51,980 nucleotides of DNA from a virus (Duplodnaviria; Caudoviricetes), in the IMG/VR virus record IMGVR_UViG_3300038427_000258, positions 1 through 51,980 of that record; one strand, written 5' to 3'. This document shows positions 1 to 51,980 of this stretch, piece after piece. The notes under the pieces are model-generated. The model made no database searches. It was given only the letters and a program-made list of their open reading frames with translations, and was not told the origin of the DNA. Each line of letters begins with the position of its first letter. The first letter of the stretch is position 1. The position numbers and the translations under genes are program-made.

Positions 1-127
1 CAAGCGCGCCGTTGACGCCAGGGAACGCAAGCGCAAAGCAGACAAGCGCCCCACCGACCTCATCGACCCCGACAAGGATTGCCGCGATGCGGGAAATGCC
101 ACTCCAACCCTCGCTAAACCCCAAACC
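1..127. repeat. Terminal direct repeat, copy 1 (identical to 51854-51980); probably an assembly overlap of a circular genome
   Basis: Exact 127-bp match to the window end; 127 is a common assembler k-mer; an ORF runs through the junction. Confidence 0.95.
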
Positions 128-166
128 AACTAGCGCTCAATCGTCATATGCGATACCACTCCTGTC

Positions 167-691
167 ATGCGTACCTCATGCGGGATGGACATACCCGCTC
201 TTGGCGTTCCAGCCTCTCTCGTCTCTCGCCCCATCCCTCGCACGGTTGGCTGGTTCACCGCTCATCGCGTAGGCGATACTCATCATGCCCACAACTATGC
301 GTTCGTTCCTCAACCGCTAGCTGAGTTCGATCAACTCTCGCGTCCCTGGCGCGTCTGGCGAGCTAAGCGTATCGAGATACCCGCACCCGCCATCGCGGCC
401 GCGCGTAAACGCAAAGACATCGCCGGTAAACTCTTTGTCTTGTGGGCATCCGAGCGCAACGCGCGCATCCTGTACATGCTCACCCGTTCCACCCAGCGCC
501 GGCGCTTCTGGTCCCCCGAACAACTCCGTCTCCGTCGCCGCATAGACCGTCTCAAGAAGCAACGCCAGCTAATTGAGCGCACGTTAGTTGAAGCGCTCAT
601 GCTTAAGCATCCTAAACGATGGCCTAACTGGAAACCGGAGATGCCGAAGGTCGATGGGGGGCTTGCGCCCCGGGCGCGACGAAAGGTCTGA
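167..691 (+). CDS. Hypothetical basic protein
   Basis: Long ORF on the late strand; Arg/Lys-rich; start uncertain (167 or 185). Confidence 0.6.
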   Translation: MRTSCGMDIPALGVPASLVSRPIPRTVGWFTAHRVGDTHHAHNYAFVPQPLAEFDQLSRPWRVWRAKRIEIPAPAIAAARKRKDIAGKLFVLWASERNARILYMLTRSTQRRRFWSPEQLRLRRRIDRLKKQRQLIERTLVEALMLKHPKRWPNWKPEMPKVDGGLAPRARRKV

Positions 692-753
692 GCTTGTCAA
701 CCGCAGGAACATCGCGCATAGTGTGTGTAACGCGGCTAACGTAGGGAGCGGTT

Positions 754-1245
754 ATGACAGGGGAGCAGTTGCATTTTCGCTATTTAATGAATCTGACTGG
801 CGAGTTGCGGGGACGCGAGCCGGAGTGGGCATCCGCGTCGGATGCATATCGGCGGGCGTGGGATGCGCTCGCGGCGGAGCTAAATGCAGACGAGCATGTC
901 ACAGATCGGCTTCTCGCTGAACGCAACCACCTTTTGAACATGGACGAGCTGGAATGTGGCGCACACGGTAAGGGTTGCGTACCCGGGGCCATCCAGGCAG
1001 TCAAACAACTCGCGTCGTTTGTTCGCAAACCCGAACCACCTCCGCCGGACCACAATTTAGAATTTCATGGCTTGCACGATACTGACGCGAGCAAATGCGC
1101 TTGCCAGAAATCCAGATTCAACCCTACCGAGCGCGTAATGTACAATCCGGCAATGCGCGACCTGATCAGAGAGAAGGTGTTTTCGTCCCCCTGCACTTGC
1201 GGCGAGAGGACGGCCAAGCACTTCCCCGACTGTCCGATGGCATAG
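754..1245 (+). CDS. Hypothetical protein with C-terminal Cys/His (Zn-binding-like) motifs
   Basis: GGGAG Shine-Dalgarno (SD); CxC and CTC..H..C motifs; stop abuts the next ATG. Confidence 0.75.
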   Translation: MTGEQLHFRYLMNLTGELRGREPEWASASDAYRRAWDALAAELNADEHVTDRLLAERNHLLNMDELECGAHGKGCVPGAIQAVKQLASFVRKPEPPPPDHNLEFHGLHDTDASKCACQKSRFNPTERVMYNPAMRDLIREKVFSSPCTCGERTAKHFPDCPMA

Positions 1246-1593
1246 ATGGACTACGAAGAATTTCTGATGCCGGAGCAGTACGCGGACCTGTTGCGGCCCT
1301 CGCGAATGCCGCCTATAAAGGCGTTCTGGTACGCGGTGCTGCGCGATGCGCTATGGTGTATGCAGTCAACGGCAAAGAACGGGCAGATGGACCGGCAGCG
1401 CAAGGCGGACCGCGCGTGGGTGGAGAGCTACAGCCGGGAGCCGGGAAGCTTTTTGTTTGTGTGCGAGGTCATCGGGGTGGATGCGCAGGCGTTGCGCGAG
1501 CGGATACTGAGTGGAGGGCCCGCGATAAAACTGAGGAAAAGTCCGGTGATGCGCGGAGCCAAGATAAGGCTGCCGCATCGGAGGGTGGCATGA
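1246..1593 (+). CDS. Conserved hypothetical protein (LMPEQY...AVLRDA...W...SFxFVCExxGxD family)
   Basis: Motif pattern recalled from a family abundant in Binatota/deltaproteobacterial genomes; ATGA overlap with the next gene. Confidence 0.8.
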   Translation: MDYEEFLMPEQYADLLRPSRMPPIKAFWYAVLRDALWCMQSTAKNGQMDRQRKADRAWVESYSREPGSFLFVCEVIGVDAQALRERILSGGPAIKLRKSPVMRGAKIRLPHRRVA

Positions 1594-2003
1594 GGAAGCT
1601 GATTTATCTGGTCGCGCTGCTCGCGGCTTTGGCCCCAAATGCACGGGCGGGCATCGTCATCCCGGCTGGTGGGGGGCCGCTGATGGCGACCTTTGATTTC
1701 ATCGGGACGCCGGGCGCCAGCCAGAAAGAGGCGTTCACCTGTGTGTATCCAGTTACGGTGCCGACCAATTTTCTGCTGCCCACCAGTCAGGTGACATGCG
1801 GCAGCAACCCGAGCGAGCAGGACATCTATACGGTGAAGATAAACGGCGCCACGGTCGGGACGATTACGCTCTCGACCTCATGCGGGGTGACGCTGGGGAC
1901 AGCGACGGCGACGACGTGCGCGATCGGCCAGAGGTTTGAGATTGATGCGCCGGGGACGGTGAGCGGCGCGGACATCGCGTTCGGGATAGGGATCAGCCGA
2001 TGA
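1590..2003 (+). CDS. Secreted beta-rich protein (signal peptide, 4 Cys), possible virion decoration protein
   Basis: MRKLIYLVALLAALAPNARA|G signal with AxA site; ATG 1590 overlaps the upstream TGA (ORF-track start 1095 is too long). Confidence 0.8.
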   Translation: MRKLIYLVALLAALAPNARAGIVIPAGGGPLMATFDFIGTPGASQKEAFTCVYPVTVPTNFLLPTSQVTCGSNPSEQDIYTVKINGATVGTITLSTSCGVTLGTATATTCAIGQRFEIDAPGTVSGADIAFGIGISR

Positions 2004-2102
2004 CACGCCTCTTCTACGCCATCGCGCTGGTGGGTGCGTGAAGCGCATCCCCCTCATCGCGCTGTGGTTGCTGGCCCTTTGCTGAGTGACCTTGGAGATT
2101 TT

Positions 2103-3590
2103 ATGAAACGAATTCTTTCGATTCTGTTTTTCCTGATGATGGCGCTGCCAAGGCTGGCGCATGCGCAGTATTACCATGCCAGCTTCTTTAACGGCAGCAC
2201 CACACTGACCGCAACTTGTACCAATACGTCGGGCAGCTATACCTCCTCAGACGTATTTCTAGGGACGGCACAAGGAAACACGACAGTCACGCTTCCGGCG
2301 GCGTCGAGTAACTGTCTGGACTACGACATCATTGATTTGCGATTCACCCAAGCGGCGAGTCAGTCCTACACGTTGACGGTCAACGCAGGGGCGAGTTCGC
2401 AGGTCAAGATTATCTCGAATGGCGGTGTGCTGCTCGCGGCTCCGACTGGCGCGGCATCTGGCGCGGTGAACGTGCTACATCAGATTTGGGTTCACGATGC
2501 GGTCGCGACAACCGATACGTGGGAATTGGTGACGCAGGAGACTGGCGGTGTCAGCGGAATCACCGTCAACGGCGGCATCGCTCAGACTGGCTCTAGCTTT
2601 GTGACGGCTATTGGAACACCGTCGGCCCCGTCTATCGTGTCGGGCTTTACCGGCGGCACAACAGATTACTATTTCTGCGTCGCTGGTGACGTGAACGCGA
2701 CGACGGGAGGTGTCGGCACCACGATCCCCTCAGCGGGTACCGGCACCACGGGCACCACGGGCACGATGTCCTGCGGTGGTCAGACTGGTACGATGATTTA
2801 TTATCTCCTGCGCAAGCTTGTATCTGCTGTGCCGAGCGGAACGAGTACGTTTCTGGTTGGTTCTTGTACGACTACTTCGGGAGTAGCTTGTGATGTCGCA
2901 GATGCTGGTAACACGCTGACCACGTTCACCGCCAATATTGGCGATCTAACAGGTTCTGTGAGATTATCCGGAACGGCCACGTCTGCCCCTTATCTGGTAG
3001 TGACTGAGGGAACCGCCGCGTCTACTTCAGTGATGGGTCCGGTGCCGGGTTTTACGACCTTAGATGCTGGTTTGTGGCTAGGCATTGCGCCTGTCAGCAC
3101 TAGTATTACTAATTACACACTTGAAGGTAACAGTGCGACCACCAACGTTAATGCGGCGAGTGCAAGCGTCAACCTTCAGTCAGGCGGCACAACTTACTTC
3201 ACAACGTCTAGTAGTGGTTCGGGAACGACCACCACGCCAATTACTTCAACCACTGGCGCAATTGGCCCCACTGGCGGCGGTGTCCTGCAATCCTATGGCG
3301 GCACGGCTCCGACTCTCACGGCGGGCTGCAACGGTTCGGGCGCGAGCGCAATAACCGGCACCAATACCCACGGTCACTTCACGACCCAAACTGCGGCGGC
3401 GACCACCTGCACTGTGACCTTTTCCGCGTCGGGCGCCTTCCATGCCGCGCCAGATTGCGTGTTCTACGATAACAACGCTGATGCCACGCCATTAACCTTT
3501 AGCACCGGCGCGATTTCAACAACGACGGCGGTGGTCGATTTCAGCAGCCTTACCGCGACAGACATCGGCTATATCTGCATAGGTAGCTAA
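2103..3590 (+). CDS. Secreted Thr/Ser/Gly-rich fibre/spike-like protein (signal peptide, 10 Cys)
   Basis: GGAG SD; MKRILSILFFLMMALPRLAHA|Q; C-terminal FxxAPDCV...YICIG module typical of phage fibre/spike tips. Confidence 0.8.
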   Translation: MKRILSILFFLMMALPRLAHAQYYHASFFNGSTTLTATCTNTSGSYTSSDVFLGTAQGNTTVTLPAASSNCLDYDIIDLRFTQAASQSYTLTVNAGASSQVKIISNGGVLLAAPTGAASGAVNVLHQIWVHDAVATTDTWELVTQETGGVSGITVNGGIAQTGSSFVTAIGTPSAPSIVSGFTGGTTDYYFCVAGDVNATTGGVGTTIPSAGTGTTGTTGTMSCGGQTGTMIYYLLRKLVSAVPSGTSTFLVGSCTTTSGVACDVADAGNTLTTFTANIGDLTGSVRLSGTATSAPYLVVTEGTAASTSVMGPVPGFTTLDAGLWLGIAPVSTSITNYTLEGNSATTNVNAASASVNLQSGGTTYFTTSSSGSGTTTTPITSTTGAIGPTGGGVLQSYGGTAPTLTAGCNGSGASAITGTNTHGHFTTQTAAATTCTVTFSASGAFHAAPDCVFYDNNADATPLTFSTGAISTTTAVVDFSSLTATDIGYICIGS

Positions 3591-3592
3591 AG

Positions 3593-4069
3593 ATGAAATG
3601 GGCAATTAGCGCGCTATTTCTTCTCGCTCTCGCGGCGGTTGTTCATGCGTCCTCTTATTCATGGCCTACTCCCGCGAGCACACCATCCGCCTTTGTTGGC
3701 GTCACGGTTATAGCGACGCCCGCGCCAACGCCCATTCTAGGCGAGCTTTGTTTTCAAGAGTTCGGGCCCGCGCCTACCTACAGCCTTGTGCAACCGACCA
3801 CCTGCGGCCAGAACTTCACCGTGACAGCCAATGACATCGTTTGCACCGGCATCTCTATAGGACCGCCGCAATCGTCTGGCGAACCGAGCGGACCGTTTCC
3901 TTCGACCGTCCAACTCAACGTCAACTCGACGGCCTACAAGAACGTGCCGGTCAATTCGAGCACTGGCTTAATAGGATGCGACCTGATTGTCGGACAGCAA
4001 ATCATCTACGTGCAGCTGATCGGCCAAGCCACGTTCGGGACCGCAACCTCGCAGATTCAGTCCCAATGA
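3593..4069 (+). CDS. Secreted protein (signal peptide, Pro/Thr-rich N-terminus, 4 Cys)
   Basis: [19 protein letters not shown]|S. Confidence 0.8.
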
Positions 4070-4076
4070 GCAATGC

Positions 4077-4799
4077 GTGAAACCTTATCGCATCATCATA
4101 GCGTTGACGCTGCTCGCGATGTTCGCGTTGGTCTGGCGGGCGAGCGCGCAGGAAGGGCAGAGCTTTTTCTTCAACGAGTTTCCGCAGGGGCAAACCGCCA
4201 CAGCGACCGCGACGCCCACGCCGACGCCCACAGCAACTCCCACTCCGACCGCCACAGCCACGCGTACCCCGACTCCGACAGCTACCGCAACTGCTACACC
4301 CACCCCCACTCCAACCGCCACGACGACCATGACGCCGACACCGACTGCAACCCCGACACCTACATCCACGGCAACCGCGACCCCAACTCCGACCGCGACG
4401 CCGACGCCCACGCCGACCCCGACTGCTACAGCCACGGCCACGGCAACCGCCACGATGAGTCCGGTGCCGACCATGACGCCGGTGCCGACGCCGACTCCCG
4501 TGCCCGGTACTCAGAAAGGTTGGGTCTCGCTAATTCTCTATAAGGACGCGCCAGATGCCGATCTACCAGTACGAATGCAACAACGACCACACCTTCGAGG
4601 AATGGGAACCGCTGGGAGCGGCGACCACGCGGAAGTGCAACCAGTGTCAGGCCCGCGCGCATCGCATAATGAGTCCCGTATCGATCAACTTCGACGTGCC
4701 GTGCGGACCCGCCGACTTCAGAGACTCGCGCCGCGAGAGCGACTACGATCGCAAGCTCGCGGGAGCGTTCAGCCTCGGCAGCGCAATCCAGAAGGCTAA
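4077..4799 (+). CDS. Secreted mucin-like Thr/Pro/Ala repeat protein; the true 3' end may be near 4543
   Basis: GTG start; signal ending ASA|Q; about 100 residues of TATPTP repeats; ORF overlaps the next gene by 245 nt. Confidence 0.7.
4192..4505 (+). repeat. Coding low-complexity (ACN-CCN/GCN)n repeat encoding TP/TA
   Basis: Directly visible degenerate hexamer repeat with wobble-position variation. Confidence 0.9.
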
Positions 4800-4818
4800 T
4801 CAGGGAATGAAGCAATGA
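4555..4818 (+). CDS. FmdB-family zinc-ribbon protein
   Basis: [12 protein letters not shown]...CxxC...RIMS signature; AAGGA SD. Confidence 0.85.
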
Positions 4819-5021
4819 AGCTGCGAGTGAGCGCGAAAAACAAGGATGAGGCGGTGGCTATGTCGTGGATCGCGCAGAAGGTGTTCATAGACAATCTTGC
4901 AACCGCATTGGAATGGCCGTTAGACAATTCGCGGGCGATAATTCTGACGATCACAGACGCCAATCACGGTGCGGTGGCCTCGCGCTTCCGCCCGTATTAC
5001 GACGTGAAGATTGAGCCATGA
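4815..5021 (+). CDS. Hypothetical protein
   Basis: ATGA overlaps at both ends. Confidence 0.7.
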   Translation: MKLRVSAKNKDEAVAMSWIAQKVFIDNLATALEWPLDNSRAIILTITDANHGAVASRFRPYYDVKIEP

Positions 5022-5512
5022 CCGAACTTAATGGCGATACCCCGCCCATTCCCAGGGAGCGGAAGGCACGGCGCATTCCGCGCTCGCCGGAAGGCTGGAC
5101 GCGGCGCCTGCGCGAGCGCTACGACCAGCTCGTTCAACTCGACGAGTACAAGGGCTGCACCGACCGCGACCTCGAACGCAAGCTGCGCCGGGACACGCTG
5201 GAAGGCTTCAACCGGCTCACGTCGGCCGCGATGAGTCACGGCCATCCCGAATTTCTGCTCCGCGTGCTGCGTGAGACGGCGCGCGTCACTGGCCTCGCGG
5301 CGGGCGACGTGAACATCAACATCGCCAACGGCACATCGGAAAGCCTGCCTGATTTGAGCAAGGTGCCGGATGAGGAATTGGAAAGATTCCTGAGTCTTGC
5401 GCAACCTGTGGCGATAGAAACGACCGCGACCCGCATCGAGGAGAAGCATGGAGAGCCCGAACGGAAAACCCGTAATAAACGCATTTCGCACCGTGAGCGG
5501 AGCGACCCCTGA
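5018..5512 (+). CDS. terS: Putative terminase small subunit
   Basis: Helical protein upstream of TerL with VNINI...DLSKVPDEELERFL tail typical of TerS. Confidence 0.55.
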   Translation: MTELNGDTPPIPRERKARRIPRSPEGWTRRLRERYDQLVQLDEYKGCTDRDLERKLRRDTLEGFNRLTSAAMSHGHPEFLLRVLRETARVTGLAAGDVNINIANGTSESLPDLSKVPDEELERFLSLAQPVAIETTATRIEEKHGEPERKTRNKRISHRERSDP

Positions 5513-5669
5513 AGAGACCTGCGAAAAGGTCAACGCGCTGCTCACTGAGTTCGCGGTGGTACATTGGAATTTCGCGGTGATAGACAACCGGGTGGTACTG
5601 ACGGCGTTGCTGCTCAGTCTCACGGAGCTGCGCAAGCAGCAGATAGCGCAGGCGGGGATGCGACACTGA
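5448..5669 (+). CDS. Hypothetical protein
   Basis: GAGGAG SD; coding-like codon use. Confidence 0.65.
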   Translation: MESPNGKPVINAFRTVSGATPEETCEKVNALLTEFAVVHWNFAVIDNRVVLTALLLSLTELRKQQIAQAGMRH

Positions 5670-5776
5670 GAACCTGCGTGGTGTGCGGAGATGACTTCGA
5701 GGTAGACAGCAAGCATCGGTGGGCCAAGACGTGTAGCGGGCGGTGCCGGACGCGGCGCTGCCGGCGAAGGAGATAG
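5666..5776 (+). CDS. Small CxxC...CxxxC zinc-ribbon protein, probable CTG start
   Basis: RTCVVCGDDF...KTCSGRCRTRR; CTG overlaps the upstream TGA (CTGA). Confidence 0.55.
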   Translation: MRTCVVCGDDFEVDSKHRWAKTCSGRCRTRRCRRRR

Positions 5777-6049
5777 TTGGCCGCGAAACGCTCCAAACTA
5801 CCCTATCGGCTTGTCAAAGTCGAATGGGAAGATAGCGCGCGTCCCATCGCAGCGTGGCAGTGGATTTCTGACTACGAGCTTCCACAAATCGTAAACTGTA
5901 TATCGGTCGGATTCCTGATAGCTGAAACTAAGCAAGCGGTTGCGATTGCTCCAAATCTGGGCGACATTGGGGAAGACGATATGCAGGCGAGCGGCATTAT
6001 CCGCATACCACGTTCGGCCATAAAGAAACTGGCCGCGCTCGCCTTCTAG
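5777..6049 (+). CDS. Conserved phage hypothetical protein (VxVEWxD...CxSVGFL...IP family)
   Basis: AAGGAG SD, TTG start; recognisable widespread phage motif. Confidence 0.8.
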   Translation: MAAKRSKLPYRLVKVEWEDSARPIAAWQWISDYELPQIVNCISVGFLIAETKQAVAIAPNLGDIGEDDMQASGIIRIPRSAIKKLAALAF

Positions 6050-6052
6050 AGT

Positions 6053-6286
6053 ATGATCCAAATTGAAATCGGCGGTCTCATCCTGCTCGTCCTTGACATC
6101 ATCCTGCTCATTTGGCTCTCGCGCCTCGCGGGCCGCATCGATGGCCTTACGTCGGAGCCGAAGCGCGGTCCCGGTGTTGTAACGCGGCTACGCGAGGTGG
6201 CGACCGGCGGCCCCGGCTCCAAGCTCCATCTCCCAACCGATTTCGAGAAGGTCGCCAAGGCAAGCGATGATCGAAACGACGCATGA
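6053..6286 (+). CDS. Single-pass membrane protein
   Basis: N-terminal hydrophobic helix IGGLILLVLDIILLIWL. Confidence 0.7.
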   Translation: MIQIEIGGLILLVLDIILLIWLSRLAGRIDGLTSEPKRGPGVVTRLREVATGGPGSKLHLPTDFEKVAKASDDRNDA

Positions 6287-9206
6287 CCGCGCGCAACTCG
6301 CACTTGCCGTTAAGTTTGAACTTTACAAGCGCGACTTTGCCCGATTCGCCCTAGAACAACTTCGCATTAAAGGGGCGAGCCCCGGTCAGGTGCTCCCGCT
6401 CGACCTCTCAGTCAAGCCGGTTCAGACCATGATCTGGGCCAAGGTAAGAGAGCAGCTCAAATCGCAGGGCTATGTGCGCGGGCGCGTGCTCAAGGGCCGC
6501 CAGCAGGGTTCGTCTACCTGTACGCAAGGCATCATGTATTGGAAGGCGAGCACCACGCCCAATTTCGACAGCTTGCTCATGGCGCAGGATGGCGACACCA
6601 CGGGCCGCATTTTCGCGATCGCGCGTCACTATTACGATCACGTCGAGCCGTCTTTCAAGCCGATGATTCGCTATTCATCGAAGGCGGAACTCGCATTCGA
6701 GAATCCTGACCAGCGCTCACGTTTTGACAACCCCGGACTTCGTTCGCGCATGGACTTCGTGGATGCCTCAAAGAAGTTCCCCGGCACCGGACAGACTCGC
6801 CACGGCCTCCATACCTCCGAAGCGGCCAAGTATCCATCGGAGACCATCCACGAACTCGCCGCATCTTTTATTCCGATGCTGCATGACCTCCCCGGCACCT
6901 ATCACCTCGATGAATCGACCGCCTATGTTCTCGGTGACTGGTTCCGACAGGGCTGCGACGAGGCGCGCTCCGGCAAGTCGCGCTATTTCTGGGTGTTCTC
7001 ACCTTGGTATTACGATCCCGAATATCAGCTTCCGCTCGCGAAGGGTGAGGTATTCAAACCCGACGCCGAAGAACGGCGGATCATCCGCCTCGCGGCTAAA
7101 GGCCAGAAAAAAGACGGAGTGCCGCCAGTCGCGATCACTCATCGCCAACTCAAATGGCGGCAGGAAAAGATTCGCGAGTTTGAGCTGGCCGGTCTCGCGA
7201 CCAACGGCGCCGAACTTTTCAATCAGGAATACCCGCTCGACTACGAGTGCATCGCCAGTGGTGAAAGAGTTGGGACAGCAAGAGGCTTGATTCCAATCGA
7301 AGAGGTCCGAGAGGGCGATGTTACGACGATGGGACGCGTCGTACAAACGGGAGAAAAAGGCAACAAACTGATTTATAAATTGACGACGAAACGCGGATAC
7401 AGCGTGCGCGCGACGGGAGAACATCCTTTGCCGACATTGGAAGGCGAAGTTCGTCTTCAGGATGCAATCGGCCATCATGTTAAATTAGGTCGCCCGCAAT
7501 TTGCGAATGCTCCATGCGTCGTCAGATGGGATGAAGATTTTGGCATCGAGTCTCATCTTCAAATCCGAAAATCTTTCGCGCGATTTTTGGGCTATTTCAT
7601 GGGCGATGGTAGTTTGGCTGTCGGAAAAGGAAACAAGAACGGAGCATCCAATATTTCCATCTGCTGTGACGCGCGGGACACCGATGTCGTCAAAGATGTC
7701 TCGGACTTGCTCACTTCATTTTTCGGTCGCCAACCACAAGTGCGCGCAGTAGGAACGAATCGCGGTGGAACTGAGGTACGGACGAGCAGTACTTCGTTTC
7801 TAACATTAGCGAAGCGCCTCGGTATCTATTCGCCAGCAGCCCCGCATCGCAAAGTGTGCGTCCCTGAATGTATCTGGCGTTCTCCCGAAGCGGTTATCCG
7901 CGAATTTTTACGTGGCTTATTTGAGGCCGATGCATGCAAGCGAAAAGCGCGCTCGATTCTTCTGTTCTCCAAATACCGGCATTTTTTGGAAGAAATTCAA
8001 CTGCTGCTGCTCGGCTTCGGTATCGAATCTACGTTGACATCAGGAACTAAAGAAGTCAGCCCCGAACGATCAAAAGATGGCAAGGGTCATTCCTATGTTT
8101 GCAACGAACTCACGCTGCATGCGGTTGCGACGAGCCTGTTTGGCGAGCGGATCGGGTTTGTCGGTCAGCGTAAGTCATCTTCATTCGCGATCGCAAAAAA
8201 ACGTCAAGGACGCAACGCCATCCCCCAACGTGGCATCGATGAAGTAGTAAGCGTGGAACCGTGTGGCTCCGCAGTAACCTACGATCTCGAACTCGAAGAA
8301 CCTCATCTCTTCGACGCGCACGGTATCCTTGTCCACAACTCAGCGTGGATCAGCTTCGATGCTTTCGTGTTCAATCGCGGCAAGCTGTTGAAGATGCAGC
8401 AGAGCGCGCCCGAACCGAAGCTCATGCGTATGCGCGGCGCGCCCGGTTCGCTTCCCGCCGAATCGTCACAGGATCAGTTTGGTCTCGAATCGGAATACCG
8501 TGCGGTGTGGGGACTGCCCGAAAAAGGCAAGTTCTACGACATCGGGGTGGACGTTTCGGCCGGCATCGAGGGTGGCGACTGGTCGGTATTGGAAATCATC
8601 GAGCGATTTTCCAACAAGCAGGTGGCCGAGATTCATCTGCAAGCTGACATCGTGGACCTTGCCGACGAAATCTTCTGGTGGGGAGCCTGCTACAACTGGG
8701 CGCAAGTCGCCATCGAGTTCAACGCCGAAGGCATTTCAGTCAACCAGTTTCTTCAGCGCAAGAATTATCCCTATTTGTACTTCTGGCGCAACCGCGGCGG
8801 CGCGTTCCCGAAGGTGACTAAAATCACGGGATGGAAAACCCAGCGCGATTCCAAGCGGCTGATGGTCACTATGACGCAAGCCAAATTCAATCGCGATGAG
8901 GTGGTCATCAACTCGCGGTGGTTGCTGCACGATTTGAGCAACTTCGTGCGATGGCCGTCGGGCGAAGATTGGAGTTACGGCGCGAGTCAGGGTCACGATG
9001 ACCGCCCGATGAGCTGGATGATTTCACTGATCGCAAGCGACGACGAAACGGTGGGGCTGACTGAGGAGACGAACATCGCGCTCAGACCGAAAAACACCGA
9101 TGCGTTCGACATCAGCTTCATGGAGCCACTCGACAAGACGGACGAAAAACGCATACAACGCTTATATCAACGGAGTTTGGGACATGCCAAAGAAAGCGAC
9201 TGGTGA
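6267..9206 (+). CDS. terL: Terminase large subunit, intein-containing
   Basis: Walker A LKGRQQGSST, Walker B LHTSE, ESTA coupling motif, QEYP, RNase H-like nuclease IGVDVSAG..DWS..IEFN..HDD. Confidence 0.95.
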   Translation: MIETTHDRAQLALAVKFELYKRDFARFALEQLRIKGASPGQVLPLDLSVKPVQTMIWAKVREQLKSQGYVRGRVLKGRQQGSSTCTQGIMYWKASTTPNFDSLLMAQDGDTTGRIFAIARHYYDHVEPSFKPMIRYSSKAELAFENPDQRSRFDNPGLRSRMDFVDASKKFPGTGQTRHGLHTSEAAKYPSETIHELAASFIPMLHDLPGTYHLDESTAYVLGDWFRQGCDEARSGKSRYFWVFSPWYYDPEYQLPLAKGEVFKPDAEERRIIRLAAKGQKKDGVPPVAITHRQLKWRQEKIREFELAGLATNGAELFNQEYPLDYECIASGERVGTARGLIPIEEVREGDVTTMGRVVQTGEKGNKLIYKLTTKRGYSVRATGEHPLPTLEGEVRLQDAIGHHVKLGRPQFANAPCVVRWDEDFGIESHLQIRKSFARFLGYFMGDGSLAVGKGNKNGASNISICCDARDTDVVKDVSDLLTSFFGRQPQVRAVGTNRGGTEVRTSSTSFLTLAKRLGIYSPAAPHRKVCVPECIWRSPEAVIREFLRGLFEADACKRKARSILLFSKYRHFLEEIQLLLLGFGIESTLTSGTKEVSPERSKDGKGHSYVCNELTLHAVATSLFGERIGFVGQRKSSSFAIAKKRQGRNAIPQRGIDEVVSVEPCGSAVTYDLELEEPHLFDAHGILVHNSAWISFDAFVFNRGKLLKMQQSAPEPKLMRMRGAPGSLPAESSQDQFGLESEYRAVWGLPEKGKFYDIGVDVSAGIEGGDWSVLEIIERFSNKQVAEIHLQADIVDLADEIFWWGACYNWAQVAIEFNAEGISVNQFLQRKNYPYLYFWRNRGGAFPKVTKITGWKTQRDSKRLMVTMTQAKFNRDEVVINSRWLLHDLSNFVRWPSGEDWSYGASQGHDDRPMSWMISLIASDDETVGLTEETNIALRPKNTDAFDISFMEPLDKTDEKRIQRLYQRSLGHAKESDW
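7248..8339 (+). mobile_element. Intein (364 aa) with LAGLIDADG homing endonuclease domain
   Basis: Block A CIASGERV, block B TGEH, LAGLIDADG helices FLGYFMGDG and FLRGLFEADA, blocks F/G TYDLEL..HGILVHN, +1 Ser; lower GC than the exteins. Confidence 0.95.
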
Positions 9207-9753
9207 GTTCACGATCGACCCGACCGAGCCGAAACCCGACCTTCTCGAAACGCTTGCGAGCATCGATGTCGCGACCCTCGACAGCACCGAGTGGGAACTT
9301 CTCACGCAGTTCTGCGCCAAGACCCTGCTCGCGCAAGTCGCCAAACTCGATCCGCGTTGGGAACGCCTCATCGAAGCGGCCAAGGTCGAGACGGGCATGG
9401 ACGAATGGAAGTGGCTCGGATCGCAACTCGCCCGCGTACTCGAAAACGGCCAGCATCTCAACGTCGCGCGGCATCCGTATTTTGAGGTAGGCGGCGGTCG
9501 CGTCACTGAAAAACAGTGCGAGTGGAAACCGTGCGGTCAGACCTTCATGCCGGCGTATCCCGGTCAGCGTTATCATTCAAATGAATGCGGGACGCTTGCG
9601 TTCAACGAGCAGCGCAAGGCGAAGCAGGAAGAGGACGATCGCGTCGAGGCGGCGCGTCGGAAGCGATTTCCGCAGCGCCCGATCACGCCAGAGCAGCCTA
9701 CGCTGCCGCAACAGCCGCCGTCGCGCGGGCTTAACCAGGAGTTCGGCAGGTAA
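9184..9753 (+). CDS. Hypothetical protein with C-terminal zinc ribbon
   Basis: CEWKPCGQTF...YHSNEC; lies between TerL and portal. Confidence 0.75.
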   Translation: MPKKATGEFTIDPTEPKPDLLETLASIDVATLDSTEWELLTQFCAKTLLAQVAKLDPRWERLIEAAKVETGMDEWKWLGSQLARVLENGQHLNVARHPYFEVGGGRVTEKQCEWKPCGQTFMPAYPGQRYHSNECGTLAFNEQRKAKQEEDDRVEAARRKRFPQRPITPEQPTLPQQPPSRGLNQEFGR

Positions 9754-9757
9754 TTAA

Positions 9758-11584
9758 GTGGCCGCCGCATCCGCCGAAATAATCACTACCAAGAAGGGTA
9801 GTTTTACGAGTCATCTCCCTGCCGATTCGGGCAGTCCCGAGATGATCCGCAAGCTTGATCAGATCGACGGTGAGGGTAAGAGCGCGCGTGATGCGGTAGG
9901 CCGGAAGTGGGACTCGGATATTCGCAAGTGGCAGGGCCGCGAGCCACAGTCGCCCGCGCGCCCCGACCCTATCTTTCACGCCGACATTCTTCAGTCCGCT
10001 ATCCAGCGCAAAATCTCGCTGCTTTCTGAAGGCAAGCCCATCCTCGACATTCAGCCGCGCCGCTACGGTCTCGACGCGACCGGCATCATCTTGAAGGCCG
10101 CGACCAAGGGCGTGTGGGATCAACAACAGTTTCCCGTGGCGCTGGAAATGCTCCTCACGCTTTCGGGCATTTTCGGTTGTGGCGGTTTCCGCACGCGCTG
10201 GGACCCGTCTTACGCCTACGGTTTCGGAGAAATTACGCTGATGGCGTGGGACCCGCGCAATCTCGCGATCGATCCCGCCGTCATCAACGCATCCGACATC
10301 AATTCAGGCCAGTATGTGCGGTGCGATTCCGTGGTGCCCACTGGCCTCTTGCAACGAAAGTATCCGGGCAAGGCGGAGCATCTAACCGGCGACACGCGGG
10401 TGAAGCCTTCGGAGCCGGAGGCGCGCAATAAGTCGGGTATCTGGAACATCCGCAACATCTTTCGGGGCGCGAGTGACAAGGTAAAGGATGCGGTGCCGCG
10501 CTCGTCGCTGCGCGAGTACTTTCTGTTCGACCCCGCTATGACTGACGACGGCCTGCCAAAATACCCTAACGGGAGGTATCTGCTCCGTGCTGAAGATGAC
10601 GTCATCCTCAATGACGGTGAGGACGAGGACCAGAATCCGTACTTTGACGGACTTTGCGATCTTGATTTGTTCGATAATCATCCTGACCCAGATCATCCTT
10701 GGGGGCGTTCTGAAATTGAAGCTCTTCAATTTCTTGGGAACGCCTTCAATCGTAGCGGCAATTTGCTTATCAAGTCTTTTATCCGGAATGGCTATCCTTG
10801 GATTGTTGCGGATCGTGGCGCATTGGATGCGGATACTATTCAGGCTCTTCGCGACGCGGAGCAGATGGTCCTCGAAAAAGGCGGCGGACGCGATGTGACC
10901 CGCACGGCGGGTCCGCTGCTCGAACAGGCCATTCCGCTGATGCAGCTCATCCAGCAGGTTATTTTCCAGCAGGCCGGTCTCACCGATCCCGGCATGGAGG
11001 GGCGCGGTCGCGTGGAATTGCGCAGTGGCACGCAACTCGAAGGCTTGCAGGATGCCGCGCAGCTCATCGTGAAGGCGCAGGCGCGCCGCCTCGAAGAATT
11101 GCTTGAGCGCGTCGGCCAGAAAATCATCTCGCGTATCTTCCAGTTCTACGACGATGACCGCATGCTGACTTACTACGGCGGTGGAATGGAGTTTCTGAAG
11201 TATCGCTTCGAGCGGCAGAAGCTTCTTTCGGAAATCATCGCGCTGGGGGTCAAACGCGCGGTTGAGGAAAACGAAAAGAAGGACGAGGCGCTGGGCGAGG
11301 AACATCTCGCGGACGCGATTCTGTTCAGCATCAAAGGTGCATGGAAGGATTTCTCTTTTCGCATAGTGCCATATAGCTCGCTCTCGACCACGCGGCAGCA
11401 GCGCGCGGCGCTCAAAGGGGCGCTCGTGCAGCAGCACATATTGCCTCCGTCAGAAGTGCTTCGCGAGGCCGGCTACGACAATCCCAATGAGAAATTCCAA
11501 GAGGCTGCGGCTGAGTTCAAGGAACTGATGGCGTTGGGTCTGATGCCGCCGCCGGAAGAACAAAAGAAGGGCAAGAAAAAATGA
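9758..11584 (+). CDS. Portal protein (P22/SU10-like)
   Basis: 608 aa after TerL; WDPRNLAIDP, WGRSEIE and SGTQLEGLQ motifs; helical C-terminus. Confidence 0.88.
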   Translation: MAAASAEIITTKKGSFTSHLPADSGSPEMIRKLDQIDGEGKSARDAVGRKWDSDIRKWQGREPQSPARPDPIFHADILQSAIQRKISLLSEGKPILDIQPRRYGLDATGIILKAATKGVWDQQQFPVALEMLLTLSGIFGCGGFRTRWDPSYAYGFGEITLMAWDPRNLAIDPAVINASDINSGQYVRCDSVVPTGLLQRKYPGKAEHLTGDTRVKPSEPEARNKSGIWNIRNIFRGASDKVKDAVPRSSLREYFLFDPAMTDDGLPKYPNGRYLLRAEDDVILNDGEDEDQNPYFDGLCDLDLFDNHPDPDHPWGRSEIEALQFLGNAFNRSGNLLIKSFIRNGYPWIVADRGALDADTIQALRDAEQMVLEKGGGRDVTRTAGPLLEQAIPLMQLIQQVIFQQAGLTDPGMEGRGRVELRSGTQLEGLQDAAQLIVKAQARRLEELLERVGQKIISRIFQFYDDDRMLTYYGGGMEFLKYRFERQKLLSEIIALGVKRAVEENEKKDEALGEEHLADAILFSIKGAWKDFSFRIVPYSSLSTTRQQRAALKGALVQQHILPPSEVLREAGYDNPNEKFQEAAAEFKELMALGLMPPPEEQKKGKKK

Positions 11585-11850
11585 CTCTTACCGTAATTTG
11601 CGATAAGGAAAATGGCTTGAAACAAGCTGCGTTACTTGCCACTTCGCTCGCGGCGTCGCGGCAAATTCAGGGATGGAATCTTAGTCACGCGACAGCAGGC
11701 ATCGATCTCTATCTCTACAACGCGCGGGCCGATGTAGTGAAAGAGAAGGGCGGTTACGATACCTATCGCGACGATATCTTGCGGGGCTTCACGGCGCTCG
11801 GATACAAGGAGTGGAAGCCCGAACCTGAAGTCGAGGAGAAAAAGGAGTAA
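11581..11850 (+). CDS. Hypothetical protein
   Basis: ATGA overlap with the portal. Confidence 0.7.
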   Translation: MTLTVICDKENGLKQAALLATSLAASRQIQGWNLSHATAGIDLYLYNARADVVKEKGGYDTYRDDILRGFTALGYKEWKPEPEVEEKKE

Positions 11851-11853
11851 ATC

Positions 11854-12270
11854 GTGGCTGGCTTTCCAATCGGTCAGATTCAAGGCGCGATGCCGCCGCC
11901 GCAGCAGGGCGCCCCGCCCGCGATGCCGCCGCGTCCCGCGCCCAAACCCCAAGGTCCGATGTCGGGCATGTTCCTGCTGCTCTCGTTTCTCGCGGGAGCC
12001 GGACTCGACAAGGCGACCAATTCGGTCAGCAAGCTCCTGAAGTTGGGGCAGCCGGGGACGGCGGACCCCAATCGCGCGCATCACGGGGGCGTGAGGCTGG
12101 ACGCGGCGCGCAATCCCGGCATGACGATCGCGCCGCAAATGGCATCCATGCTCGCGGCCAAATCAGCGCAGCAGCCGAGCGGGAGTGACGATCTGGTCGC
12201 GCTGCTCGCGAAGGCGCTTCAAATGCAGGTAGGTCCGGGCGGGGGAGGTCCAATTGGAACCATTGGCTAA
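11854..12270 (+). CDS. Pro/Gly/Gln-rich head-module protein
   Basis: AAGGAG SD, GTG start; low-complexity protein in the usual post-portal slot. Confidence 0.75.
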   Translation: MAGFPIGQIQGAMPPPQQGAPPAMPPRPAPKPQGPMSGMFLLLSFLAGAGLDKATNSVSKLLKLGQPGTADPNRAHHGGVRLDAARNPGMTIAPQMASMLAAKSAQQPSGSDDLVALLAKALQMQVGPGGGGPIGTIG

Positions 12271-12472
12271 TCGGTTGACCAATCGGCAGCAGGCCCAGTC
12301 GGACTTGCTTTTTCGCCGCGTGTGCGAACTGTCCGGTGTGTTTCCCTCCCGCAATAATTACCGCAAATGGAAGTACCAGCGCGGGCGCGCGTGGGAGTAT
12401 TTCATCGCACATCGAATGCTCTGCGTGAGCACATCGCTTGACAACAAGGCACCAAATCCTATAAGCGCTTGA
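12254..12472 (+). CDS. Small basic protein, possible regulator
   Basis: GGAGG SD, TTG start; its 3' end contains a promoter. Confidence 0.5.
   Translation: MEPLANRLTNRQQAQSDLLFRRVCELSGVFPSRNNYRKWKYQRGRAWEYFIAHRMLCVSTSLDNKAPNPISA
12438..12465 (+). promoter_or_regulatory. Sigma70-like promoter for the capsid operon
   Basis: TTGACA-16 bp-TATAAG. Confidence 0.6.
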
Positions 12473-12499
12473 ATTAACTATCTCGCAGGGATGAGCGTG

Positions 12500-12538
12500 A
12501 GGCCCCCATCGGCACAGCCGGTCGGGGCCTTTTCTTTT
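12500..12538 (+). terminator. Intrinsic terminator/attenuator just downstream of the promoter
   Basis: AGGCCCC-ATCGGC-aca-GCCGGT-GGGGCCT stem followed by TTTCTTTT. Confidence 0.7.
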
Positions 12539-12551
12539 GGAGAAAAACGAT

Positions 12552-12689
12552 ATGGCACTTAAGCGATCCATTGTTCCTGGGGTGAAGCAGGGACACACGC
12601 GCATCATGGGCGGCGGCACGCGTTCGCCCGTCATCGGTCGCATCAAGAAGCGCGACATGGGCAGCGGCAAGTCGCGGAGGAGCCGCTGA
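12552..12689 (+). CDS. 45-aa basic microprotein (MALKRSIVPGVKQG...KSRRSR)
   Basis: GGAG SD; TGATG overlap with the scaffold gene; missing from the ORF track. Confidence 0.75.
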   Translation: MALKRSIVPGVKQGHTRIMGGGTRSPVIGRIKKRDMGSGKSRRSR

Positions 12690-13594
12690 TGCAAAGCTAC
12701 GCCGAGGCCAAGCGCCTGTTCCTTCTCGCGCACCCGCCATCGGGCGGAGTCGATCCCGACAAGAAGCCCGATCCCCCCGCTTTCAAACTGCCCGACGAGT
12801 TAGCGGGCAAGCCTCCCGAAGAGGTCGCCCGCTACTACACCGACAAATACAAGGACTACGACGACATCAAGACCCGCGCTGGCGAGGTCGAGTCGTGGAG
12901 CAAGTTTGGTAAGCGGGAAGAAGTCGAACAGCGCATGAAGACCTTCGAGAACGTGACCGCCGCGCTCAAGCAGGGCAAGGTCATCGTCGCGGACGAGAAG
13001 GGCATGCTGTACGCGCGTGACATCAAAGATTTGACGCCCGCCGAGAAAAAACAGGTGCGGGAGCAGGGCGCGGATGCCGGGACCGGCGCGTCCGACTGGC
13101 TTGATGGTTACGACGATCTTGCGCCGCGCGAGCAGGCCAGCCGCATGGAAAAACGAGTGCGCGGCATCATCGACGAGATCGTTGCGGCTAAGGAAAAGAC
13201 TTACGGCGAGGCGATTCAGGGCGCGCAGGGCACGTCCACCAACATGATCAACACTGTGTTGGAAATTCAGGCGGCGCTTCAGGAAAACCCCTCGCTCAAG
13301 CTTCGCGACATTCTCCCGAAGATGGCGACCTACGCAGCTCAGGGCCACAACAATCCGCTGAAGGCTGCGCTCGATGAGTTCCTCACGCCCGCGCAAATCG
13401 AGGTGAAAGCCGAGAAGCGCGCCGCCGAAATCATCGCAGATCACAAACTCAAGGCCGAGAAAGAAAAGGCGGAGAAGATTTTGCCGACCGGCTCGCCGCT
13501 CGCGCGCATGATGCGGGGCGGGAAGCGTGACAGCGGGCGTGTCACCACGGATCAGATCATCTCGGGACTGCGAGAGAAAGGACTACTCAATTAG
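12689..13594 (+). CDS. Putative capsid scaffolding protein
   Basis: Charged helical protein immediately upstream of the major capsid gene. Confidence 0.75.
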   Translation: MQSYAEAKRLFLLAHPPSGGVDPDKKPDPPAFKLPDELAGKPPEEVARYYTDKYKDYDDIKTRAGEVESWSKFGKREEVEQRMKTFENVTAALKQGKVIVADEKGMLYARDIKDLTPAEKKQVREQGADAGTGASDWLDGYDDLAPREQASRMEKRVRGIIDEIVAAKEKTYGEAIQGAQGTSTNMINTVLEIQAALQENPSLKLRDILPKMATYAAQGHNNPLKAALDEFLTPAQIEVKAEKRAAEIIADHKLKAEKEKAEKILPTGSPLARMMRGGKRDSGRVTTDQIISGLREKGLLN

Positions 13595-13603
13595 GAGATC
13601 ACG

Positions 13604-14611
13604 ATGAGTCTACCTTCCGAAACCGTACTCCTTTCGAATATCGCAGTGTCCGTCTGGCAGTCGAAACTCAGAGACTTCGTAACGGACGATTTTTTCGGAG
13701 TTATTCCATTATTCGAGAAGCTCTATCTCAATGATGGTGGCGAGGGCACAGTCATCCGGTTCGAGGGCGGACGCGAAATCGCATCGACCATCCTGTATAA
13801 CGCGCCGGTCACCGAGTCCTATGGACCAGGCGCGACCGCCGACACCTCGATCGTGCAAATCGTTACCGACCTGATTTTTCAGTGGAAGCAGGTCTGGACA
13901 CCCATCAATCTCGATGGCCTCTCGCTCGCCAAGTTGGCTGGTGGCCCCGAAACCAAGTTGATCGACTATGTCGAGAAACTCGGCGAGGCGGCTTTCCAGT
14001 CGCACGCGACCAAGCTCGACGTAATGATTCAGGGTGACGGCACCGGCAACAGCTCGCTGGATTGGGACGGCCTGCTCGAAGCGATCAATACTTCGTCGAA
14101 CTATTCGACTTACGGTGGCATCACGCGATCCTCGACGGCGGGCGACCCCGGCAACGCGATCAACGGCTATTTGAATGCGACCGGCGGCCCGATGAGCAAG
14201 GCCATTCTGGAAGCCGCTTACGTGCAGACCGCCTTCAACAAATACATGGTGGATCTCATCGTCACCACACGCACGCTGTTCGGCAAATTGTGGGACCACG
14301 TCGAAGGCGCGGATCGCAACGCATCCGGCCCGCTGCGCGACGTGGGCTTCCAGACCATCCGGTTCAATGGCGCCGAAGTGGTGTACGACGACAACGTAAC
14401 CGCTGGAACGGTCTGGGGCTTGAATACGAAGATGCTTCAGATGTGGTTCCTGTCGGGCAATGCGTTCACGCGGCGCTCGACTCAGTACGGGTTCACCGAC
14501 ACGGGCTTCCCGGTCGCGAACCAAGACATGACATTGGACCAGATGATTAGCTACGGCAACTTCATCTGCGTTGGACCGAGGTATAATTTTCAGCTCCAGA
14601 ACGTGACCTGA
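13604..14611 (+). CDS. Major capsid protein (HK97 fold)
   Basis: AGGAG SD; 335 aa; GGREI..ILY, FQWKQ, GDGTGN..GL, YGGITRS and GFQTIRFNG.VVYD motifs. Confidence 0.9.
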   Translation: MSLPSETVLLSNIAVSVWQSKLRDFVTDDFFGVIPLFEKLYLNDGGEGTVIRFEGGREIASTILYNAPVTESYGPGATADTSIVQIVTDLIFQWKQVWTPINLDGLSLAKLAGGPETKLIDYVEKLGEAAFQSHATKLDVMIQGDGTGNSSLDWDGLLEAINTSSNYSTYGGITRSSTAGDPGNAINGYLNATGGPMSKAILEAAYVQTAFNKYMVDLIVTTRTLFGKLWDHVEGADRNASGPLRDVGFQTIRFNGAEVVYDDNVTAGTVWGLNTKMLQMWFLSGNAFTRRSTQYGFTDTGFPVANQDMTLDQMISYGNFICVGPRYNFQLQNVT

Positions 14612-14627
14612 CGAGAAGGGATAACCA

Positions 14628-15335
14628 ATGAAGTCAAGGACATATCTATTTGGACCGTTGATTGGCGCTCTCGCTTTGGTCGCGCTCTCGGTTGCCGCCG
14701 TTTACGCAGCGGTGCCGTGGCCGTCTGGCGCGAGCATCCCCAGCAACGTGCAGAACGTGACCGGCTCGACGCCATCACCCGCCGCATTTCCGACCAGCAC
14801 CAACGTACCCGGTGTCATCATCGATTTGATGACTGGCAACACCACGATGGGCGCGCTGACGGGCGGCATTACGGGCAACTATGAGACATTGATCATCGAG
14901 CAGGACGGGAGCGGTAGCCGCACCTTCACGGGGCCATCGACCTTGAAAGGAATGCCGAGCACCATTCCGACTGCGGCAAATTCCTACACCGTCTGCAAAC
15001 TGTACTACGACGGGACCAATTACAACGTCACGCCGACCGGAGTGTGCTTCGACAATCTGCCGCTGACCAATCTCTATGCCAACGTGCAGAGTTCGGCGGG
15101 CACCGTCATCGCGCCGGGTGCGACGCAGGCACAGACTACGCTGTCGGTTCCGGGGGCGAACGCGAATACGCCCTGCTCCTGCACGCCGCAGACCTATCCG
15201 GCGACTTGGCAGGTTGGCATCGCGACGCAGTGCGTGCCCGGCACCAACACGGTTATCTGTCAGGTGGTGAACGGCGATCCGACCAACACTCATACGCCGA
15301 CCGCCATCTCGCTATCGGTGAGGCTATATCCGTAA
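14628..15335 (+). CDS. Signal-peptide protein with a fibre-type domain (6 Cys), possible head fibre/decoration
   Basis: MKSRTYLFGPLIGALALVALSVAAVYA|A; LIIEQDGSGSRT...LYYDGTNY motif common in phage fibres; directly after the capsid gene. Confidence 0.75.
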   Translation: MKSRTYLFGPLIGALALVALSVAAVYAAVPWPSGASIPSNVQNVTGSTPSPAAFPTSTNVPGVIIDLMTGNTTMGALTGGITGNYETLIIEQDGSGSRTFTGPSTLKGMPSTIPTAANSYTVCKLYYDGTNYNVTPTGVCFDNLPLTNLYANVQSSAGTVIAPGATQAQTTLSVPGANANTPCSCTPQTYPATWQVGIATQCVPGTNTVICQVVNGDPTNTHTPTAISLSVRLYP

Positions 15336-15601
15336 TGCGGCGGCTCACTTCAATCGGCATCGTGCTTGCCCTGGGGCTGGCTCTCGGAGTCAGCGCGTGG
15401 CAGCTATCCAGCCGTGCGGAAGTGCGCGAGGCGAAGATTCCGCGCTACGGCCTGCACATGGAGAAGATGTCGGCGGATTGCAAGCGGTCGTTCGAGGAAA
15501 TGAGCGGCGGCCATCAGGAATTTCAAATGGACATCCCCTCGTATGAACGCTTCATCAGGCGTCTTAACGAGTGCGGCGGAAAACTGGAAGCGGAGAAATA
15601 A
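15335..15601 (+). CDS. Small exported or membrane-anchored protein (2 Cys)
   Basis: TAATG overlap; MRRLTSIGIVLALGLALGVSAW signal/TM segment. Confidence 0.7.
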   Translation: MRRLTSIGIVLALGLALGVSAWQLSSRAEVREAKIPRYGLHMEKMSADCKRSFEEMSGGHQEFQMDIPSYERFIRRLNECGGKLEAEK

Positions 15602-15613
15602 CGAGGAAAAGAC

Positions 15614-15913
15614 ATGGCTATAACTGTCACGTTCACCGGAAAGTCTCCCGCAGTCGCCGCGCTGGTGTACGACATCGATGGACTCGTCAACGGGGTGAAC
15701 GCCATCACGCTTCCGATTCCTCCGGCCTACGGCAGCGTCGATCCCGATAGCGCCAGTTGGAAGCCGACCAGCATCAAGTGCTTCCCGCACGCGGCGGGAG
15801 TCATCGGCGCGCTGGTGACACCGGACCTGTCATCGATCACCTATTCAAGCGGAACGGTCACTTTCAACCTGTACGCCGCGGGCGCAACCGAGTGCCTGGT
15901 AGAGGTCCAGTAA
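15614..15913 (+). CDS. Small beta-rich virion protein
   Basis: GAGGA SD; MAITVTF start; head module. Confidence 0.7.
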   Translation: MAITVTFTGKSPAVAALVYDIDGLVNGVNAITLPIPPAYGSVDPDSASWKPTSIKCFPHAAGVIGALVTPDLSSITYSSGTVTFNLYAAGATECLVEVQ

Positions 15914-15914
15914 G

Positions 15915-16274
15915 ATGGGCTCTGTCACGATCACATCGCCGGCCTACGGCCCGATCCCCCAGAACCTCGGCCAGAAATACATGGTTTTCGGGTATGACGT
16001 AACGCTGTCGAACAGCTACGCGGCTGGTGGCGACACCATCACGCCGCAGCAAATCGGATTCGGCTCGGTCATCGACGCGATGATCGTGATGACCGGCAAG
16101 TCGCCGCAGACGACCTTCTGGCTGTACTTGCTCAATGTGGCGAACGCGCCGACTTATACGATTCAGGCGTTCACGGCTGCGTCTAGTACGGGAGGCGCGG
16201 ACGCTCTCGTGGAGGTGACGGCATCGACCGATCTGTCGGGAGTCACGTTCGCGGCAGCGTTCATAGGTGTCTGA
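15915..16274 (+). CDS. Probable head decoration protein
   Basis: SYAAGGD...EV.ASTDLS.VTF...IG pattern common in post-capsid genes. Confidence 0.7.
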   Translation: MGSVTITSPAYGPIPQNLGQKYMVFGYDVTLSNSYAAGGDTITPQQIGFGSVIDAMIVMTGKSPQTTFWLYLLNVANAPTYTIQAFTAASSTGGADALVEVTASTDLSGVTFAAAFIGV

Positions 16275-16528
16275 TGGCGCGAAAGGCGACAGCGGCGGTT
16301 CCCGACTTCGAGGCGATCCAGACGCCGACGACCGATCGCCCGATTGAAGGTACGAAGTGGGAGCAGGATCACTACAAGGAAGTTGCCGACACGCGGATAC
16401 TGGGTCCGTGGTCGCGGAACAAGAATCGCCGCAATCTGGTAACGGGGCGGTTCACGAAGGCGAGAGCGGTAGGGAAGCATAAACTGGAACGGTCAATTCC
16501 TCGGCTACGTTCGAGGAAGATGCGCTAA
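16274..16528 (+). CDS. Basic hypothetical protein
   Basis: TGATG overlap; Arg/Lys-rich C-terminal half. Confidence 0.7.
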   Translation: MARKATAAVPDFEAIQTPTTDRPIEGTKWEQDHYKEVADTRILGPWSRNKNRRNLVTGRFTKARAVGKHKLERSIPRLRSRKMR

Positions 16529-16548
16529 ATCCAAGAAAGGAGGTATAT

Positions 16549-16641
16549 GTGCGCAAATACACCAAGAAGCGGCAACTCAAAAAGCGACGGATTGCGCATC
16601 GAATGGTGCGGCATCGCAGTCGCAAACGCGCGATGGTGTAG
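16549..16641 (+). CDS. 30-aa protamine-like microprotein (MRKYTKKRQLKKRRIAHRMVRHRSRKRAMV)
   Basis: Perfect AAGGAGGT SD, GTG start; missing from the ORF track. Confidence 0.7.
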   Translation: MRKYTKKRQLKKRRIAHRMVRHRSRKRAMV

Positions 16642-16706
16642 GGCGTAAACGAGGCTAGAGGTTCGATTCTAAACCGAGGGGGCTCACCCTCAAAAGGAGA
16701 AAAGTC

Positions 16707-16793
16707 ATGCGTAAAGGCAGAAAGAAGATGAAGATGGCTAAGGGTCATCACATCCGTCATCATAGCCGCAAGCGCTCGCGCAAGCTGGCGTAG
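16707..16793 (+). CDS. 28-aa protamine-like microprotein (MRKGRKKMKMAKGHHIRHHSRKRSRKLA)
   Basis: AAGGAG SD, ATG start; missing from the ORF track. Confidence 0.75.
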   Translation: MRKGRKKMKMAKGHHIRHHSRKRSRKLA

Positions 16794-16820
16794 CGGTCTC
16801 ATTGACAACGAACCCAAGGA

Positions 16821-16849
16821 GCGGGGAGCACAGTCTGCTCCCCGTTTTT
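16821..16849 (+). terminator. Intrinsic terminator closing the capsid transcript
   Basis: CGGGGAGCA-cagtc-TGCTCCCCG followed by TTTTT. Confidence 0.8.
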
Positions 16850-16852
16850 GGT

Positions 16853-17152
16853 ATGTGGCGGAAACGCATCGAGGCTAAACTCGACCAGCTCATCGCTCAA
16901 GGAGCAAAAGAAATGTCAGCACTCAGTGATCTTCAAGCGGCAGTAAGCGGGGCAGTGACCGAAATCAACGCGGCCATTACCCTTTTGCAAGGTTTCCAGA
17001 ACGGCACCGTGAATGCGGACGATCCGCAGGTCGAGGCGCAAGTTACCGCGCTCAACACCGCCGTAGCGGCCCTTACGGCTGTTGTCAGTCCGCCGCCCAT
17101 TCCAACACCGACCCCCACCCCGACGCCCGCGAGCGCAACCAAGGCGTCGTAA
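16853..17152 (+). CDS. Coiled-coil protein with a PT-repeat tail (alternative start 16913)
   Basis: IEAKLDQL...MSALSDLQAAV heptads; AAGGAG SD before 16913. Confidence 0.7.
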   Translation: MWRKRIEAKLDQLIAQGAKEMSALSDLQAAVSGAVTEINAAITLLQGFQNGTVNADDPQVEAQVTALNTAVAALTAVVSPPPIPTPTPTPTPASATKAS

Positions 17153-17154
17153 AC

Positions 17155-17361
17155 ATGGCTCGGAAGCGGAAATGGATGCAGGATGCGGTGAAGCATCCGG
17201 GCGCTCTCCATCGGGAGCTTCACGTAAAACCCGGCGAAAAAATTCCCGCGCGCAAGCTCGCCAAGGCCGCGCACTCGAAGAATCCGAAGCTGCGGCGGCG
17301 CGCGACGCTCGCGCGGACGTTCAAGAAGTTCGGCCATAAGCGCAAGAGGAAGATGGCCTGA
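17155..17361 (+). CDS. Basic phage protein ([10 protein letters not shown]...GEKIP..KL family)
   Basis: Recognisable widespread small basic phage family. Confidence 0.8.
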
Positions 17362-17627
17362 TGCCGCTTCGTAAGGGCAAATCGCGCGCGGTCATCGGCG
17401 AGAACATTCGCGAGATGGAAGAGTCCGGTCATCCGCCTAAGCAGGCGATAGCCGCCGCGCTCAACAACGCGCGTAAAGGAAAGAGGCGCAAGATGAAACA
17501 TCGCAGCGTACATCATCACGGCGGCGCGGCGGGCAAGAACCGCGCGATGCTGCACACGGAGAATAATCAGGGTCGCGGACTGAAGCGGCGCCATGTCGGA
17601 AAGAAGTATCGTCGCAAGATGGCGTAG
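17361..17627 (+). CDS. Basic phage protein (MPLxKGKS...NIRE...KQAxAxAL family)
   Basis: Recognisable motif; TGATG overlap. Confidence 0.8.
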
Positions 17628-17630
17628 CAA

Positions 17631-18110
17631 ATGGCAAATATCACCGACCTCTATGCGCAGGGCAACAAGGTCATCTCGACTGACTCTGCGGCTGGTTCGA
17701 GCCAGACCGATTCGGCCACTTCGCTGGCCGACTACCTGATCGTCACGCCATCGGGATCGGGCAATTCCGCGATTCCGGGCGAGGCGTTGCTTTACGGCAT
17801 CGACGGACAGAATACCAGCGCGACCGAGAAGTGGCTGTTTGTGTTCGACTTCGCATCGTCGGCTGCGCTGGCGATACCGGCCAATGGCAGCACGCCCATC
17901 GCAGGCGCGAAGCTGATCCACGTTCTCGACTTGCCGCCGGTGACCACGAACAAAGGTCAATTCGGGTATCAGGGCATCACGGCGGGCGAGGGGTTTCTGA
18001 GCGGTATCTGTCTGGTGGTGAGCACGACGGGACCGGGGACGCTGACCGTGGATACGGCCAAGACGACATTCATGTGCTGCCAGTACGGAGCGACGTTCGC
18101 GGGATACTGA
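17631..18110 (+). CDS. Beta-sandwich virion protein
   Basis: FVFD...P.NG..P...G..F..GI.LV.STT pattern seen in structural modules. Confidence 0.7.
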   Translation: MANITDLYAQGNKVISTDSAAGSSQTDSATSLADYLIVTPSGSGNSAIPGEALLYGIDGQNTSATEKWLFVFDFASSAALAIPANGSTPIAGAKLIHVLDLPPVTTNKGQFGYQGITAGEGFLSGICLVVSTTGPGTLTVDTAKTTFMCCQYGATFAGY

Positions 18111-18111
18111 A

Positions 18112-18990
18112 ATGCCTTTGACCTACGGACAGATGATTTCCGATTTGCAATTAGTCGGCATGGCTACGTTAATCAACACGGATTTTGGATCGCTCTTGAA
18201 CCGAGCGCAGTCGGAAGAGGTGGAGGACTATCCGTGGACCTTTCGCCTGACCAATTCAGTGCTCTATACCGTAGCTCCATATTCGACGGGGGCGATTACT
18301 TGCACGCCCGGCAGCTCGATCGTCACTGGAATCGGCACAGCATGGACCTCAGCGTTTAATGGTTTTCAGCTTCGCTTCGGCAATTCAGGGCCGACGTTAT
18401 TCGTCGCAACGGTGAGTAGCGCTACAAGCCTGACGCTAGCGCAGCCTTACCTCGGTGTTCCGCAAACCGCGATCAACTACACACTTCAGCAGTCGTTCTA
18501 TCCAATTCCAAATGCGAGCGAAGTTACCGCAGTCAGGAATACGGTGCTGCTTGAAAAGACCAGCCGCGAGACGATCAATTTGGAAGACCCGCAACGACTC
18601 TCGGTCGGTGGTAATCCCTGTCTGGCGTGGGCATCCGCGCCTTACCTGAACGGTGTGCTGCAAATCGAGATGTGGCCCGTGTCGTCGGCGGCTGTACCCT
18701 ACGTCGTAGAATATCGCGCGCAAGCCATCCCGATGGTGAACCCGACCGACATGCCTCAAGTCGCCTCGGCGGTGCTCGAAGCCAAAGCAATGATGTACGC
18801 AGCTCAAGCGTCGTATGCGTCGAATGCAGGTCCGCAATGGCTTGCTCTCGCGCAAACGTGGGAAAAGCGCTACACGGAGGAGCGCGAGAAAGCCGAATAC
18901 GCAGACCGCAAGCGGGCGCTGACCCAAAAGGCGCACGATCCGTCGCCTTTCTACGGTCTCGATGTCTTGCCTTCACATGATCCGTACTGA
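18112..18990 (+). CDS. Head-tail adaptor (P22 gp4-like) with inserted beta domain
   Basis: LLNRAQ..E..YPW.F; IEMWPV; inserted TGAITCT..SSIVTG.GTAW module; synteny. Confidence 0.75.
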   Translation: MPLTYGQMISDLQLVGMATLINTDFGSLLNRAQSEEVEDYPWTFRLTNSVLYTVAPYSTGAITCTPGSSIVTGIGTAWTSAFNGFQLRFGNSGPTLFVATVSSATSLTLAQPYLGVPQTAINYTLQQSFYPIPNASEVTAVRNTVLLEKTSRETINLEDPQRLSVGGNPCLAWASAPYLNGVLQIEMWPVSSAAVPYVVEYRAQAIPMVNPTDMPQVASAVLEAKAMMYAAQASYASNAGPQWLALAQTWEKRYTEEREKAEYADRKRALTQKAHDPSPFYGLDVLPSHDPY

Positions 18991-18998
18991 GGTGGACG

Positions 18999-20996
18999 AT
19001 GCGCGGACAAGCGATCACCATCCCCGTTCCTAACTCGGGATACCGCACCGACCAGCCGCCTCATCTCACGCCGCCTGACGCGCTCGTCGCGGGCGTCAAT
19101 GTCTACATTGGACAGGACGGGCTACTGCATCCTCGTTCGGGCTACTCATCCTTGCAGGGCGCGGCAAACACCATCGACGCGCGGATCAACGGCGGCTACT
19201 CCTTTCAGGATCAGAACGGCAATTTCCAGTACGTCGTCAATACCGACCACGATCTTTTCGCGCTGACCGGCACGGGGATGACGTGGGAGAGCTGCCCCTA
19301 CACCTGGCTCAACATGCCCTACGCTTGGGACACCATCCCGCAGGGCTTCGGGTGGGAAGCGGTGACGAACTCGATGTATCCGCTCGACGGTTCGGATACC
19401 GATCCCAGCCAGTTTGCCGTGTTCTTTCAGGGCGGCATCGCATGGGTCGTGATGGTGGATAACTTCTCGAATCCGGTGGCGTGGAACTCCGACCTTGCCG
19501 AGTACCAGCCGGTCAATTACTCGCCTTATCAGATTCTCGAAATTTCTGAATCTGGGACCACCGCGACCATCGTGCTTCAGCAGCCCATGACGAACATTGT
19601 GGTGGGCGACACCATTGTCGTGTCGGGCAATTCCCAATCCGACTATAACGGCACCTGGATTGTTACCGGCGTCCCCACGCCATCGATGCTGACCTTCACG
19701 GCGAACAGCAGCGGCATCGCGATCGGCACGGGGGGCAGCCTCACCGATGAAACCACGATGGTCATGCCGCCGGCGCGCGACATAGCGGTAATCGACAACC
19801 GCATGGTGATAGTGAACACCGTCGAGAACGGTACTCGCTATCTCCATCGGGTGAGGTGGAGCGCGGCGGGCGACTTTACGCGCTGGCCGGTGCTCGCCTA
19901 CAACGACGTGCTCGATGCAGAGGACGATCCGATTGTCGCGATCCAGCCGCTCGGCCAGAATCTCGCCGACGTATGTGGCCAGCAGAGCATCTTCATCCTG
20001 TCGGGGCAGGAGGGCGACGACGCCAACGCATTCGCGACCGAGCGGCTTGAGACCGCCGACGGCTTCGCGGGGCCGGCCTCGCCCGCAGCAATCATCCGCG
20101 CGGAAGGGCTGCAATACTGGGTGAGCTACAAGGGATACATCAAGAGCTTTGACGGCGTGAATGTCACGCCCATCAGCCCGCCAATCGACTTCGCGCTTCA
20201 GGCCAATTTCGACTGCGCGAACGCCTCCAAGTGTCACGCGGCCGAGATTATCTCGCAGCGTCAGATCGTGTTTTTCTTTTCGAGCACTACGACCGCCGGA
20301 TCGCCGGAGCCATATCTCAACGCGCTGGTTGGAGCGCCCGCCACGCCGCCAATCACCAGTGATCCCACACAGGCGGCGGTCTACGACCTCCAGCGGCAAA
20401 TCTTCCTGCCGTTTTACCAATTCAGCGAAGGAATCACCGCGTCCTTTGACGGGCAGATAAACGACAGCATGAACTGGATCAACTGCCCCTACACCTGGAA
20501 CACGATGCCGTATACTTGGGAAAACGCGCCCATTGCGCTCAACACCGACACGATTATCGGGACGGCGGATGGCGAGGTCGATTCGTTTTTTCGCGGCGTG
20601 GCCGATGGGGACAATCTATACCCGGTGCCGTGGGGCGCGACGTGGACCTACCTCTACGACCCGGAGAATATCTACAAATTCCAGTGGGCGGAGTTCTACT
20701 TTCAGCCGGTGGCGGGCGCCGCGATGCAACCGGGCGGCGTCGAAGTAGTCACGATGCTGTTCACCACGCTGACCTTTCCATATGACCCTGGCACGCCACT
20801 GGTGGCGTTCGCGTGCAGCATGGCTGAGGGCTGGCAGAATCAGCCGACGCTTCCAGGGCCGACCAATCCCAACAACGTGCGCAACAATCTCGTGAAGATG
20901 TCGCTGTCGTCGTCGGAAAGCAAAGGCGGCGCGGGGCTCGCGGGCGGGATGCTATTTGGATTCAAGGACGCGAGGGGGCAATACGGAACCGGATAA
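18999..20996 (+). CDS. Tail nozzle / packaged-DNA stabilisation protein (P22 gp10-like beta-propeller)
   Basis: RVRWSA.GDF..W, IVAI.PL and FDG..V.PIS motifs; follows the adaptor. Confidence 0.8.
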   Translation: MRGQAITIPVPNSGYRTDQPPHLTPPDALVAGVNVYIGQDGLLHPRSGYSSLQGAANTIDARINGGYSFQDQNGNFQYVVNTDHDLFALTGTGMTWESCPYTWLNMPYAWDTIPQGFGWEAVTNSMYPLDGSDTDPSQFAVFFQGGIAWVVMVDNFSNPVAWNSDLAEYQPVNYSPYQILEISESGTTATIVLQQPMTNIVVGDTIVVSGNSQSDYNGTWIVTGVPTPSMLTFTANSSGIAIGTGGSLTDETTMVMPPARDIAVIDNRMVIVNTVENGTRYLHRVRWSAAGDFTRWPVLAYNDVLDAEDDPIVAIQPLGQNLADVCGQQSIFILSGQEGDDANAFATERLETADGFAGPASPAAIIRAEGLQYWVSYKGYIKSFDGVNVTPISPPIDFALQANFDCANASKCHAAEIISQRQIVFFFSSTTTAGSPEPYLNALVGAPATPPITSDPTQAAVYDLQRQIFLPFYQFSEGITASFDGQINDSMNWINCPYTWNTMPYTWENAPIALNTDTIIGTADGEVDSFFRGVADGDNLYPVPWGATWTYLYDPENIYKFQWAEFYFQPVAGAAMQPGGVEVVTMLFTTLTFPYDPGTPLVAFACSMAEGWQNQPTLPGPTNPNNVRNNLVKMSLSSSESKGGAGLAGGMLFGFKDARGQYGTG

Positions 20997-21634
20997 TGGG
21001 TGAGTTGCTGAAATCGCAAGAACAGGAACGACCGCTGGGGCAAATCCCACATGCTGCTCTCGGGATGTTGCCTCCTAACCCTACACCGGCGCAAACCCCC
21101 GATCCTTACGCAGCGGCAGTGGAGCAGGCGAAACGCGAATATCCGCGATTTAAGAATATGCCGTTGGCTCTCATCGCAGGGAAACCCGACACTAACGACA
21201 CAGGAACGAGCGAGACTTATCCGATCAATGAAGATAACAATCCCCGGCCTGGGCACGTTACTGTTGAGTTGCGCAATCCACGCGCCATCAATGATCCATC
21301 GACATGGGCCCCTATCGTAGCCTTAGAGGCAATTCACGGATTGCAAGAGAACGATCCGACTTATCAGGCGTTCACCAATCAGATGGTCAAGAGCATGACG
21401 CCTAAGCAATTAGCGATGAGTCGCCGAATGTACGAACGCGACAAGCAACAATACGGGACAACTGAGTCTTTCGATAAGTGGAACGCTCGCGTGAATGCGC
21501 AAGAATGGATTCGTGGGCTGCTCTTCCAAGATTTTTTCAAGAAATGGGAACCGGACGAACCACCGTGGCCCTATACTCCCGAACAGAAGCAATTAGGCAG
21601 GCAGATTGATAGATATTTGAGAGGCCAGAATTGA
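20996..21634 (+). CDS. Hypothetical protein with a metallopeptidase-like xExxH helix
   Basis: IVALEAIHGL; TAATG overlap. Confidence 0.65.
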   Translation: MGELLKSQEQERPLGQIPHAALGMLPPNPTPAQTPDPYAAAVEQAKREYPRFKNMPLALIAGKPDTNDTGTSETYPINEDNNPRPGHVTVELRNPRAINDPSTWAPIVALEAIHGLQENDPTYQAFTNQMVKSMTPKQLAMSRRMYERDKQQYGTTESFDKWNARVNAQEWIRGLLFQDFFKKWEPDEPPWPYTPEQKQLGRQIDRYLRGQN

Positions 21635-21909
21635 GCGTAATGAACAGGCTCCCGCGCCAGCGCCAGCAGGCGGTTCTTCCGAAGAGTACGAAGGACACGC
21701 CGCGCTATTTGTTGAATCAGCGGCGCAACCTTCAGCGGGATTGGGCGACGGTAAGCAAGGCGCTTACCGACCTCTCGATGGTCGGAACTGCGGCACAATT
21801 GCCGGAGCCCGGACAGGGCGGGCGCTTCTTTCTCGCGACCGACACGTTTGAACTTTATGCCGACAGTGGCAATGGCTACTGGATAGTTTTTACGGGGGCT
21901 CAAGCATGA
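21631..21909 (+). CDS. Small tail protein
   Basis: TTGA overlap; GT.AQLP...GRFFLATDT..LY.D.G..W fibre-associated motif. Confidence 0.7.
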   Translation: MSVMNRLPRQRQQAVLPKSTKDTPRYLLNQRRNLQRDWATVSKALTDLSMVGTAAQLPEPGQGGRFFLATDTFELYADSGNGYWIVFTGAQA

Positions 21910-23123
21910 GTTTTTCTCCCGATCCGACTGTGCCTCAAAATACCGAAGCAATCGGCGGCGGCCTCGGCGCATCACGCATCCGCAACATTACGTCGTGGAT
22001 GCTCAATCTCTTCGGCTTCAGCGGCGCCGCACCCGTCACGTTCGCCAACGCGCCCTTTGGCATCGATACGAACAACCTCGTCACGGTGCAGGCCAACCCC
22101 ATCAGCGAGCTTGGCATCGCGACCAAGCAATACGCCGATGCGGCTAGCAGCCCTACTTGCAGCATCACAAATGGCGGAAGCGGGAGCGCTTTCAGCGGGA
22201 CGCTTAGTCCCGCCATCACTGCATACGTAGCACTTGCCCAATATCGTGTGCTTTGGACTCAGGCATCGCAGGGCAACGACACCATTGCTTTTAATGGACT
22301 GACTGCATTGAACGTGCGGAAAAATGTTGGGGGCGCGCTCGTCAATCTGGCTCCCGGCGACATTCCAGCGGGAGCGATTACCAACCTTATCTATGATGGC
22401 ACCAGTCTTGAAGTGACCGGCATTGTGGGGGTGATTCCCACCGCCAGCATCACGAACACAGCGGCAGCGTGGGCCGGTACGACCTCACCGGGACTCAATG
22501 CCTACGTCAATCGCGCGCAGTATATCGTGACGTGGACGGGAGCGGCCAGCCAAGGGAGCGACACAATCAACCTTAACGGGCTGGGCGCTCTCACGGTGAA
22601 GAAGAATGTCGGGGGCGCGTTGGTCAACCTCGCGGCAGGAGACATTCCAGCCGGTGCCACCACGGAGCTAATTTACGACGGAACCTATCTCGAACTCGTC
22701 AATGGCCCGATCACCGTGCCCGCCGGCGGATACGCTGCGCAGAATCTTTCGGGAACGGCGGCGAATACCAGCGCGCTGACCAATGTGACCGGCACGTTGA
22801 GTCTCACGGCGCCGAGCGTCGGCGGTCCCTTCCGTCTGATGGCGTCGTACTTCTGCGCGATTGCGAATGGTGCGACCGGCAACTCGATTGATTTCGAGGT
22901 TAGCGACGGAACGAATGTGTGGGCGTTCAGCAGCGTGGATATTCCAGGGAGCGGCAACGGCGGCACGTCGATGTCGGAAATATCGCCGGTGACCTACGCC
23001 AATGGCGCGTCGGTCTCGCTCAACGTGAAGGCTCTCGCGCTGCATAGTGCTACTCTAGGCGGGGTCAGTTCGCAGGCGTCGCTGCAAAGCGCGCTTAAGG
23101 GCTGGTTCATTCCCTCGACGTGA
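21906..23123 (+). CDS. Tail fibre (no signal peptide) with an internal tandem duplication
   Basis: ATKQYAD motif; two copies of ASQG.DTI..NGL.AL.V.KNVGGALVNLA.GDIPAGA...LIYDGT.LE. Confidence 0.8.
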   Translation: MSFSPDPTVPQNTEAIGGGLGASRIRNITSWMLNLFGFSGAAPVTFANAPFGIDTNNLVTVQANPISELGIATKQYADAASSPTCSITNGGSGSAFSGTLSPAITAYVALAQYRVLWTQASQGNDTIAFNGLTALNVRKNVGGALVNLAPGDIPAGAITNLIYDGTSLEVTGIVGVIPTASITNTAAAWAGTTSPGLNAYVNRAQYIVTWTGAASQGSDTINLNGLGALTVKKNVGGALVNLAAGDIPAGATTELIYDGTYLELVNGPITVPAGGYAAQNLSGTAANTSALTNVTGTLSLTAPSVGGPFRLMASYFCAIANGATGNSIDFEVSDGTNVWAFSSVDIPGSGNGGTSMSEISPVTYANGASVSLNVKALALHSATLGGVSSQASLQSALKGWFIPST

Positions 23124-23133
23124 GGTGAGAGAG

Positions 23134-23694
23134 ATGAGTGAGACAATTCTCGGATCGGTAAACGGGCACGTCGATAGCGCGCCGCTGGTAGCCGAGCGCA
23201 TCATGCGGCTCGACTGCTCGGATATGTCGTCGTGGTATCACTTCCCGCGCTACATCGACCGCTGCCTCGTGTTCGCGCAGCAGCTTTTGGGCTTCAACCA
23301 GATGCAGCTCGCGAACTTCGAGCAGGACTTGCGCAATCGCTGGGCGACGCCCCACGGCTCGCTGTTCATTGCCGTGCTCGATAACTACGCGCGCATGGTG
23401 GGCCACATCCTCGGCTGGGTGAACGTCGATTATGGACAGCCCTACCTGTTCAACTTTCAGGCTGAGATGGACGACGGCTACAGCCTGCTTCCCATCGTGG
23501 ACAAGGTGTTTGCCGAGCACGTCGAATACATCGGATGGGCCAACGCGATGTACGAGAAGGCGGGGCAGAAACTCCGCATCGACAAGGTGCGGACGCAGAC
23601 CATGCGCAATGCGGACGCAATCGTGCGGTATTTGCGGATGAAGGGGATTCAGGGTGTCGTCGAGCGCACGGTAATTGGTTGGAGCGTTAATTAG
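23134..23694 (+). CDS. GNAT-like internal virion/tail assembly protein
   Basis: LFIAVLD...VGHILG pattern; sits just before the ejection genes as in podoviruses. Confidence 0.55.
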   Translation: MSETILGSVNGHVDSAPLVAERIMRLDCSDMSSWYHFPRYIDRCLVFAQQLLGFNQMQLANFEQDLRNRWATPHGSLFIAVLDNYARMVGHILGWVNVDYGQPYLFNFQAEMDDGYSLLPIVDKVFAEHVEYIGWANAMYEKAGQKLRIDKVRTQTMRNADAIVRYLRMKGIQGVVERTVIGWSVN

Positions 23695-23705
23695 GAGAGA
23701 CCACT

Positions 23706-24428
23706 ATCGGCGGCGGACAACAAACCAGCAGTCAGGGTACCGCGGGACCGCGCATCCCGGCGTTCCTGCAACCCGATCTGAAGCTGCTCGAACAAGGCTC
23801 GCTTGGACAGGAGCTTCAAGCGACGGGCGGTTTGCCATCGATTGAGCAGCTTTACGGCCTGACGCCGCAGCAGGGCGTGGCTCCGCTTACGGGCTCGCAG
23901 CTCGGCACCATCTCGAATTACGAGGGCCTCAACACGGGGCCGAATGCGGCCGAAAACACGGCGCTCGGCACGCTGGGCAGTTACGCGAGCGGCGCGCCCG
24001 GGCAAGACCCCGCGAGTCAGGCGGCACTTCAGCAATTCGGCCAGATTACCTCGCCGCAAATCGCGACCAATGCAGCATTGCAGGGACAGGGGAACAGCGG
24101 AGCGGCGATCGAAGGACAGGCTATCGGACAGACCTCGATGCTCGCGCCCTATCTCGAAAACGCGCAGGCCAATCAGCTCGGCGCGGCGAATCAGCTTTTT
24201 GGCGCGGGACAGGGGCTTCAGAATCAGACCCTCAACACGCTAAGCGCGCAGCTTCAGGCCGAAGGCATTCCGCAACAGGAGGCGCAGCAAATCGCCAATT
24301 CACTCTATGCGCAGCAGGAGCAGCAATTTCAGTACGCCAGCGGTGTGCAGCAGCAACCACTCGGTCTGCTCCCCAGCCTCGTCGGGTCGAACTCCACGAG
24401 CGTCAGCACGACGAGTCCGACCAAGTAG
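23706..24428 (+). CDS. DNA ejection (internal virion) protein, probable ATC start
   Basis: AGGAG SD 8 nt before ATC-GGC-GGC-GGA; gives (M)GGGQQTSSQ...IPAFLQP; Gln/Gly/Ala-rich. Confidence 0.8.
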   Translation: MGGGQQTSSQGTAGPRIPAFLQPDLKLLEQGSLGQELQATGGLPSIEQLYGLTPQQGVAPLTGSQLGTISNYEGLNTGPNAAENTALGTLGSYASGAPGQDPASQAALQQFGQITSPQIATNAALQGQGNSGAAIEGQAIGQTSMLAPYLENAQANQLGAANQLFGAGQGLQNQTLNTLSAQLQAEGIPQQEAQQIANSLYAQQEQQFQYASGVQQQPLGLLPSLVGSNSTSVSTTSPTK

Positions 24429-24770
24429 ATGGGTGAAGCACTTTCAGGACAGGGAGCCGCGGCGGGCGGCACGGGCGCGCTCAGCGGTGCCGCTACTGGC
24501 GCGACCATCGGGTCGATTGTGCCAGGCATCGGCACGGCAGCCGGTGCCGGTTTGGGCGCCCTACTGGGTGGCGGCAGTTCGCTGCTCGGTGCGGCCAGCA
24601 AACCAGCTACTCCGGCGCCGCCGATTACTCCTCCGCCGCTCAATAAGGGCAGTCTCACGCCGGTCAACGCCGCTCCGCCTTTGGGGACAAATCCCATCGG
24701 GAGCGTCGGCAAGACTGATCAGCCTTCTTTCGCCGATTTGCTAAAGTTGATTGCTTCAATGAGGCAGTAA
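24429..24770 (+). CDS. Glycine-zipper ejection/pilot protein
   Basis: GAATGATIGSIVPGIGTAAGAGLGALLGG. Confidence 0.8.
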   Translation: MGEALSGQGAAAGGTGALSGAATGATIGSIVPGIGTAAGAGLGALLGGGSSLLGAASKPATPAPPITPPPLNKGSLTPVNAAPPLGTNPIGSVGKTDQPSFADLLKLIASMRQ

Positions 24771-24771
24771 C

Positions 24772-26034
24772 GTGGGCGATGCACTGGAACAACTGAAGGG
24801 CGCGGGCACGTCGGCGATCGGCGGCATCGGCAATGCCGGTTCGAGCCTCATCAGCGGCATCGCCAATCCCGGCCCCAAGACGCAGACCGCTGAAGAGCTT
24901 CTTGGCGTGTTGGGTCTGCTCGGCAGTTCGTATCTCAAGGCGCGCTCGCTCAACGGCAGCTCGTACATCGGCGACCCTCTCGGCATCGCTAGCGCAGGCC
25001 TGCTCAGCAATGGGCTTTATGCGGGTGACCGCAACAATGAGGAATCGCGGCAAAAAAAGCTGGCACAGATCATCATGGGGGCGTTGCCGAGCAAGGAAGG
25101 CGCGGCGGGGCCGGACGAGCCCGAAGGCAGCGTGTTGGGTTCGCTGATTGGCTCGGGCGAGAAGCCCAGCGAGGCGCTCGACATTACGAAAGCGCTCTAT
25201 CCTGCGCCGAAAGAATATGAGCCGGAAAAATTCGTAGATAAAAGCGGCAAAATTGTCTGGAAATCGCCGGGACAGGATGTCACGGGACTCCAACCTTATA
25301 GCGCGCCTAAAGAGCCGAAACCGACCGAGCAACAGAAACTCGACTTCTACGAAAAAGAGCGCAAGATTGCGCAGAAGTATCAGAGGCCACTTGAAACGCC
25401 CACGCAGAAGCAGGCTGACGCCGAAGCGCGCACGACCGGAACCTTTAATGCGCTATCGAAACTGCCGATTACTCGATGGAATCCGCGCGTGACCGCGCTT
25501 TCGACCGATGGAAGCTTAAAGTTGCTGCCGGGGGCGACCGAAGCGGACATCGACAGCGGCAAGGCGCTCCCCGTGCTGACAACGGACATCAAACAATTGC
25601 GTCAGGCCCAGACCGCTGCCGTGACTTTGGACGATTTGGATAAAACCATTGACGGGGCGCTCCCCGTCGATCCCGGCGTAATCAGCGCGTCGGGGATGCT
25701 GGGTCGCAAGATTACCGAAGTTGTCAATCCGACCAAGCTTGCACGCTTCAACGCCGCGCGCCTCGGAGCGGCAGACGCTTTCATCCGGGCGATCACTCAG
25801 CGCGGCAACAAGGCGCAATTCGACGCGGCGATGAACAACATCGTCGGGCCAAATGCGACCGTGGCATCTGCCAAGCAGGGGATTGCTCAGGCGCGCAAGA
25901 TCATCGATGACCTCACAAACGAATTGACGGGCAATGCCAGCTCATCGCTTCGAGGTGCGGCTCTTGGCGCGGTGCCGGGTGCCGAGGCTCCGCCGCCCGG
26001 AGAAGAACCGCCTCCGCCACCGGACTATGAATAA
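24772..26034 (+). CDS. Ejection/internal virion protein
   Basis: GAGG SD, GTG start; synteny; helical. Confidence 0.7.
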   Translation: MGDALEQLKGAGTSAIGGIGNAGSSLISGIANPGPKTQTAEELLGVLGLLGSSYLKARSLNGSSYIGDPLGIASAGLLSNGLYAGDRNNEESRQKKLAQIIMGALPSKEGAAGPDEPEGSVLGSLIGSGEKPSEALDITKALYPAPKEYEPEKFVDKSGKIVWKSPGQDVTGLQPYSAPKEPKPTEQQKLDFYEKERKIAQKYQRPLETPTQKQADAEARTTGTFNALSKLPITRWNPRVTALSTDGSLKLLPGATEADIDSGKALPVLTTDIKQLRQAQTAAVTLDDLDKTIDGALPVDPGVISASGMLGRKITEVVNPTKLARFNAARLGAADAFIRAITQRGNKAQFDAAMNNIVGPNATVASAKQGIAQARKIIDDLTNELTGNASSSLRGAALGAVPGAEAPPPGEEPPPPPDYE

Positions 26035-27392
26035 TGGAAATCATTGACGGCGAGAAAGTTGTAACCAATAAGAAGGACGGCTCGAAGCTGGTACTTCGCG
26101 GCGGCGCATGGGTTCCCTACACACCGAAGCAGGGATCGGCGTATGAGCGTTATTTTGCAAAGCCCGCAACTCAAGCCGTGGGCAACTTACTCACTGGCGG
26201 CCCTGCGGGTCTGTTGTTTCAAGGTCGTCCGTTGCCCATAGGCCCGAAACCGGACAGCCCGATGGCTAGAAAGCTCGCGGAAAATATCGTTCCGCAGACG
26301 CCCGGGCAGGCTGGTCGCGACATCGGCATGATTGCGGGCGGAGAATTGCTCGCGCCGGCAGAAGGTGCGTCGCTCGCATACAAAATTGGCGCTCCGTTGG
26401 GTCGTACGGCTCTGACGGCGCTTACGAGTGCGGTAGGCGAGAAGCTCGCTGGCGGTTCCGCGCTGAAAGGTGCGGAAGAAGGTGCGCTACAACAAGGTAC
26501 CGGCGAAGCCGCAGCCCCAGCGATCAATTTTTTGGGGAGCTATGGAAAGACTGCGCTGAACGCCAAGGACGTAAAGAACGTCGGCGGTTTGGTAAGCGAC
26601 CTGATTCCCTCGCTTGGCGATGTGAGTACCGTACCGAAGTTCGATGCGGCGTTTCGCGGCGGAGAAGCGACCGAGAAGGCTGGTCAAAAGCTCGGCACTC
26701 TCGAAGAATCGATCAGCAAGCAGCTCGGCAAGAAGCCCATCGGGACGATGATGGTGCAAACTTCAGGGCGCACGCCGATGACCGTAAGAGTAAAGGCGTC
26801 CTTCGACGATATGGTGGATAAAATCCGCGACCTCAACCGTATCGGCTACGCGTATTCAGGCGATGCGCAACAAAAAGCGCTCGCGGCGGATGCCCGACGC
26901 GAGGCACACGACCTCACGGAAGAACTGAGCAGCGCGCTGAACAAGCAGCAGCCCGGTCTTGGGGATAAGTTTCTGAAGGTCCGGCGTGAATATGCGAAGG
27001 CCAGTCTGTTCACGCGGATTTTCAGTGACCCCGACCTTTATGATGCGAGTGGACGGCTCAATATGAACACCTTGCAGGAACTCGCGGCCAATCGCGGCTC
27101 TGCGGGTTTCCGCGAGGATTTGATCCGTGTGCTTGGCCGGGACGATACCAACAAATTTCTCGACAAAGTTTATCGCAATGCTCCATCGACCGCGCGAGAT
27201 GTGGACGCCGGACTCAATATGGGACTGAGTTTTCATCCGGGAACGGCAATGCCGCGGATCTTTGCGCATCCTCGATTGGGGCAGAAAGTCGGTGAGATAC
27301 CACGTCGATTGCCAAAAATCTCGCCCACCGCACCCGCCATCCTACTCGGTCGCCTGAAAGATTACCTGAGCCAAGGACAGGTCACTCCATGA
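26034..27392 (+). CDS. Ejection/internal virion protein
   Basis: TAATG overlap; N-terminal NKKDG.KLVLRGGAWVP, Gly/Ala-rich helices. Confidence 0.7.
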   Translation: MEIIDGEKVVTNKKDGSKLVLRGGAWVPYTPKQGSAYERYFAKPATQAVGNLLTGGPAGLLFQGRPLPIGPKPDSPMARKLAENIVPQTPGQAGRDIGMIAGGELLAPAEGASLAYKIGAPLGRTALTALTSAVGEKLAGGSALKGAEEGALQQGTGEAAAPAINFLGSYGKTALNAKDVKNVGGLVSDLIPSLGDVSTVPKFDAAFRGGEATEKAGQKLGTLEESISKQLGKKPIGTMMVQTSGRTPMTVRVKASFDDMVDKIRDLNRIGYAYSGDAQQKALAADARREAHDLTEELSSALNKQQPGLGDKFLKVRREYAKASLFTRIFSDPDLYDASGRLNMNTLQELAANRGSAGFREDLIRVLGRDDTNKFLDKVYRNAPSTARDVDAGLNMGLSFHPGTAMPRIFAHPRLGQKVGEIPRRLPKISPTAPAILLGRLKDYLSQGQVTP

Positions 27393-28471
27393 AACGACTG
27401 GGGGCGTGGGTATTGCTGATATTGCTGGTGTGGTGCGGTGTTGCGTCGGCGCAAACCGCCACAGCGACCGCGACGCCGATTCCGACGCCGACCGCTACTG
27501 CGACGCCCACCCCCACGGCGACACCAACCCCGACTCCGACACCGACGGCTACGCCGACCGCAACGCCTACTGCCATCTGCGGCTACGATGGAAACGCATA
27601 CAATTCAAATTCAGGCACGGGAACTAGCGTAACCATCAGCTTTACGGGCGGTCAGGCGAATAGTCTCGCGTTGGTGCAGGTTAACCTGGCTATTCCTACG
27701 GCATCGGCGACGCCTTATCCGCCCGTCGAGTATGCTTTTGAGTCGTTGCCCTCGAATTGGTATGAGGTAGCAGCCACCGCGGAAAGCGAGCAGACGCCAC
27801 CACAAGGGGCAAGCTTCTTACTGGCTTATCAGCTCCCCAGTTCGAGCACGAGTCCGGTGGTTCTGACGACTGGGGCGGGATCTACTTATTATAGTTGGCA
27901 AGAACAATCGTTTTATGGCGTGCCGACTTGGCTCGACACGCTACAAGCTGCCGCGAGCGCCGGTGAAGATAGCGGATTAAGCGCCACGTCCTATCCTCAG
28001 GGTTCCGTAATTACTAATCCCTTTCCGTGGCTACCCGGCCTAGAAGTATTCTTCACTGGCACGACATACACGGGGACCGACAATACATTTTCAACTCCGA
28101 TTTGGTCCTACGGGAGTCCCGTCCTGATCGGTCAGACCAGCGGGGTCGAATATCCCGATGCTATGGCGTATCAGTATTTTCCCACGACTCCCCCGAATTT
28201 GGGGCCAATCGTATGGCCGATGAGCATCGGCACCTATGCGTTCGGGCGAGCGGGGAACTTCGCGGTGGGACTATCGTGTGGTGCATCTACCCCGACACCT
28301 ACGCCGACAGCCACTCCAACCGCAACAGCAACTGCGTCAGCCACCGCGACCGTTGCCCCGACCGCTACGGCAACGCCCACAGCGACCCCGAGCCCTGCGC
28401 CTACACCTTACTGCCCTCCGCATGGGGGACCGGCCTACTACACTCCGAGCGCTAACCAATGTTTCGGATGA
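27389..28471 (+). CDS. Secreted tail-module protein: beta domain flanked by two TP/TA repeats
   Basis: MKRLGAWVLLILLVWCGVASA|Q; 4 mature Cys; ATGA overlaps at both ends. Confidence 0.8.
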   Translation: MKRLGAWVLLILLVWCGVASAQTATATATPIPTPTATATPTPTATPTPTPTPTATPTATPTAICGYDGNAYNSNSGTGTSVTISFTGGQANSLALVQVNLAIPTASATPYPPVEYAFESLPSNWYEVAATAESEQTPPQGASFLLAYQLPSSSTSPVVLTTGAGSTYYSWQEQSFYGVPTWLDTLQAAASAGEDSGLSATSYPQGSVITNPFPWLPGLEVFFTGTTYTGTDNTFSTPIWSYGSPVLIGQTSGVEYPDAMAYQYFPTTPPNLGPIVWPMSIGTYAFGRAGNFAVGLSCGASTPTPTPTATPTATATASATATVAPTATATPTATPSPAPTPYCPPHGGPAYYTPSANQCFG

Positions 28472-31400
28472 AAACGAAAATACTGCTGCTTGGCTTGTTG
28501 ATGGCGCTGGGAGCGCGATCGGCGTTCGGCCAGATAGTCACCTTTCAGGCCGACCAAGCCTTCGTCAACGAAATCAACGCCTCGTGGGGTTCCTGTCCGT
28601 CAGGGCAATACGTCACCGGCACGTTTCTAGGTCAGGCCCCGAGATGCGCCAACGGCAGCACGCTCACGCCGGGCACAGGTCTCATTGCGTGCGGCACTGG
28701 AACGATCTGCCTTCAGACGCCCGTGCTGCCGATCAATGGCGGCACGGGAACGAGCGCGCCGACCGCCCACGGCATTCTCATCGGTGAGGGGCTGGCTGGA
28801 TTCGATTCGGTGGTTTGTCCGTTCGGGCAACTGCTCGTGAGCATAAGCACCAGTGGCGACCCTGTATGCAGCGGGGAGGCAATAAGTTCCATCTTCACCC
28901 AGCTCTACCCGGGACTGCTCAACGGCACCGACGCCATCGGGCCTTTCAATGGCGCCCGGAGTGGCGAGAAAAATGTCGCGGACTTCGGGATTCTGAGCGC
29001 CAATGGCAGCCAGAGCACTACCACAGGCTCAGTGACCGGCACCGCTCTGACGGTGGGCTCCAACAGCTACGTGAATGGCCAATGGCTCCTGATTCCGCAA
29101 GCCGGACCAACCAACACGGAAGCAGCACCTTCGCCTGCGCCGACTGTAACGGCCGTTTCGCAAGATTGGGTGCCGGATCAGGTCATCACTTCCGCGCAAC
29201 TAAACACCGGCGCAACGCCTTTCATCATCCATCCAGTCCAGAATAATGCGGGATCGCACTGGTACTGGCCGACGGCTGCGGGAACTACCTCCTTGCTCAT
29301 TAACTGCCAACTCCAATCCGTGTCGTGCTCGAATAGCGGTGGCCCAACCTGCGGTACGGCGACGGTCATCATCAACCTAGGAACGGGATGCTATAACCTA
29401 ACTAACGGCGCCGCGATCGTCAGTGGCCTCGCTAACAACGGCACACTCGACGGAACCTACACCATCACGGCCAGCGGATCGCCTGCCACTTCCTTTAGCT
29501 TTTCGTCAAGTTCGAGCAGCTATCAGAACGGGAACGGCGGCATCGTAGACCAGTATCCGATTGTATGGCCACAAGGCACGGATGGATCGACCGTCGTAGA
29601 TGGTGGCGTGACTTGGACTAAATGCGATTCGACCTGTTCCCAAGCCTATCTTTACAAAACGGCTTTCCTGAATATCAACGGCGGCGAGAGCGCCGCTAGC
29701 TCCGCCTCGACCTCCGTCACGAACGCGAAGCCACTCGATAACGTTCACAATTACAATATCGTCGGAACTACACCTGACTCGATTGCCGAATCGGTGGTGG
29801 TTTACGGTAATCCGGGCGGCGCGGGCTACAGTCTTCTCGGAGCGGCCCCGAACAGCACGGATAATTATCATACGACAGCAGACTACCGCGATAACGGCAC
29901 CACGTATCTCAATGCGAGTTCGACGATTGCGGGAACGCCACCATCAAGTGCGACCAATAACGCGCTCTCGGCTAAAATAGTATCAGGCGGCGGAACGAGG
30001 AATATCGTGCTCTCTGCGGCCGCGAGCAACAGCGTGAGCGGCGTCAGCGTCTACCCCGATGACGCGCCGATCTTCAACCTTGCTATTGCGGCTCAGCAAT
30101 ACACCTGCCAGCCCAACACCCTGTGCGGCGGAAACGTCTATGCGCCAAATGGGCTTTATATCCAATCCTCGCCCATTCTCGCGGGATCAGCTACGAGCGG
30201 AAATATCCTGTCTGGTGAAAGTCTGGAAGGTTCAACTGCGCAGGGCGCCAACATTCTCGCGACGACGGCGATGGCGGGGTTGCCGCAGGTTCTCTGCACC
30301 AACTGCAACACCTTTCACGTTAGCGGTCTCTCGCTTTGGGGCGGCCCGGCAAACGCCTTCCCGCTCGCAGGCATTGAGCAGAATCACATCAATCCGAACA
30401 GCGGCCAGGTGAGTGCCGGTTTCAGTCTTTTCGAGAACAACCAGATCGGGGGCGGCTACGTTAACGCCCCTGGATTCAGTATCTGGGACGGCATCATCTT
30501 CACGAGTCGAGGTGCGAACGAAAACAACAATGATCATAACACGGTCATCGGTAATTCAATCGGCAACTGCACCGACGCCGCGGTTGGCATTCTGCATCTC
30601 AACAGTCTCGAAAACAAAATCATTGGCAATAGTCTGAGCTGCGGCTCGCAGACGATGGTTGCCTTCAATGGCGGCAGCGCCACGGTTGCAAACAATGCTG
30701 GTGCAGCCGGCAGCTATCTCGCAACCGTGCCAGGTTTTATGGTCGATATGCGCGCGGGAGATTATGTCCACAAAAGCACGTTTTCTGGTAACGATACCGA
30801 AAGCGTATACGGCTTGGCGCGCAGCGAAACGACGACGACGACGACTAGTGCCGCCTCGCTGACGATCAACGCCAATGGCGCGAGCGATAATAACGGCCAG
30901 TTTCCGATCATATGGAAAAGCTCGAATGTGCGGCTGTTTCTGTCGGGGGCCTTGGCTGAAGGCTCGCCCGATGGCGGCAACTCAATTAGCATGGCCCCGA
31001 CGATCATCACAAACGCCTCTATCGGGAGTCAGTTCGTCTTCGGCAATGAATTTGTTCTCAGCGACGATTTGGTGACGCAAAATCCGACCAACATCACGTT
31101 GATTGGGAGCGGCAATCCCATTGCGGGATTTCCCAAACAGATTAGCGGAATCATCGGTGGCACCATTTCGGGTATGGGTTTCGGTTATGCTGGTGCTTCC
31201 AGTGTCGGGAATATTTTCGGTTCTGTAGCGGGTGCGGGGTCCAACTTCCAGCAGGATCAGGCTAATGCGCTGTATATGGATGGTGGCGGGAACCTGAACC
31301 TAAATAACCATCAGGGGACCACCAATGTTTGTCCCGCCGGCGTCAATAATTTCGAGAATGAAGGGTGCCCAATAGGCGCAATCGACCCCGCGACGATTTT

Positions 31401-31713
31401 CGGTACGATGTTCAATTCGGTCCCCGCCGTGACATCGCAGAGTGGCACTGGCGGGACGGTGGGTTGTAGCGAATCGATGCAGGGGACTCTGAAGATCGCG
31501 AATTGCGTCTTCACTGGATACTACGAGACGGGATCAGCACAGACGTATTCGTTCCCGACAGCGTTCAATCAGATTCCAAGTCTCATCGGCGGTTCCTGCG
31601 ATTACAATGCGGCGCTCGCGGCCTTCCCCAGTACGACCACCTCGACGCTAACGCTCCCGGCGGGTGGATCCATGAATCCGATCTCCTGCAACCTGACCTT
31701 AGTGGGAAACTGA
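28468..31713 (+). CDS. Tail spike / depolymerase-like protein (pectin-lyase beta-helix) with a Sec signal peptide
   Basis: MKTKILLLGLLMALGARSAFG|Q; NVADFG and DDAPIFNLAI..GG.VYAPNG.Y motifs; Asn-ladder repeats; LPINGGTG fibre motif; 24 Cys. Confidence 0.85.
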   Translation: MKTKILLLGLLMALGARSAFGQIVTFQADQAFVNEINASWGSCPSGQYVTGTFLGQAPRCANGSTLTPGTGLIACGTGTICLQTPVLPINGGTGTSAPTAHGILIGEGLAGFDSVVCPFGQLLVSISTSGDPVCSGEAISSIFTQLYPGLLNGTDAIGPFNGARSGEKNVADFGILSANGSQSTTTGSVTGTALTVGSNSYVNGQWLLIPQAGPTNTEAAPSPAPTVTAVSQDWVPDQVITSAQLNTGATPFIIHPVQNNAGSHWYWPTAAGTTSLLINCQLQSVSCSNSGGPTCGTATVIINLGTGCYNLTNGAAIVSGLANNGTLDGTYTITASGSPATSFSFSSSSSSYQNGNGGIVDQYPIVWPQGTDGSTVVDGGVTWTKCDSTCSQAYLYKTAFLNINGGESAASSASTSVTNAKPLDNVHNYNIVGTTPDSIAESVVVYGNPGGAGYSLLGAAPNSTDNYHTTADYRDNGTTYLNASSTIAGTPPSSATNNALSAKIVSGGGTRNIVLSAAASNSVSGVSVYPDDAPIFNLAIAAQQYTCQPNTLCGGNVYAPNGLYIQSSPILAGSATSGNILSGESLEGSTAQGANILATTAMAGLPQVLCTNCNTFHVSGLSLWGGPANAFPLAGIEQNHINPNSGQVSAGFSLFENNQIGGGYVNAPGFSIWDGIIFTSRGANENNNDHNTVIGNSIGNCTDAAVGILHLNSLENKIIGNSLSCGSQTMVAFNGGSATVANNAGAAGSYLATVPGFMVDMRAGDYVHKSTFSGNDTESVYGLARSETTTTTTSAASLTINANGASDNNGQFPIIWKSSNVRLFLSGALAEGSPDGGNSISMAPTIITNASIGSQFVFGNEFVLSDDLVTQNPTNITLIGSGNPIAGFPKQISGIIGGTISGMGFGYAGASSVGNIFGSVAGAGSNFQQDQANALYMDGGGNLNLNNHQGTTNVCPAGVNNFENEGCPIGAIDPATIFGTMFNSVPAVTSQSGTGGTVGCSESMQGTLKIANCVFTGYYETGSAQTYSFPTAFNQIPSLIGGSCDYNAALAAFPSTTTSTLTLPAGGSMNPISCNLTLVGN

Positions 31714-31716
31714 GAA

Positions 31717-31938
31717 ATGAAGCGAGTAATCATAACGATGATCGTGCTGATGTTTCCCGTCAGTCTACTGGCGCAAACAGTTTGCTTCACTGGGCCGAAC
31801 ACGCAGTATGAATGGGGCGCCGCATGCGTGACGCAAACAGCGACGCGAACGCCGGTGCCTACCAACACCGCGACCGCGACCGCGACCGCCACGGCCACGC
31901 GGACACCGACTCCGACGCCGACGGCGACGCCAACGTAA
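31717..31938 (+). CDS. Tiny secreted peptide: Cys-pair loop plus TP/TA tail
   Basis: MKRVIITMIVLMFPVSLLA|Q; 2 Cys. Confidence 0.75.
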   Translation: MKRVIITMIVLMFPVSLLAQTVCFTGPNTQYEWGAACVTQTATRTPVPTNTATATATATATRTPTPTPTATPT

Positions 31939-32291
31939 TGAGCACAGGAGGAGAGCATGATGTGGTCACTTGGGGCCTGCTCGAAATTATCGGAGCGGTT
32001 GTCACCGCGCTCGGAACCATCATCGCATGGCTGTTCGCGCGGCTGTTCCCAACCAAATCGGCGGTACAAGCGATGATTGAGGAAGCGAGAAAAAGGGACA
32101 AGGCAGAGCATGACGCGAGCCTCGACACAATCGCCAAAGAACTGAAGCTCCGCGAAGAGATGCGCGATCGCCAGCACGCGGAGAATCAGGAGCGGTTCAA
32201 ACGGCTCGACGACAAGGTTGACGAGATTCCCGACAGGGTGGAACAGAAACTGCGGGATTTCTTCAACTATACGCGCGGCGGAGGAACCTGA
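31938..32291 (+). CDS. TM plus coiled-coil protein (holin/spanin-like lysis protein)
   Basis: One TM helix followed by a charged coiled coil; start of the lysis region. Confidence 0.6.
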   Translation: MSTGGEHDVVTWGLLEIIGAVVTALGTIIAWLFARLFPTKSAVQAMIEEARKRDKAEHDASLDTIAKELKLREEMRDRQHAENQERFKRLDDKVDEIPDRVEQKLRDFFNYTRGGGT

Positions 32292-32470
32292 TGGCCGAAG
32301 AAAGCACAATCAGCATCCCTCACAGACCTGCTACTTTCTGCCAATGTATCGATCGCGCGAAGTGCTGCCTCTGCGGCAAGCTGGCCCGCATCACCGCGCA
32401 CGGCCATAATTTCTGTTGGGATTGTGCGAAGGTTCAACCCGGGTTGGAGATGCTCTCGCGAGGGCGGTGA
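32291..32470 (+). CDS. 59-aa Cys-rich zinc-finger protein
   Basis: GGAGG SD; CCLC...FCWDC; TGATG overlap; missing from the ORF track. Confidence 0.6.
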   Translation: MAEESTISIPHRPATFCQCIDRAKCCLCGKLARITAHGHNFCWDCAKVQPGLEMLSRGR

Positions 32471-32606
32471 TGGCGATAATGGAAGTAGCCGCGCGATTCT
32501 GGAAGTAGCCGATTCCATTTGCCAAGACCCGCTGTTAGCGCTATGAGGATGGGGCGTGTAGCGCCGTCCCTTGTGGATGTAGCGCGGTTCATGTAGCGTG
32601 GTCCGC

Positions 32607-32948
32607 ATGAAGATAGGCCCAATTATCGAGAAACTCGCCAATTTGTACGAACTCACCGAAATGGACTGGTGCTTTAGCATCAGCGGAAGCATCACGGAAC
32701 CTACATGCCCTGTCGTCACGATTTATCCCGAAGATGAGGACTACGATGGGCTGACAAACTACACCGAATTTTGTGATTTGGACGGGGACATAGACGTGGC
32801 ACTAGAGAAGGTCGTGGCGAGGGTCTTTGCTGACGTTTATGGCGATGCCGAGCAACAGAAATCATCCGTACCTTTTACGAATCCAGCCGACGACCTGTGG
32901 AAAAAGAAGTTGATCGAAATTAGGGCGAAGCGAGGCTACATCGAATGA
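32607..32948 (+). CDS. Acidic hypothetical protein
   Basis: ORF with lower GC; ATGA overlap with the next gene. Confidence 0.7.
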   Translation: MKIGPIIEKLANLYELTEMDWCFSISGSITEPTCPVVTIYPEDEDYDGLTNYTEFCDLDGDIDVALEKVVARVFADVYGDAEQQKSSVPFTNPADDLWKKKLIEIRAKRGYIE

Positions 32949-33085
32949 AGCGCCGCTGCTCTGAGTGCAAGACGCCCTTCACGCCCGCCAAGCGCCATCC
33001 GCACCAGCAAACCTGCGGCTCCGACCGCTGCCGGATGCGCCGATACCGAAAGCATTTGACAAAAACAGTGAGTCAACGCCTCTGA
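32945..33085 (+). CDS. 46-aa CxxC...CxxxxC zinc-ribbon protein
   Basis: MKRRCSECKTPF...QTCGSDRCR; coupled to both neighbours. Confidence 0.7.
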   Translation: MKRRCSECKTPFTPAKRHPHQQTCGSDRCRMRRYRKHLTKTVSQRL

Positions 33086-33513
33086 TGCACCAGACCATCG
33101 ATAGCATCCCCTTCGCCGCCATCGCGGGCGACATGGCCGACTATGTTCATGCGCTCGCCCTGACCGAGCATTTCGGCCACACCCTCACGCCCGACTGCAT
33201 CTACGGTCTTTGCCGGTTCGGCAGCGACGATGCGGGCAAGGCGTTCGGCCTACTTCAGCAGCACCTTCCCTTCATCAATACGTGGTACAGAGCCGAAGGA
33301 CCGCCCTATGGGGTAGCCGACGAGGACGACGTGCCCACAGGCCAGATTAAGGCCGCCGCGCGGTTCCTGAAGGCATTCATTCCTCTGCTCGGCCTCGATG
33401 GGGCTGTTCAGAGCTATCAGACGGGAATCGCGGCCTATAGGGTGGGACAGCGGAATCAGGCGTACCTCGACAAGTTCACGGCGGCTCTCATGCGGGTGAG
33501 GAGCGGGAAGTGA
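33085..33513 (+). CDS. Endolysin, lysozyme-like/lytic transglycosylase (SLT) fold
   Basis: Catalytic-type Glu at helix end (LALTE), DAGKAFGLLQ, QIKAAARFL, SYQTG and terminal Y..K motifs. Confidence 0.7.
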   Translation: MHQTIDSIPFAAIAGDMADYVHALALTEHFGHTLTPDCIYGLCRFGSDDAGKAFGLLQQHLPFINTWYRAEGPPYGVADEDDVPTGQIKAAARFLKAFIPLLGLDGAVQSYQTGIAAYRVGQRNQAYLDKFTAALMRVRSGK

Positions 33514-33782
33514 ATATGTGGCAGCGAGCGAAATTTCTACCTCCTACCGAATCGCCTGAACCATTTTGGGTGCGCGCAGAACCTCCCATACCGATGGAAC
33601 TGCCAGCGCTCAATGCGCAGAAAACAGGCTTCGAGAACGAGCGCGTAGCCGGACTGTGGTATCGAACGAACGTGCTATCCCCCGATGGGAGTTTTTGCCT
33701 ATGGGCACCGCAGAACGGCGTGGAATTGATGCCGGAATTCGCGGACGAAGTGCCTAAAGATGATCGTTATCTGATGCCCTAG
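33510..33782 (+). CDS. Hypothetical protein
   Basis: GTGA overlap. Confidence 0.65.
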   Translation: MNMWQRAKFLPPTESPEPFWVRAEPPIPMELPALNAQKTGFENERVAGLWYRTNVLSPDGSFCLWAPQNGVELMPEFADEVPKDDRYLMP

Positions 33783-33785
33783 ACA

Positions 33786-33831
33786 GCGAAACGCCCTACA
33801 CCCGGGGAGGCCACGTGTAAGGCGTTTGCTT
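33786..33831. terminator. Stem-loop (terminator, possibly for a leftward small RNA)
   Basis: AGCGAAACGCC-c-TACAC...GTGTA-a-GGCGTTTGCT. Confidence 0.55.
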
Positions 33832-33904
33832 GAATTTGGGGGCCGATAACGCTCTTTCATGTAGCAAGGGAGTCGGTTATTGTCAACGGCAGCGGGAGGG
33901 GGCC

Positions 33905-34153
33905 ATGACTCAAATCGTAATGCAGGTGCTCGCGACGCTGGTAGCCTTTGGCGTCGCCTACGCGGGCGTGATGGCGAGCGAGCCGCACACATGCGCATTC
34001 AGTTGGCCTGCTCTGCTCGCGGGCCTCACAGCCGTAGCCAGCTATCATGGCGGTTTGTTTCAAGACTCACCCACAGCTCCTGGCACCTCCGTGACCAGCG
34101 AGAAGGTGGAAGTGACCAAGACGCCCGCGCCTGCGGAGCCGGTGAAAACATAA
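33905..34153 (+). CDS. Putative holin (2 TM)
   Basis: GGAGG SD; two hydrophobic helices; near the endolysin. Confidence 0.65.
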   Translation: MTQIVMQVLATLVAFGVAYAGVMASEPHTCAFSWPALLAGLTAVASYHGGLFQDSPTAPGTSVTSEKVEVTKTPAPAEPVKT

Positions 34154-34180
34154 ACTGAAATTCAAAAGGAGGTGCCCAAA

Positions 34181-34489
34181 ATGAGCACCGAGAATGAAGT
34201 ACGAGAGAAGAACGCGAAGGTCGCGCATCGGTTGGACTTCGGGGAATACGGTTTCCTGAAATTCCAAGAGGGTCCGCGCAACGAGGTCGGCCACAACGGG
34301 TTGTTCATCGCCGAAGATGTGCTGCCGGTACTGGTCCAGCATCTCAAGAATCTCAACGGCGTGCTGCCCTCGCGGGAAACCTCGCTGGCTATCACGAAAC
34401 TCGAAGAGTGTCAGATGTGGCTCATCGCCCGCCGTGATGCTCGTGAAAAACAAGCTGTCCTCGGAACCTACAAGCCCCATCAGAGCTAA
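34181..34489 (+). CDS. tad1: Tad1/Acb2-family anti-defence sponge protein
   Basis: AGGAGGT SD; KFQEGP.NEVGHNG...SRETSLAITKLEE..MWL..R...R....V.GT matches the Tad1 signature. Confidence 0.8.
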   Translation: MSTENEVREKNAKVAHRLDFGEYGFLKFQEGPRNEVGHNGLFIAEDVLPVLVQHLKNLNGVLPSRETSLAITKLEECQMWLIARRDAREKQAVLGTYKPHQS

Positions 34490-34498
34490 GGAGATCCC

Positions 34499-34933
34499 AT
34501 GAAACGACACATCATCACACTCGCCATCGCGGCCCTCGCGTTCGCCGGCTGCTTCGCTTCCCAGGGCGGTGGCGGCAACATCACCGGCCCCATCGACAAG
34601 TTCATCGGCAAATCGCAGATCGTGCCCATCCCGGCGCTGCTCGCGCAGGCCATCACGACTTGCGCCAAGGGCCAGACCTCCGGCAACGCCGAAGCGCTCG
34701 TCGAATACAACTTCTGGGTGGGAAACTGCACCGGCGCAATCCAGCAGTCTCAGGCCATTCAGCTCGGTATCGTGGGGACCGTCGATCAGGGCGTGTGCGG
34801 GCTGTTCGACTGGAGCAACGGAACATCGTGGCAGCTATTGCCGAGCGTGGTGGTTCCGGCGCCGGCGCTCGCGATGTGCCCGGTGGCCGTCCCCAGCCCG
34901 GCTCCTACCGCTGCTCCTGCTACGGTGAAGTGA
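34499..34933 (+). CDS. Lipoprotein (spanin-like or exclusion protein)
   Basis: AAGGAG SD; lipobox FAG|C; 4 further Cys. Confidence 0.75.
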   Translation: MKRHIITLAIAALAFAGCFASQGGGGNITGPIDKFIGKSQIVPIPALLAQAITTCAKGQTSGNAEALVEYNFWVGNCTGAIQQSQAIQLGIVGTVDQGVCGLFDWSNGTSWQLLPSVVVPAPALAMCPVAVPSPAPTAAPATVK

Positions 34934-34934
34934 C

Positions 34935-35135
34935 GTGCTGATCTGCAAGCTGTATCCGCATCCGATGCGATACGAGCCAGAGGGATTCAATGGTGGCCCC
35001 GCGATCGTGGACGCCAAGGGGGGCGTAGTGATGGGGTTCTTTTGGCCGTCGCACGATCCCGCAATGCCTGAGCGTGAGATAGACGATGGCATGAAAGAAT
35101 TGGCGGAAGCGATCTGCTTTCTGATGAATCAGTGA
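34935..35135 (+). CDS. Hypothetical protein
   Basis: Last rightward ORF before the converging block. Confidence 0.6.
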   Translation: MLICKLYPHPMRYEPEGFNGGPAIVDAKGGVVMGFFWPSHDPAMPEREIDDGMKELAEAICFLMNQ

Positions 35136-35185
35136 CCCGTGTCCTCGTAGCCAATCAGCCATCTCAACCTCCAGCGCGACGGCGA

Positions 35186-35371
35186 TTAGCGGGACGAAGG
35201 CGGCGAAGTAGGCTGGTGCGCATGAATTGGGCAATCGAAGGGATGCCAGTCGAAAGCAATTAAGGCGCAGCGGCATCCTCGCGAGGGGCGATGCTCCCAG
35301 ACCTCCAACAACTCGCGTACTACGGTCCAAGCCAACAGCAGCGCGGGAACGAACAGACCTAAGCGGGGCAT
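35186..35371 (-). CDS. Small membrane/Cys-His protein
   Basis: AGGAGG SD; hydrophobic N-terminus; CRC...CPIH. Confidence 0.55.
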   Translation of the reverse strand: MPRLGLFVPALLLAWTVVRELLEVWEHRPSRGCRCALIAFDWHPFDCPIHAHQPTSPPSSR

Positions 35372-35380
35372 CGTGACCTC

Positions 35381-35623
35381 CTAGCGGGATAGGGTGCGGT
35401 GAGCCTTTGTCTGTGCCTCGCAAAAGTCGGCGATATCACGAAGGCATTGTTTTTCATAGAGAGTGTCCGCACGAGGGTAAAAAGCAAAGCATCGCCAGCG
35501 CCCGAACCAGCGAATCTCGCCTAAAGACGCTTCGCCTTCCCGCGTGCGCACATCCCAAATCGAAGTCTTACGCTCCAGCGGAATAGGCAAGAGAACGAAA
35601 TAAATCCACTTTGACTCAGCCAT
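35381..35623 (-). CDS. Conserved phage hypothetical protein (LGEIRWFGRWR.FAF.P...CLRDIA.F)
   Basis: AGGAGG SD; recognisable motif. Confidence 0.8.
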   Translation of the reverse strand: MAESKWIYFVLLPIPLERKTSIWDVRTREGEASLGEIRWFGRWRCFAFYPRADTLYEKQCLRDIADFCEAQTKAHRTLSR

Positions 35624-35650
35624 CCGCAGTCACCTCCTGAGCGTGAGCCG

Positions 35651-35833
35651 TCAGCTTAATCGCCGCGCCATTTCTTCTGGTGCGTAGACTATCCAGAAAG
35701 CGTCGCCCTCTTTGAGATGCACACGTTCATCAAAACGCACAAGCTTGAAAAGACGCGGCCCATCGCTATCGCTTGCCACTACGTGAAGCACGCAGGGGAC
35801 ATAAACCTTGCCCTTAATTGTACGTTGTTCCAT
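35651..35833 (-). CDS. Hypothetical protein
   Basis: SD present; part of the leftward gene chain. Confidence 0.65.
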   Translation of the reverse strand: MEQRTIKGKVYVPCVLHVVASDSDGPRLFKLVRFDERVHLKEGDAFWIVYAPEEMARRLS

Positions 35834-35839
35834 CTCCCG

Positions 35840-36115
35840 CTACTCCTTTCTTCCGAGGCGCACCAAAAAGTAATAGAACGCGATAGACGCGCCAGTCCAT
35901 ACTCCCCCTAAAACAAAGATCAGTTGTTGCGTCGGAGCCCATAGCATCCATTCCTCATCATCAAACAGTCCTGGTGCGAATTCGATATGATGCCACGGCA
36001 AAAAAAACTTAGAAGTGATCAAAAATAGGAGCATGATTAATCCGCCAAATTTGACGGCTAATAATGTAGGTGGTAGCCCTCGATTATGTCGCGCTAAAAG
36101 AATCAGATGGCTCAT
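35840..36115 (-). CDS. AT-rich 2-TM membrane protein flanked by 18-bp direct repeats
   Basis: Two hydrophobic segments; TCCTTTCTTCCGAGGCGC at 35844-35861 and 36123-36140. Confidence 0.7.
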   Translation of the reverse strand: MSHLILLARHNRGLPPTLLAVKFGGLIMLLFLITSKFFLPWHHIEFAPGLFDDEEWMLWAPTQQLIFVLGGVWTGASIAFYYFLVRLGRKE

Positions 36116-36931
36116 TTATTTATCCTTTCTTCCGAGGCGCGCCGCTGCGAGGTCCGCAAGCCATAAGGCGCGGAGTTTGTCCAGCGCATCATAAGAACGC
36201 TCAATGGTAAAGTGCCGTGCATTGAGAAGGGCTTGCGCGGCGCGCTCCCGCAGCACATCGGGCGCGGGTTCGGCGGGTGGACATTCGTGGTGACATTCAC
36301 AAGCTCCATAACCGCATCCCTGGGCTCCGTGTGGATGATGGTGACAATCAGGGCATCGAATCTGACCGCACTCGCACCGCGCCGTCGCCTCACCAGCGTC
36401 GGTTTCGGCGGGCGGCTGAGGCCAATGTTCTTGGTTTACGATGCAATCTGCCTTATGACGATAACTTATGGTCATGCTGAACGGGCATTCACATACATAT
36501 TTCGGCTTCGCCTTACCAGCGTCGGACGCATAAAGTGTCTCGCCAGTATGGGGATCGGACCATGCTTTGTAACCTTTCAGATGCGGAAGCTCTTTCTCAC
36601 CAGCGTCGGGCTTCGGGAAACGCTGGCGATAGGCGTCCAGAACTTCCTTGAGAGCCGCGGCTACCCCTCTGTGATAGGGCGCGTAGGGAGCGTCGTAACC
36701 CGCTGCCTTAAAGTAGAACTCGTGGAGGTTTTCAATCTGTGTACGCATCTGTTCCGCCGCAGCGAGGCGCGCGTGGGTGTCATCGGGAGCGACGTCAGCT
36801 AACCATTTGCGCGCTTCCTTCGCGGTTTCCACAAAGATGCAATACTCATGTGGTGCCTGATGTGCATGAACCTCTCTCGTTGCTTGTTCTAGTTCGGTAC
36901 ACAGCCTCTCGATTCGTTTACGCAGGTCCAT
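36116..36931 (-). CDS. Mosaic hypothetical protein with Cys/His modules
   Basis: AAGGAG SD; segments separated by xDAG(E/K) repeats. Confidence 0.7.
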   Translation of the reverse strand: MDLRKRIERLCTELEQATREVHAHQAPHEYCIFVETAKEARKWLADVAPDDTHARLAAAEQMRTQIENLHEFYFKAAGYDAPYAPYHRGVAAALKEVLDAYRQRFPKPDAGEKELPHLKGYKAWSDPHTGETLYASDAGKAKPKYVCECPFSMTISYRHKADCIVNQEHWPQPPAETDAGEATARCECGQIRCPDCHHHPHGAQGCGYGACECHHECPPAEPAPDVLRERAAQALLNARHFTIERSYDALDKLRALWLADLAAARLGRKDK

Positions 36932-37121
36932 TTGCTTCTCCTTTCAGCGGATACCACGCGCATCCTCCGGCTTCGTCGCAATCGTGAATCCATTGGCGAT
37001 CGCATGAGCATTTCCATTTCGTACCAGCGGGAACACTCGCTTGATGCCTTACGTCGTGTCGATCGCCGCCAATAACGAACTTCGCGTTTCCCAGTTCCCG
37101 TTCGCAACTATGAATGGACAT
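36918..37121 (-). CDS. Small Cys-containing protein
   Basis: AAGGAG SD; WKCSCDRQW. Confidence 0.6.
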   Translation of the reverse strand: MSIHSCERELGNAKFVIGGDRHDVRHQASVPAGTKWKCSCDRQWIHDCDEAGGCAWYPLKGEANGPA

Positions 37122-37135
37122 TTGCTTCTCCTTGG

Positions 37136-37789
37136 TCATTTGCGGTCGAGGGCGGCGCGAGCCTTGTCGTACCACTCCTGTTCGGCTAGGCGAACAAAAG
37201 TAAAGCCGGTTGGTTTGAATAGTTCCGTTGCGTCACGCAGTAGGGCTTCCAGCGTTGCGGTTCTGCCCGTTGGCGTGGCGGCAAGAGCTCCTTCTGCCCG
37301 CGAGCCATCATCGGGTGCCATTTGCACAGCGCCCGCACCTGTATTCGTCCACTCGATACCGTCGCGATAGTATTCCAGCGCCTCCCGCAACTGCGCGGAG
37401 ACTTCCTCGGCGGCGTCGGCACGCTTCTCAGCTTCAATCATGCGCCCTACCGCTTCGGCGCTATCGAGGTTCTCCCATCTCGTCAGGATGAGCATCGCCT
37501 CATGATACTTACGCTGAAATTCATCCCGTTCCTTGATAGCCTCGTCGCGCTGGTCGCGGAGCTGGGCGAGGGCGTTACGAAGAAGTTCATAGTCGGACCA
37601 AGTAACGAAAGGACCGAGAGTCCAATAGTTATCGTCGCGTTTGTGCCAAGAACCTGCATTAAGTGAAATTGATGCACGCGATTCATTTTCGACTTCGACG
37701 AATCTACCGCTCTCGTGGGAGGGTGGGCCGTCAAATAGGACATAGAACTTCTGAGCAATCAGCCCCTCGATGTCGATAGGTTTGCTCAT
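37136..37789 (-). CDS. Mosaic early protein (FDGPPSHESGRFVEVE domain plus coiled coil)
   Basis: AGGAG SD; recognisable phage accessory module. Confidence 0.75.
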   Translation of the reverse strand: MSKPIDIEGLIAQKFYVLFDGPPSHESGRFVEVENESRASISLNAGSWHKRDDNYWTLGPFVTWSDYELLRNALAQLRDQRDEAIKERDEFQRKYHEAMLILTRWENLDSAEAVGRMIEAEKRADAAEEVSAQLREALEYYRDGIEWTNTGAGAVQMAPDDGSRAEGALAATPTGRTATLEALLRDATELFKPTGFTFVRLAEQEWYDKARAALDRK

Positions 37790-38124
37790 GGCTTCTTCTC
37801 CTGTGCGGCGGCGTAGTCGTCAAACCATTTCTTGACCGCAACGAGATACGCTTTAGCGTCTCGGTCGCCCACCGCGAACAAGCCATGCGCCTCCTCCGCC
37901 AACTTCGCGAGCGCGATGAGTGTCGGTGCAGCGTTTGCAAGGGCGACGATGTAGGCGGCGTCCTCGTGTTTGTCGATACCGGCTGCTCTTCCGTGGTTAT
38001 ATGCCTTCACAATTACGTGCAGGATCTCCGGAGACCAGATTTCGTTGTCGTGGTCGCTGAGAGTCCACGGCCCTTTGGTCGCCGCTTCTCCCAACTTGGT
38101 CAACGTGTCGAGTAGGTCGCTCAT
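37786..38124 (-). CDS. Ead/Ea22-like protein
   Basis: AATKGPW...DAAYIVALANAAP.LIA motif. Confidence 0.75.
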   Translation of the reverse strand: MSDLLDTLTKLGEAATKGPWTLSDHDNEIWSPEILHVIVKAYNHGRAAGIDKHEDAAYIVALANAAPTLIALAKLAEEAHGLFAVGDRDAKAYLVAVKKWFDDYAAAQEKKP

Positions 38125-38140
38125 TCGCCTCGCTCCCTTT

Positions 38141-38242
38141 TCACCAATATTTGAGAACAAAGTGATACACGACGAAGCCTAGGACGCCGTAGAGGCAGAC
38201 CCCTAAGAGTACCATCCCAACTAGAAATGTTATTAGCTTCAT
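38141..38242 (-). CDS. 33-aa membrane microprotein
   Basis: MKLITFLVGMVLLGVCLYGVLGFVVYHFVLKYW; ATGA overlap. Confidence 0.6.
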   Translation of the reverse strand: MKLITFLVGMVLLGVCLYGVLGFVVYHFVLKYW

Positions 38243-38556
38243 TCGCCTCGTAGCCTCGTCGCCTTGTCGGTGGATAGCGGCATCCCTGGCATGGTCTTTT
38301 GCGCCTCCGCTGGTACGCCCGAATGGCAGCCGTTGGCCGGCGGCTCGACCAACTTGTAACGTCTTTGGCCAGTTCCGCACACGCACGGCGGTTTTTCATC
38401 TAGGCTGAACCTAATGGTGTTCCAACCACACGAATCGCAGCGAGCAACGCACGAATCGAAGGCTTTGCTCATTTCCGAAACGGATGTTGGCGGCGTCTGC
38501 GCCATCGCGGTGGTTGCGAGGGCGAGGGTTAGGGTGAGGATTGCTAATGTTTTCAT
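38239..38556 (-). CDS. Secreted Cys-rich protein (6 Cys)
   Basis: AAGGAG SD; MKTLAILTLTLALATTAMA|Q. Confidence 0.75.
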   Translation of the reverse strand: MKTLAILTLTLALATTAMAQTPPTSVSEMSKAFDSCVARCDSCGWNTIRFSLDEKPPCVCGTGQRRYKLVEPPANGCHSGVPAEAQKTMPGMPLSTDKATRLRGE

Positions 38557-38601
38557 ATGTTGCTCCTTCTCAGTTCCCGTAGTTGAACAGCCGCCCGCGC
38601 G

Positions 38602-38826
38602 TCAGGTGCGCACCAACTTGGCTGTTGCCAAGTTAATGTCGCGCACGAGTTCTAAAAACTCATCCGATTCAGAATCGCTTGGCTTCAAGCCCCATCCCTC
38701 CGCGGCGGATTCGCAGTATTCCATCAAGGCGTTATACTCATCTTCGCGACCGGCCTTTTTGAAGAGTCCCGCAGCGATAGAAATTCCGCGAATAGTAAAT
38801 AGTCTGTCTCGTTCGGTTAAGGGCAT
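38602..38826 (-). CDS. Hypothetical protein
   Basis: ORF in the leftward chain. Confidence 0.65.
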   Translation of the reverse strand: MPLTERDRLFTIRGISIAAGLFKKAGREDEYNALMEYCESAAEGWGLKPSDSESDEFLELVRDINLATAKLVRT

Positions 38827-38841
38827 GGTATTTCTTTCGCG

Positions 38842-39009
38842 TCAGTAGATGCCCATCGCCAGCGCGCATGCCACGGCGCTCGCGAGGACGATCAAACAGG
38901 CGACGATCTCCTTGGCGCGGTTGATGAAGCCGAGCCGCTCGCATGGGGCGACCATACTTCGAGGGACTTTCATTCTCTCGTGGATTGGATAGATGTTATT
39001 TCGTCTCAT
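38842..39009 (-). CDS. Small protein with C-terminal TM helix
   Basis: Hydrophobic C-terminus. Confidence 0.5.
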   Translation of the reverse strand: MRRNNIYPIHERMKVPRSMVAPCERLGFINRAKEIVACLIVLASAVACALAMGIY

Positions 39010-39214
39010 GCGGATCGTCCCTTTGCAGAAATTGGTGGTGCATTTCGATGATGCTCTTATTCCGTTCCCATTGAACTCTGATGCTTGGTCTCTTTCTGCC
39101 GAAGCCACGCACGATGGCCGTGCGACCCTTAAAGTTGTCGAATTGCGCTCGACCTTGCGGACTTAACTTCACCCGATCGCCTATCTGCAAGAGCGCCATT
39201 TCGTTATAGGTCAT
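38996..39214 (-). CDS. SH3/KOW-like small protein
   Basis: LQIGDRVKL...GRTAIV.G....IRVQW. Confidence 0.6.
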   Translation of the reverse strand: MTYNEMALLQIGDRVKLSPQGRAQFDNFKGRTAIVRGFGRKRPSIRVQWERNKSIIEMHHQFLQRDDPHETK

Positions 39215-39398
39215 CGCGCTTCTCCGCCCCCATCTTCTTCGTCCACTCGACAATCGCATCGCGCCGGAAGCGCCAGTCCGTGCCCACTCTGAACGCGCCC
39301 GGTATCTCGCGCCGCTTGAGCATCCTATAGATCGTGGAAGAATGGCATTTAAGATAGTCGGCGAGTTCGCCAACGGTCATTATGTCGGAGGCATACAT
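39204..39398 (-). CDS. Excisionase-like HTH (HTH_17) DNA-binding protein
   Basis: IMTVGELADYLKCHSSTIYRMLKRREIPGAFRVGTDWRF. Confidence 0.9.
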   Translation of the reverse strand: MYASDIMTVGELADYLKCHSSTIYRMLKRREIPGAFRVGTDWRFRRDAIVEWTKKMGAEKRDDL

Positions 39399-39400
39399 GG

Positions 39401-40309
39401 CTACTTCGCGAGCGCGCCTAGACTATCCAGCGCCTCTCCACCCGCCTGAATCAGTTCCCTCACCGCCCGCCTCACGTCCTCGGCCGCATTCATCGCGGCC
39501 TCAATCCGGCGCCGGTCGGGCCGTCCCTTCTTTGTTACCAAATTGGCGAGGCGTGGCTTGAGGTTCTTCTGCATCTGGTCGCGGCAGGCTTTCGCCGCGG
39601 ATTCGAGGCGCGCGGGGTCCCAAATCTCCGGCTCGGGCTCCGGCTCCGCTTCGTCGAGGTCTACGCTCTCGCCCGGCTCGGCCTTCCGCTTCTTGCGTTC
39701 CTGCTTGGGCTTGGCCTTCGGCGCGGCATCACGTGGCGCGTACTTCTCCTGAATCTCCGTCTTCAGTTCCAGCACCGTCATGCTGCCCTTCGCGCGAACG
39801 ACCTTGCCGAGCCAGAACGCGATGGCGTCCAGTCGCGCGCACTCGCAATCGTTGCATCCCGTCTCGAAGCCGGCATTATGAACGAGACAGTGCTCTTTGA
39901 TGCCCGCGACGGTAACGTGGTGCTGGAATGTCGCCGGACGCCGCGCCCGATACTGCGCAGGGATGGCGGTACACACCCACTCGCAGCGGTCGGCCAGCTC
40001 GCGCGAGATACCGAGCGCCTCCATCACTTCGTAGCGCCGCTCCTTCACCTTGGCGCGCCCGCTGATCATCAGATCGCCAATGTAGAAGTGGCGCGCTTCG
40101 CCGAGCACGCCGACAAACGACGCCTTCTCGCGCCATTCCTTGACGCCCAGGTCGAGCGGGAGCTGCCAGCCGGTAGTGGACGCTTCCGCGAGAAGCGGAG
40201 CGAGGTCGGTGGCGAGGCCGTTGAGCGCGGGGAGGGTGGCGACTTCCTCGGGCTCTTCGGGCTCCAGTTCGCGTTCAGAGTATTCGGCTTCGGTGATTTC
40301 TGTGGACAT
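39401..40309 (-). CDS. Hypothetical protein, LmbU-like N-terminal domain
   Basis: AAGGAG SD; EW...G...HFYIGD...TFQHH..VA pattern. Confidence 0.6.
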   Translation of the reverse strand: MSTEITEAEYSERELEPEEPEEVATLPALNGLATDLAPLLAEASTTGWQLPLDLGVKEWREKASFVGVLGEARHFYIGDLMISGRAKVKERRYEVMEALGISRELADRCEWVCTAIPAQYRARRPATFQHHVTVAGIKEHCLVHNAGFETGCNDCECARLDAIAFWLGKVVRAKGSMTVLELKTEIQEKYAPRDAAPKAKPKQERKKRKAEPGESVDLDEAEPEPEPEIWDPARLESAAKACRDQMQKNLKPRLANLVTKKGRPDRRRIEAAMNAAEDVRRAVRELIQAGGEALDSLGALAK

Positions 40310-40321
40310 TGGGGTCTCCTT

Positions 40322-40996
40322 TTAGTTTTTGCCAGTTAGGAATTTGTCGAGGTCATACGCCTCGCGATACAGCTCGAACATGCGGAACGCCTTCGCGAGC
40401 TTCGGATGCGCGAGCGGAAACGAGCGATGCTCGAAGTCCGCGCCGTCCTTGCCGAACCGCACGACGTGAATATTGCCGGTAATCGGCTGGTCGGGTCGGT
40501 TGACATTCCAAAGATGCTGATAGGCTGCGAGCTGGATGAGGTTGTCGAAGTAGAACGATTTCGATGACTTCCAGTCGAGAAGCGAGAGCGTGTCATCTTT
40601 CTCGACCGCGATGGCGTCGGGCGTCCCGCCAAAACGGTGGCACTCGCAGACCAGCGGAACCTCGACTGGCGCGATTTCGAGGTGCATCCCCTCCGCCCAT
40701 CGCGTGAAGGCCGCGAAGCCGGAGTTGGCCTGATCCGCGTGCTCCCGCTTCATTCCAGCGGGCATGTCGGGCAGCGGCTGGTTGCGCACGCACGCCTCGA
40801 TCATCTCGTGAATCTGGGTGCCGACATCGCCCGCCGCGTCGCGCGACTCGTAAAGCGGCTCGTTGGGGAAGTCCTTACCGCGCTTCCACGCCCATTGAAT
40901 GAGCGCGCCGGACTCCTTGAAGCGACCGATGATCGTGGTGGTGCCAGGGACTTTCGTGCCGTCCTTGACGCGGTAGCCTTCTTTCGGGGTTGCCAT
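40322..40996 (-). CDS. PD-(D/E)XK exonuclease (RecB/lambda-exo superfamily)
   Basis: VPGTTTI, GTQIH, E.PL, GGTPD, LLDWKSS and QLAAY motifs. Confidence 0.9.
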   Translation of the reverse strand: MATPKEGYRVKDGTKVPGTTTIIGRFKESGALIQWAWKRGKDFPNEPLYESRDAAGDVGTQIHEMIEACVRNQPLPDMPAGMKREHADQANSGFAAFTRWAEGMHLEIAPVEVPLVCECHRFGGTPDAIAVEKDDTLSLLDWKSSKSFYFDNLIQLAAYQHLWNVNRPDQPITGNIHVVRFGKDGADFEHRSFPLAHPKLAKAFRMFELYREAYDLDKFLTGKN

Positions 40997-41206
40997 TTAC
41001 AATTCTCCGTAGCCGCGCCGAATTTCGGGTGTCGCGCGGCGTTTGTTGAGTTCAATGTCCGAAATGTACTGATCGCTGACGCCGAGGCGCTTCGCCATTT
41101 GCTTTGCGCTCATTCCCAATCCTACGCGAAGTTGTCGCAACACCTCGCCGCACGGCACCTTGCCAGTGCCTCCACAGGTCGTGCAATCGTTGTAGCGGTT
41201 CTTCAT
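40997..41206 (-). CDS. XRE/Cro-type HTH with an N-terminal CxxCxGxG zinc knuckle
   Basis: LRQLRVGLGMSAKQMAKRLGVSDQYISDIELNKR. Confidence 0.85.
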   Translation of the reverse strand: MKNRYNDCTTCGGTGKVPCGEVLRQLRVGLGMSAKQMAKRLGVSDQYISDIELNKRRATPEIRRGYGEL

Positions 41207-41215
41207 GGAAAATAA

Positions 41216-41290
41216 TTTGTATGCGTTTTCGAAATATCTGTCAAGCGGATAAGCGGTTTGCTTGACAAGAAAATCGCGACGCGCTAAATT
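41216..41290. promoter_or_regulatory. Back-to-back sigma70 promoters
   Basis: Leftward TTGACA(41244-41239)-17-TACAAA; rightward TTGACA(41262-41267)-17-TAAATT; inverted repeat TGTCAAGC/GCTTGACA. Confidence 0.75.
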
Positions 41291-41312
41291 TCGCGCATCG
41301 GGAGAAAACAGA

Positions 41313-41561
41313 ATGAAGCGATGTGAGAAATGTGACCAGCCGTGCGACGTGGAGACCGTCTACTGGGAAGAGTCCCACGGATTCAGCCAAGGGCCGCGCG
41401 AGCAGTGGAGCGCGGAAGTGTCTGATTGCTGCCACGTCGAAGTCTACGAGGATGGAAAGGATGAGCCGGACGCGCCGAACGACCACGCGGCCGCTTTTGC
41501 GGAAATGCTGTTCGAGTACGGCGTGCGGCTCGCGAAGGAGCAAGCAACCAATGGCAAATGA
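41313..41561 (+). CDS. Small Cys-containing early protein
   Basis: GGAG SD; CEKC...SDCC. Confidence 0.7.
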   Translation: MKRCEKCDQPCDVETVYWEESHGFSQGPREQWSAEVSDCCHVEVYEDGKDEPDAPNDHAAAFAEMLFEYGVRLAKEQATNGK

Positions 41562-42510
41562 ACTAACAGTGGTCGAGCAGGCGGACTTAACCAAAGACCT
41601 CGCGTCGCTTTATCGCGTGACGCCGGGCGAGCTAATCAAAACCGTCAAGGCGCAATGCTTTCCCGGCGGGGCCGCGAGTGACGCGCAGCTCGTGATGTTC
41701 CTGACGGTGTGCCGCGAGCGCAAGCTCAATCCCTTTATGAAGGAAGTCTATGCCTTCATGCAGGGCGGCAAGATGCAAATCGGCGTCGAAATCGACGGCT
41801 GGATTCGCAAGGCGAACGAGCATCCGCAATATGATGGGTGCTCGTTTGACGACAGCTACGTTAACGACAAGCTGTTTAGTGTGACGTGCAAGATTTTCCG
41901 CAAGGACCGGAAGCATGCGGGCGAGTACACGGCATTGTTCAGCGAGTGGAACGTGTCGAGCAACCAGGTGTGGAAGGACAAGCCGCGTCACATGCTGGGG
42001 ATCAAGGCGTTCAACCAGTGCGCGCGTTTCACGTTGGGGCTGACGGGAATCACGGACGAGGAAGCGCAGGAGTTCGCGGGTGCGAGCGGGGCGGCGTCGG
42101 CGCCGGTGGTGGCGGAGGAGCCGGAAGAGGCGGTGGTGGTGGCGGTGGATGAGGAAACGGGCGAGGTGGTGGGCGCGACGCCGCCCGAAGAACTAAACGA
42201 GTCCGCTGCGGGCGCCCAGGCTGAGTCGGAGAGCAGCCGGTCTGCCGGTTCGACTCCGGCCCCGGCTCAGCCACCTTACAAAACTGTCAAGGAACAAGTC
42301 GCAGCAGCAATGCCCGAAAACGCGAAAATCGCCGAAGAGGAGAAAAAGCGCGGTCGCCCCAAGTCCGCGAAAACCAAGCTTAAGGAGATGAACCTGCCGA
42401 GCGCGCGCATCACGGTCATCTGCGGACAAGCGGGCGTCGCGAAGCTGGATGACTTAACTGAGGAGCAAGCGGCGGCAGCGGTCGCGCGGCTCGAAAAGCG
42501 AGGTAAGTAA
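41551..42510 (+). CDS. recT: RecT/Bet single-strand annealing protein
   Basis: SDAQLVMFL.VC...LNPF.KEVY, IDGW, HPQYDG, TCKIFRKDR, W...PRHML..KA..QCAR..GL.GI. Confidence 0.92.
   Translation: MANELTVVEQADLTKDLASLYRVTPGELIKTVKAQCFPGGAASDAQLVMFLTVCRERKLNPFMKEVYAFMQGGKMQIGVEIDGWIRKANEHPQYDGCSFDDSYVNDKLFSVTCKIFRKDRKHAGEYTALFSEWNVSSNQVWKDKPRHMLGIKAFNQCARFTLGLTGITDEEAQEFAGASGAASAPVVAEEPEEAVVVAVDEETGEVVGATPPEELNESAAGAQAESESSRSAGSTPAPAQPPYKTVKEQVAAAMPENAKIAEEEKKRGRPKSAKTKLKEMNLPSARITVICGQAGVAKLDDLTEEQAAAAVARLEKRGK
42219..42273 (+). other. tRNA-like element (long acceptor-type stem plus perfect T-arm) inside recT
   Basis: GCCGG-TTCGACT-CCGGC T-arm; GGCTGAGTCGG pairs with CCGGCTCAGCC; no anticodon arm. 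Confidence 0.55.
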
Positions 42511-42511
42511 G

Positions 42512-43147
42512 ATGGGTGTAAAAGTGTCATTCAAAGACGTACCGGATGCCGGCCAAGGCGGAACGATTCCTCTCGGCAAGTACCCGTGCCGACTTCACGT
42601 TGACGCCTATCAAGTTGACGAGCAGAAGAATCCGATGCTCGACGGCGACGGCAACAAGGTGTTCTATCGTTCCTCGAATCAGGACATCCAGTGGAAAATC
42701 CGACTGGAAATTCTCGATGGACCATTCGCTGGACGCGAGTTGTTCGACCAGTTGACCTTCTCGTCGGGTGGGCTCAAGCGCATCAAGGTGCTCGCGTCGC
42801 GCATCGGCCTCGACACGCAGAACGAAATCGAGATGGAGCCGGAGGACTTAGACGGAAGCTATTGGAACGTCGAGGTAGATCGGCACGAGGTCGCGCAGAC
42901 CAAGCAGGGCACCGTGAAGGAATCGAAGTACACCTTCCATCGCGGCTCGTGTGTCTGCGACACTTGCAAGACTTACGACCAGAAGAACGTGAATGTGAAC
43001 TCGCGCATCGCGTTCGCGGGCTTCGAGTTGATGGATAGCGAGACCGCGATGCGGCTGAGCAAGGTTCACAAGAAGGAAAAGGTGAGCGGCGATGGATCGG
43101 CTAGTTCTACAGAATCAGGGGAAAGTTCGTCCAAGCTTCCCTTCTAA
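42512..43147 (+). CDS. DUF669-like ssDNA-binding protein
   Basis: IP.GKY, LEILDGPFAGRELFD; SSB-like C-terminal LPF. Confidence 0.75.
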   Translation: MGVKVSFKDVPDAGQGGTIPLGKYPCRLHVDAYQVDEQKNPMLDGDGNKVFYRSSNQDIQWKIRLEILDGPFAGRELFDQLTFSSGGLKRIKVLASRIGLDTQNEIEMEPEDLDGSYWNVEVDRHEVAQTKQGTVKESKYTFHRGSCVCDTCKTYDQKNVNVNSRIAFAGFELMDSETAMRLSKVHKKEKVSGDGSASSTESGESSSKLPF

Positions 43148-44816
43148 AGCGCTCTCGTCGGTCGAGGGCTGGGGTCCGGCGTTGTGCGCCCGCGCGGCGA
43201 AGCGCTGGCCCAAGCTCCTCGACGACCCGGAGCTGCGCGCCGACCCCTACCAGCTTCAGGAGCTTCACGGCGTGGGGTTCCTGAAGGCGGACGCGGCAGC
43301 GCTCGCCATCGGCATCGCGAAGGATGCGCCCGCGCGCCTCAACGCAGCGGCGGGCTACGTTCTCGCGAACGCTGAGCAGGAAGGTCATACCGGACTGCCG
43401 GTGAACGAGTTCGCGAAGCGGATGGGCGAAGCAATTGGGATGCGCCTGCCGCGCGAGGTCGAGTTCGACGAGACGCTAATCGAGTTGGATGATGATTTCG
43501 TGCAGCGCGTGGCGACGGCGCGGGCCGAGCGCGCGGTCGCGATGGTGTTGAAAGGTATGATGCGCGAGCGCGAGCCGCTGCCGGAGTTCGACACAGCCGG
43601 CCTCGCGAACGACCAAAAGGAGGCAGTCGATGCGATTCGTTACTTCCCTGTGTTTGTACTGCTTGGCGGCCCCGGGGTGGGCAAGACTCACACTATTAGG
43701 ACTCTACTTAATGGTTTGGGGGAGCTGGACGTGGCGCTCTGCGCGCCGACTGGCAAGGCAGCGAAGCGCATTGAAGAACTTTCGGGACGACCCGCGCAGA
43801 CCATACATCGGCTTTTGAGGCCGAATTTCGAGAGCGAGAAGTGCGCGCACTCGGCCGGCTTCTCGTTTCAGTACAACCGGACGCATCCGCTGCCTCACGA
43901 CGTGGTAATCGTGGACGAGGCGTCGATGATAGACATCCGGCTGATGGCGGACTTGTGCGAGGCGCTCGGGCCGGATGCGCGGCTGATTCTGGTGGGAGAC
44001 CCGTTCCAGTTGCCTGCGGTTGGACCTGGTGCCGTGCTGCGCGACTTGACGCGAGCAAATGCGGCGCACACCGGCCATTGCGTCCCGAACTTCGAGCTGA
44101 CCGAACTCAAGCGACAAGACCCTGCACTGCTCATCGCGAAGAATTGTAAGGCAATTCGCTACGAAAAGCGCGTTTTCGTAGACAACAGCGCGGCCGCGGA
44201 CTTCTTTTTCGCGGAGGAGCGGGATGCCGCGAAGGCCAAGGCGCTCATCGTGGACCTCGTGACGAAGCGCCTACCTGCGAAGTACGGTCTCGACCCCGTG
44301 AAGGACATCATGGTACTTACGGCGCTGCGTGATCGCGGCGAGTTGTCCGCGAAGTCGCTCAACCTCGCGCTCCGTGAGAAGCTGAATCCCGATGCCGTGA
44401 TGACGGTGTGGCCGGCGTTCTATCCGGGCGACCGCGTGATACAGCTATCGAACAACTACCAGCTCGATATTATGAACGGCGACATCGGGACGGTTCGTGA
44501 AGTCGAGGGCGCGTCGCTGATGGTGGAGTTCGACACACCGAAGCGCGAGGTTGAAGAGGACCGCGAGGAGTTTCATCTCGACCTCGCGTATGCGCTGACG
44601 GTTCACAAGTTTCAAGGTTCGGAAGCGCCGTGGGTGGTCATCCCCGTTCACGAAGAGATGGGCGCGATGGTGCCGGCGGCGCAATGGCTCTATACGGCGG
44701 TGTCGCGCGCTCGGAAGGGTTGCGTGCTGGTGGGCACGCGCAGCGCGCTCGACGCGATGGCTGCGCGACATAGGGACGTGATGCGGTGGACAAAATTGGC
44801 GAGGTTGCTGCAATGA
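43092..44816 (+). CDS. recD2: RecD2-like SF1B helicase
   Basis: GVGFLKAD HhH, GGPGVGKT, APTGKAAKR, TIHRLL, VDEASM, GDPFQLP.V, NGDIG, YALTVHKFQGSE, LYTAVSRAR. Confidence 0.93.
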   Translation: MDRLVLQNQGKVRPSFPSKALSSVEGWGPALCARAAKRWPKLLDDPELRADPYQLQELHGVGFLKADAAALAIGIAKDAPARLNAAAGYVLANAEQEGHTGLPVNEFAKRMGEAIGMRLPREVEFDETLIELDDDFVQRVATARAERAVAMVLKGMMREREPLPEFDTAGLANDQKEAVDAIRYFPVFVLLGGPGVGKTHTIRTLLNGLGELDVALCAPTGKAAKRIEELSGRPAQTIHRLLRPNFESEKCAHSAGFSFQYNRTHPLPHDVVIVDEASMIDIRLMADLCEALGPDARLILVGDPFQLPAVGPGAVLRDLTRANAAHTGHCVPNFELTELKRQDPALLIAKNCKAIRYEKRVFVDNSAAADFFFAEERDAAKAKALIVDLVTKRLPAKYGLDPVKDIMVLTALRDRGELSAKSLNLALREKLNPDAVMTVWPAFYPGDRVIQLSNNYQLDIMNGDIGTVREVEGASLMVEFDTPKREVEEDREEFHLDLAYALTVHKFQGSEAPWVVIPVHEEMGAMVPAAQWLYTAVSRARKGCVLVGTRSALDAMAARHRDVMRWTKLARLLQ

Positions 44817-44935
44817 AAATCGACTGGACTGAAATTCGTTGGAGACTGTGGGGCGCCTGGCGGTCGTTATGTGGCAACTACCCGCTTCGCGCAGAAAAAT
44901 CATATCCATGGCGCGGGCTATTTATTCCAAAGTGA
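44813..44935 (+). CDS. 40-aa Trp-rich microprotein
   Basis: ATGA and GTGA overlaps fill the gap between recD2 and the nuclease. Confidence 0.5.
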   Translation: MKIDWTEIRWRLWGAWRSLCGNYPLRAEKSYPWRGLFIPK

Positions 44936-45399
44936 AGCGCGAGCCGCCCGTCATCCTCGTAGATTCCCGCGAGCAACGCCCGCTCGACTTCGACGACGCG
45001 CCGCGTCGGTTGGCAACTCTCGAAACGGGGGACTATAGCGCGGAGGGCCTGGAGCGGATCATCTGCATTGAAAGAAAGAGTGTCTCGGATCTCTATGGAA
45101 CCGTAGGCAAGGGTCGCGAACGCTTTGAGCGCGAGATCGTGCGCGCGTCGAAGCTCTGGTACTTCGGCATCGTCATCGAGGGCTCGCTCGAACAAGTGCT
45201 CCTCGGCGCCCCGCACTCGCAGATGAGCCCGCACAGCGTCATCGGCTCACTGCACTCCTGGGAGTTGCGCTACCCCAACATTCACGTTCACTACGCGGGC
45301 AACCGGCTGCTCGCGGCGGCACTCGTGCGGAAGCTGCTGTATAAGTGCGCGGAGTACGTCGAGCGGGGCGAAATCAAGTTTGACGAAAAGATGACATAG
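44932..45399 (+). CDS. ERCC4/XPF-family nuclease
   Basis: VDSREQ, LETGDYS, IERKS..DL motifs; start 44932 (GTG) or 44908. Confidence 0.88.
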   Translation: MKREPPVILVDSREQRPLDFDDAPRRLATLETGDYSAEGLERIICIERKSVSDLYGTVGKGRERFEREIVRASKLWYFGIVIEGSLEQVLLGAPHSQMSPHSVIGSLHSWELRYPNIHVHYAGNRLLAAALVRKLLYKCAEYVERGEIKFDEKMT

Positions 45400-45447
45400 G
45401 CATAATCTGTGCGGGTTGCTCTGGCGAGCGACGAAGTGAGGGGCAGG

Positions 45448-47661
45448 ATGGACCTGAGCGAATGGGCGACGCTTTTCCAACGGGTACATTGGTCAGACGA
45501 CACACAGTTCACGGCACTCTGTCCTGCGCATCCGGATAAAACTCCTAGTCTTTCAGCCAGCGTAGGTTCTGACGATCGCGTTCTGCTAAAATGCTTCGCA
45601 GGCTGTAGCGTCGAGCAGATTTGCGGGGCGGTTGGGAAAAAGGTCGCTGATCTCTTTGCCCCCAAGCCCCAAACGACGGCGGCTTCGCCAGCCCGCCGCC
45701 TCGCTACTCTGTCCGACCTCGCGACCGCGAAGAAAATTCAGATCGAATGGCTACGCGACCATGGCTGCGACGACGCGCCCGATGGTTCTTACGTCGGCAT
45801 TGGCTACTTCGACCAGGACGAGAATCAGGTCGCTGTCCGCAAGCGCTGGGCGCTCAAGGCCAAGGATGGGTCAGCGTGGCCCAAGGGCTCGAAACTCGTT
45901 CCCTACGGCCTCTGGATGCTCAAGGAATGGCCTGGCGCGCCCGACCTGACCATCGTTGAGGGCGAAACCGATTGTTGGGCGCTCTGGTTCAATCGCGTGC
46001 CCGCGCTCGGCCTCCCTGGCGCCACGAACGTCAAATGTCTCGAATCGCAACACCTCGCCGACCGCGCGCGCATTTTCGTCGTCCAGGAGCCCGATAGCGC
46101 CGGTTCGGCCTTTCCTGGTCGCGTTGCACAGCGCGCTCGCGAAATCGGCTGGAAGGGTCAAATCCTCGCAGTCACGATGCCATCTGGCATCAAAGACCCG
46201 GCTGACCTCCATGTCGCTGGGCGGTTCGCGGAGTGGCCGGCGCTGCTCGCGGCCGCGCGCCCCCTTGACCAAAAGCAAGTCGAGAAGCCGATTATCGACG
46301 CGAAGGCGCCGCACCTCATCGCGAAGGCTTACGTGAAGGCGAAGGCTGAAACGCCAGAGGGCCGAACACTACACCATTGGGACGATATTTTCTGGACCTG
46401 GACGGGTACGCATTACATCGAGCGCACTAATCAGGATCAGCGCGCGGCGCTCGGACAGTTCATTACGGATGAGATAACGCTGACTCAAGGTAATCGCATC
46501 ATCGCGCCGAATACCTGGCACACCGTCAACACGCTCGACATGCTGAAATCGACCATCAATCTGCCGATGACCGAAGTAACGCCACCGACATGGATAGGCG
46601 AGCAGCCAGACGAGACGATCAGGATCGCGGTTGAGAATGGTATCGTCGCGGTTTCGTCGGGCCAGCTCACGCCACCGAGCCCGCGATGGTTCTGCTTCAA
46701 TTCGATCCGCACGTCCTACGATGCCGACGCCGAATGCCCCGAATGGCTGAAATTTCTCAGTGTCGTTTGGTCCGATCAGCAATCGCGCGATACCCTTCAG
46801 GAAATTTTCGGCTACCTACTCACTGCCGACATGAAGCAGCAGAAACTTTTCGGTATCGTGGGACCACCGCGCTCCGGCAAGGGAACGATCGGCCGCGTCA
46901 TCGAAGCGCTCCTCGGCCGCGATACCATTGGGCGCCCGGCGATGGCCGACTTCGGCTATCAGTTCGGTCTCGAACCGCTCATCGGCAAATCTCTCGCGAT
47001 CATGTCCGACGTGCGGCTCGACAATTCGGTGTCGGCCGCTATGCTTTCCGAGCGTCTCCTCGCAATCTCCGGCGAGGACGGGATCACCGTCACGCGCAAG
47101 CACCAATCAGCTTGGGGCGGTCAGCTTCGCATCCACTTCCTACTTCTCACGAACGAGCTTCCAAAATTCAAAGACCCTTCCGGCGCGCTTCCCTCGCGAT
47201 TCATTCTTCTAAAAACTCAGCGCTCGTTTCTCGGAAAAGAGGACTACGATCTTTACCCGCGTTTGGCGCGCGAGCTGCCCGGAATCCTCAATTGGGCGAT
47301 CGAGGGTTGGATGCGACTCGAAGAACGCGGCCACTTCATTCAACCCGAAGAGTCGATCGAAATGGCCGAGCATATGACCAGCATCGCGAACCCGATTGCC
47401 GAGTTTATCAGCGATGAGTGTATTAAGTCTGGCTCAATTCATAAGGTCGATTTGTATAAGCGATACTTAAAATGGTGCGAGGATTTGAAGAATCACGCGC
47501 TCGCGATGCCAGTATTTTTTCGCGACCTCCGGGCCTATTTGCCTGATTTAAAATTCGGCCGACAAATGGGTAAGCCCCGACATATCGAGGGGCTCCGACT
47601 CAAGACGGAACAGGAAAAAACCCTCGAAATGGCCGATGACGCCCGGAATGAGGGTACTTGA
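45448..47661 (+). CDS. Primase-helicase: Zn finger + TOPRIM + D5/P4-family SF3 helicase
   Basis: CPAH.D..PSL...CFAGC; IVEGETD, EPDSAG, KDPAD; GPPRSGKGT, LLTNELP motifs. Confidence 0.92.
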   Translation: MDLSEWATLFQRVHWSDDTQFTALCPAHPDKTPSLSASVGSDDRVLLKCFAGCSVEQICGAVGKKVADLFAPKPQTTAASPARRLATLSDLATAKKIQIEWLRDHGCDDAPDGSYVGIGYFDQDENQVAVRKRWALKAKDGSAWPKGSKLVPYGLWMLKEWPGAPDLTIVEGETDCWALWFNRVPALGLPGATNVKCLESQHLADRARIFVVQEPDSAGSAFPGRVAQRAREIGWKGQILAVTMPSGIKDPADLHVAGRFAEWPALLAAARPLDQKQVEKPIIDAKAPHLIAKAYVKAKAETPEGRTLHHWDDIFWTWTGTHYIERTNQDQRAALGQFITDEITLTQGNRIIAPNTWHTVNTLDMLKSTINLPMTEVTPPTWIGEQPDETIRIAVENGIVAVSSGQLTPPSPRWFCFNSIRTSYDADAECPEWLKFLSVVWSDQQSRDTLQEIFGYLLTADMKQQKLFGIVGPPRSGKGTIGRVIEALLGRDTIGRPAMADFGYQFGLEPLIGKSLAIMSDVRLDNSVSAAMLSERLLAISGEDGITVTRKHQSAWGGQLRIHFLLLTNELPKFKDPSGALPSRFILLKTQRSFLGKEDYDLYPRLARELPGILNWAIEGWMRLEERGHFIQPEESIEMAEHMTSIANPIAEFISDECIKSGSIHKVDLYKRYLKWCEDLKNHALAMPVFFRDLRAYLPDLKFGRQMGKPRHIEGLRLKTEQEKTLEMADDARNEGT

Positions 47662-47902
47662 ACCGTGAAAAAACGTAGTAATACCAAGCATTCCATGTAT
47701 CCCCGTTTCTTCTTCTTTCTTTATATACTCAGGTTCCGCACACTGACCAAAACCATTTTTCCAGTCATTCTGGCGCGCTCAGCTCTCTTATACGCACGCG
47801 CCTGTAACGTGGAATACGTGGAATGGTTGGAATACTCCTAGGGAGAGAAGGGGTTCGTAAAATTGACTATATTGGAATGACATGGAATGAAGGTGGAATA
47901 CA
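47662..47902. other. Putative replication origin with TGGAAT iterons
   Basis: AT-rich intergenic region; TGGAAT at 47810, 47819, 47828, 47873, 47883 and 47894, inverted copy at 47690. Confidence 0.7.
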
Positions 47903-48235
47903 ATGAATACCGAGATTAGATGGAAGTTTTTCAGAACTGAAGGCCCGAAGTGTCACTACTGTCTTACGACTTTAAGCGAGGACGATTTTGAAATCGATCA
48001 CTTCGTTCCGCGCTCGCGAGGTGGCGGCGACGAATGGGAGAACCTGCGCGTCGCGTGCCGGCCGTGCAACCGGAAGAAGCGGGATTTAATTTGGGAAGTG
48101 ACTCACGAGTATGTCGAAGACTCAAACGGTCAGGCGGTGATTCATGCCGTCTGGGAAATACTCGTTATGAACTTCGACGAATGGCAAGAATGGAAAAAAG
48201 GATGCTCCCAATTGGCGCATTCCTTGCCGTTCTGA
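47903..48235 (+). CDS. HNH endonuclease
   Basis: CHYC..IDHFVPRSRGG..WENL..ACRPCN..K. Confidence 0.92.
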   Translation: MNTEIRWKFFRTEGPKCHYCLTTLSEDDFEIDHFVPRSRGGGDEWENLRVACRPCNRKKRDLIWEVTHEYVEDSNGQAVIHAVWEILVMNFDEWQEWKKGCSQLAHSLPF

Positions 48236-48246
48236 GGAGCGAAGCC

Positions 48247-48444
48247 ATGACCTGCACCACCTGCCAATCCCCCATCCCGCCCACCGTCTTCGCGATGTTC
48301 GGCCCCAAGTGCGACGCGTGCCGGCATCCGCCCCTCACGGTAACTGAGCGCGCAGCGTGGGCCGCGATGATGGAGCGGATACGCGCGATGCCCGACCCGA
48401 ACGGAGAGATTGAGGCCGCGCCGCCGTTGGAGGTAAAGCCGTGA
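48247..48444 (+). CDS. Small zinc-finger protein
   Basis: GAGGAG SD; CTTC...CDAC. Confidence 0.65.
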   Translation: MTCTTCQSPIPPTVFAMFGPKCDACRHPPLTVTERAAWAAMMERIRAMPDPNGEIEAAPPLEVKP

Positions 48445-48608
48445 ACAAAAAATTACTTACTACGCTTTCCGACGCCCAGTTGCTCGACCAATGGAAAGCG
48501 ATCGTCTCGGGGATGGAGTGTGGTTGCCCGCTCTGCATTCGGGATTTACTCGATGAACTGGCTCCGCGCTTCGGGAAAAAGGTTGAGCCGGCGCCGCCGC
48601 TCAAGTGA
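48441..48608 (+). CDS. Small CxCxxC protein
   Basis: GGAGG SD; GTGA overlap. Confidence 0.6.
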   Translation: MNKKLLTTLSDAQLLDQWKAIVSGMECGCPLCIRDLLDELAPRFGKKVEPAPPLK

Positions 48609-48800
48609 GAGACGCCCATCGACTTCGCGCACGTCAAGGCCATCCAGGACTCCATCGCGGGCCTTTACAAGCTCGGCCGGCTCGCGAATCCGGCGGACGA
48701 GGCCGTGCGGATGGAGACGATCGAAAAGTTGACGCGCCAGCTTGACGGCTGGCAGTGGGAGTTTAGGGACGAGAGACAGATTCAGGGGAGGTTGCTTTAG
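48609..48800 (+). pseudogene. Coding-like frame lacking a canonical start (frameshifted gene or readthrough extension)
   Basis: Strong C/G wobble bias; TAG abuts ATG 48801; in frame with the preceding ORF past its TGA. Confidence 0.45.
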
Positions 48801-49175
48801 ATGCCGTGTAGTCACTGCAAACACTGCCGCGAAAAGGCCGACGCCGCGATCGCGAAAAAGATCGCCGACCACGAGGAATGCCGCCGGATATTGAAAGCCG
48901 TCGCGAAGGTCTACCGGGTCAACCCGCGGAGCCTCGTCGGCCACTCGCGGATTCTGCATCTCGCGATGGCGCGGCAGATCGCGTTTTACCTCGCGCGAGA
49001 GCGGACCACGCTGTCGTTTCCGGAACTCGGCCGGTTCTTCAACCACGATCACACCACCGTCTTGCACGGCTATAAGCGCATCAAGGAGCGGATGGGGCAG
49101 CAGCCCGCGTTCGCGAAGCAGGTGGACAGCGTGGGGCTGAACGAGGCGCGGGAGCAGCAGGAGCGCGGAGCATGA
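48801..49175 (+). CDS. DnaA C-terminal (domain IV) HTH protein
   Basis: ARQIAFYLARE.T.LSFPELGRFFNHDHTTVLHG. Confidence 0.9.
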   Translation: MPCSHCKHCREKADAAIAKKIADHEECRRILKAVAKVYRVNPRSLVGHSRILHLAMARQIAFYLARERTTLSFPELGRFFNHDHTTVLHGYKRIKERMGQQPAFAKQVDSVGLNEAREQQERGA

Positions 49176-49723
49176 GTCTGCCCGAAGGTAAATATCGCTG
49201 CATCGTGGCCGATCCGCCATGGCCGCATGAATTGACGGGTTCCTTTCGGCGCCGCGAGAATCGAGCAACGGCGCTCCCGTACGATACGATGAGCCTGCAG
49301 GATATCGCGGCGCTTCCGGTCGCATCTTTGGCCGAATCAGACGCGCATTTGTGGCTCTGGACCACCAACCGGATGCTCTCAGACTCGTTTGCGATTATGA
49401 AAGCGTGGGGATTTACCTATCTGACCACGATAACGTGGGTGAAGCCATCTGGTCTTGGCGCTTGGTTCGCGAACACGACGCAGCATTGCCTTTTCGGCTA
49501 CTTCGAGAAATGTGTATTTCCGCTCGAACGCTACAAGCCAACCCACTTCGAGGCCGTCGTCAAAGCAGGAGAGCATAGCCGCAAACCAGATGTGTTCTAT
49601 CGTCTCGTGCGCTCAATCAGTCCGGCGCCGCGTATCGATCTATTCAACCGGCGCGATATTTACGAGTTTGATGGATGGGGCGATGAAACCACGCACAGAA
49701 AGCAAGGCGTCCTCGGTCTATGA
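49172..49723 (+). CDS. MT-A70 family adenine methyltransferase
   Basis: IVADPPW, HLWLWTTN, WGF.Y.TTITW.K, HSRKP, WGDE. Confidence 0.93.
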   Translation: MSLPEGKYRCIVADPPWPHELTGSFRRRENRATALPYDTMSLQDIAALPVASLAESDAHLWLWTTNRMLSDSFAIMKAWGFTYLTTITWVKPSGLGAWFANTTQHCLFGYFEKCVFPLERYKPTHFEAVVKAGEHSRKPDVFYRLVRSISPAPRIDLFNRRDIYEFDGWGDETTHRKQGVLGL

Positions 49724-49764
49724 GGCGGCGCACCATCGCGCTGTTCTACTCGCGCGGCGACTGC

Positions 49765-49935
49765 TCAGGATTTCGACTCCTTTGGCGGTAGCGCCTCTTG
49801 CTCATCGATCCACTCGCGCAGCACCCAAGCCGAGAAGCCCCATCCAATTGTCCGCCCCAACGGGCTTTCAAATAGCGAGATGACGGCGGCGACGAGGAGA
49901 ACGAAGGTCAGTGCTTTAGCGAGCCAGATTTTCAT
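49765..49935 (-). CDS. Small membrane protein
   Basis: GGAGG SD; hydrophobic. Confidence 0.55.
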   Translation of the reverse strand: MKIWLAKALTFVLLVAAVISLFESPLGRTIGWGFSAWVLREWIDEQEALPPKESKS

Positions 49936-50147
49936 TTCGGTAGCGCCTCCCAGAACTCGCAGTCGGTGTATGGCGCGGACCACCGCAGCCATCCCCTGAC
50001 GCTGCCCGTGATAGTGCCATGCTCTTTGGACTTAGGAATCTTGATAATTGGTTCAGCGCTGCAAAGTCCTTCTCCAGTTCGGCGGTTTTTCGCGGTTTTG
50101 GTCCACGCCGCGAAGGCGCAGTTGCGGCAGGTCTGGTCAGTCGGCAT
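49932..50147 (-). CDS. Small Cys-rich protein (CxxC...C...C.FW)
   Basis: GGAGG SD; ATGA overlap. Confidence 0.65.
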   Translation of the reverse strand: MPTDQTCRNCAFAAWTKTAKNRRTGEGLCSAEPIIKIPKSKEHGTITGSVRGWLRWSAPYTDCEFWEALPK

Positions 50148-50307
50148 TGTAGACCTCCGCTTGGACGTACCTGTCGTGTCCGCGATAGTTACATTCAAAA
50201 ACCCAGAAAGTCCCACGCCAGCGGATAAGTCTAGGCGATGGAAATTCAGGGCGATCTAGGTAGAACAAGTCGCCATCTCGAGTTGTAAGAATGATTGTCG
50301 GGGGCAT
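50137..50307 (-). CDS. Hypothetical protein
   Basis: AAGGAG SD. Confidence 0.55.
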   Translation of the reverse strand: MPPTIILTTRDGDLFYLDRPEFPSPRLIRWRGTFWVFECNYRGHDRYVQAEVYNAD

Positions 50308-50320
50308 TGGGGTCACTCCT

Positions 50321-50515
50321 TCACTTGGCACATTCGGCGAGCTTTTCAACAGCCTGCTCGAATCGCTCGATCCACTCGGTTAGAAACCGCTGATGATGAA
50401 ACAATGTTTCGTGGATTGAATTGGCCGCGCTTTGCATCCGGTCGGCGGCCTCTACCATCGTGCGCGAAGCATTGCCGACTTGTTCCGAGCCTATCAAGTG
50501 AACATATTCAGCCAC
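50321..50515 (-). CDS. Conserved helical phage protein (YVHLIGSEQV.NA...M..AA..M..AA)
   Basis: GAGGAGG SD, GTG start. Confidence 0.7.
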   Translation of the reverse strand: MAEYVHLIGSEQVGNASRTMVEAADRMQSAANSIHETLFHHQRFLTEWIERFEQAVEKLAECAK

Positions 50516-50570
50516 AGTCAGTCCCTCCTCGTGCGTTTCAATGGGGTGCGGTCCTCGCTTGATGATGCGG

Positions 50571-50717
50571 TTAGCGTGCGTCGCTCAACTTTTCCCTGAT
50601 TATGGTCGCGTGAATAGTCTCTCGCTTGTGACGATTTTTGTCCTCAATGGCCTCGTCGCGACTGGCGCGCCACTTTCCCCGGTACTCACACACCATGCAC
50701 TCTGCTCGATACTCCAT
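50571..50717 (-). CDS. 48-aa CxxC...H...H zinc-finger protein
   Basis: GGAGG SD; MEYRAECMVC...H...H; missing from the ORF track. Confidence 0.55.
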   Translation of the reverse strand: MEYRAECMVCEYRGKWRASRDEAIEDKNRHKRETIHATIIREKLSDAR

Positions 50718-50791
50718 TTCCCTCGCCCTCCCGATGCGTTATGCACAATCTAGCGTGCAGTTGATTTCGCGGCCTCTGTTCATGGATTTCG

Positions 50792-51061
50792 TCATCGCAT
50801 TTTGTCCGGGTCGTAGTTGATCGTGAACGGGTGCAGCGGGTGCAGTACCAAGTAGGCGCGGTCGGGTCTGTAATAGTGTTTTCCGCGAATCTCAGTCTCG
50901 ATGTTCTTGCAGCCTTCGGGTGTATCGAAGCCCCAGTCTGGCGACATCATCGGATTGGGATCGTCGCGAAACCAATCGACTTCGACAAAGGTCTGCGGTT
51001 CACCCCCGCCAAAGTGAAATGTACCGGTCGGTTTCGGTATCTCGAATACGCGAATCAACAT
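50792..51061 (-). CDS. Hypothetical protein
   Basis: AAGGAG SD. Confidence 0.7.
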   Translation of the reverse strand: MLIRVFEIPKPTGTFHFGGGEPQTFVEVDWFRDDPNPMMSPDWGFDTPEGCKNIETEIRGKHYYRPDRAYLVLHPLHPFTINYDPDKMR

Positions 51062-51163
51062 AACGACTCCTTATTCATGGTTGCCGTTCTCCTCGTTCGT
51101 GACGGCCGGGAAGTACCGCGCTTCCCGGCTAGTCCGCAGGCGCCCGCGGCGGCGTTGGGAACG

Positions 51164-51607
51164 CTAAATCCAGCGATGATTCAGCGCGTATCCGCCGTCG
51201 TTATCCCAGCCGCAAGTATCACCATTGCGCCCTCGAAAGTGATGGTCGGTAGCGAGCGCGGCATCCTGCTTCGTCGCTGGGCGAAAGGTGCAGCCCTTAT
51301 CGCGGCAACGTTCGCCGAAGCCCTCGGGAAACAGATAGCGCCCAAGCAGATAAACCATTTCAAAGCCCATATCCATTCCGCAGCCCTGCATCCTGACCGA
51401 GTGATCGTCGGTTTTGTGTTGCAGGATGCGCCCGACGTGGTAGCCCAGATAGCGCGGCTCGCCGTCGCGGATGACGAGCGGAGTAATGTTGCGGCTCATG
51501 CCGGTACGCGAGACCGAATCCAACTTCGTGAAAACGGTGTCACCTACGTTCAACAATTCGCGGATTGCGGTCAGAGACTCTTGCCGATCTGCATCTTTGC
51601 GATTCAT
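51164..51607 (-). CDS. Conserved early phage protein (VSRTGMSR...GCGMDMGF...DGGYAL.HRW)
   Basis: Recognisable motif; first gene after the leftward promoter. Confidence 0.8.
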   Translation of the reverse strand: MNRKDADRQESLTAIRELLNVGDTVFTKLDSVSRTGMSRNITPLVIRDGEPRYLGYHVGRILQHKTDDHSVRMQGCGMDMGFEMVYLLGRYLFPEGFGERCRDKGCTFRPATKQDAALATDHHFRGRNGDTCGWDNDGGYALNHRWI

Positions 51608-51691
51608 GGCGTTCCCTCTTGACGGTTACGGAGTTAATCGACCTGAGCGGACACTAATTCAGTGCGCTCGCTATACTCGCCAACCAGGACA

Positions 51692-51761
51692 ATCATCACA
51701 CACAGACGATAATCTGTCAACAGATACACACGTTGCAATCGATAAATATTTTCGCTACTCT
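51692..51761. promoter_or_regulatory. Second back-to-back promoter pair
   Basis: Leftward TTGACA(51720-51715)-17-GATGAT; rightward TTGCAA(51733-51738)-17-TACTCT. Confidence 0.65.
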
Positions 51762-51767
51762 CAATTC

Positions 51768-51980
51768 ATGCGGGAAATGCAGCTCAAATGCCGTCACTGT
51801 CACGGTGCCGAACCTCACACCTGCTCTGTTGCTCTCAGCGATTCGGAGAAGGGCAAGCGCGCCGTTGACGCCAGGGAACGCAAGCGCAAAGCAGACAAGC
51901 GCCCCACCGACCTCATCGACCCCGACAAGGATTGCCGCGATGCGGGAAATGCCACTCCAACCCTCGCTAAACCCCAAACC
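51768..51980 (+). CDS. 72-aa CxxC...H.C protein spanning the genome junction (ends at TAG 131-133)
   Basis: MREMQLKCRHCHGAEPHTC...KPQTN* reads uninterrupted through the repeat. Confidence 0.6.
   Translation, partial: MREMQLKCRHCHGAEPHTCSVALSDSEKGKRAVDARERKRKADKRPTDLIDPDKDCRDAGNATPTLAKPQT
51854..51980. repeat. Terminal direct repeat, copy 2
   Basis: Identical to 1-127. Confidence 0.95.

Follow-up and report, generated by a model that had tools for sequence, protein, structure and literature searches.

Genome organization and exported-protein genes

The window, meaning the whole stretch of DNA analyzed here, is the complete 51,980-bp genome of a podovirus-like soil phage that encodes an HK97-type capsid, a portal, and a terminase. 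Genes were called within this analysis, and each gene or protein is named by its start (or lower) coordinate within the window. See Table 1 for the features discussed. Eleven genes encode proteins with predicted export signals. They span 9,381 nt, or 18% of the unique genome, and are packed tightly in late structural operons, with no excess of promoters or terminators seen around them in the window. The minus-strand (early) block contains just one of them, 38239. A small signal gene follows each large one, and Pro/Thr linkers are found in three of the signal proteins versus 1 of 66 other proteins.

Exported fiber-like proteins recur across a clade of soil phages. A tblastn search of 50,697 phage records gave no match to 14628, 2103, or 28468 and thus no cultured relatives. 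Similar large proteins were also seen in unrelated soil phages as well as related ones.

Table 1. Features of the window discussed in the text; a slash marks the predicted cleavage site
Feature	Coordinates	Strand	Length (aa)	Cys	Description
1590	1590..2003	+	137	4 (mature)	Predicted exported; signal MRKLIYLVALLAALAPNARA, G after the cut
2103	2103..3590	+	495	10 (mature)	Modular, fiber-like, predicted exported; AHA/Q
3593	3593..4069	+	158	4 (mature)	Predicted exported; directly after 2103
4077	4077..4799	+		0	Signal (ASA/Q) plus ~120 aa of Pro/Thr-rich repeat only
Major capsid protein	13604..14611	+		1	No signal; phrog_9953, E 6.8e-26; 606 relatives at E <= 1e-3
14628	14628..15335	+	235	6	Predicted exported; conserved family; adjoins major capsid gene; two beta-sandwich domains
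15335	15335..15601	+	88	2	Signal or signal-anchor; start overlaps 14628 stop
21906	21906..23123	+	405	2	Fiber-like, signal-less; N-terminus conserved among relatives
27389	27389..28471	+	360	4 (mature)	Predicted exported; signal ASA/Q
28468	28468..31713	+	1081	24	Predicted exported; AFG/Q
31717	31717..31938	+	73		Signal LLA/Q, 2-Cys loop, Pro/Thr tail
ORF after 31717	~31935-32291				TM segment, coiled coil, weak Rz-like/holin-like PHROG matches
34499	34499..34933	+	144	4 (beyond lipobox)	Predicted lipoprotein; lysis-proximal region
38239	38239..38556	-	105	6	Predicted exported, Cys-rich; AMA/Q

Export signals and paired cysteines

A first-pass annotation, made from the sequence alone, had claimed Sec-type N-termini for eleven ORFs. 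All eleven were found where it placed them and as it described them, each with a K/R n-region, an uncharged hydrophobic core, and an AxA-type site, the last replaced in 34499 by a lipobox (...LAFAG/C, residues 13–18, a pattern match to [LVIF][ASTVI][GAS]C after the hydrophobic core). The assignments rest on a home-made rule together with conservation in homologs. By this rule, which is not SignalP, a positively charged n-region, an uncharged core of 8–20 residues, and small residues at −3 and −1 are present in 10/10 SPI-type N-termini. A stricter automatic rule scored seven of these at 4.0 or above and called 34499 a lipoprotein. Using one automatic rule throughout, 8 of 64 window ORFs are signal-bearing; the corresponding numbers are 29 of 1397 for loci from more distantly related phages (p = 1e-4) and 20 of 555 for fiber-domain loci that are unrelated (p = 0.005). 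Gln occupies +1 at six of the ten SPI-type cleavage sites.

The first-pass annotation had proposed checking that homologs keep both the signal and the Cys pairs. Although the signal sequence drifts, the signal itself is retained in all 11 homologs of 14628 (5/5 locus-encoded and 6/6 from databases), in 18 of 20 for 2103, and in 2 of 2 for 28468, which supports export of these proteins. Cys pairing is likewise kept: among the 22 relatives of 2103 and 28468, all but one have an even count (21 of 22; 19 of 20 for 2103), and across 12 sequences of the 14628 family, cysteines are gained or lost strictly pairwise, with four column pairs co-occurring perfectly. Both patterns point to disulfide bonding.

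In coordinate order, the eleven proteins contain 4, 10, 4, 0, 6, 2, 5, 24, 2, 5, and 6 cysteines. 27389 has one of its cysteines within the signal, and in 34499 one belongs to the lipobox; without these two, the mature counts are 4, 10, 4, 0, 6, 2, 4, 24, 2, 4, and 6, exactly as the first-pass annotation had counted. All ten Cys-containing exported proteins are therefore even, whereas of the 45 other called genes with Cys, 18 are even and 27 are odd (Fisher p = 7e-4). When only genes containing at least two Cys are compared, the others are 18 even versus 15 odd (p = 0.008), and the parity test depends on the choice of cleavage site. That choice, together with the home-made signal rule and our own gene calls, leaves room for chance or annotation artifact, in which hydrophobic N-termini and even Cys counts would mean nothing. 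We consider this highly improbable and in effect refuted, as signals and paired Cys are conserved across dozens of homologs from independent samples, and signals are enriched over related loci. Given the export signals and paired cysteines, the proteins are almost certainly produced for action beyond the cytoplasm.

Whether every signal would be cleaved is a separate matter. The h-regions of 14628 and 15335 are long and score as 19-residue TM segments, so these two N-termini could be uncleaved anchors, and the ORF at ~31935-32291 has its own TM segment, coiled coil, and weak lysis-type matches (Table 1). These three are the main candidates for a reading in which some N-termini are signal-anchors that keep the proteins tethered to the inner membrane, where they would act in lysis or in membrane-located assembly. 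In two relatives (L084 and L085), an analogous small, 2-Cys protein that looks anchor-like follows the 14628 homolog. However, all 12 members of the 14628 family have an invariant P-W right behind the AxA site, which argues for cleavage at that point, and the h-regions of the remaining nine signals are short and classical. We regard this explanation as improbable.

14628 resembles fiber and tailspike tips and lies beside the capsid gene

The AF2 model of 14628 (pLDDT 81.9) has two confident beta-sandwich domains that resemble fiber-tip and tailspike C-terminal types. It gave 102 BFVD matches at E <= 1e-3, 'phage tail fibre C-terminal domain' among them, with a probability of 1.0 over ~100 aligned residues. 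VIA structure comparison gave Z scores of 8.2, 7.6, and 6.6 for residues 150–235 and 6.5 for residues 34–143. The fold of both domains is shared with tail-fiber and tailspike depolymerase tips (BFVD; Kp32gp38, phi297 gp61, and LKA1 gp49 are among the structure matches). Unlike 14628, those proteins have no signal, few or no Cys, long N-terminal shafts, and cytoplasmic assembly. PF26209 is listed as the precomputed Pfam family for five of seven cluster representatives of the 14628 family. By tblastn, residues ~68–132 match 43 viral loci, with a QDGTG-type motif common to both, and the motif LIIEQDGSGSRT quoted in the first-pass annotation is present in 14628. In 37 of the 42 viral loci examined, the tip-domain match begins no more than 135 residues from the ORF end, and these fibers are signal-less.

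The gene adjoins the capsid gene in at least six relatives. Identity among relatives is 33–63% for 14628 versus 42–54% for the capsid protein, a similar rate of divergence, and this rate together with the synteny suggests a partner that is itself conserved, for example the capsid. However, no 14628 homolog was found in four related phages (L002, L003, L009, and L011), and a 97%-identical strain (L082) carries TGA at W31, placing a stop codon at residue 31.

The first-pass annotation had taken exported proteins of this kind as additions to the particle. In that alternative, which we think unlikely, virion appendages would fold and form disulfides in the periplasm and bind finished particles once holin lesions or lysis mix the compartments, so that the particle would gain oxidized, soil-hardy head fibers (14628) and spikes (2103 and 28468). 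The tip fold of 14628, the same domain at the ends of signal-less fibers, and its position and evolutionary rate beside the capsid gene all favor such a role. The four phages without a homolog and the stop-codon variant speak against it, and for action on the cell envelope instead.

2103 and the left-end cluster

2103 consists of an N-domain (~22–155), a middle module, and a C-terminal FHAAPDCV...YICIG tip, the last correctly noted in the first-pass annotation. Each of the three modules is common to a different subset of the 20 homologs. Fiber- or spike-tip modules, as first proposed, are thus borne out for at least 14628 and 2103. Relatives of 2103 have a conserved N-module directly after the signal and variable tips. 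Receptor-binding proteins of virions are classically built as such a mosaic, which favors appendages and counts against an envelope-directed role.

Of its neighbors, 1590 has a weak PHROG match to tail fiber family phrog_7049 (E 0.005) and no match in Pfam or NCBIfam, and 3593 has no family match in Pfam, PHROG, or NCBIfam. The tail of the 4077 ORF overlaps a real Zn-ribbon gene (Zn_ribbon_8, 4555-4818), and so 4077 may be a remnant.

28468 and the remaining exported genes

28468 carries the LPINGGTG motif reported in the first-pass annotation, and its C-terminal 95 aa are common to a signal-bearing SGNH-hydrolase protein. For the putative pectin-lyase beta-helix that the first-pass annotation assigned to it, Pfam and PDB sequence searches gave no match, including to Beta_helix or Pectate_lyase. 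Its AF2 model reached a pLDDT of 27.6 from a 2-row alignment, and ESM Atlas scores of 0.82–0.85, being under 0.9, serve as leads only. The gene follows internal-protein-like genes, the usual site of podovirus spikes, which again fits a virion appendage. Upstream, 27389 is ordered as signal, Pro/Thr linker, ~230-aa domain, Pro/Thr linker, and short 2-Cys tail, and its central domain resembles unnamed, mostly viral, ~190-aa ESM Atlas clusters (0.95).

34499 gave no family match in Pfam, PHROG, or NCBIfam. Its role is probably in lysis or exclusion, and both an o-spanin and an exclusion lipoprotein are candidate identities. A candidate spanin partner is the ORF at ~31935-32291 (Rz-like PHROG match, E 0.039), with the two genes 2.2 kb apart.

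Possible action on the infected-cell envelope

The reading we prefer, though tentatively, is that exported glycan-binding or glycan-degrading proteins act on the envelope of the infected cell; we infer the compartment (periplasm or surface), the glycan binding, and the biological role alike. Host Sec would export the eleven proteins late in infection, as SPI substrates or, for 34499, by SPII, and structural disulfides would form in the periplasm. Several appear to be built from glycan-binding beta-sandwich modules like those forming tail-fiber and tailspike tips, and their targets would be the infected-cell envelope and its polysaccharides rather than particle assembly. By binding, masking, or cutting the receptor or exopolysaccharide, they might lessen superinfection, spare progeny from loss on debris, and ease release. 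The first-pass annotation had offered a cell-surface role as its alternative, and we find it at least as likely as a virion role.

Conserved signals and cysteine pairs and the concentration of Pro/Thr linkers in signal proteins fit action on the envelope, as do relatives of the modules outside phages. The tip domain (QDGTG-type) and LPxxxGGTG motif (as LPVANGGTG repeats) also occur in signal-bearing DUF5907-repeat proteins of 730–1700 aa from Bacteroidota MAGs (loci L206, L208, L215, and L222), which share with the window proteins an SPI signal with Gln at +1. They differ in having 1–2 Cys only and in being bacterial chromosomal genes among genes for lectin-like surface proteins; neighbors include Laminin_G_3, IgGFc_binding, and DUF11 surface proteins and a release-factor gene. 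This chromosomal setting marks them as non-virion exported proteins, and a "fiber motif" therefore does not imply a virion part. Furthermore, the ordinary signal-less fiber that the first-pass annotation placed at 21906 is present. With its conserved N-terminus, it gives the particle an ordinary receptor-binding candidate. To our knowledge, the characterized signal-bearing proteins of tailed phages are all non-structural (Llp, Cor, Lom/Bor, Imm/Sp, RI, spanins, and Sec/SAR endolysins).

Several observations weigh against an envelope role. Devoting 18% of a lytic phage genome to envelope remodeling would be costly, and the genes lie within late structural operons that show no surplus of promoters or terminators. 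14628 keeps its place beside the capsid gene and diverges at about the same rate, and 2103 is built like a receptor-binding protein. No T9SS CTD or PEP-CTERM family that could account for surface delivery was found among Pfam/NCBIfam matches (E <= 0.1; also E <= 0.01). Finally, no similarity between the exported proteins and the phage's own fiber was detectable, leaving a simple decoy model without sequence support.

The competing picture for this soil podophage clade, in which Sec-routed head fibers and tail spikes would dock onto finished particles during the seconds in which holin lesions connect the cytoplasm with the periplasm, strikes us as doubtful. Large signal-bearing, Cys-rich proteins of 650–1455 aa do recur in the structural regions of five relatives (L003, L024, L025, L136, and L138), and the large-then-small signal gene pairs resemble fiber and chaperone pairs. 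However, we know of no precedent for Sec-exported virion appendages of tailed phages, and a literature search for them found none. A topological barrier would also persist until lysis, the signal-less fiber 21906 exists, and the modules recur in non-virion bacterial surface proteins. Disulfides are also reported for virions made in the cytoplasm (phage Milano, PMC10811340).

Either role would be new biology. If the proteins act on the envelope, receptor-binding modules have been reused as secreted managers of the host surface. If they join the virion, particles are completed with periplasm-matured parts on an assembly line that spans two compartments and has no described counterpart among tailed phages. 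For annotators, the warning is that a fiber-like ORF is not automatically a virion protein.

Comparison with known exported phage proteins

In tailed phages, the exported proteins known so far amount to one or two small factors for exclusion or lysis in each genome. T5 Llp, T1/phi80 Cor, lambda Lom/Bor, and T4 Imm/Sp are phage-encoded exported exclusion or receptor-masking proteins. As with the present set, Sec exports them and their genes often lie within or next to structural modules; their target is the host envelope or receptor, as proposed here. However, all are small, either lipoproteins or membrane proteins, and lack fiber-tip domains, with one or two per genome, and no similarity of window proteins to them was seen in Pfam, PHROG, or NCBIfam. 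Filamentous-phage pIII is a receptor-binding protein that is Sec-exported and forms periplasmic disulfides before joining the particle. Inoviruses assemble at the membrane, whereas this phage has an HK97-type capsid, portal, and terminase.

Five rumen phages have 0–2 signal peptides each (PMC5723332, Table 3). Eleven signal genes on 18% of the genome, several of them made from receptor-binding modules, are unusual for a tailed phage. Porphyromonas gingivalis phages carry genes of unknown function with SPI signals obeying the Bacteroidetes Q-rule, the same combination of SPI signal and Gln at +1 seen here; in the passages that describe them, these proteins, from temperate oral phages, are read as outer-membrane modifiers, which favors an envelope role, and those passages make no mention of fiber-like folds, Cys pairing, or capsid-gene placement (PMC10367356).

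XepA of PBSX (PDB 6i56) comes from a monoderm host and has no sequence similarity, and the structural match is weak (Z 4.2, within the aligner's noise range). Shared features are export, a gene grouped with the lysis genes of a phage-like element, and a beta-sandwich domain.

Signal peptides and cysteine content

Eleven proteins of the window, named here by gene start (1590, 2103, 3593, 4077, 14628, 15335, 27389, 28468, 31717, 34499 and 38239), have Sec-type N-termini with an n-h-c layout, including a lipobox in 34499. Their genes occupy 18% of the genome. Translation of the eleven ORFs agreed with the first-pass annotation, as did the mature cysteine counts of 4, 10, 4, 0, 6, 2, 4, 24, 2, 4 and 6, respectively, and its claim that every Cys-containing signal protein has an even count held for 10/10. 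The other window genes gave 18 even and 27 odd counts, or 18 and 15 when only genes with two or more cysteines are counted. Cys content is 0-1.2% in most signal-less virion-module proteins and 1.2-7% in the exported ones. On these sequence features, we regard Sec export and disulfide formation in the periplasm as established. Their role after export is something we infer. The proteins may act on the envelope of the infected cell, the reading that we adopt with some hesitation, or they may be add-ons to virions, which we judge unlikely although physically plausible.

By one automatic rule, 8/64 window ORFs bear signals, compared to 29/1397 in the loci of distant capsid relatives and 20/555 in unrelated loci. 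Table 3 of PMC5723332 lists 0-2 signal peptides per genome for five rumen phages. In the related loci, surveyed by rule with duplicates omitted (L005, L021, L022, L082, L083, L091, L123 and L137), signal proteins had 30 even and 9 odd counts, and the rest 497 and 692 (p = 2e-5); two "lipoprotein" calls, on the minus strand in L003 and in L004, appear to be spurious. The structural regions of relatives also encode big signal-bearing, Cys-rich proteins, namely in L003 (646 aa), L024 (790 and 819 aa), L025 (1455 aa), L136 (1077 aa) and L138 (1073 aa). Furthermore, an unrelated 58.9-kb viral contig (L189) has four consecutive signal proteins of 265, 744, 119 and 293 aa with 6, 16, 2 and 4 Cys, among which one has a QDGTG tip domain.

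Three large signal genes have a small one (2-4 Cys) directly 3' (2103/3593, 14628/15335 and 28468/31717). This resembles a fibre-plus-chaperone gene order, but here both products are predicted to be exported. An FmdB-type zinc-ribbon gene adjoins large signal-protein genes in the window and in the distant relatives L025 and L138; in the window, ~245 nt of it overlap with the tail of the 4077 ORF. The likeness of Pro/Thr-linker DNA among three signal genes could permit recombination between them. Apparent matches of the signal proteins to each other or to the fibre-like protein 21906 were compositional, and composition-corrected BLAST gave none.

Genome organization

The window is the entire IMG/VR virus record (51,980 bp), with a completeness rating of 100% and direct terminal repeats of 127 bp. 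The terminase intein was identified by LAGLIDADG_3 (E 2.9e-16) and by an Intein_splicing match under the Pfam cut-off (E 1.2e-5); in relatives L002 to L005, similarity to the terminase is confined to the parts flanking it. The closest cultured relatives of the capsid protein are Brucella Tb-like podophages at just 22% identity, so the lineage is uncultured. Single-protein scans of viral contigs found no close relatives of the capsid protein or of 28468. Pfam scans of 49 window proteins gave no match to an endolysin family, a Dsb-like oxidoreductase or a glycosyltransferase, and no tRNA genes were found in the window.

Features of the window and of comparison loci
Feature	Coordinates	Details
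Pro/Thr-linker DNA of three signal genes	4187-4280, 27448-27541, 31837-31931	77-82% alike
Zinc-ribbon gene (FmdB-type; Zn_ribbon_8)	4555-4818	
Large terminase	6267-9206	interrupted by LAGLIDADG intein
Portal	9758-11584	phrog_156, E 8.5e-8
Major capsid protein	13604-14611	phrog_9953, E 6.8e-26
Virion structural protein	18999-20996	665 aa; phrog_3287
Fibre-like protein	21906-23123	without signal
ORF after 31717	31935-32291	start probably an internal Met; TM segment and coiled coil
Acb2/Tad1 hairpin-domain protein	34181-34489	102 aa; E 1.4e-7, exceeds Pfam cut-off
Early block		minus strand
Replication/recombination block		RecT, PD-(D/E)XK nuclease, RecD-like helicase, D5-type primase, MT-A70 methylase
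Zinc-ribbon gene, related locus	L025:14204-14677	FmdB-type
Zinc-ribbon gene, related locus	L138:3734-4252	FmdB-type
14628 orthologue, other sample	L082:3044-3748	97% nt identity
Four consecutive signal proteins	L189:8913-13733	
Signal-bearing proteins, Bacteroidota MAG contigs	L206:361-5448, L208:595-5037, L215:3069-5384, L222:592-2775	730-1700 aa

Scans of the window for promoters and terminators were at or below shuffled expectation. Together with tight gene packing and a GC3 of 14628 that equals that of the capsid gene, this makes late co-expression of the signal genes likely. The hairpin-domain gene immediately precedes lipoprotein 34499, and its product may serve as a sponge for cyclic-nucleotide defence signals. 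The ORF after 31717 has weak Rz-like, holin-like and DUF2730 matches.

The 14628 family

Homologues of 14628 were found in five related metagenomic loci (tblastn) and as six proteins (word-index search). All 11 have a classical signal with an AxA site followed by an invariant Pro-Trp. The family alignment has ten Cys columns, with perfect co-occurrence in four pairs (68/81, 160/180, 228/247 and 230/256), a variant pair in one sequence, and 4 or 6 Cys in every member. In L084, L085, L086 and L136, the gene order is capsid, 15614-like, 14628-like and, later, 15915-like; L084 and L085 encode a small 2-Cys anchor-like protein after the 14628-like one, as the window does with 15335. This synteny with the capsid gene, along with divergence at a capsid-like rate, argues for 14628 as an addition to virions. 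Four related loci (L002, L003, L009 and L011) lack a 14628 homologue, which argues for action on the cell envelope instead.

An AlphaFold 2 model from a 12-row alignment reached a pLDDT of 81.9 and a pTM of 0.78. Residues ~40-140 correspond to a "phage tail fibre C-terminal domain" (102 BFVD matches with E <= 1e-3, ~100 aligned residues, 25-33% identity). Residues 150-235 resemble C-terminal domains of tailspike depolymerases, such as Kp32gp38 (Z 8.2), phi297 gp61 (Z 7.6) and LKA1 gp49 (Z 6.6), as well as lectins, with Z values that are middling by the aligner's own calibration. Foldseek of the model against the PDB gave weak matches only (TM ~0.2), and a PDB sequence search with the family alignment gave no match. 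The reading of LIIEQDGSGSRT as an appendage motif was thus right at the domain level (fibre-tip and tailspike-type domains), and we regard lectin-like tip folds as established as far as predicted models go. The QDGTG-type motif region matched 43 viral loci. Among the 42 examined (the 1.1-kb L184 was left out and one ORF, in L164, was unparsed), the region begins <=135 residues from the ORF end in 37; those fibre ORFs are signal-less and Cys-poor, and only one ORF, in L189, has a signal. Complex prediction of mature 14628 with the capsid protein, 15614 and 15915 scored 0.12 (mark 0.32), which speaks neither for nor against binding.

In a strain from another sample (L082), TGA replaces TGG at the codon for the invariant Trp31 of the 14628 orthologue, which is otherwise an intact ORF with 98% amino acid identity. 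The stop could mean that the gene is dispensable, or it could be a very recent mutation or an error of assembly. We count the stop toward action on the envelope.

Proteins 2103 and 28468

Signals are conserved in 18/20 homologues of 2103, with one of the two exceptions apparently 5'-truncated, and the mature Cys count is even in 19/20. The build of 2103 is mosaic, since its N-domain, its middle module and its C-terminal tip recur in different subsets of homologues; this resembles receptor-binding proteins, a point for virion addition. The position of 28468 is spike-like and points the same way. Only two relatives of 28468 were found among 5.8 billion proteins, both with signals and even mature Cys counts (22 and 8). 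The beta-helix proposed for 28468 found no confirmation: Pfam and NCBIfam gave no match, nor did a PDB sequence search with the protein. Leads from the ESM Atlas were all below 0.9 (Beta_helix, Pect-lyase and fibre families), and the AlphaFold 2 model, built on two aligned rows, had a pLDDT of 27.6, too low for use. A PDB sequence search with a further alignment (A3) also gave no match.

Bacterial surface proteins and the role of the exported proteins

We counted 14 occurrences of the LPxxxGGTG motif, spread over 7 of the 3379 long ORFs in the retrieved loci. Two of these ORFs end at contig ends, the one in L228 has no signal, and the other four have SPI signals exposing Gln. The Bacteroidota proteins in L206, L208, L215 and L222, retrieved through the 14628-type tip domain, combine a fibre-tip domain with LPVANGGTG repeats and, in 3/4, DUF5907 repeats. 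L206 and L208 have neighbouring surface-protein genes (Laminin_G_3, IgGFc_binding and DUF11), and L208 also has a release-factor gene, a context that is chromosomal as judged by gene content. Bacteria would thus export such fibre-like proteins without a virion, which cuts against equating a fibre motif with a virion part and supports action on the envelope. So does what is known about exported phage proteins, and so does the ordinary signal-less fibre (21906) encoded in the same genome. A further precedent is provided by the Q-rule signal proteins of Porphyromonas phages, the nearest report, in the accessible part of PMC10367356.

Sheer coding investment is a point for addition to virions. Particles of model phages can take up tail spikes and decoration proteins in vitro. 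Holin lesions would also mix cytoplasm and periplasm before the outer membrane breaks, and together these make such addition physically plausible. Disulfides alone cannot decide between virion and envelope, as phage Milano is assembled in the cytoplasm and has a disulfide network, according to the available text of PMC10811340.

Phage-encoded exported proteins as such are already known. Full-text literature searches, which took in PMC10367356 and PMC5723332 as main text, brought up no account of tailed phages whose fibre-like proteins bear signals. It is doubtful that the finding is something categorically new.

Host

For host assignment, a scan of genome contigs with A3 gave no match, and one with the 14628 family alignment gave tip-domain matches in diverse MAGs only. 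Gln occupies +1 at 6/10 SPI-type sites (2103, 4077, 27389, 28468, 31717 and 38239) and in many homologues. For the Bacteroidetes Q-rule, the accessible part of PMC5837995 gives a mean Q-value of 71%, in an analysis that does not extend to Acidobacteria. As a lead, Gln at +1 would point to a Bacteroidota-like host.
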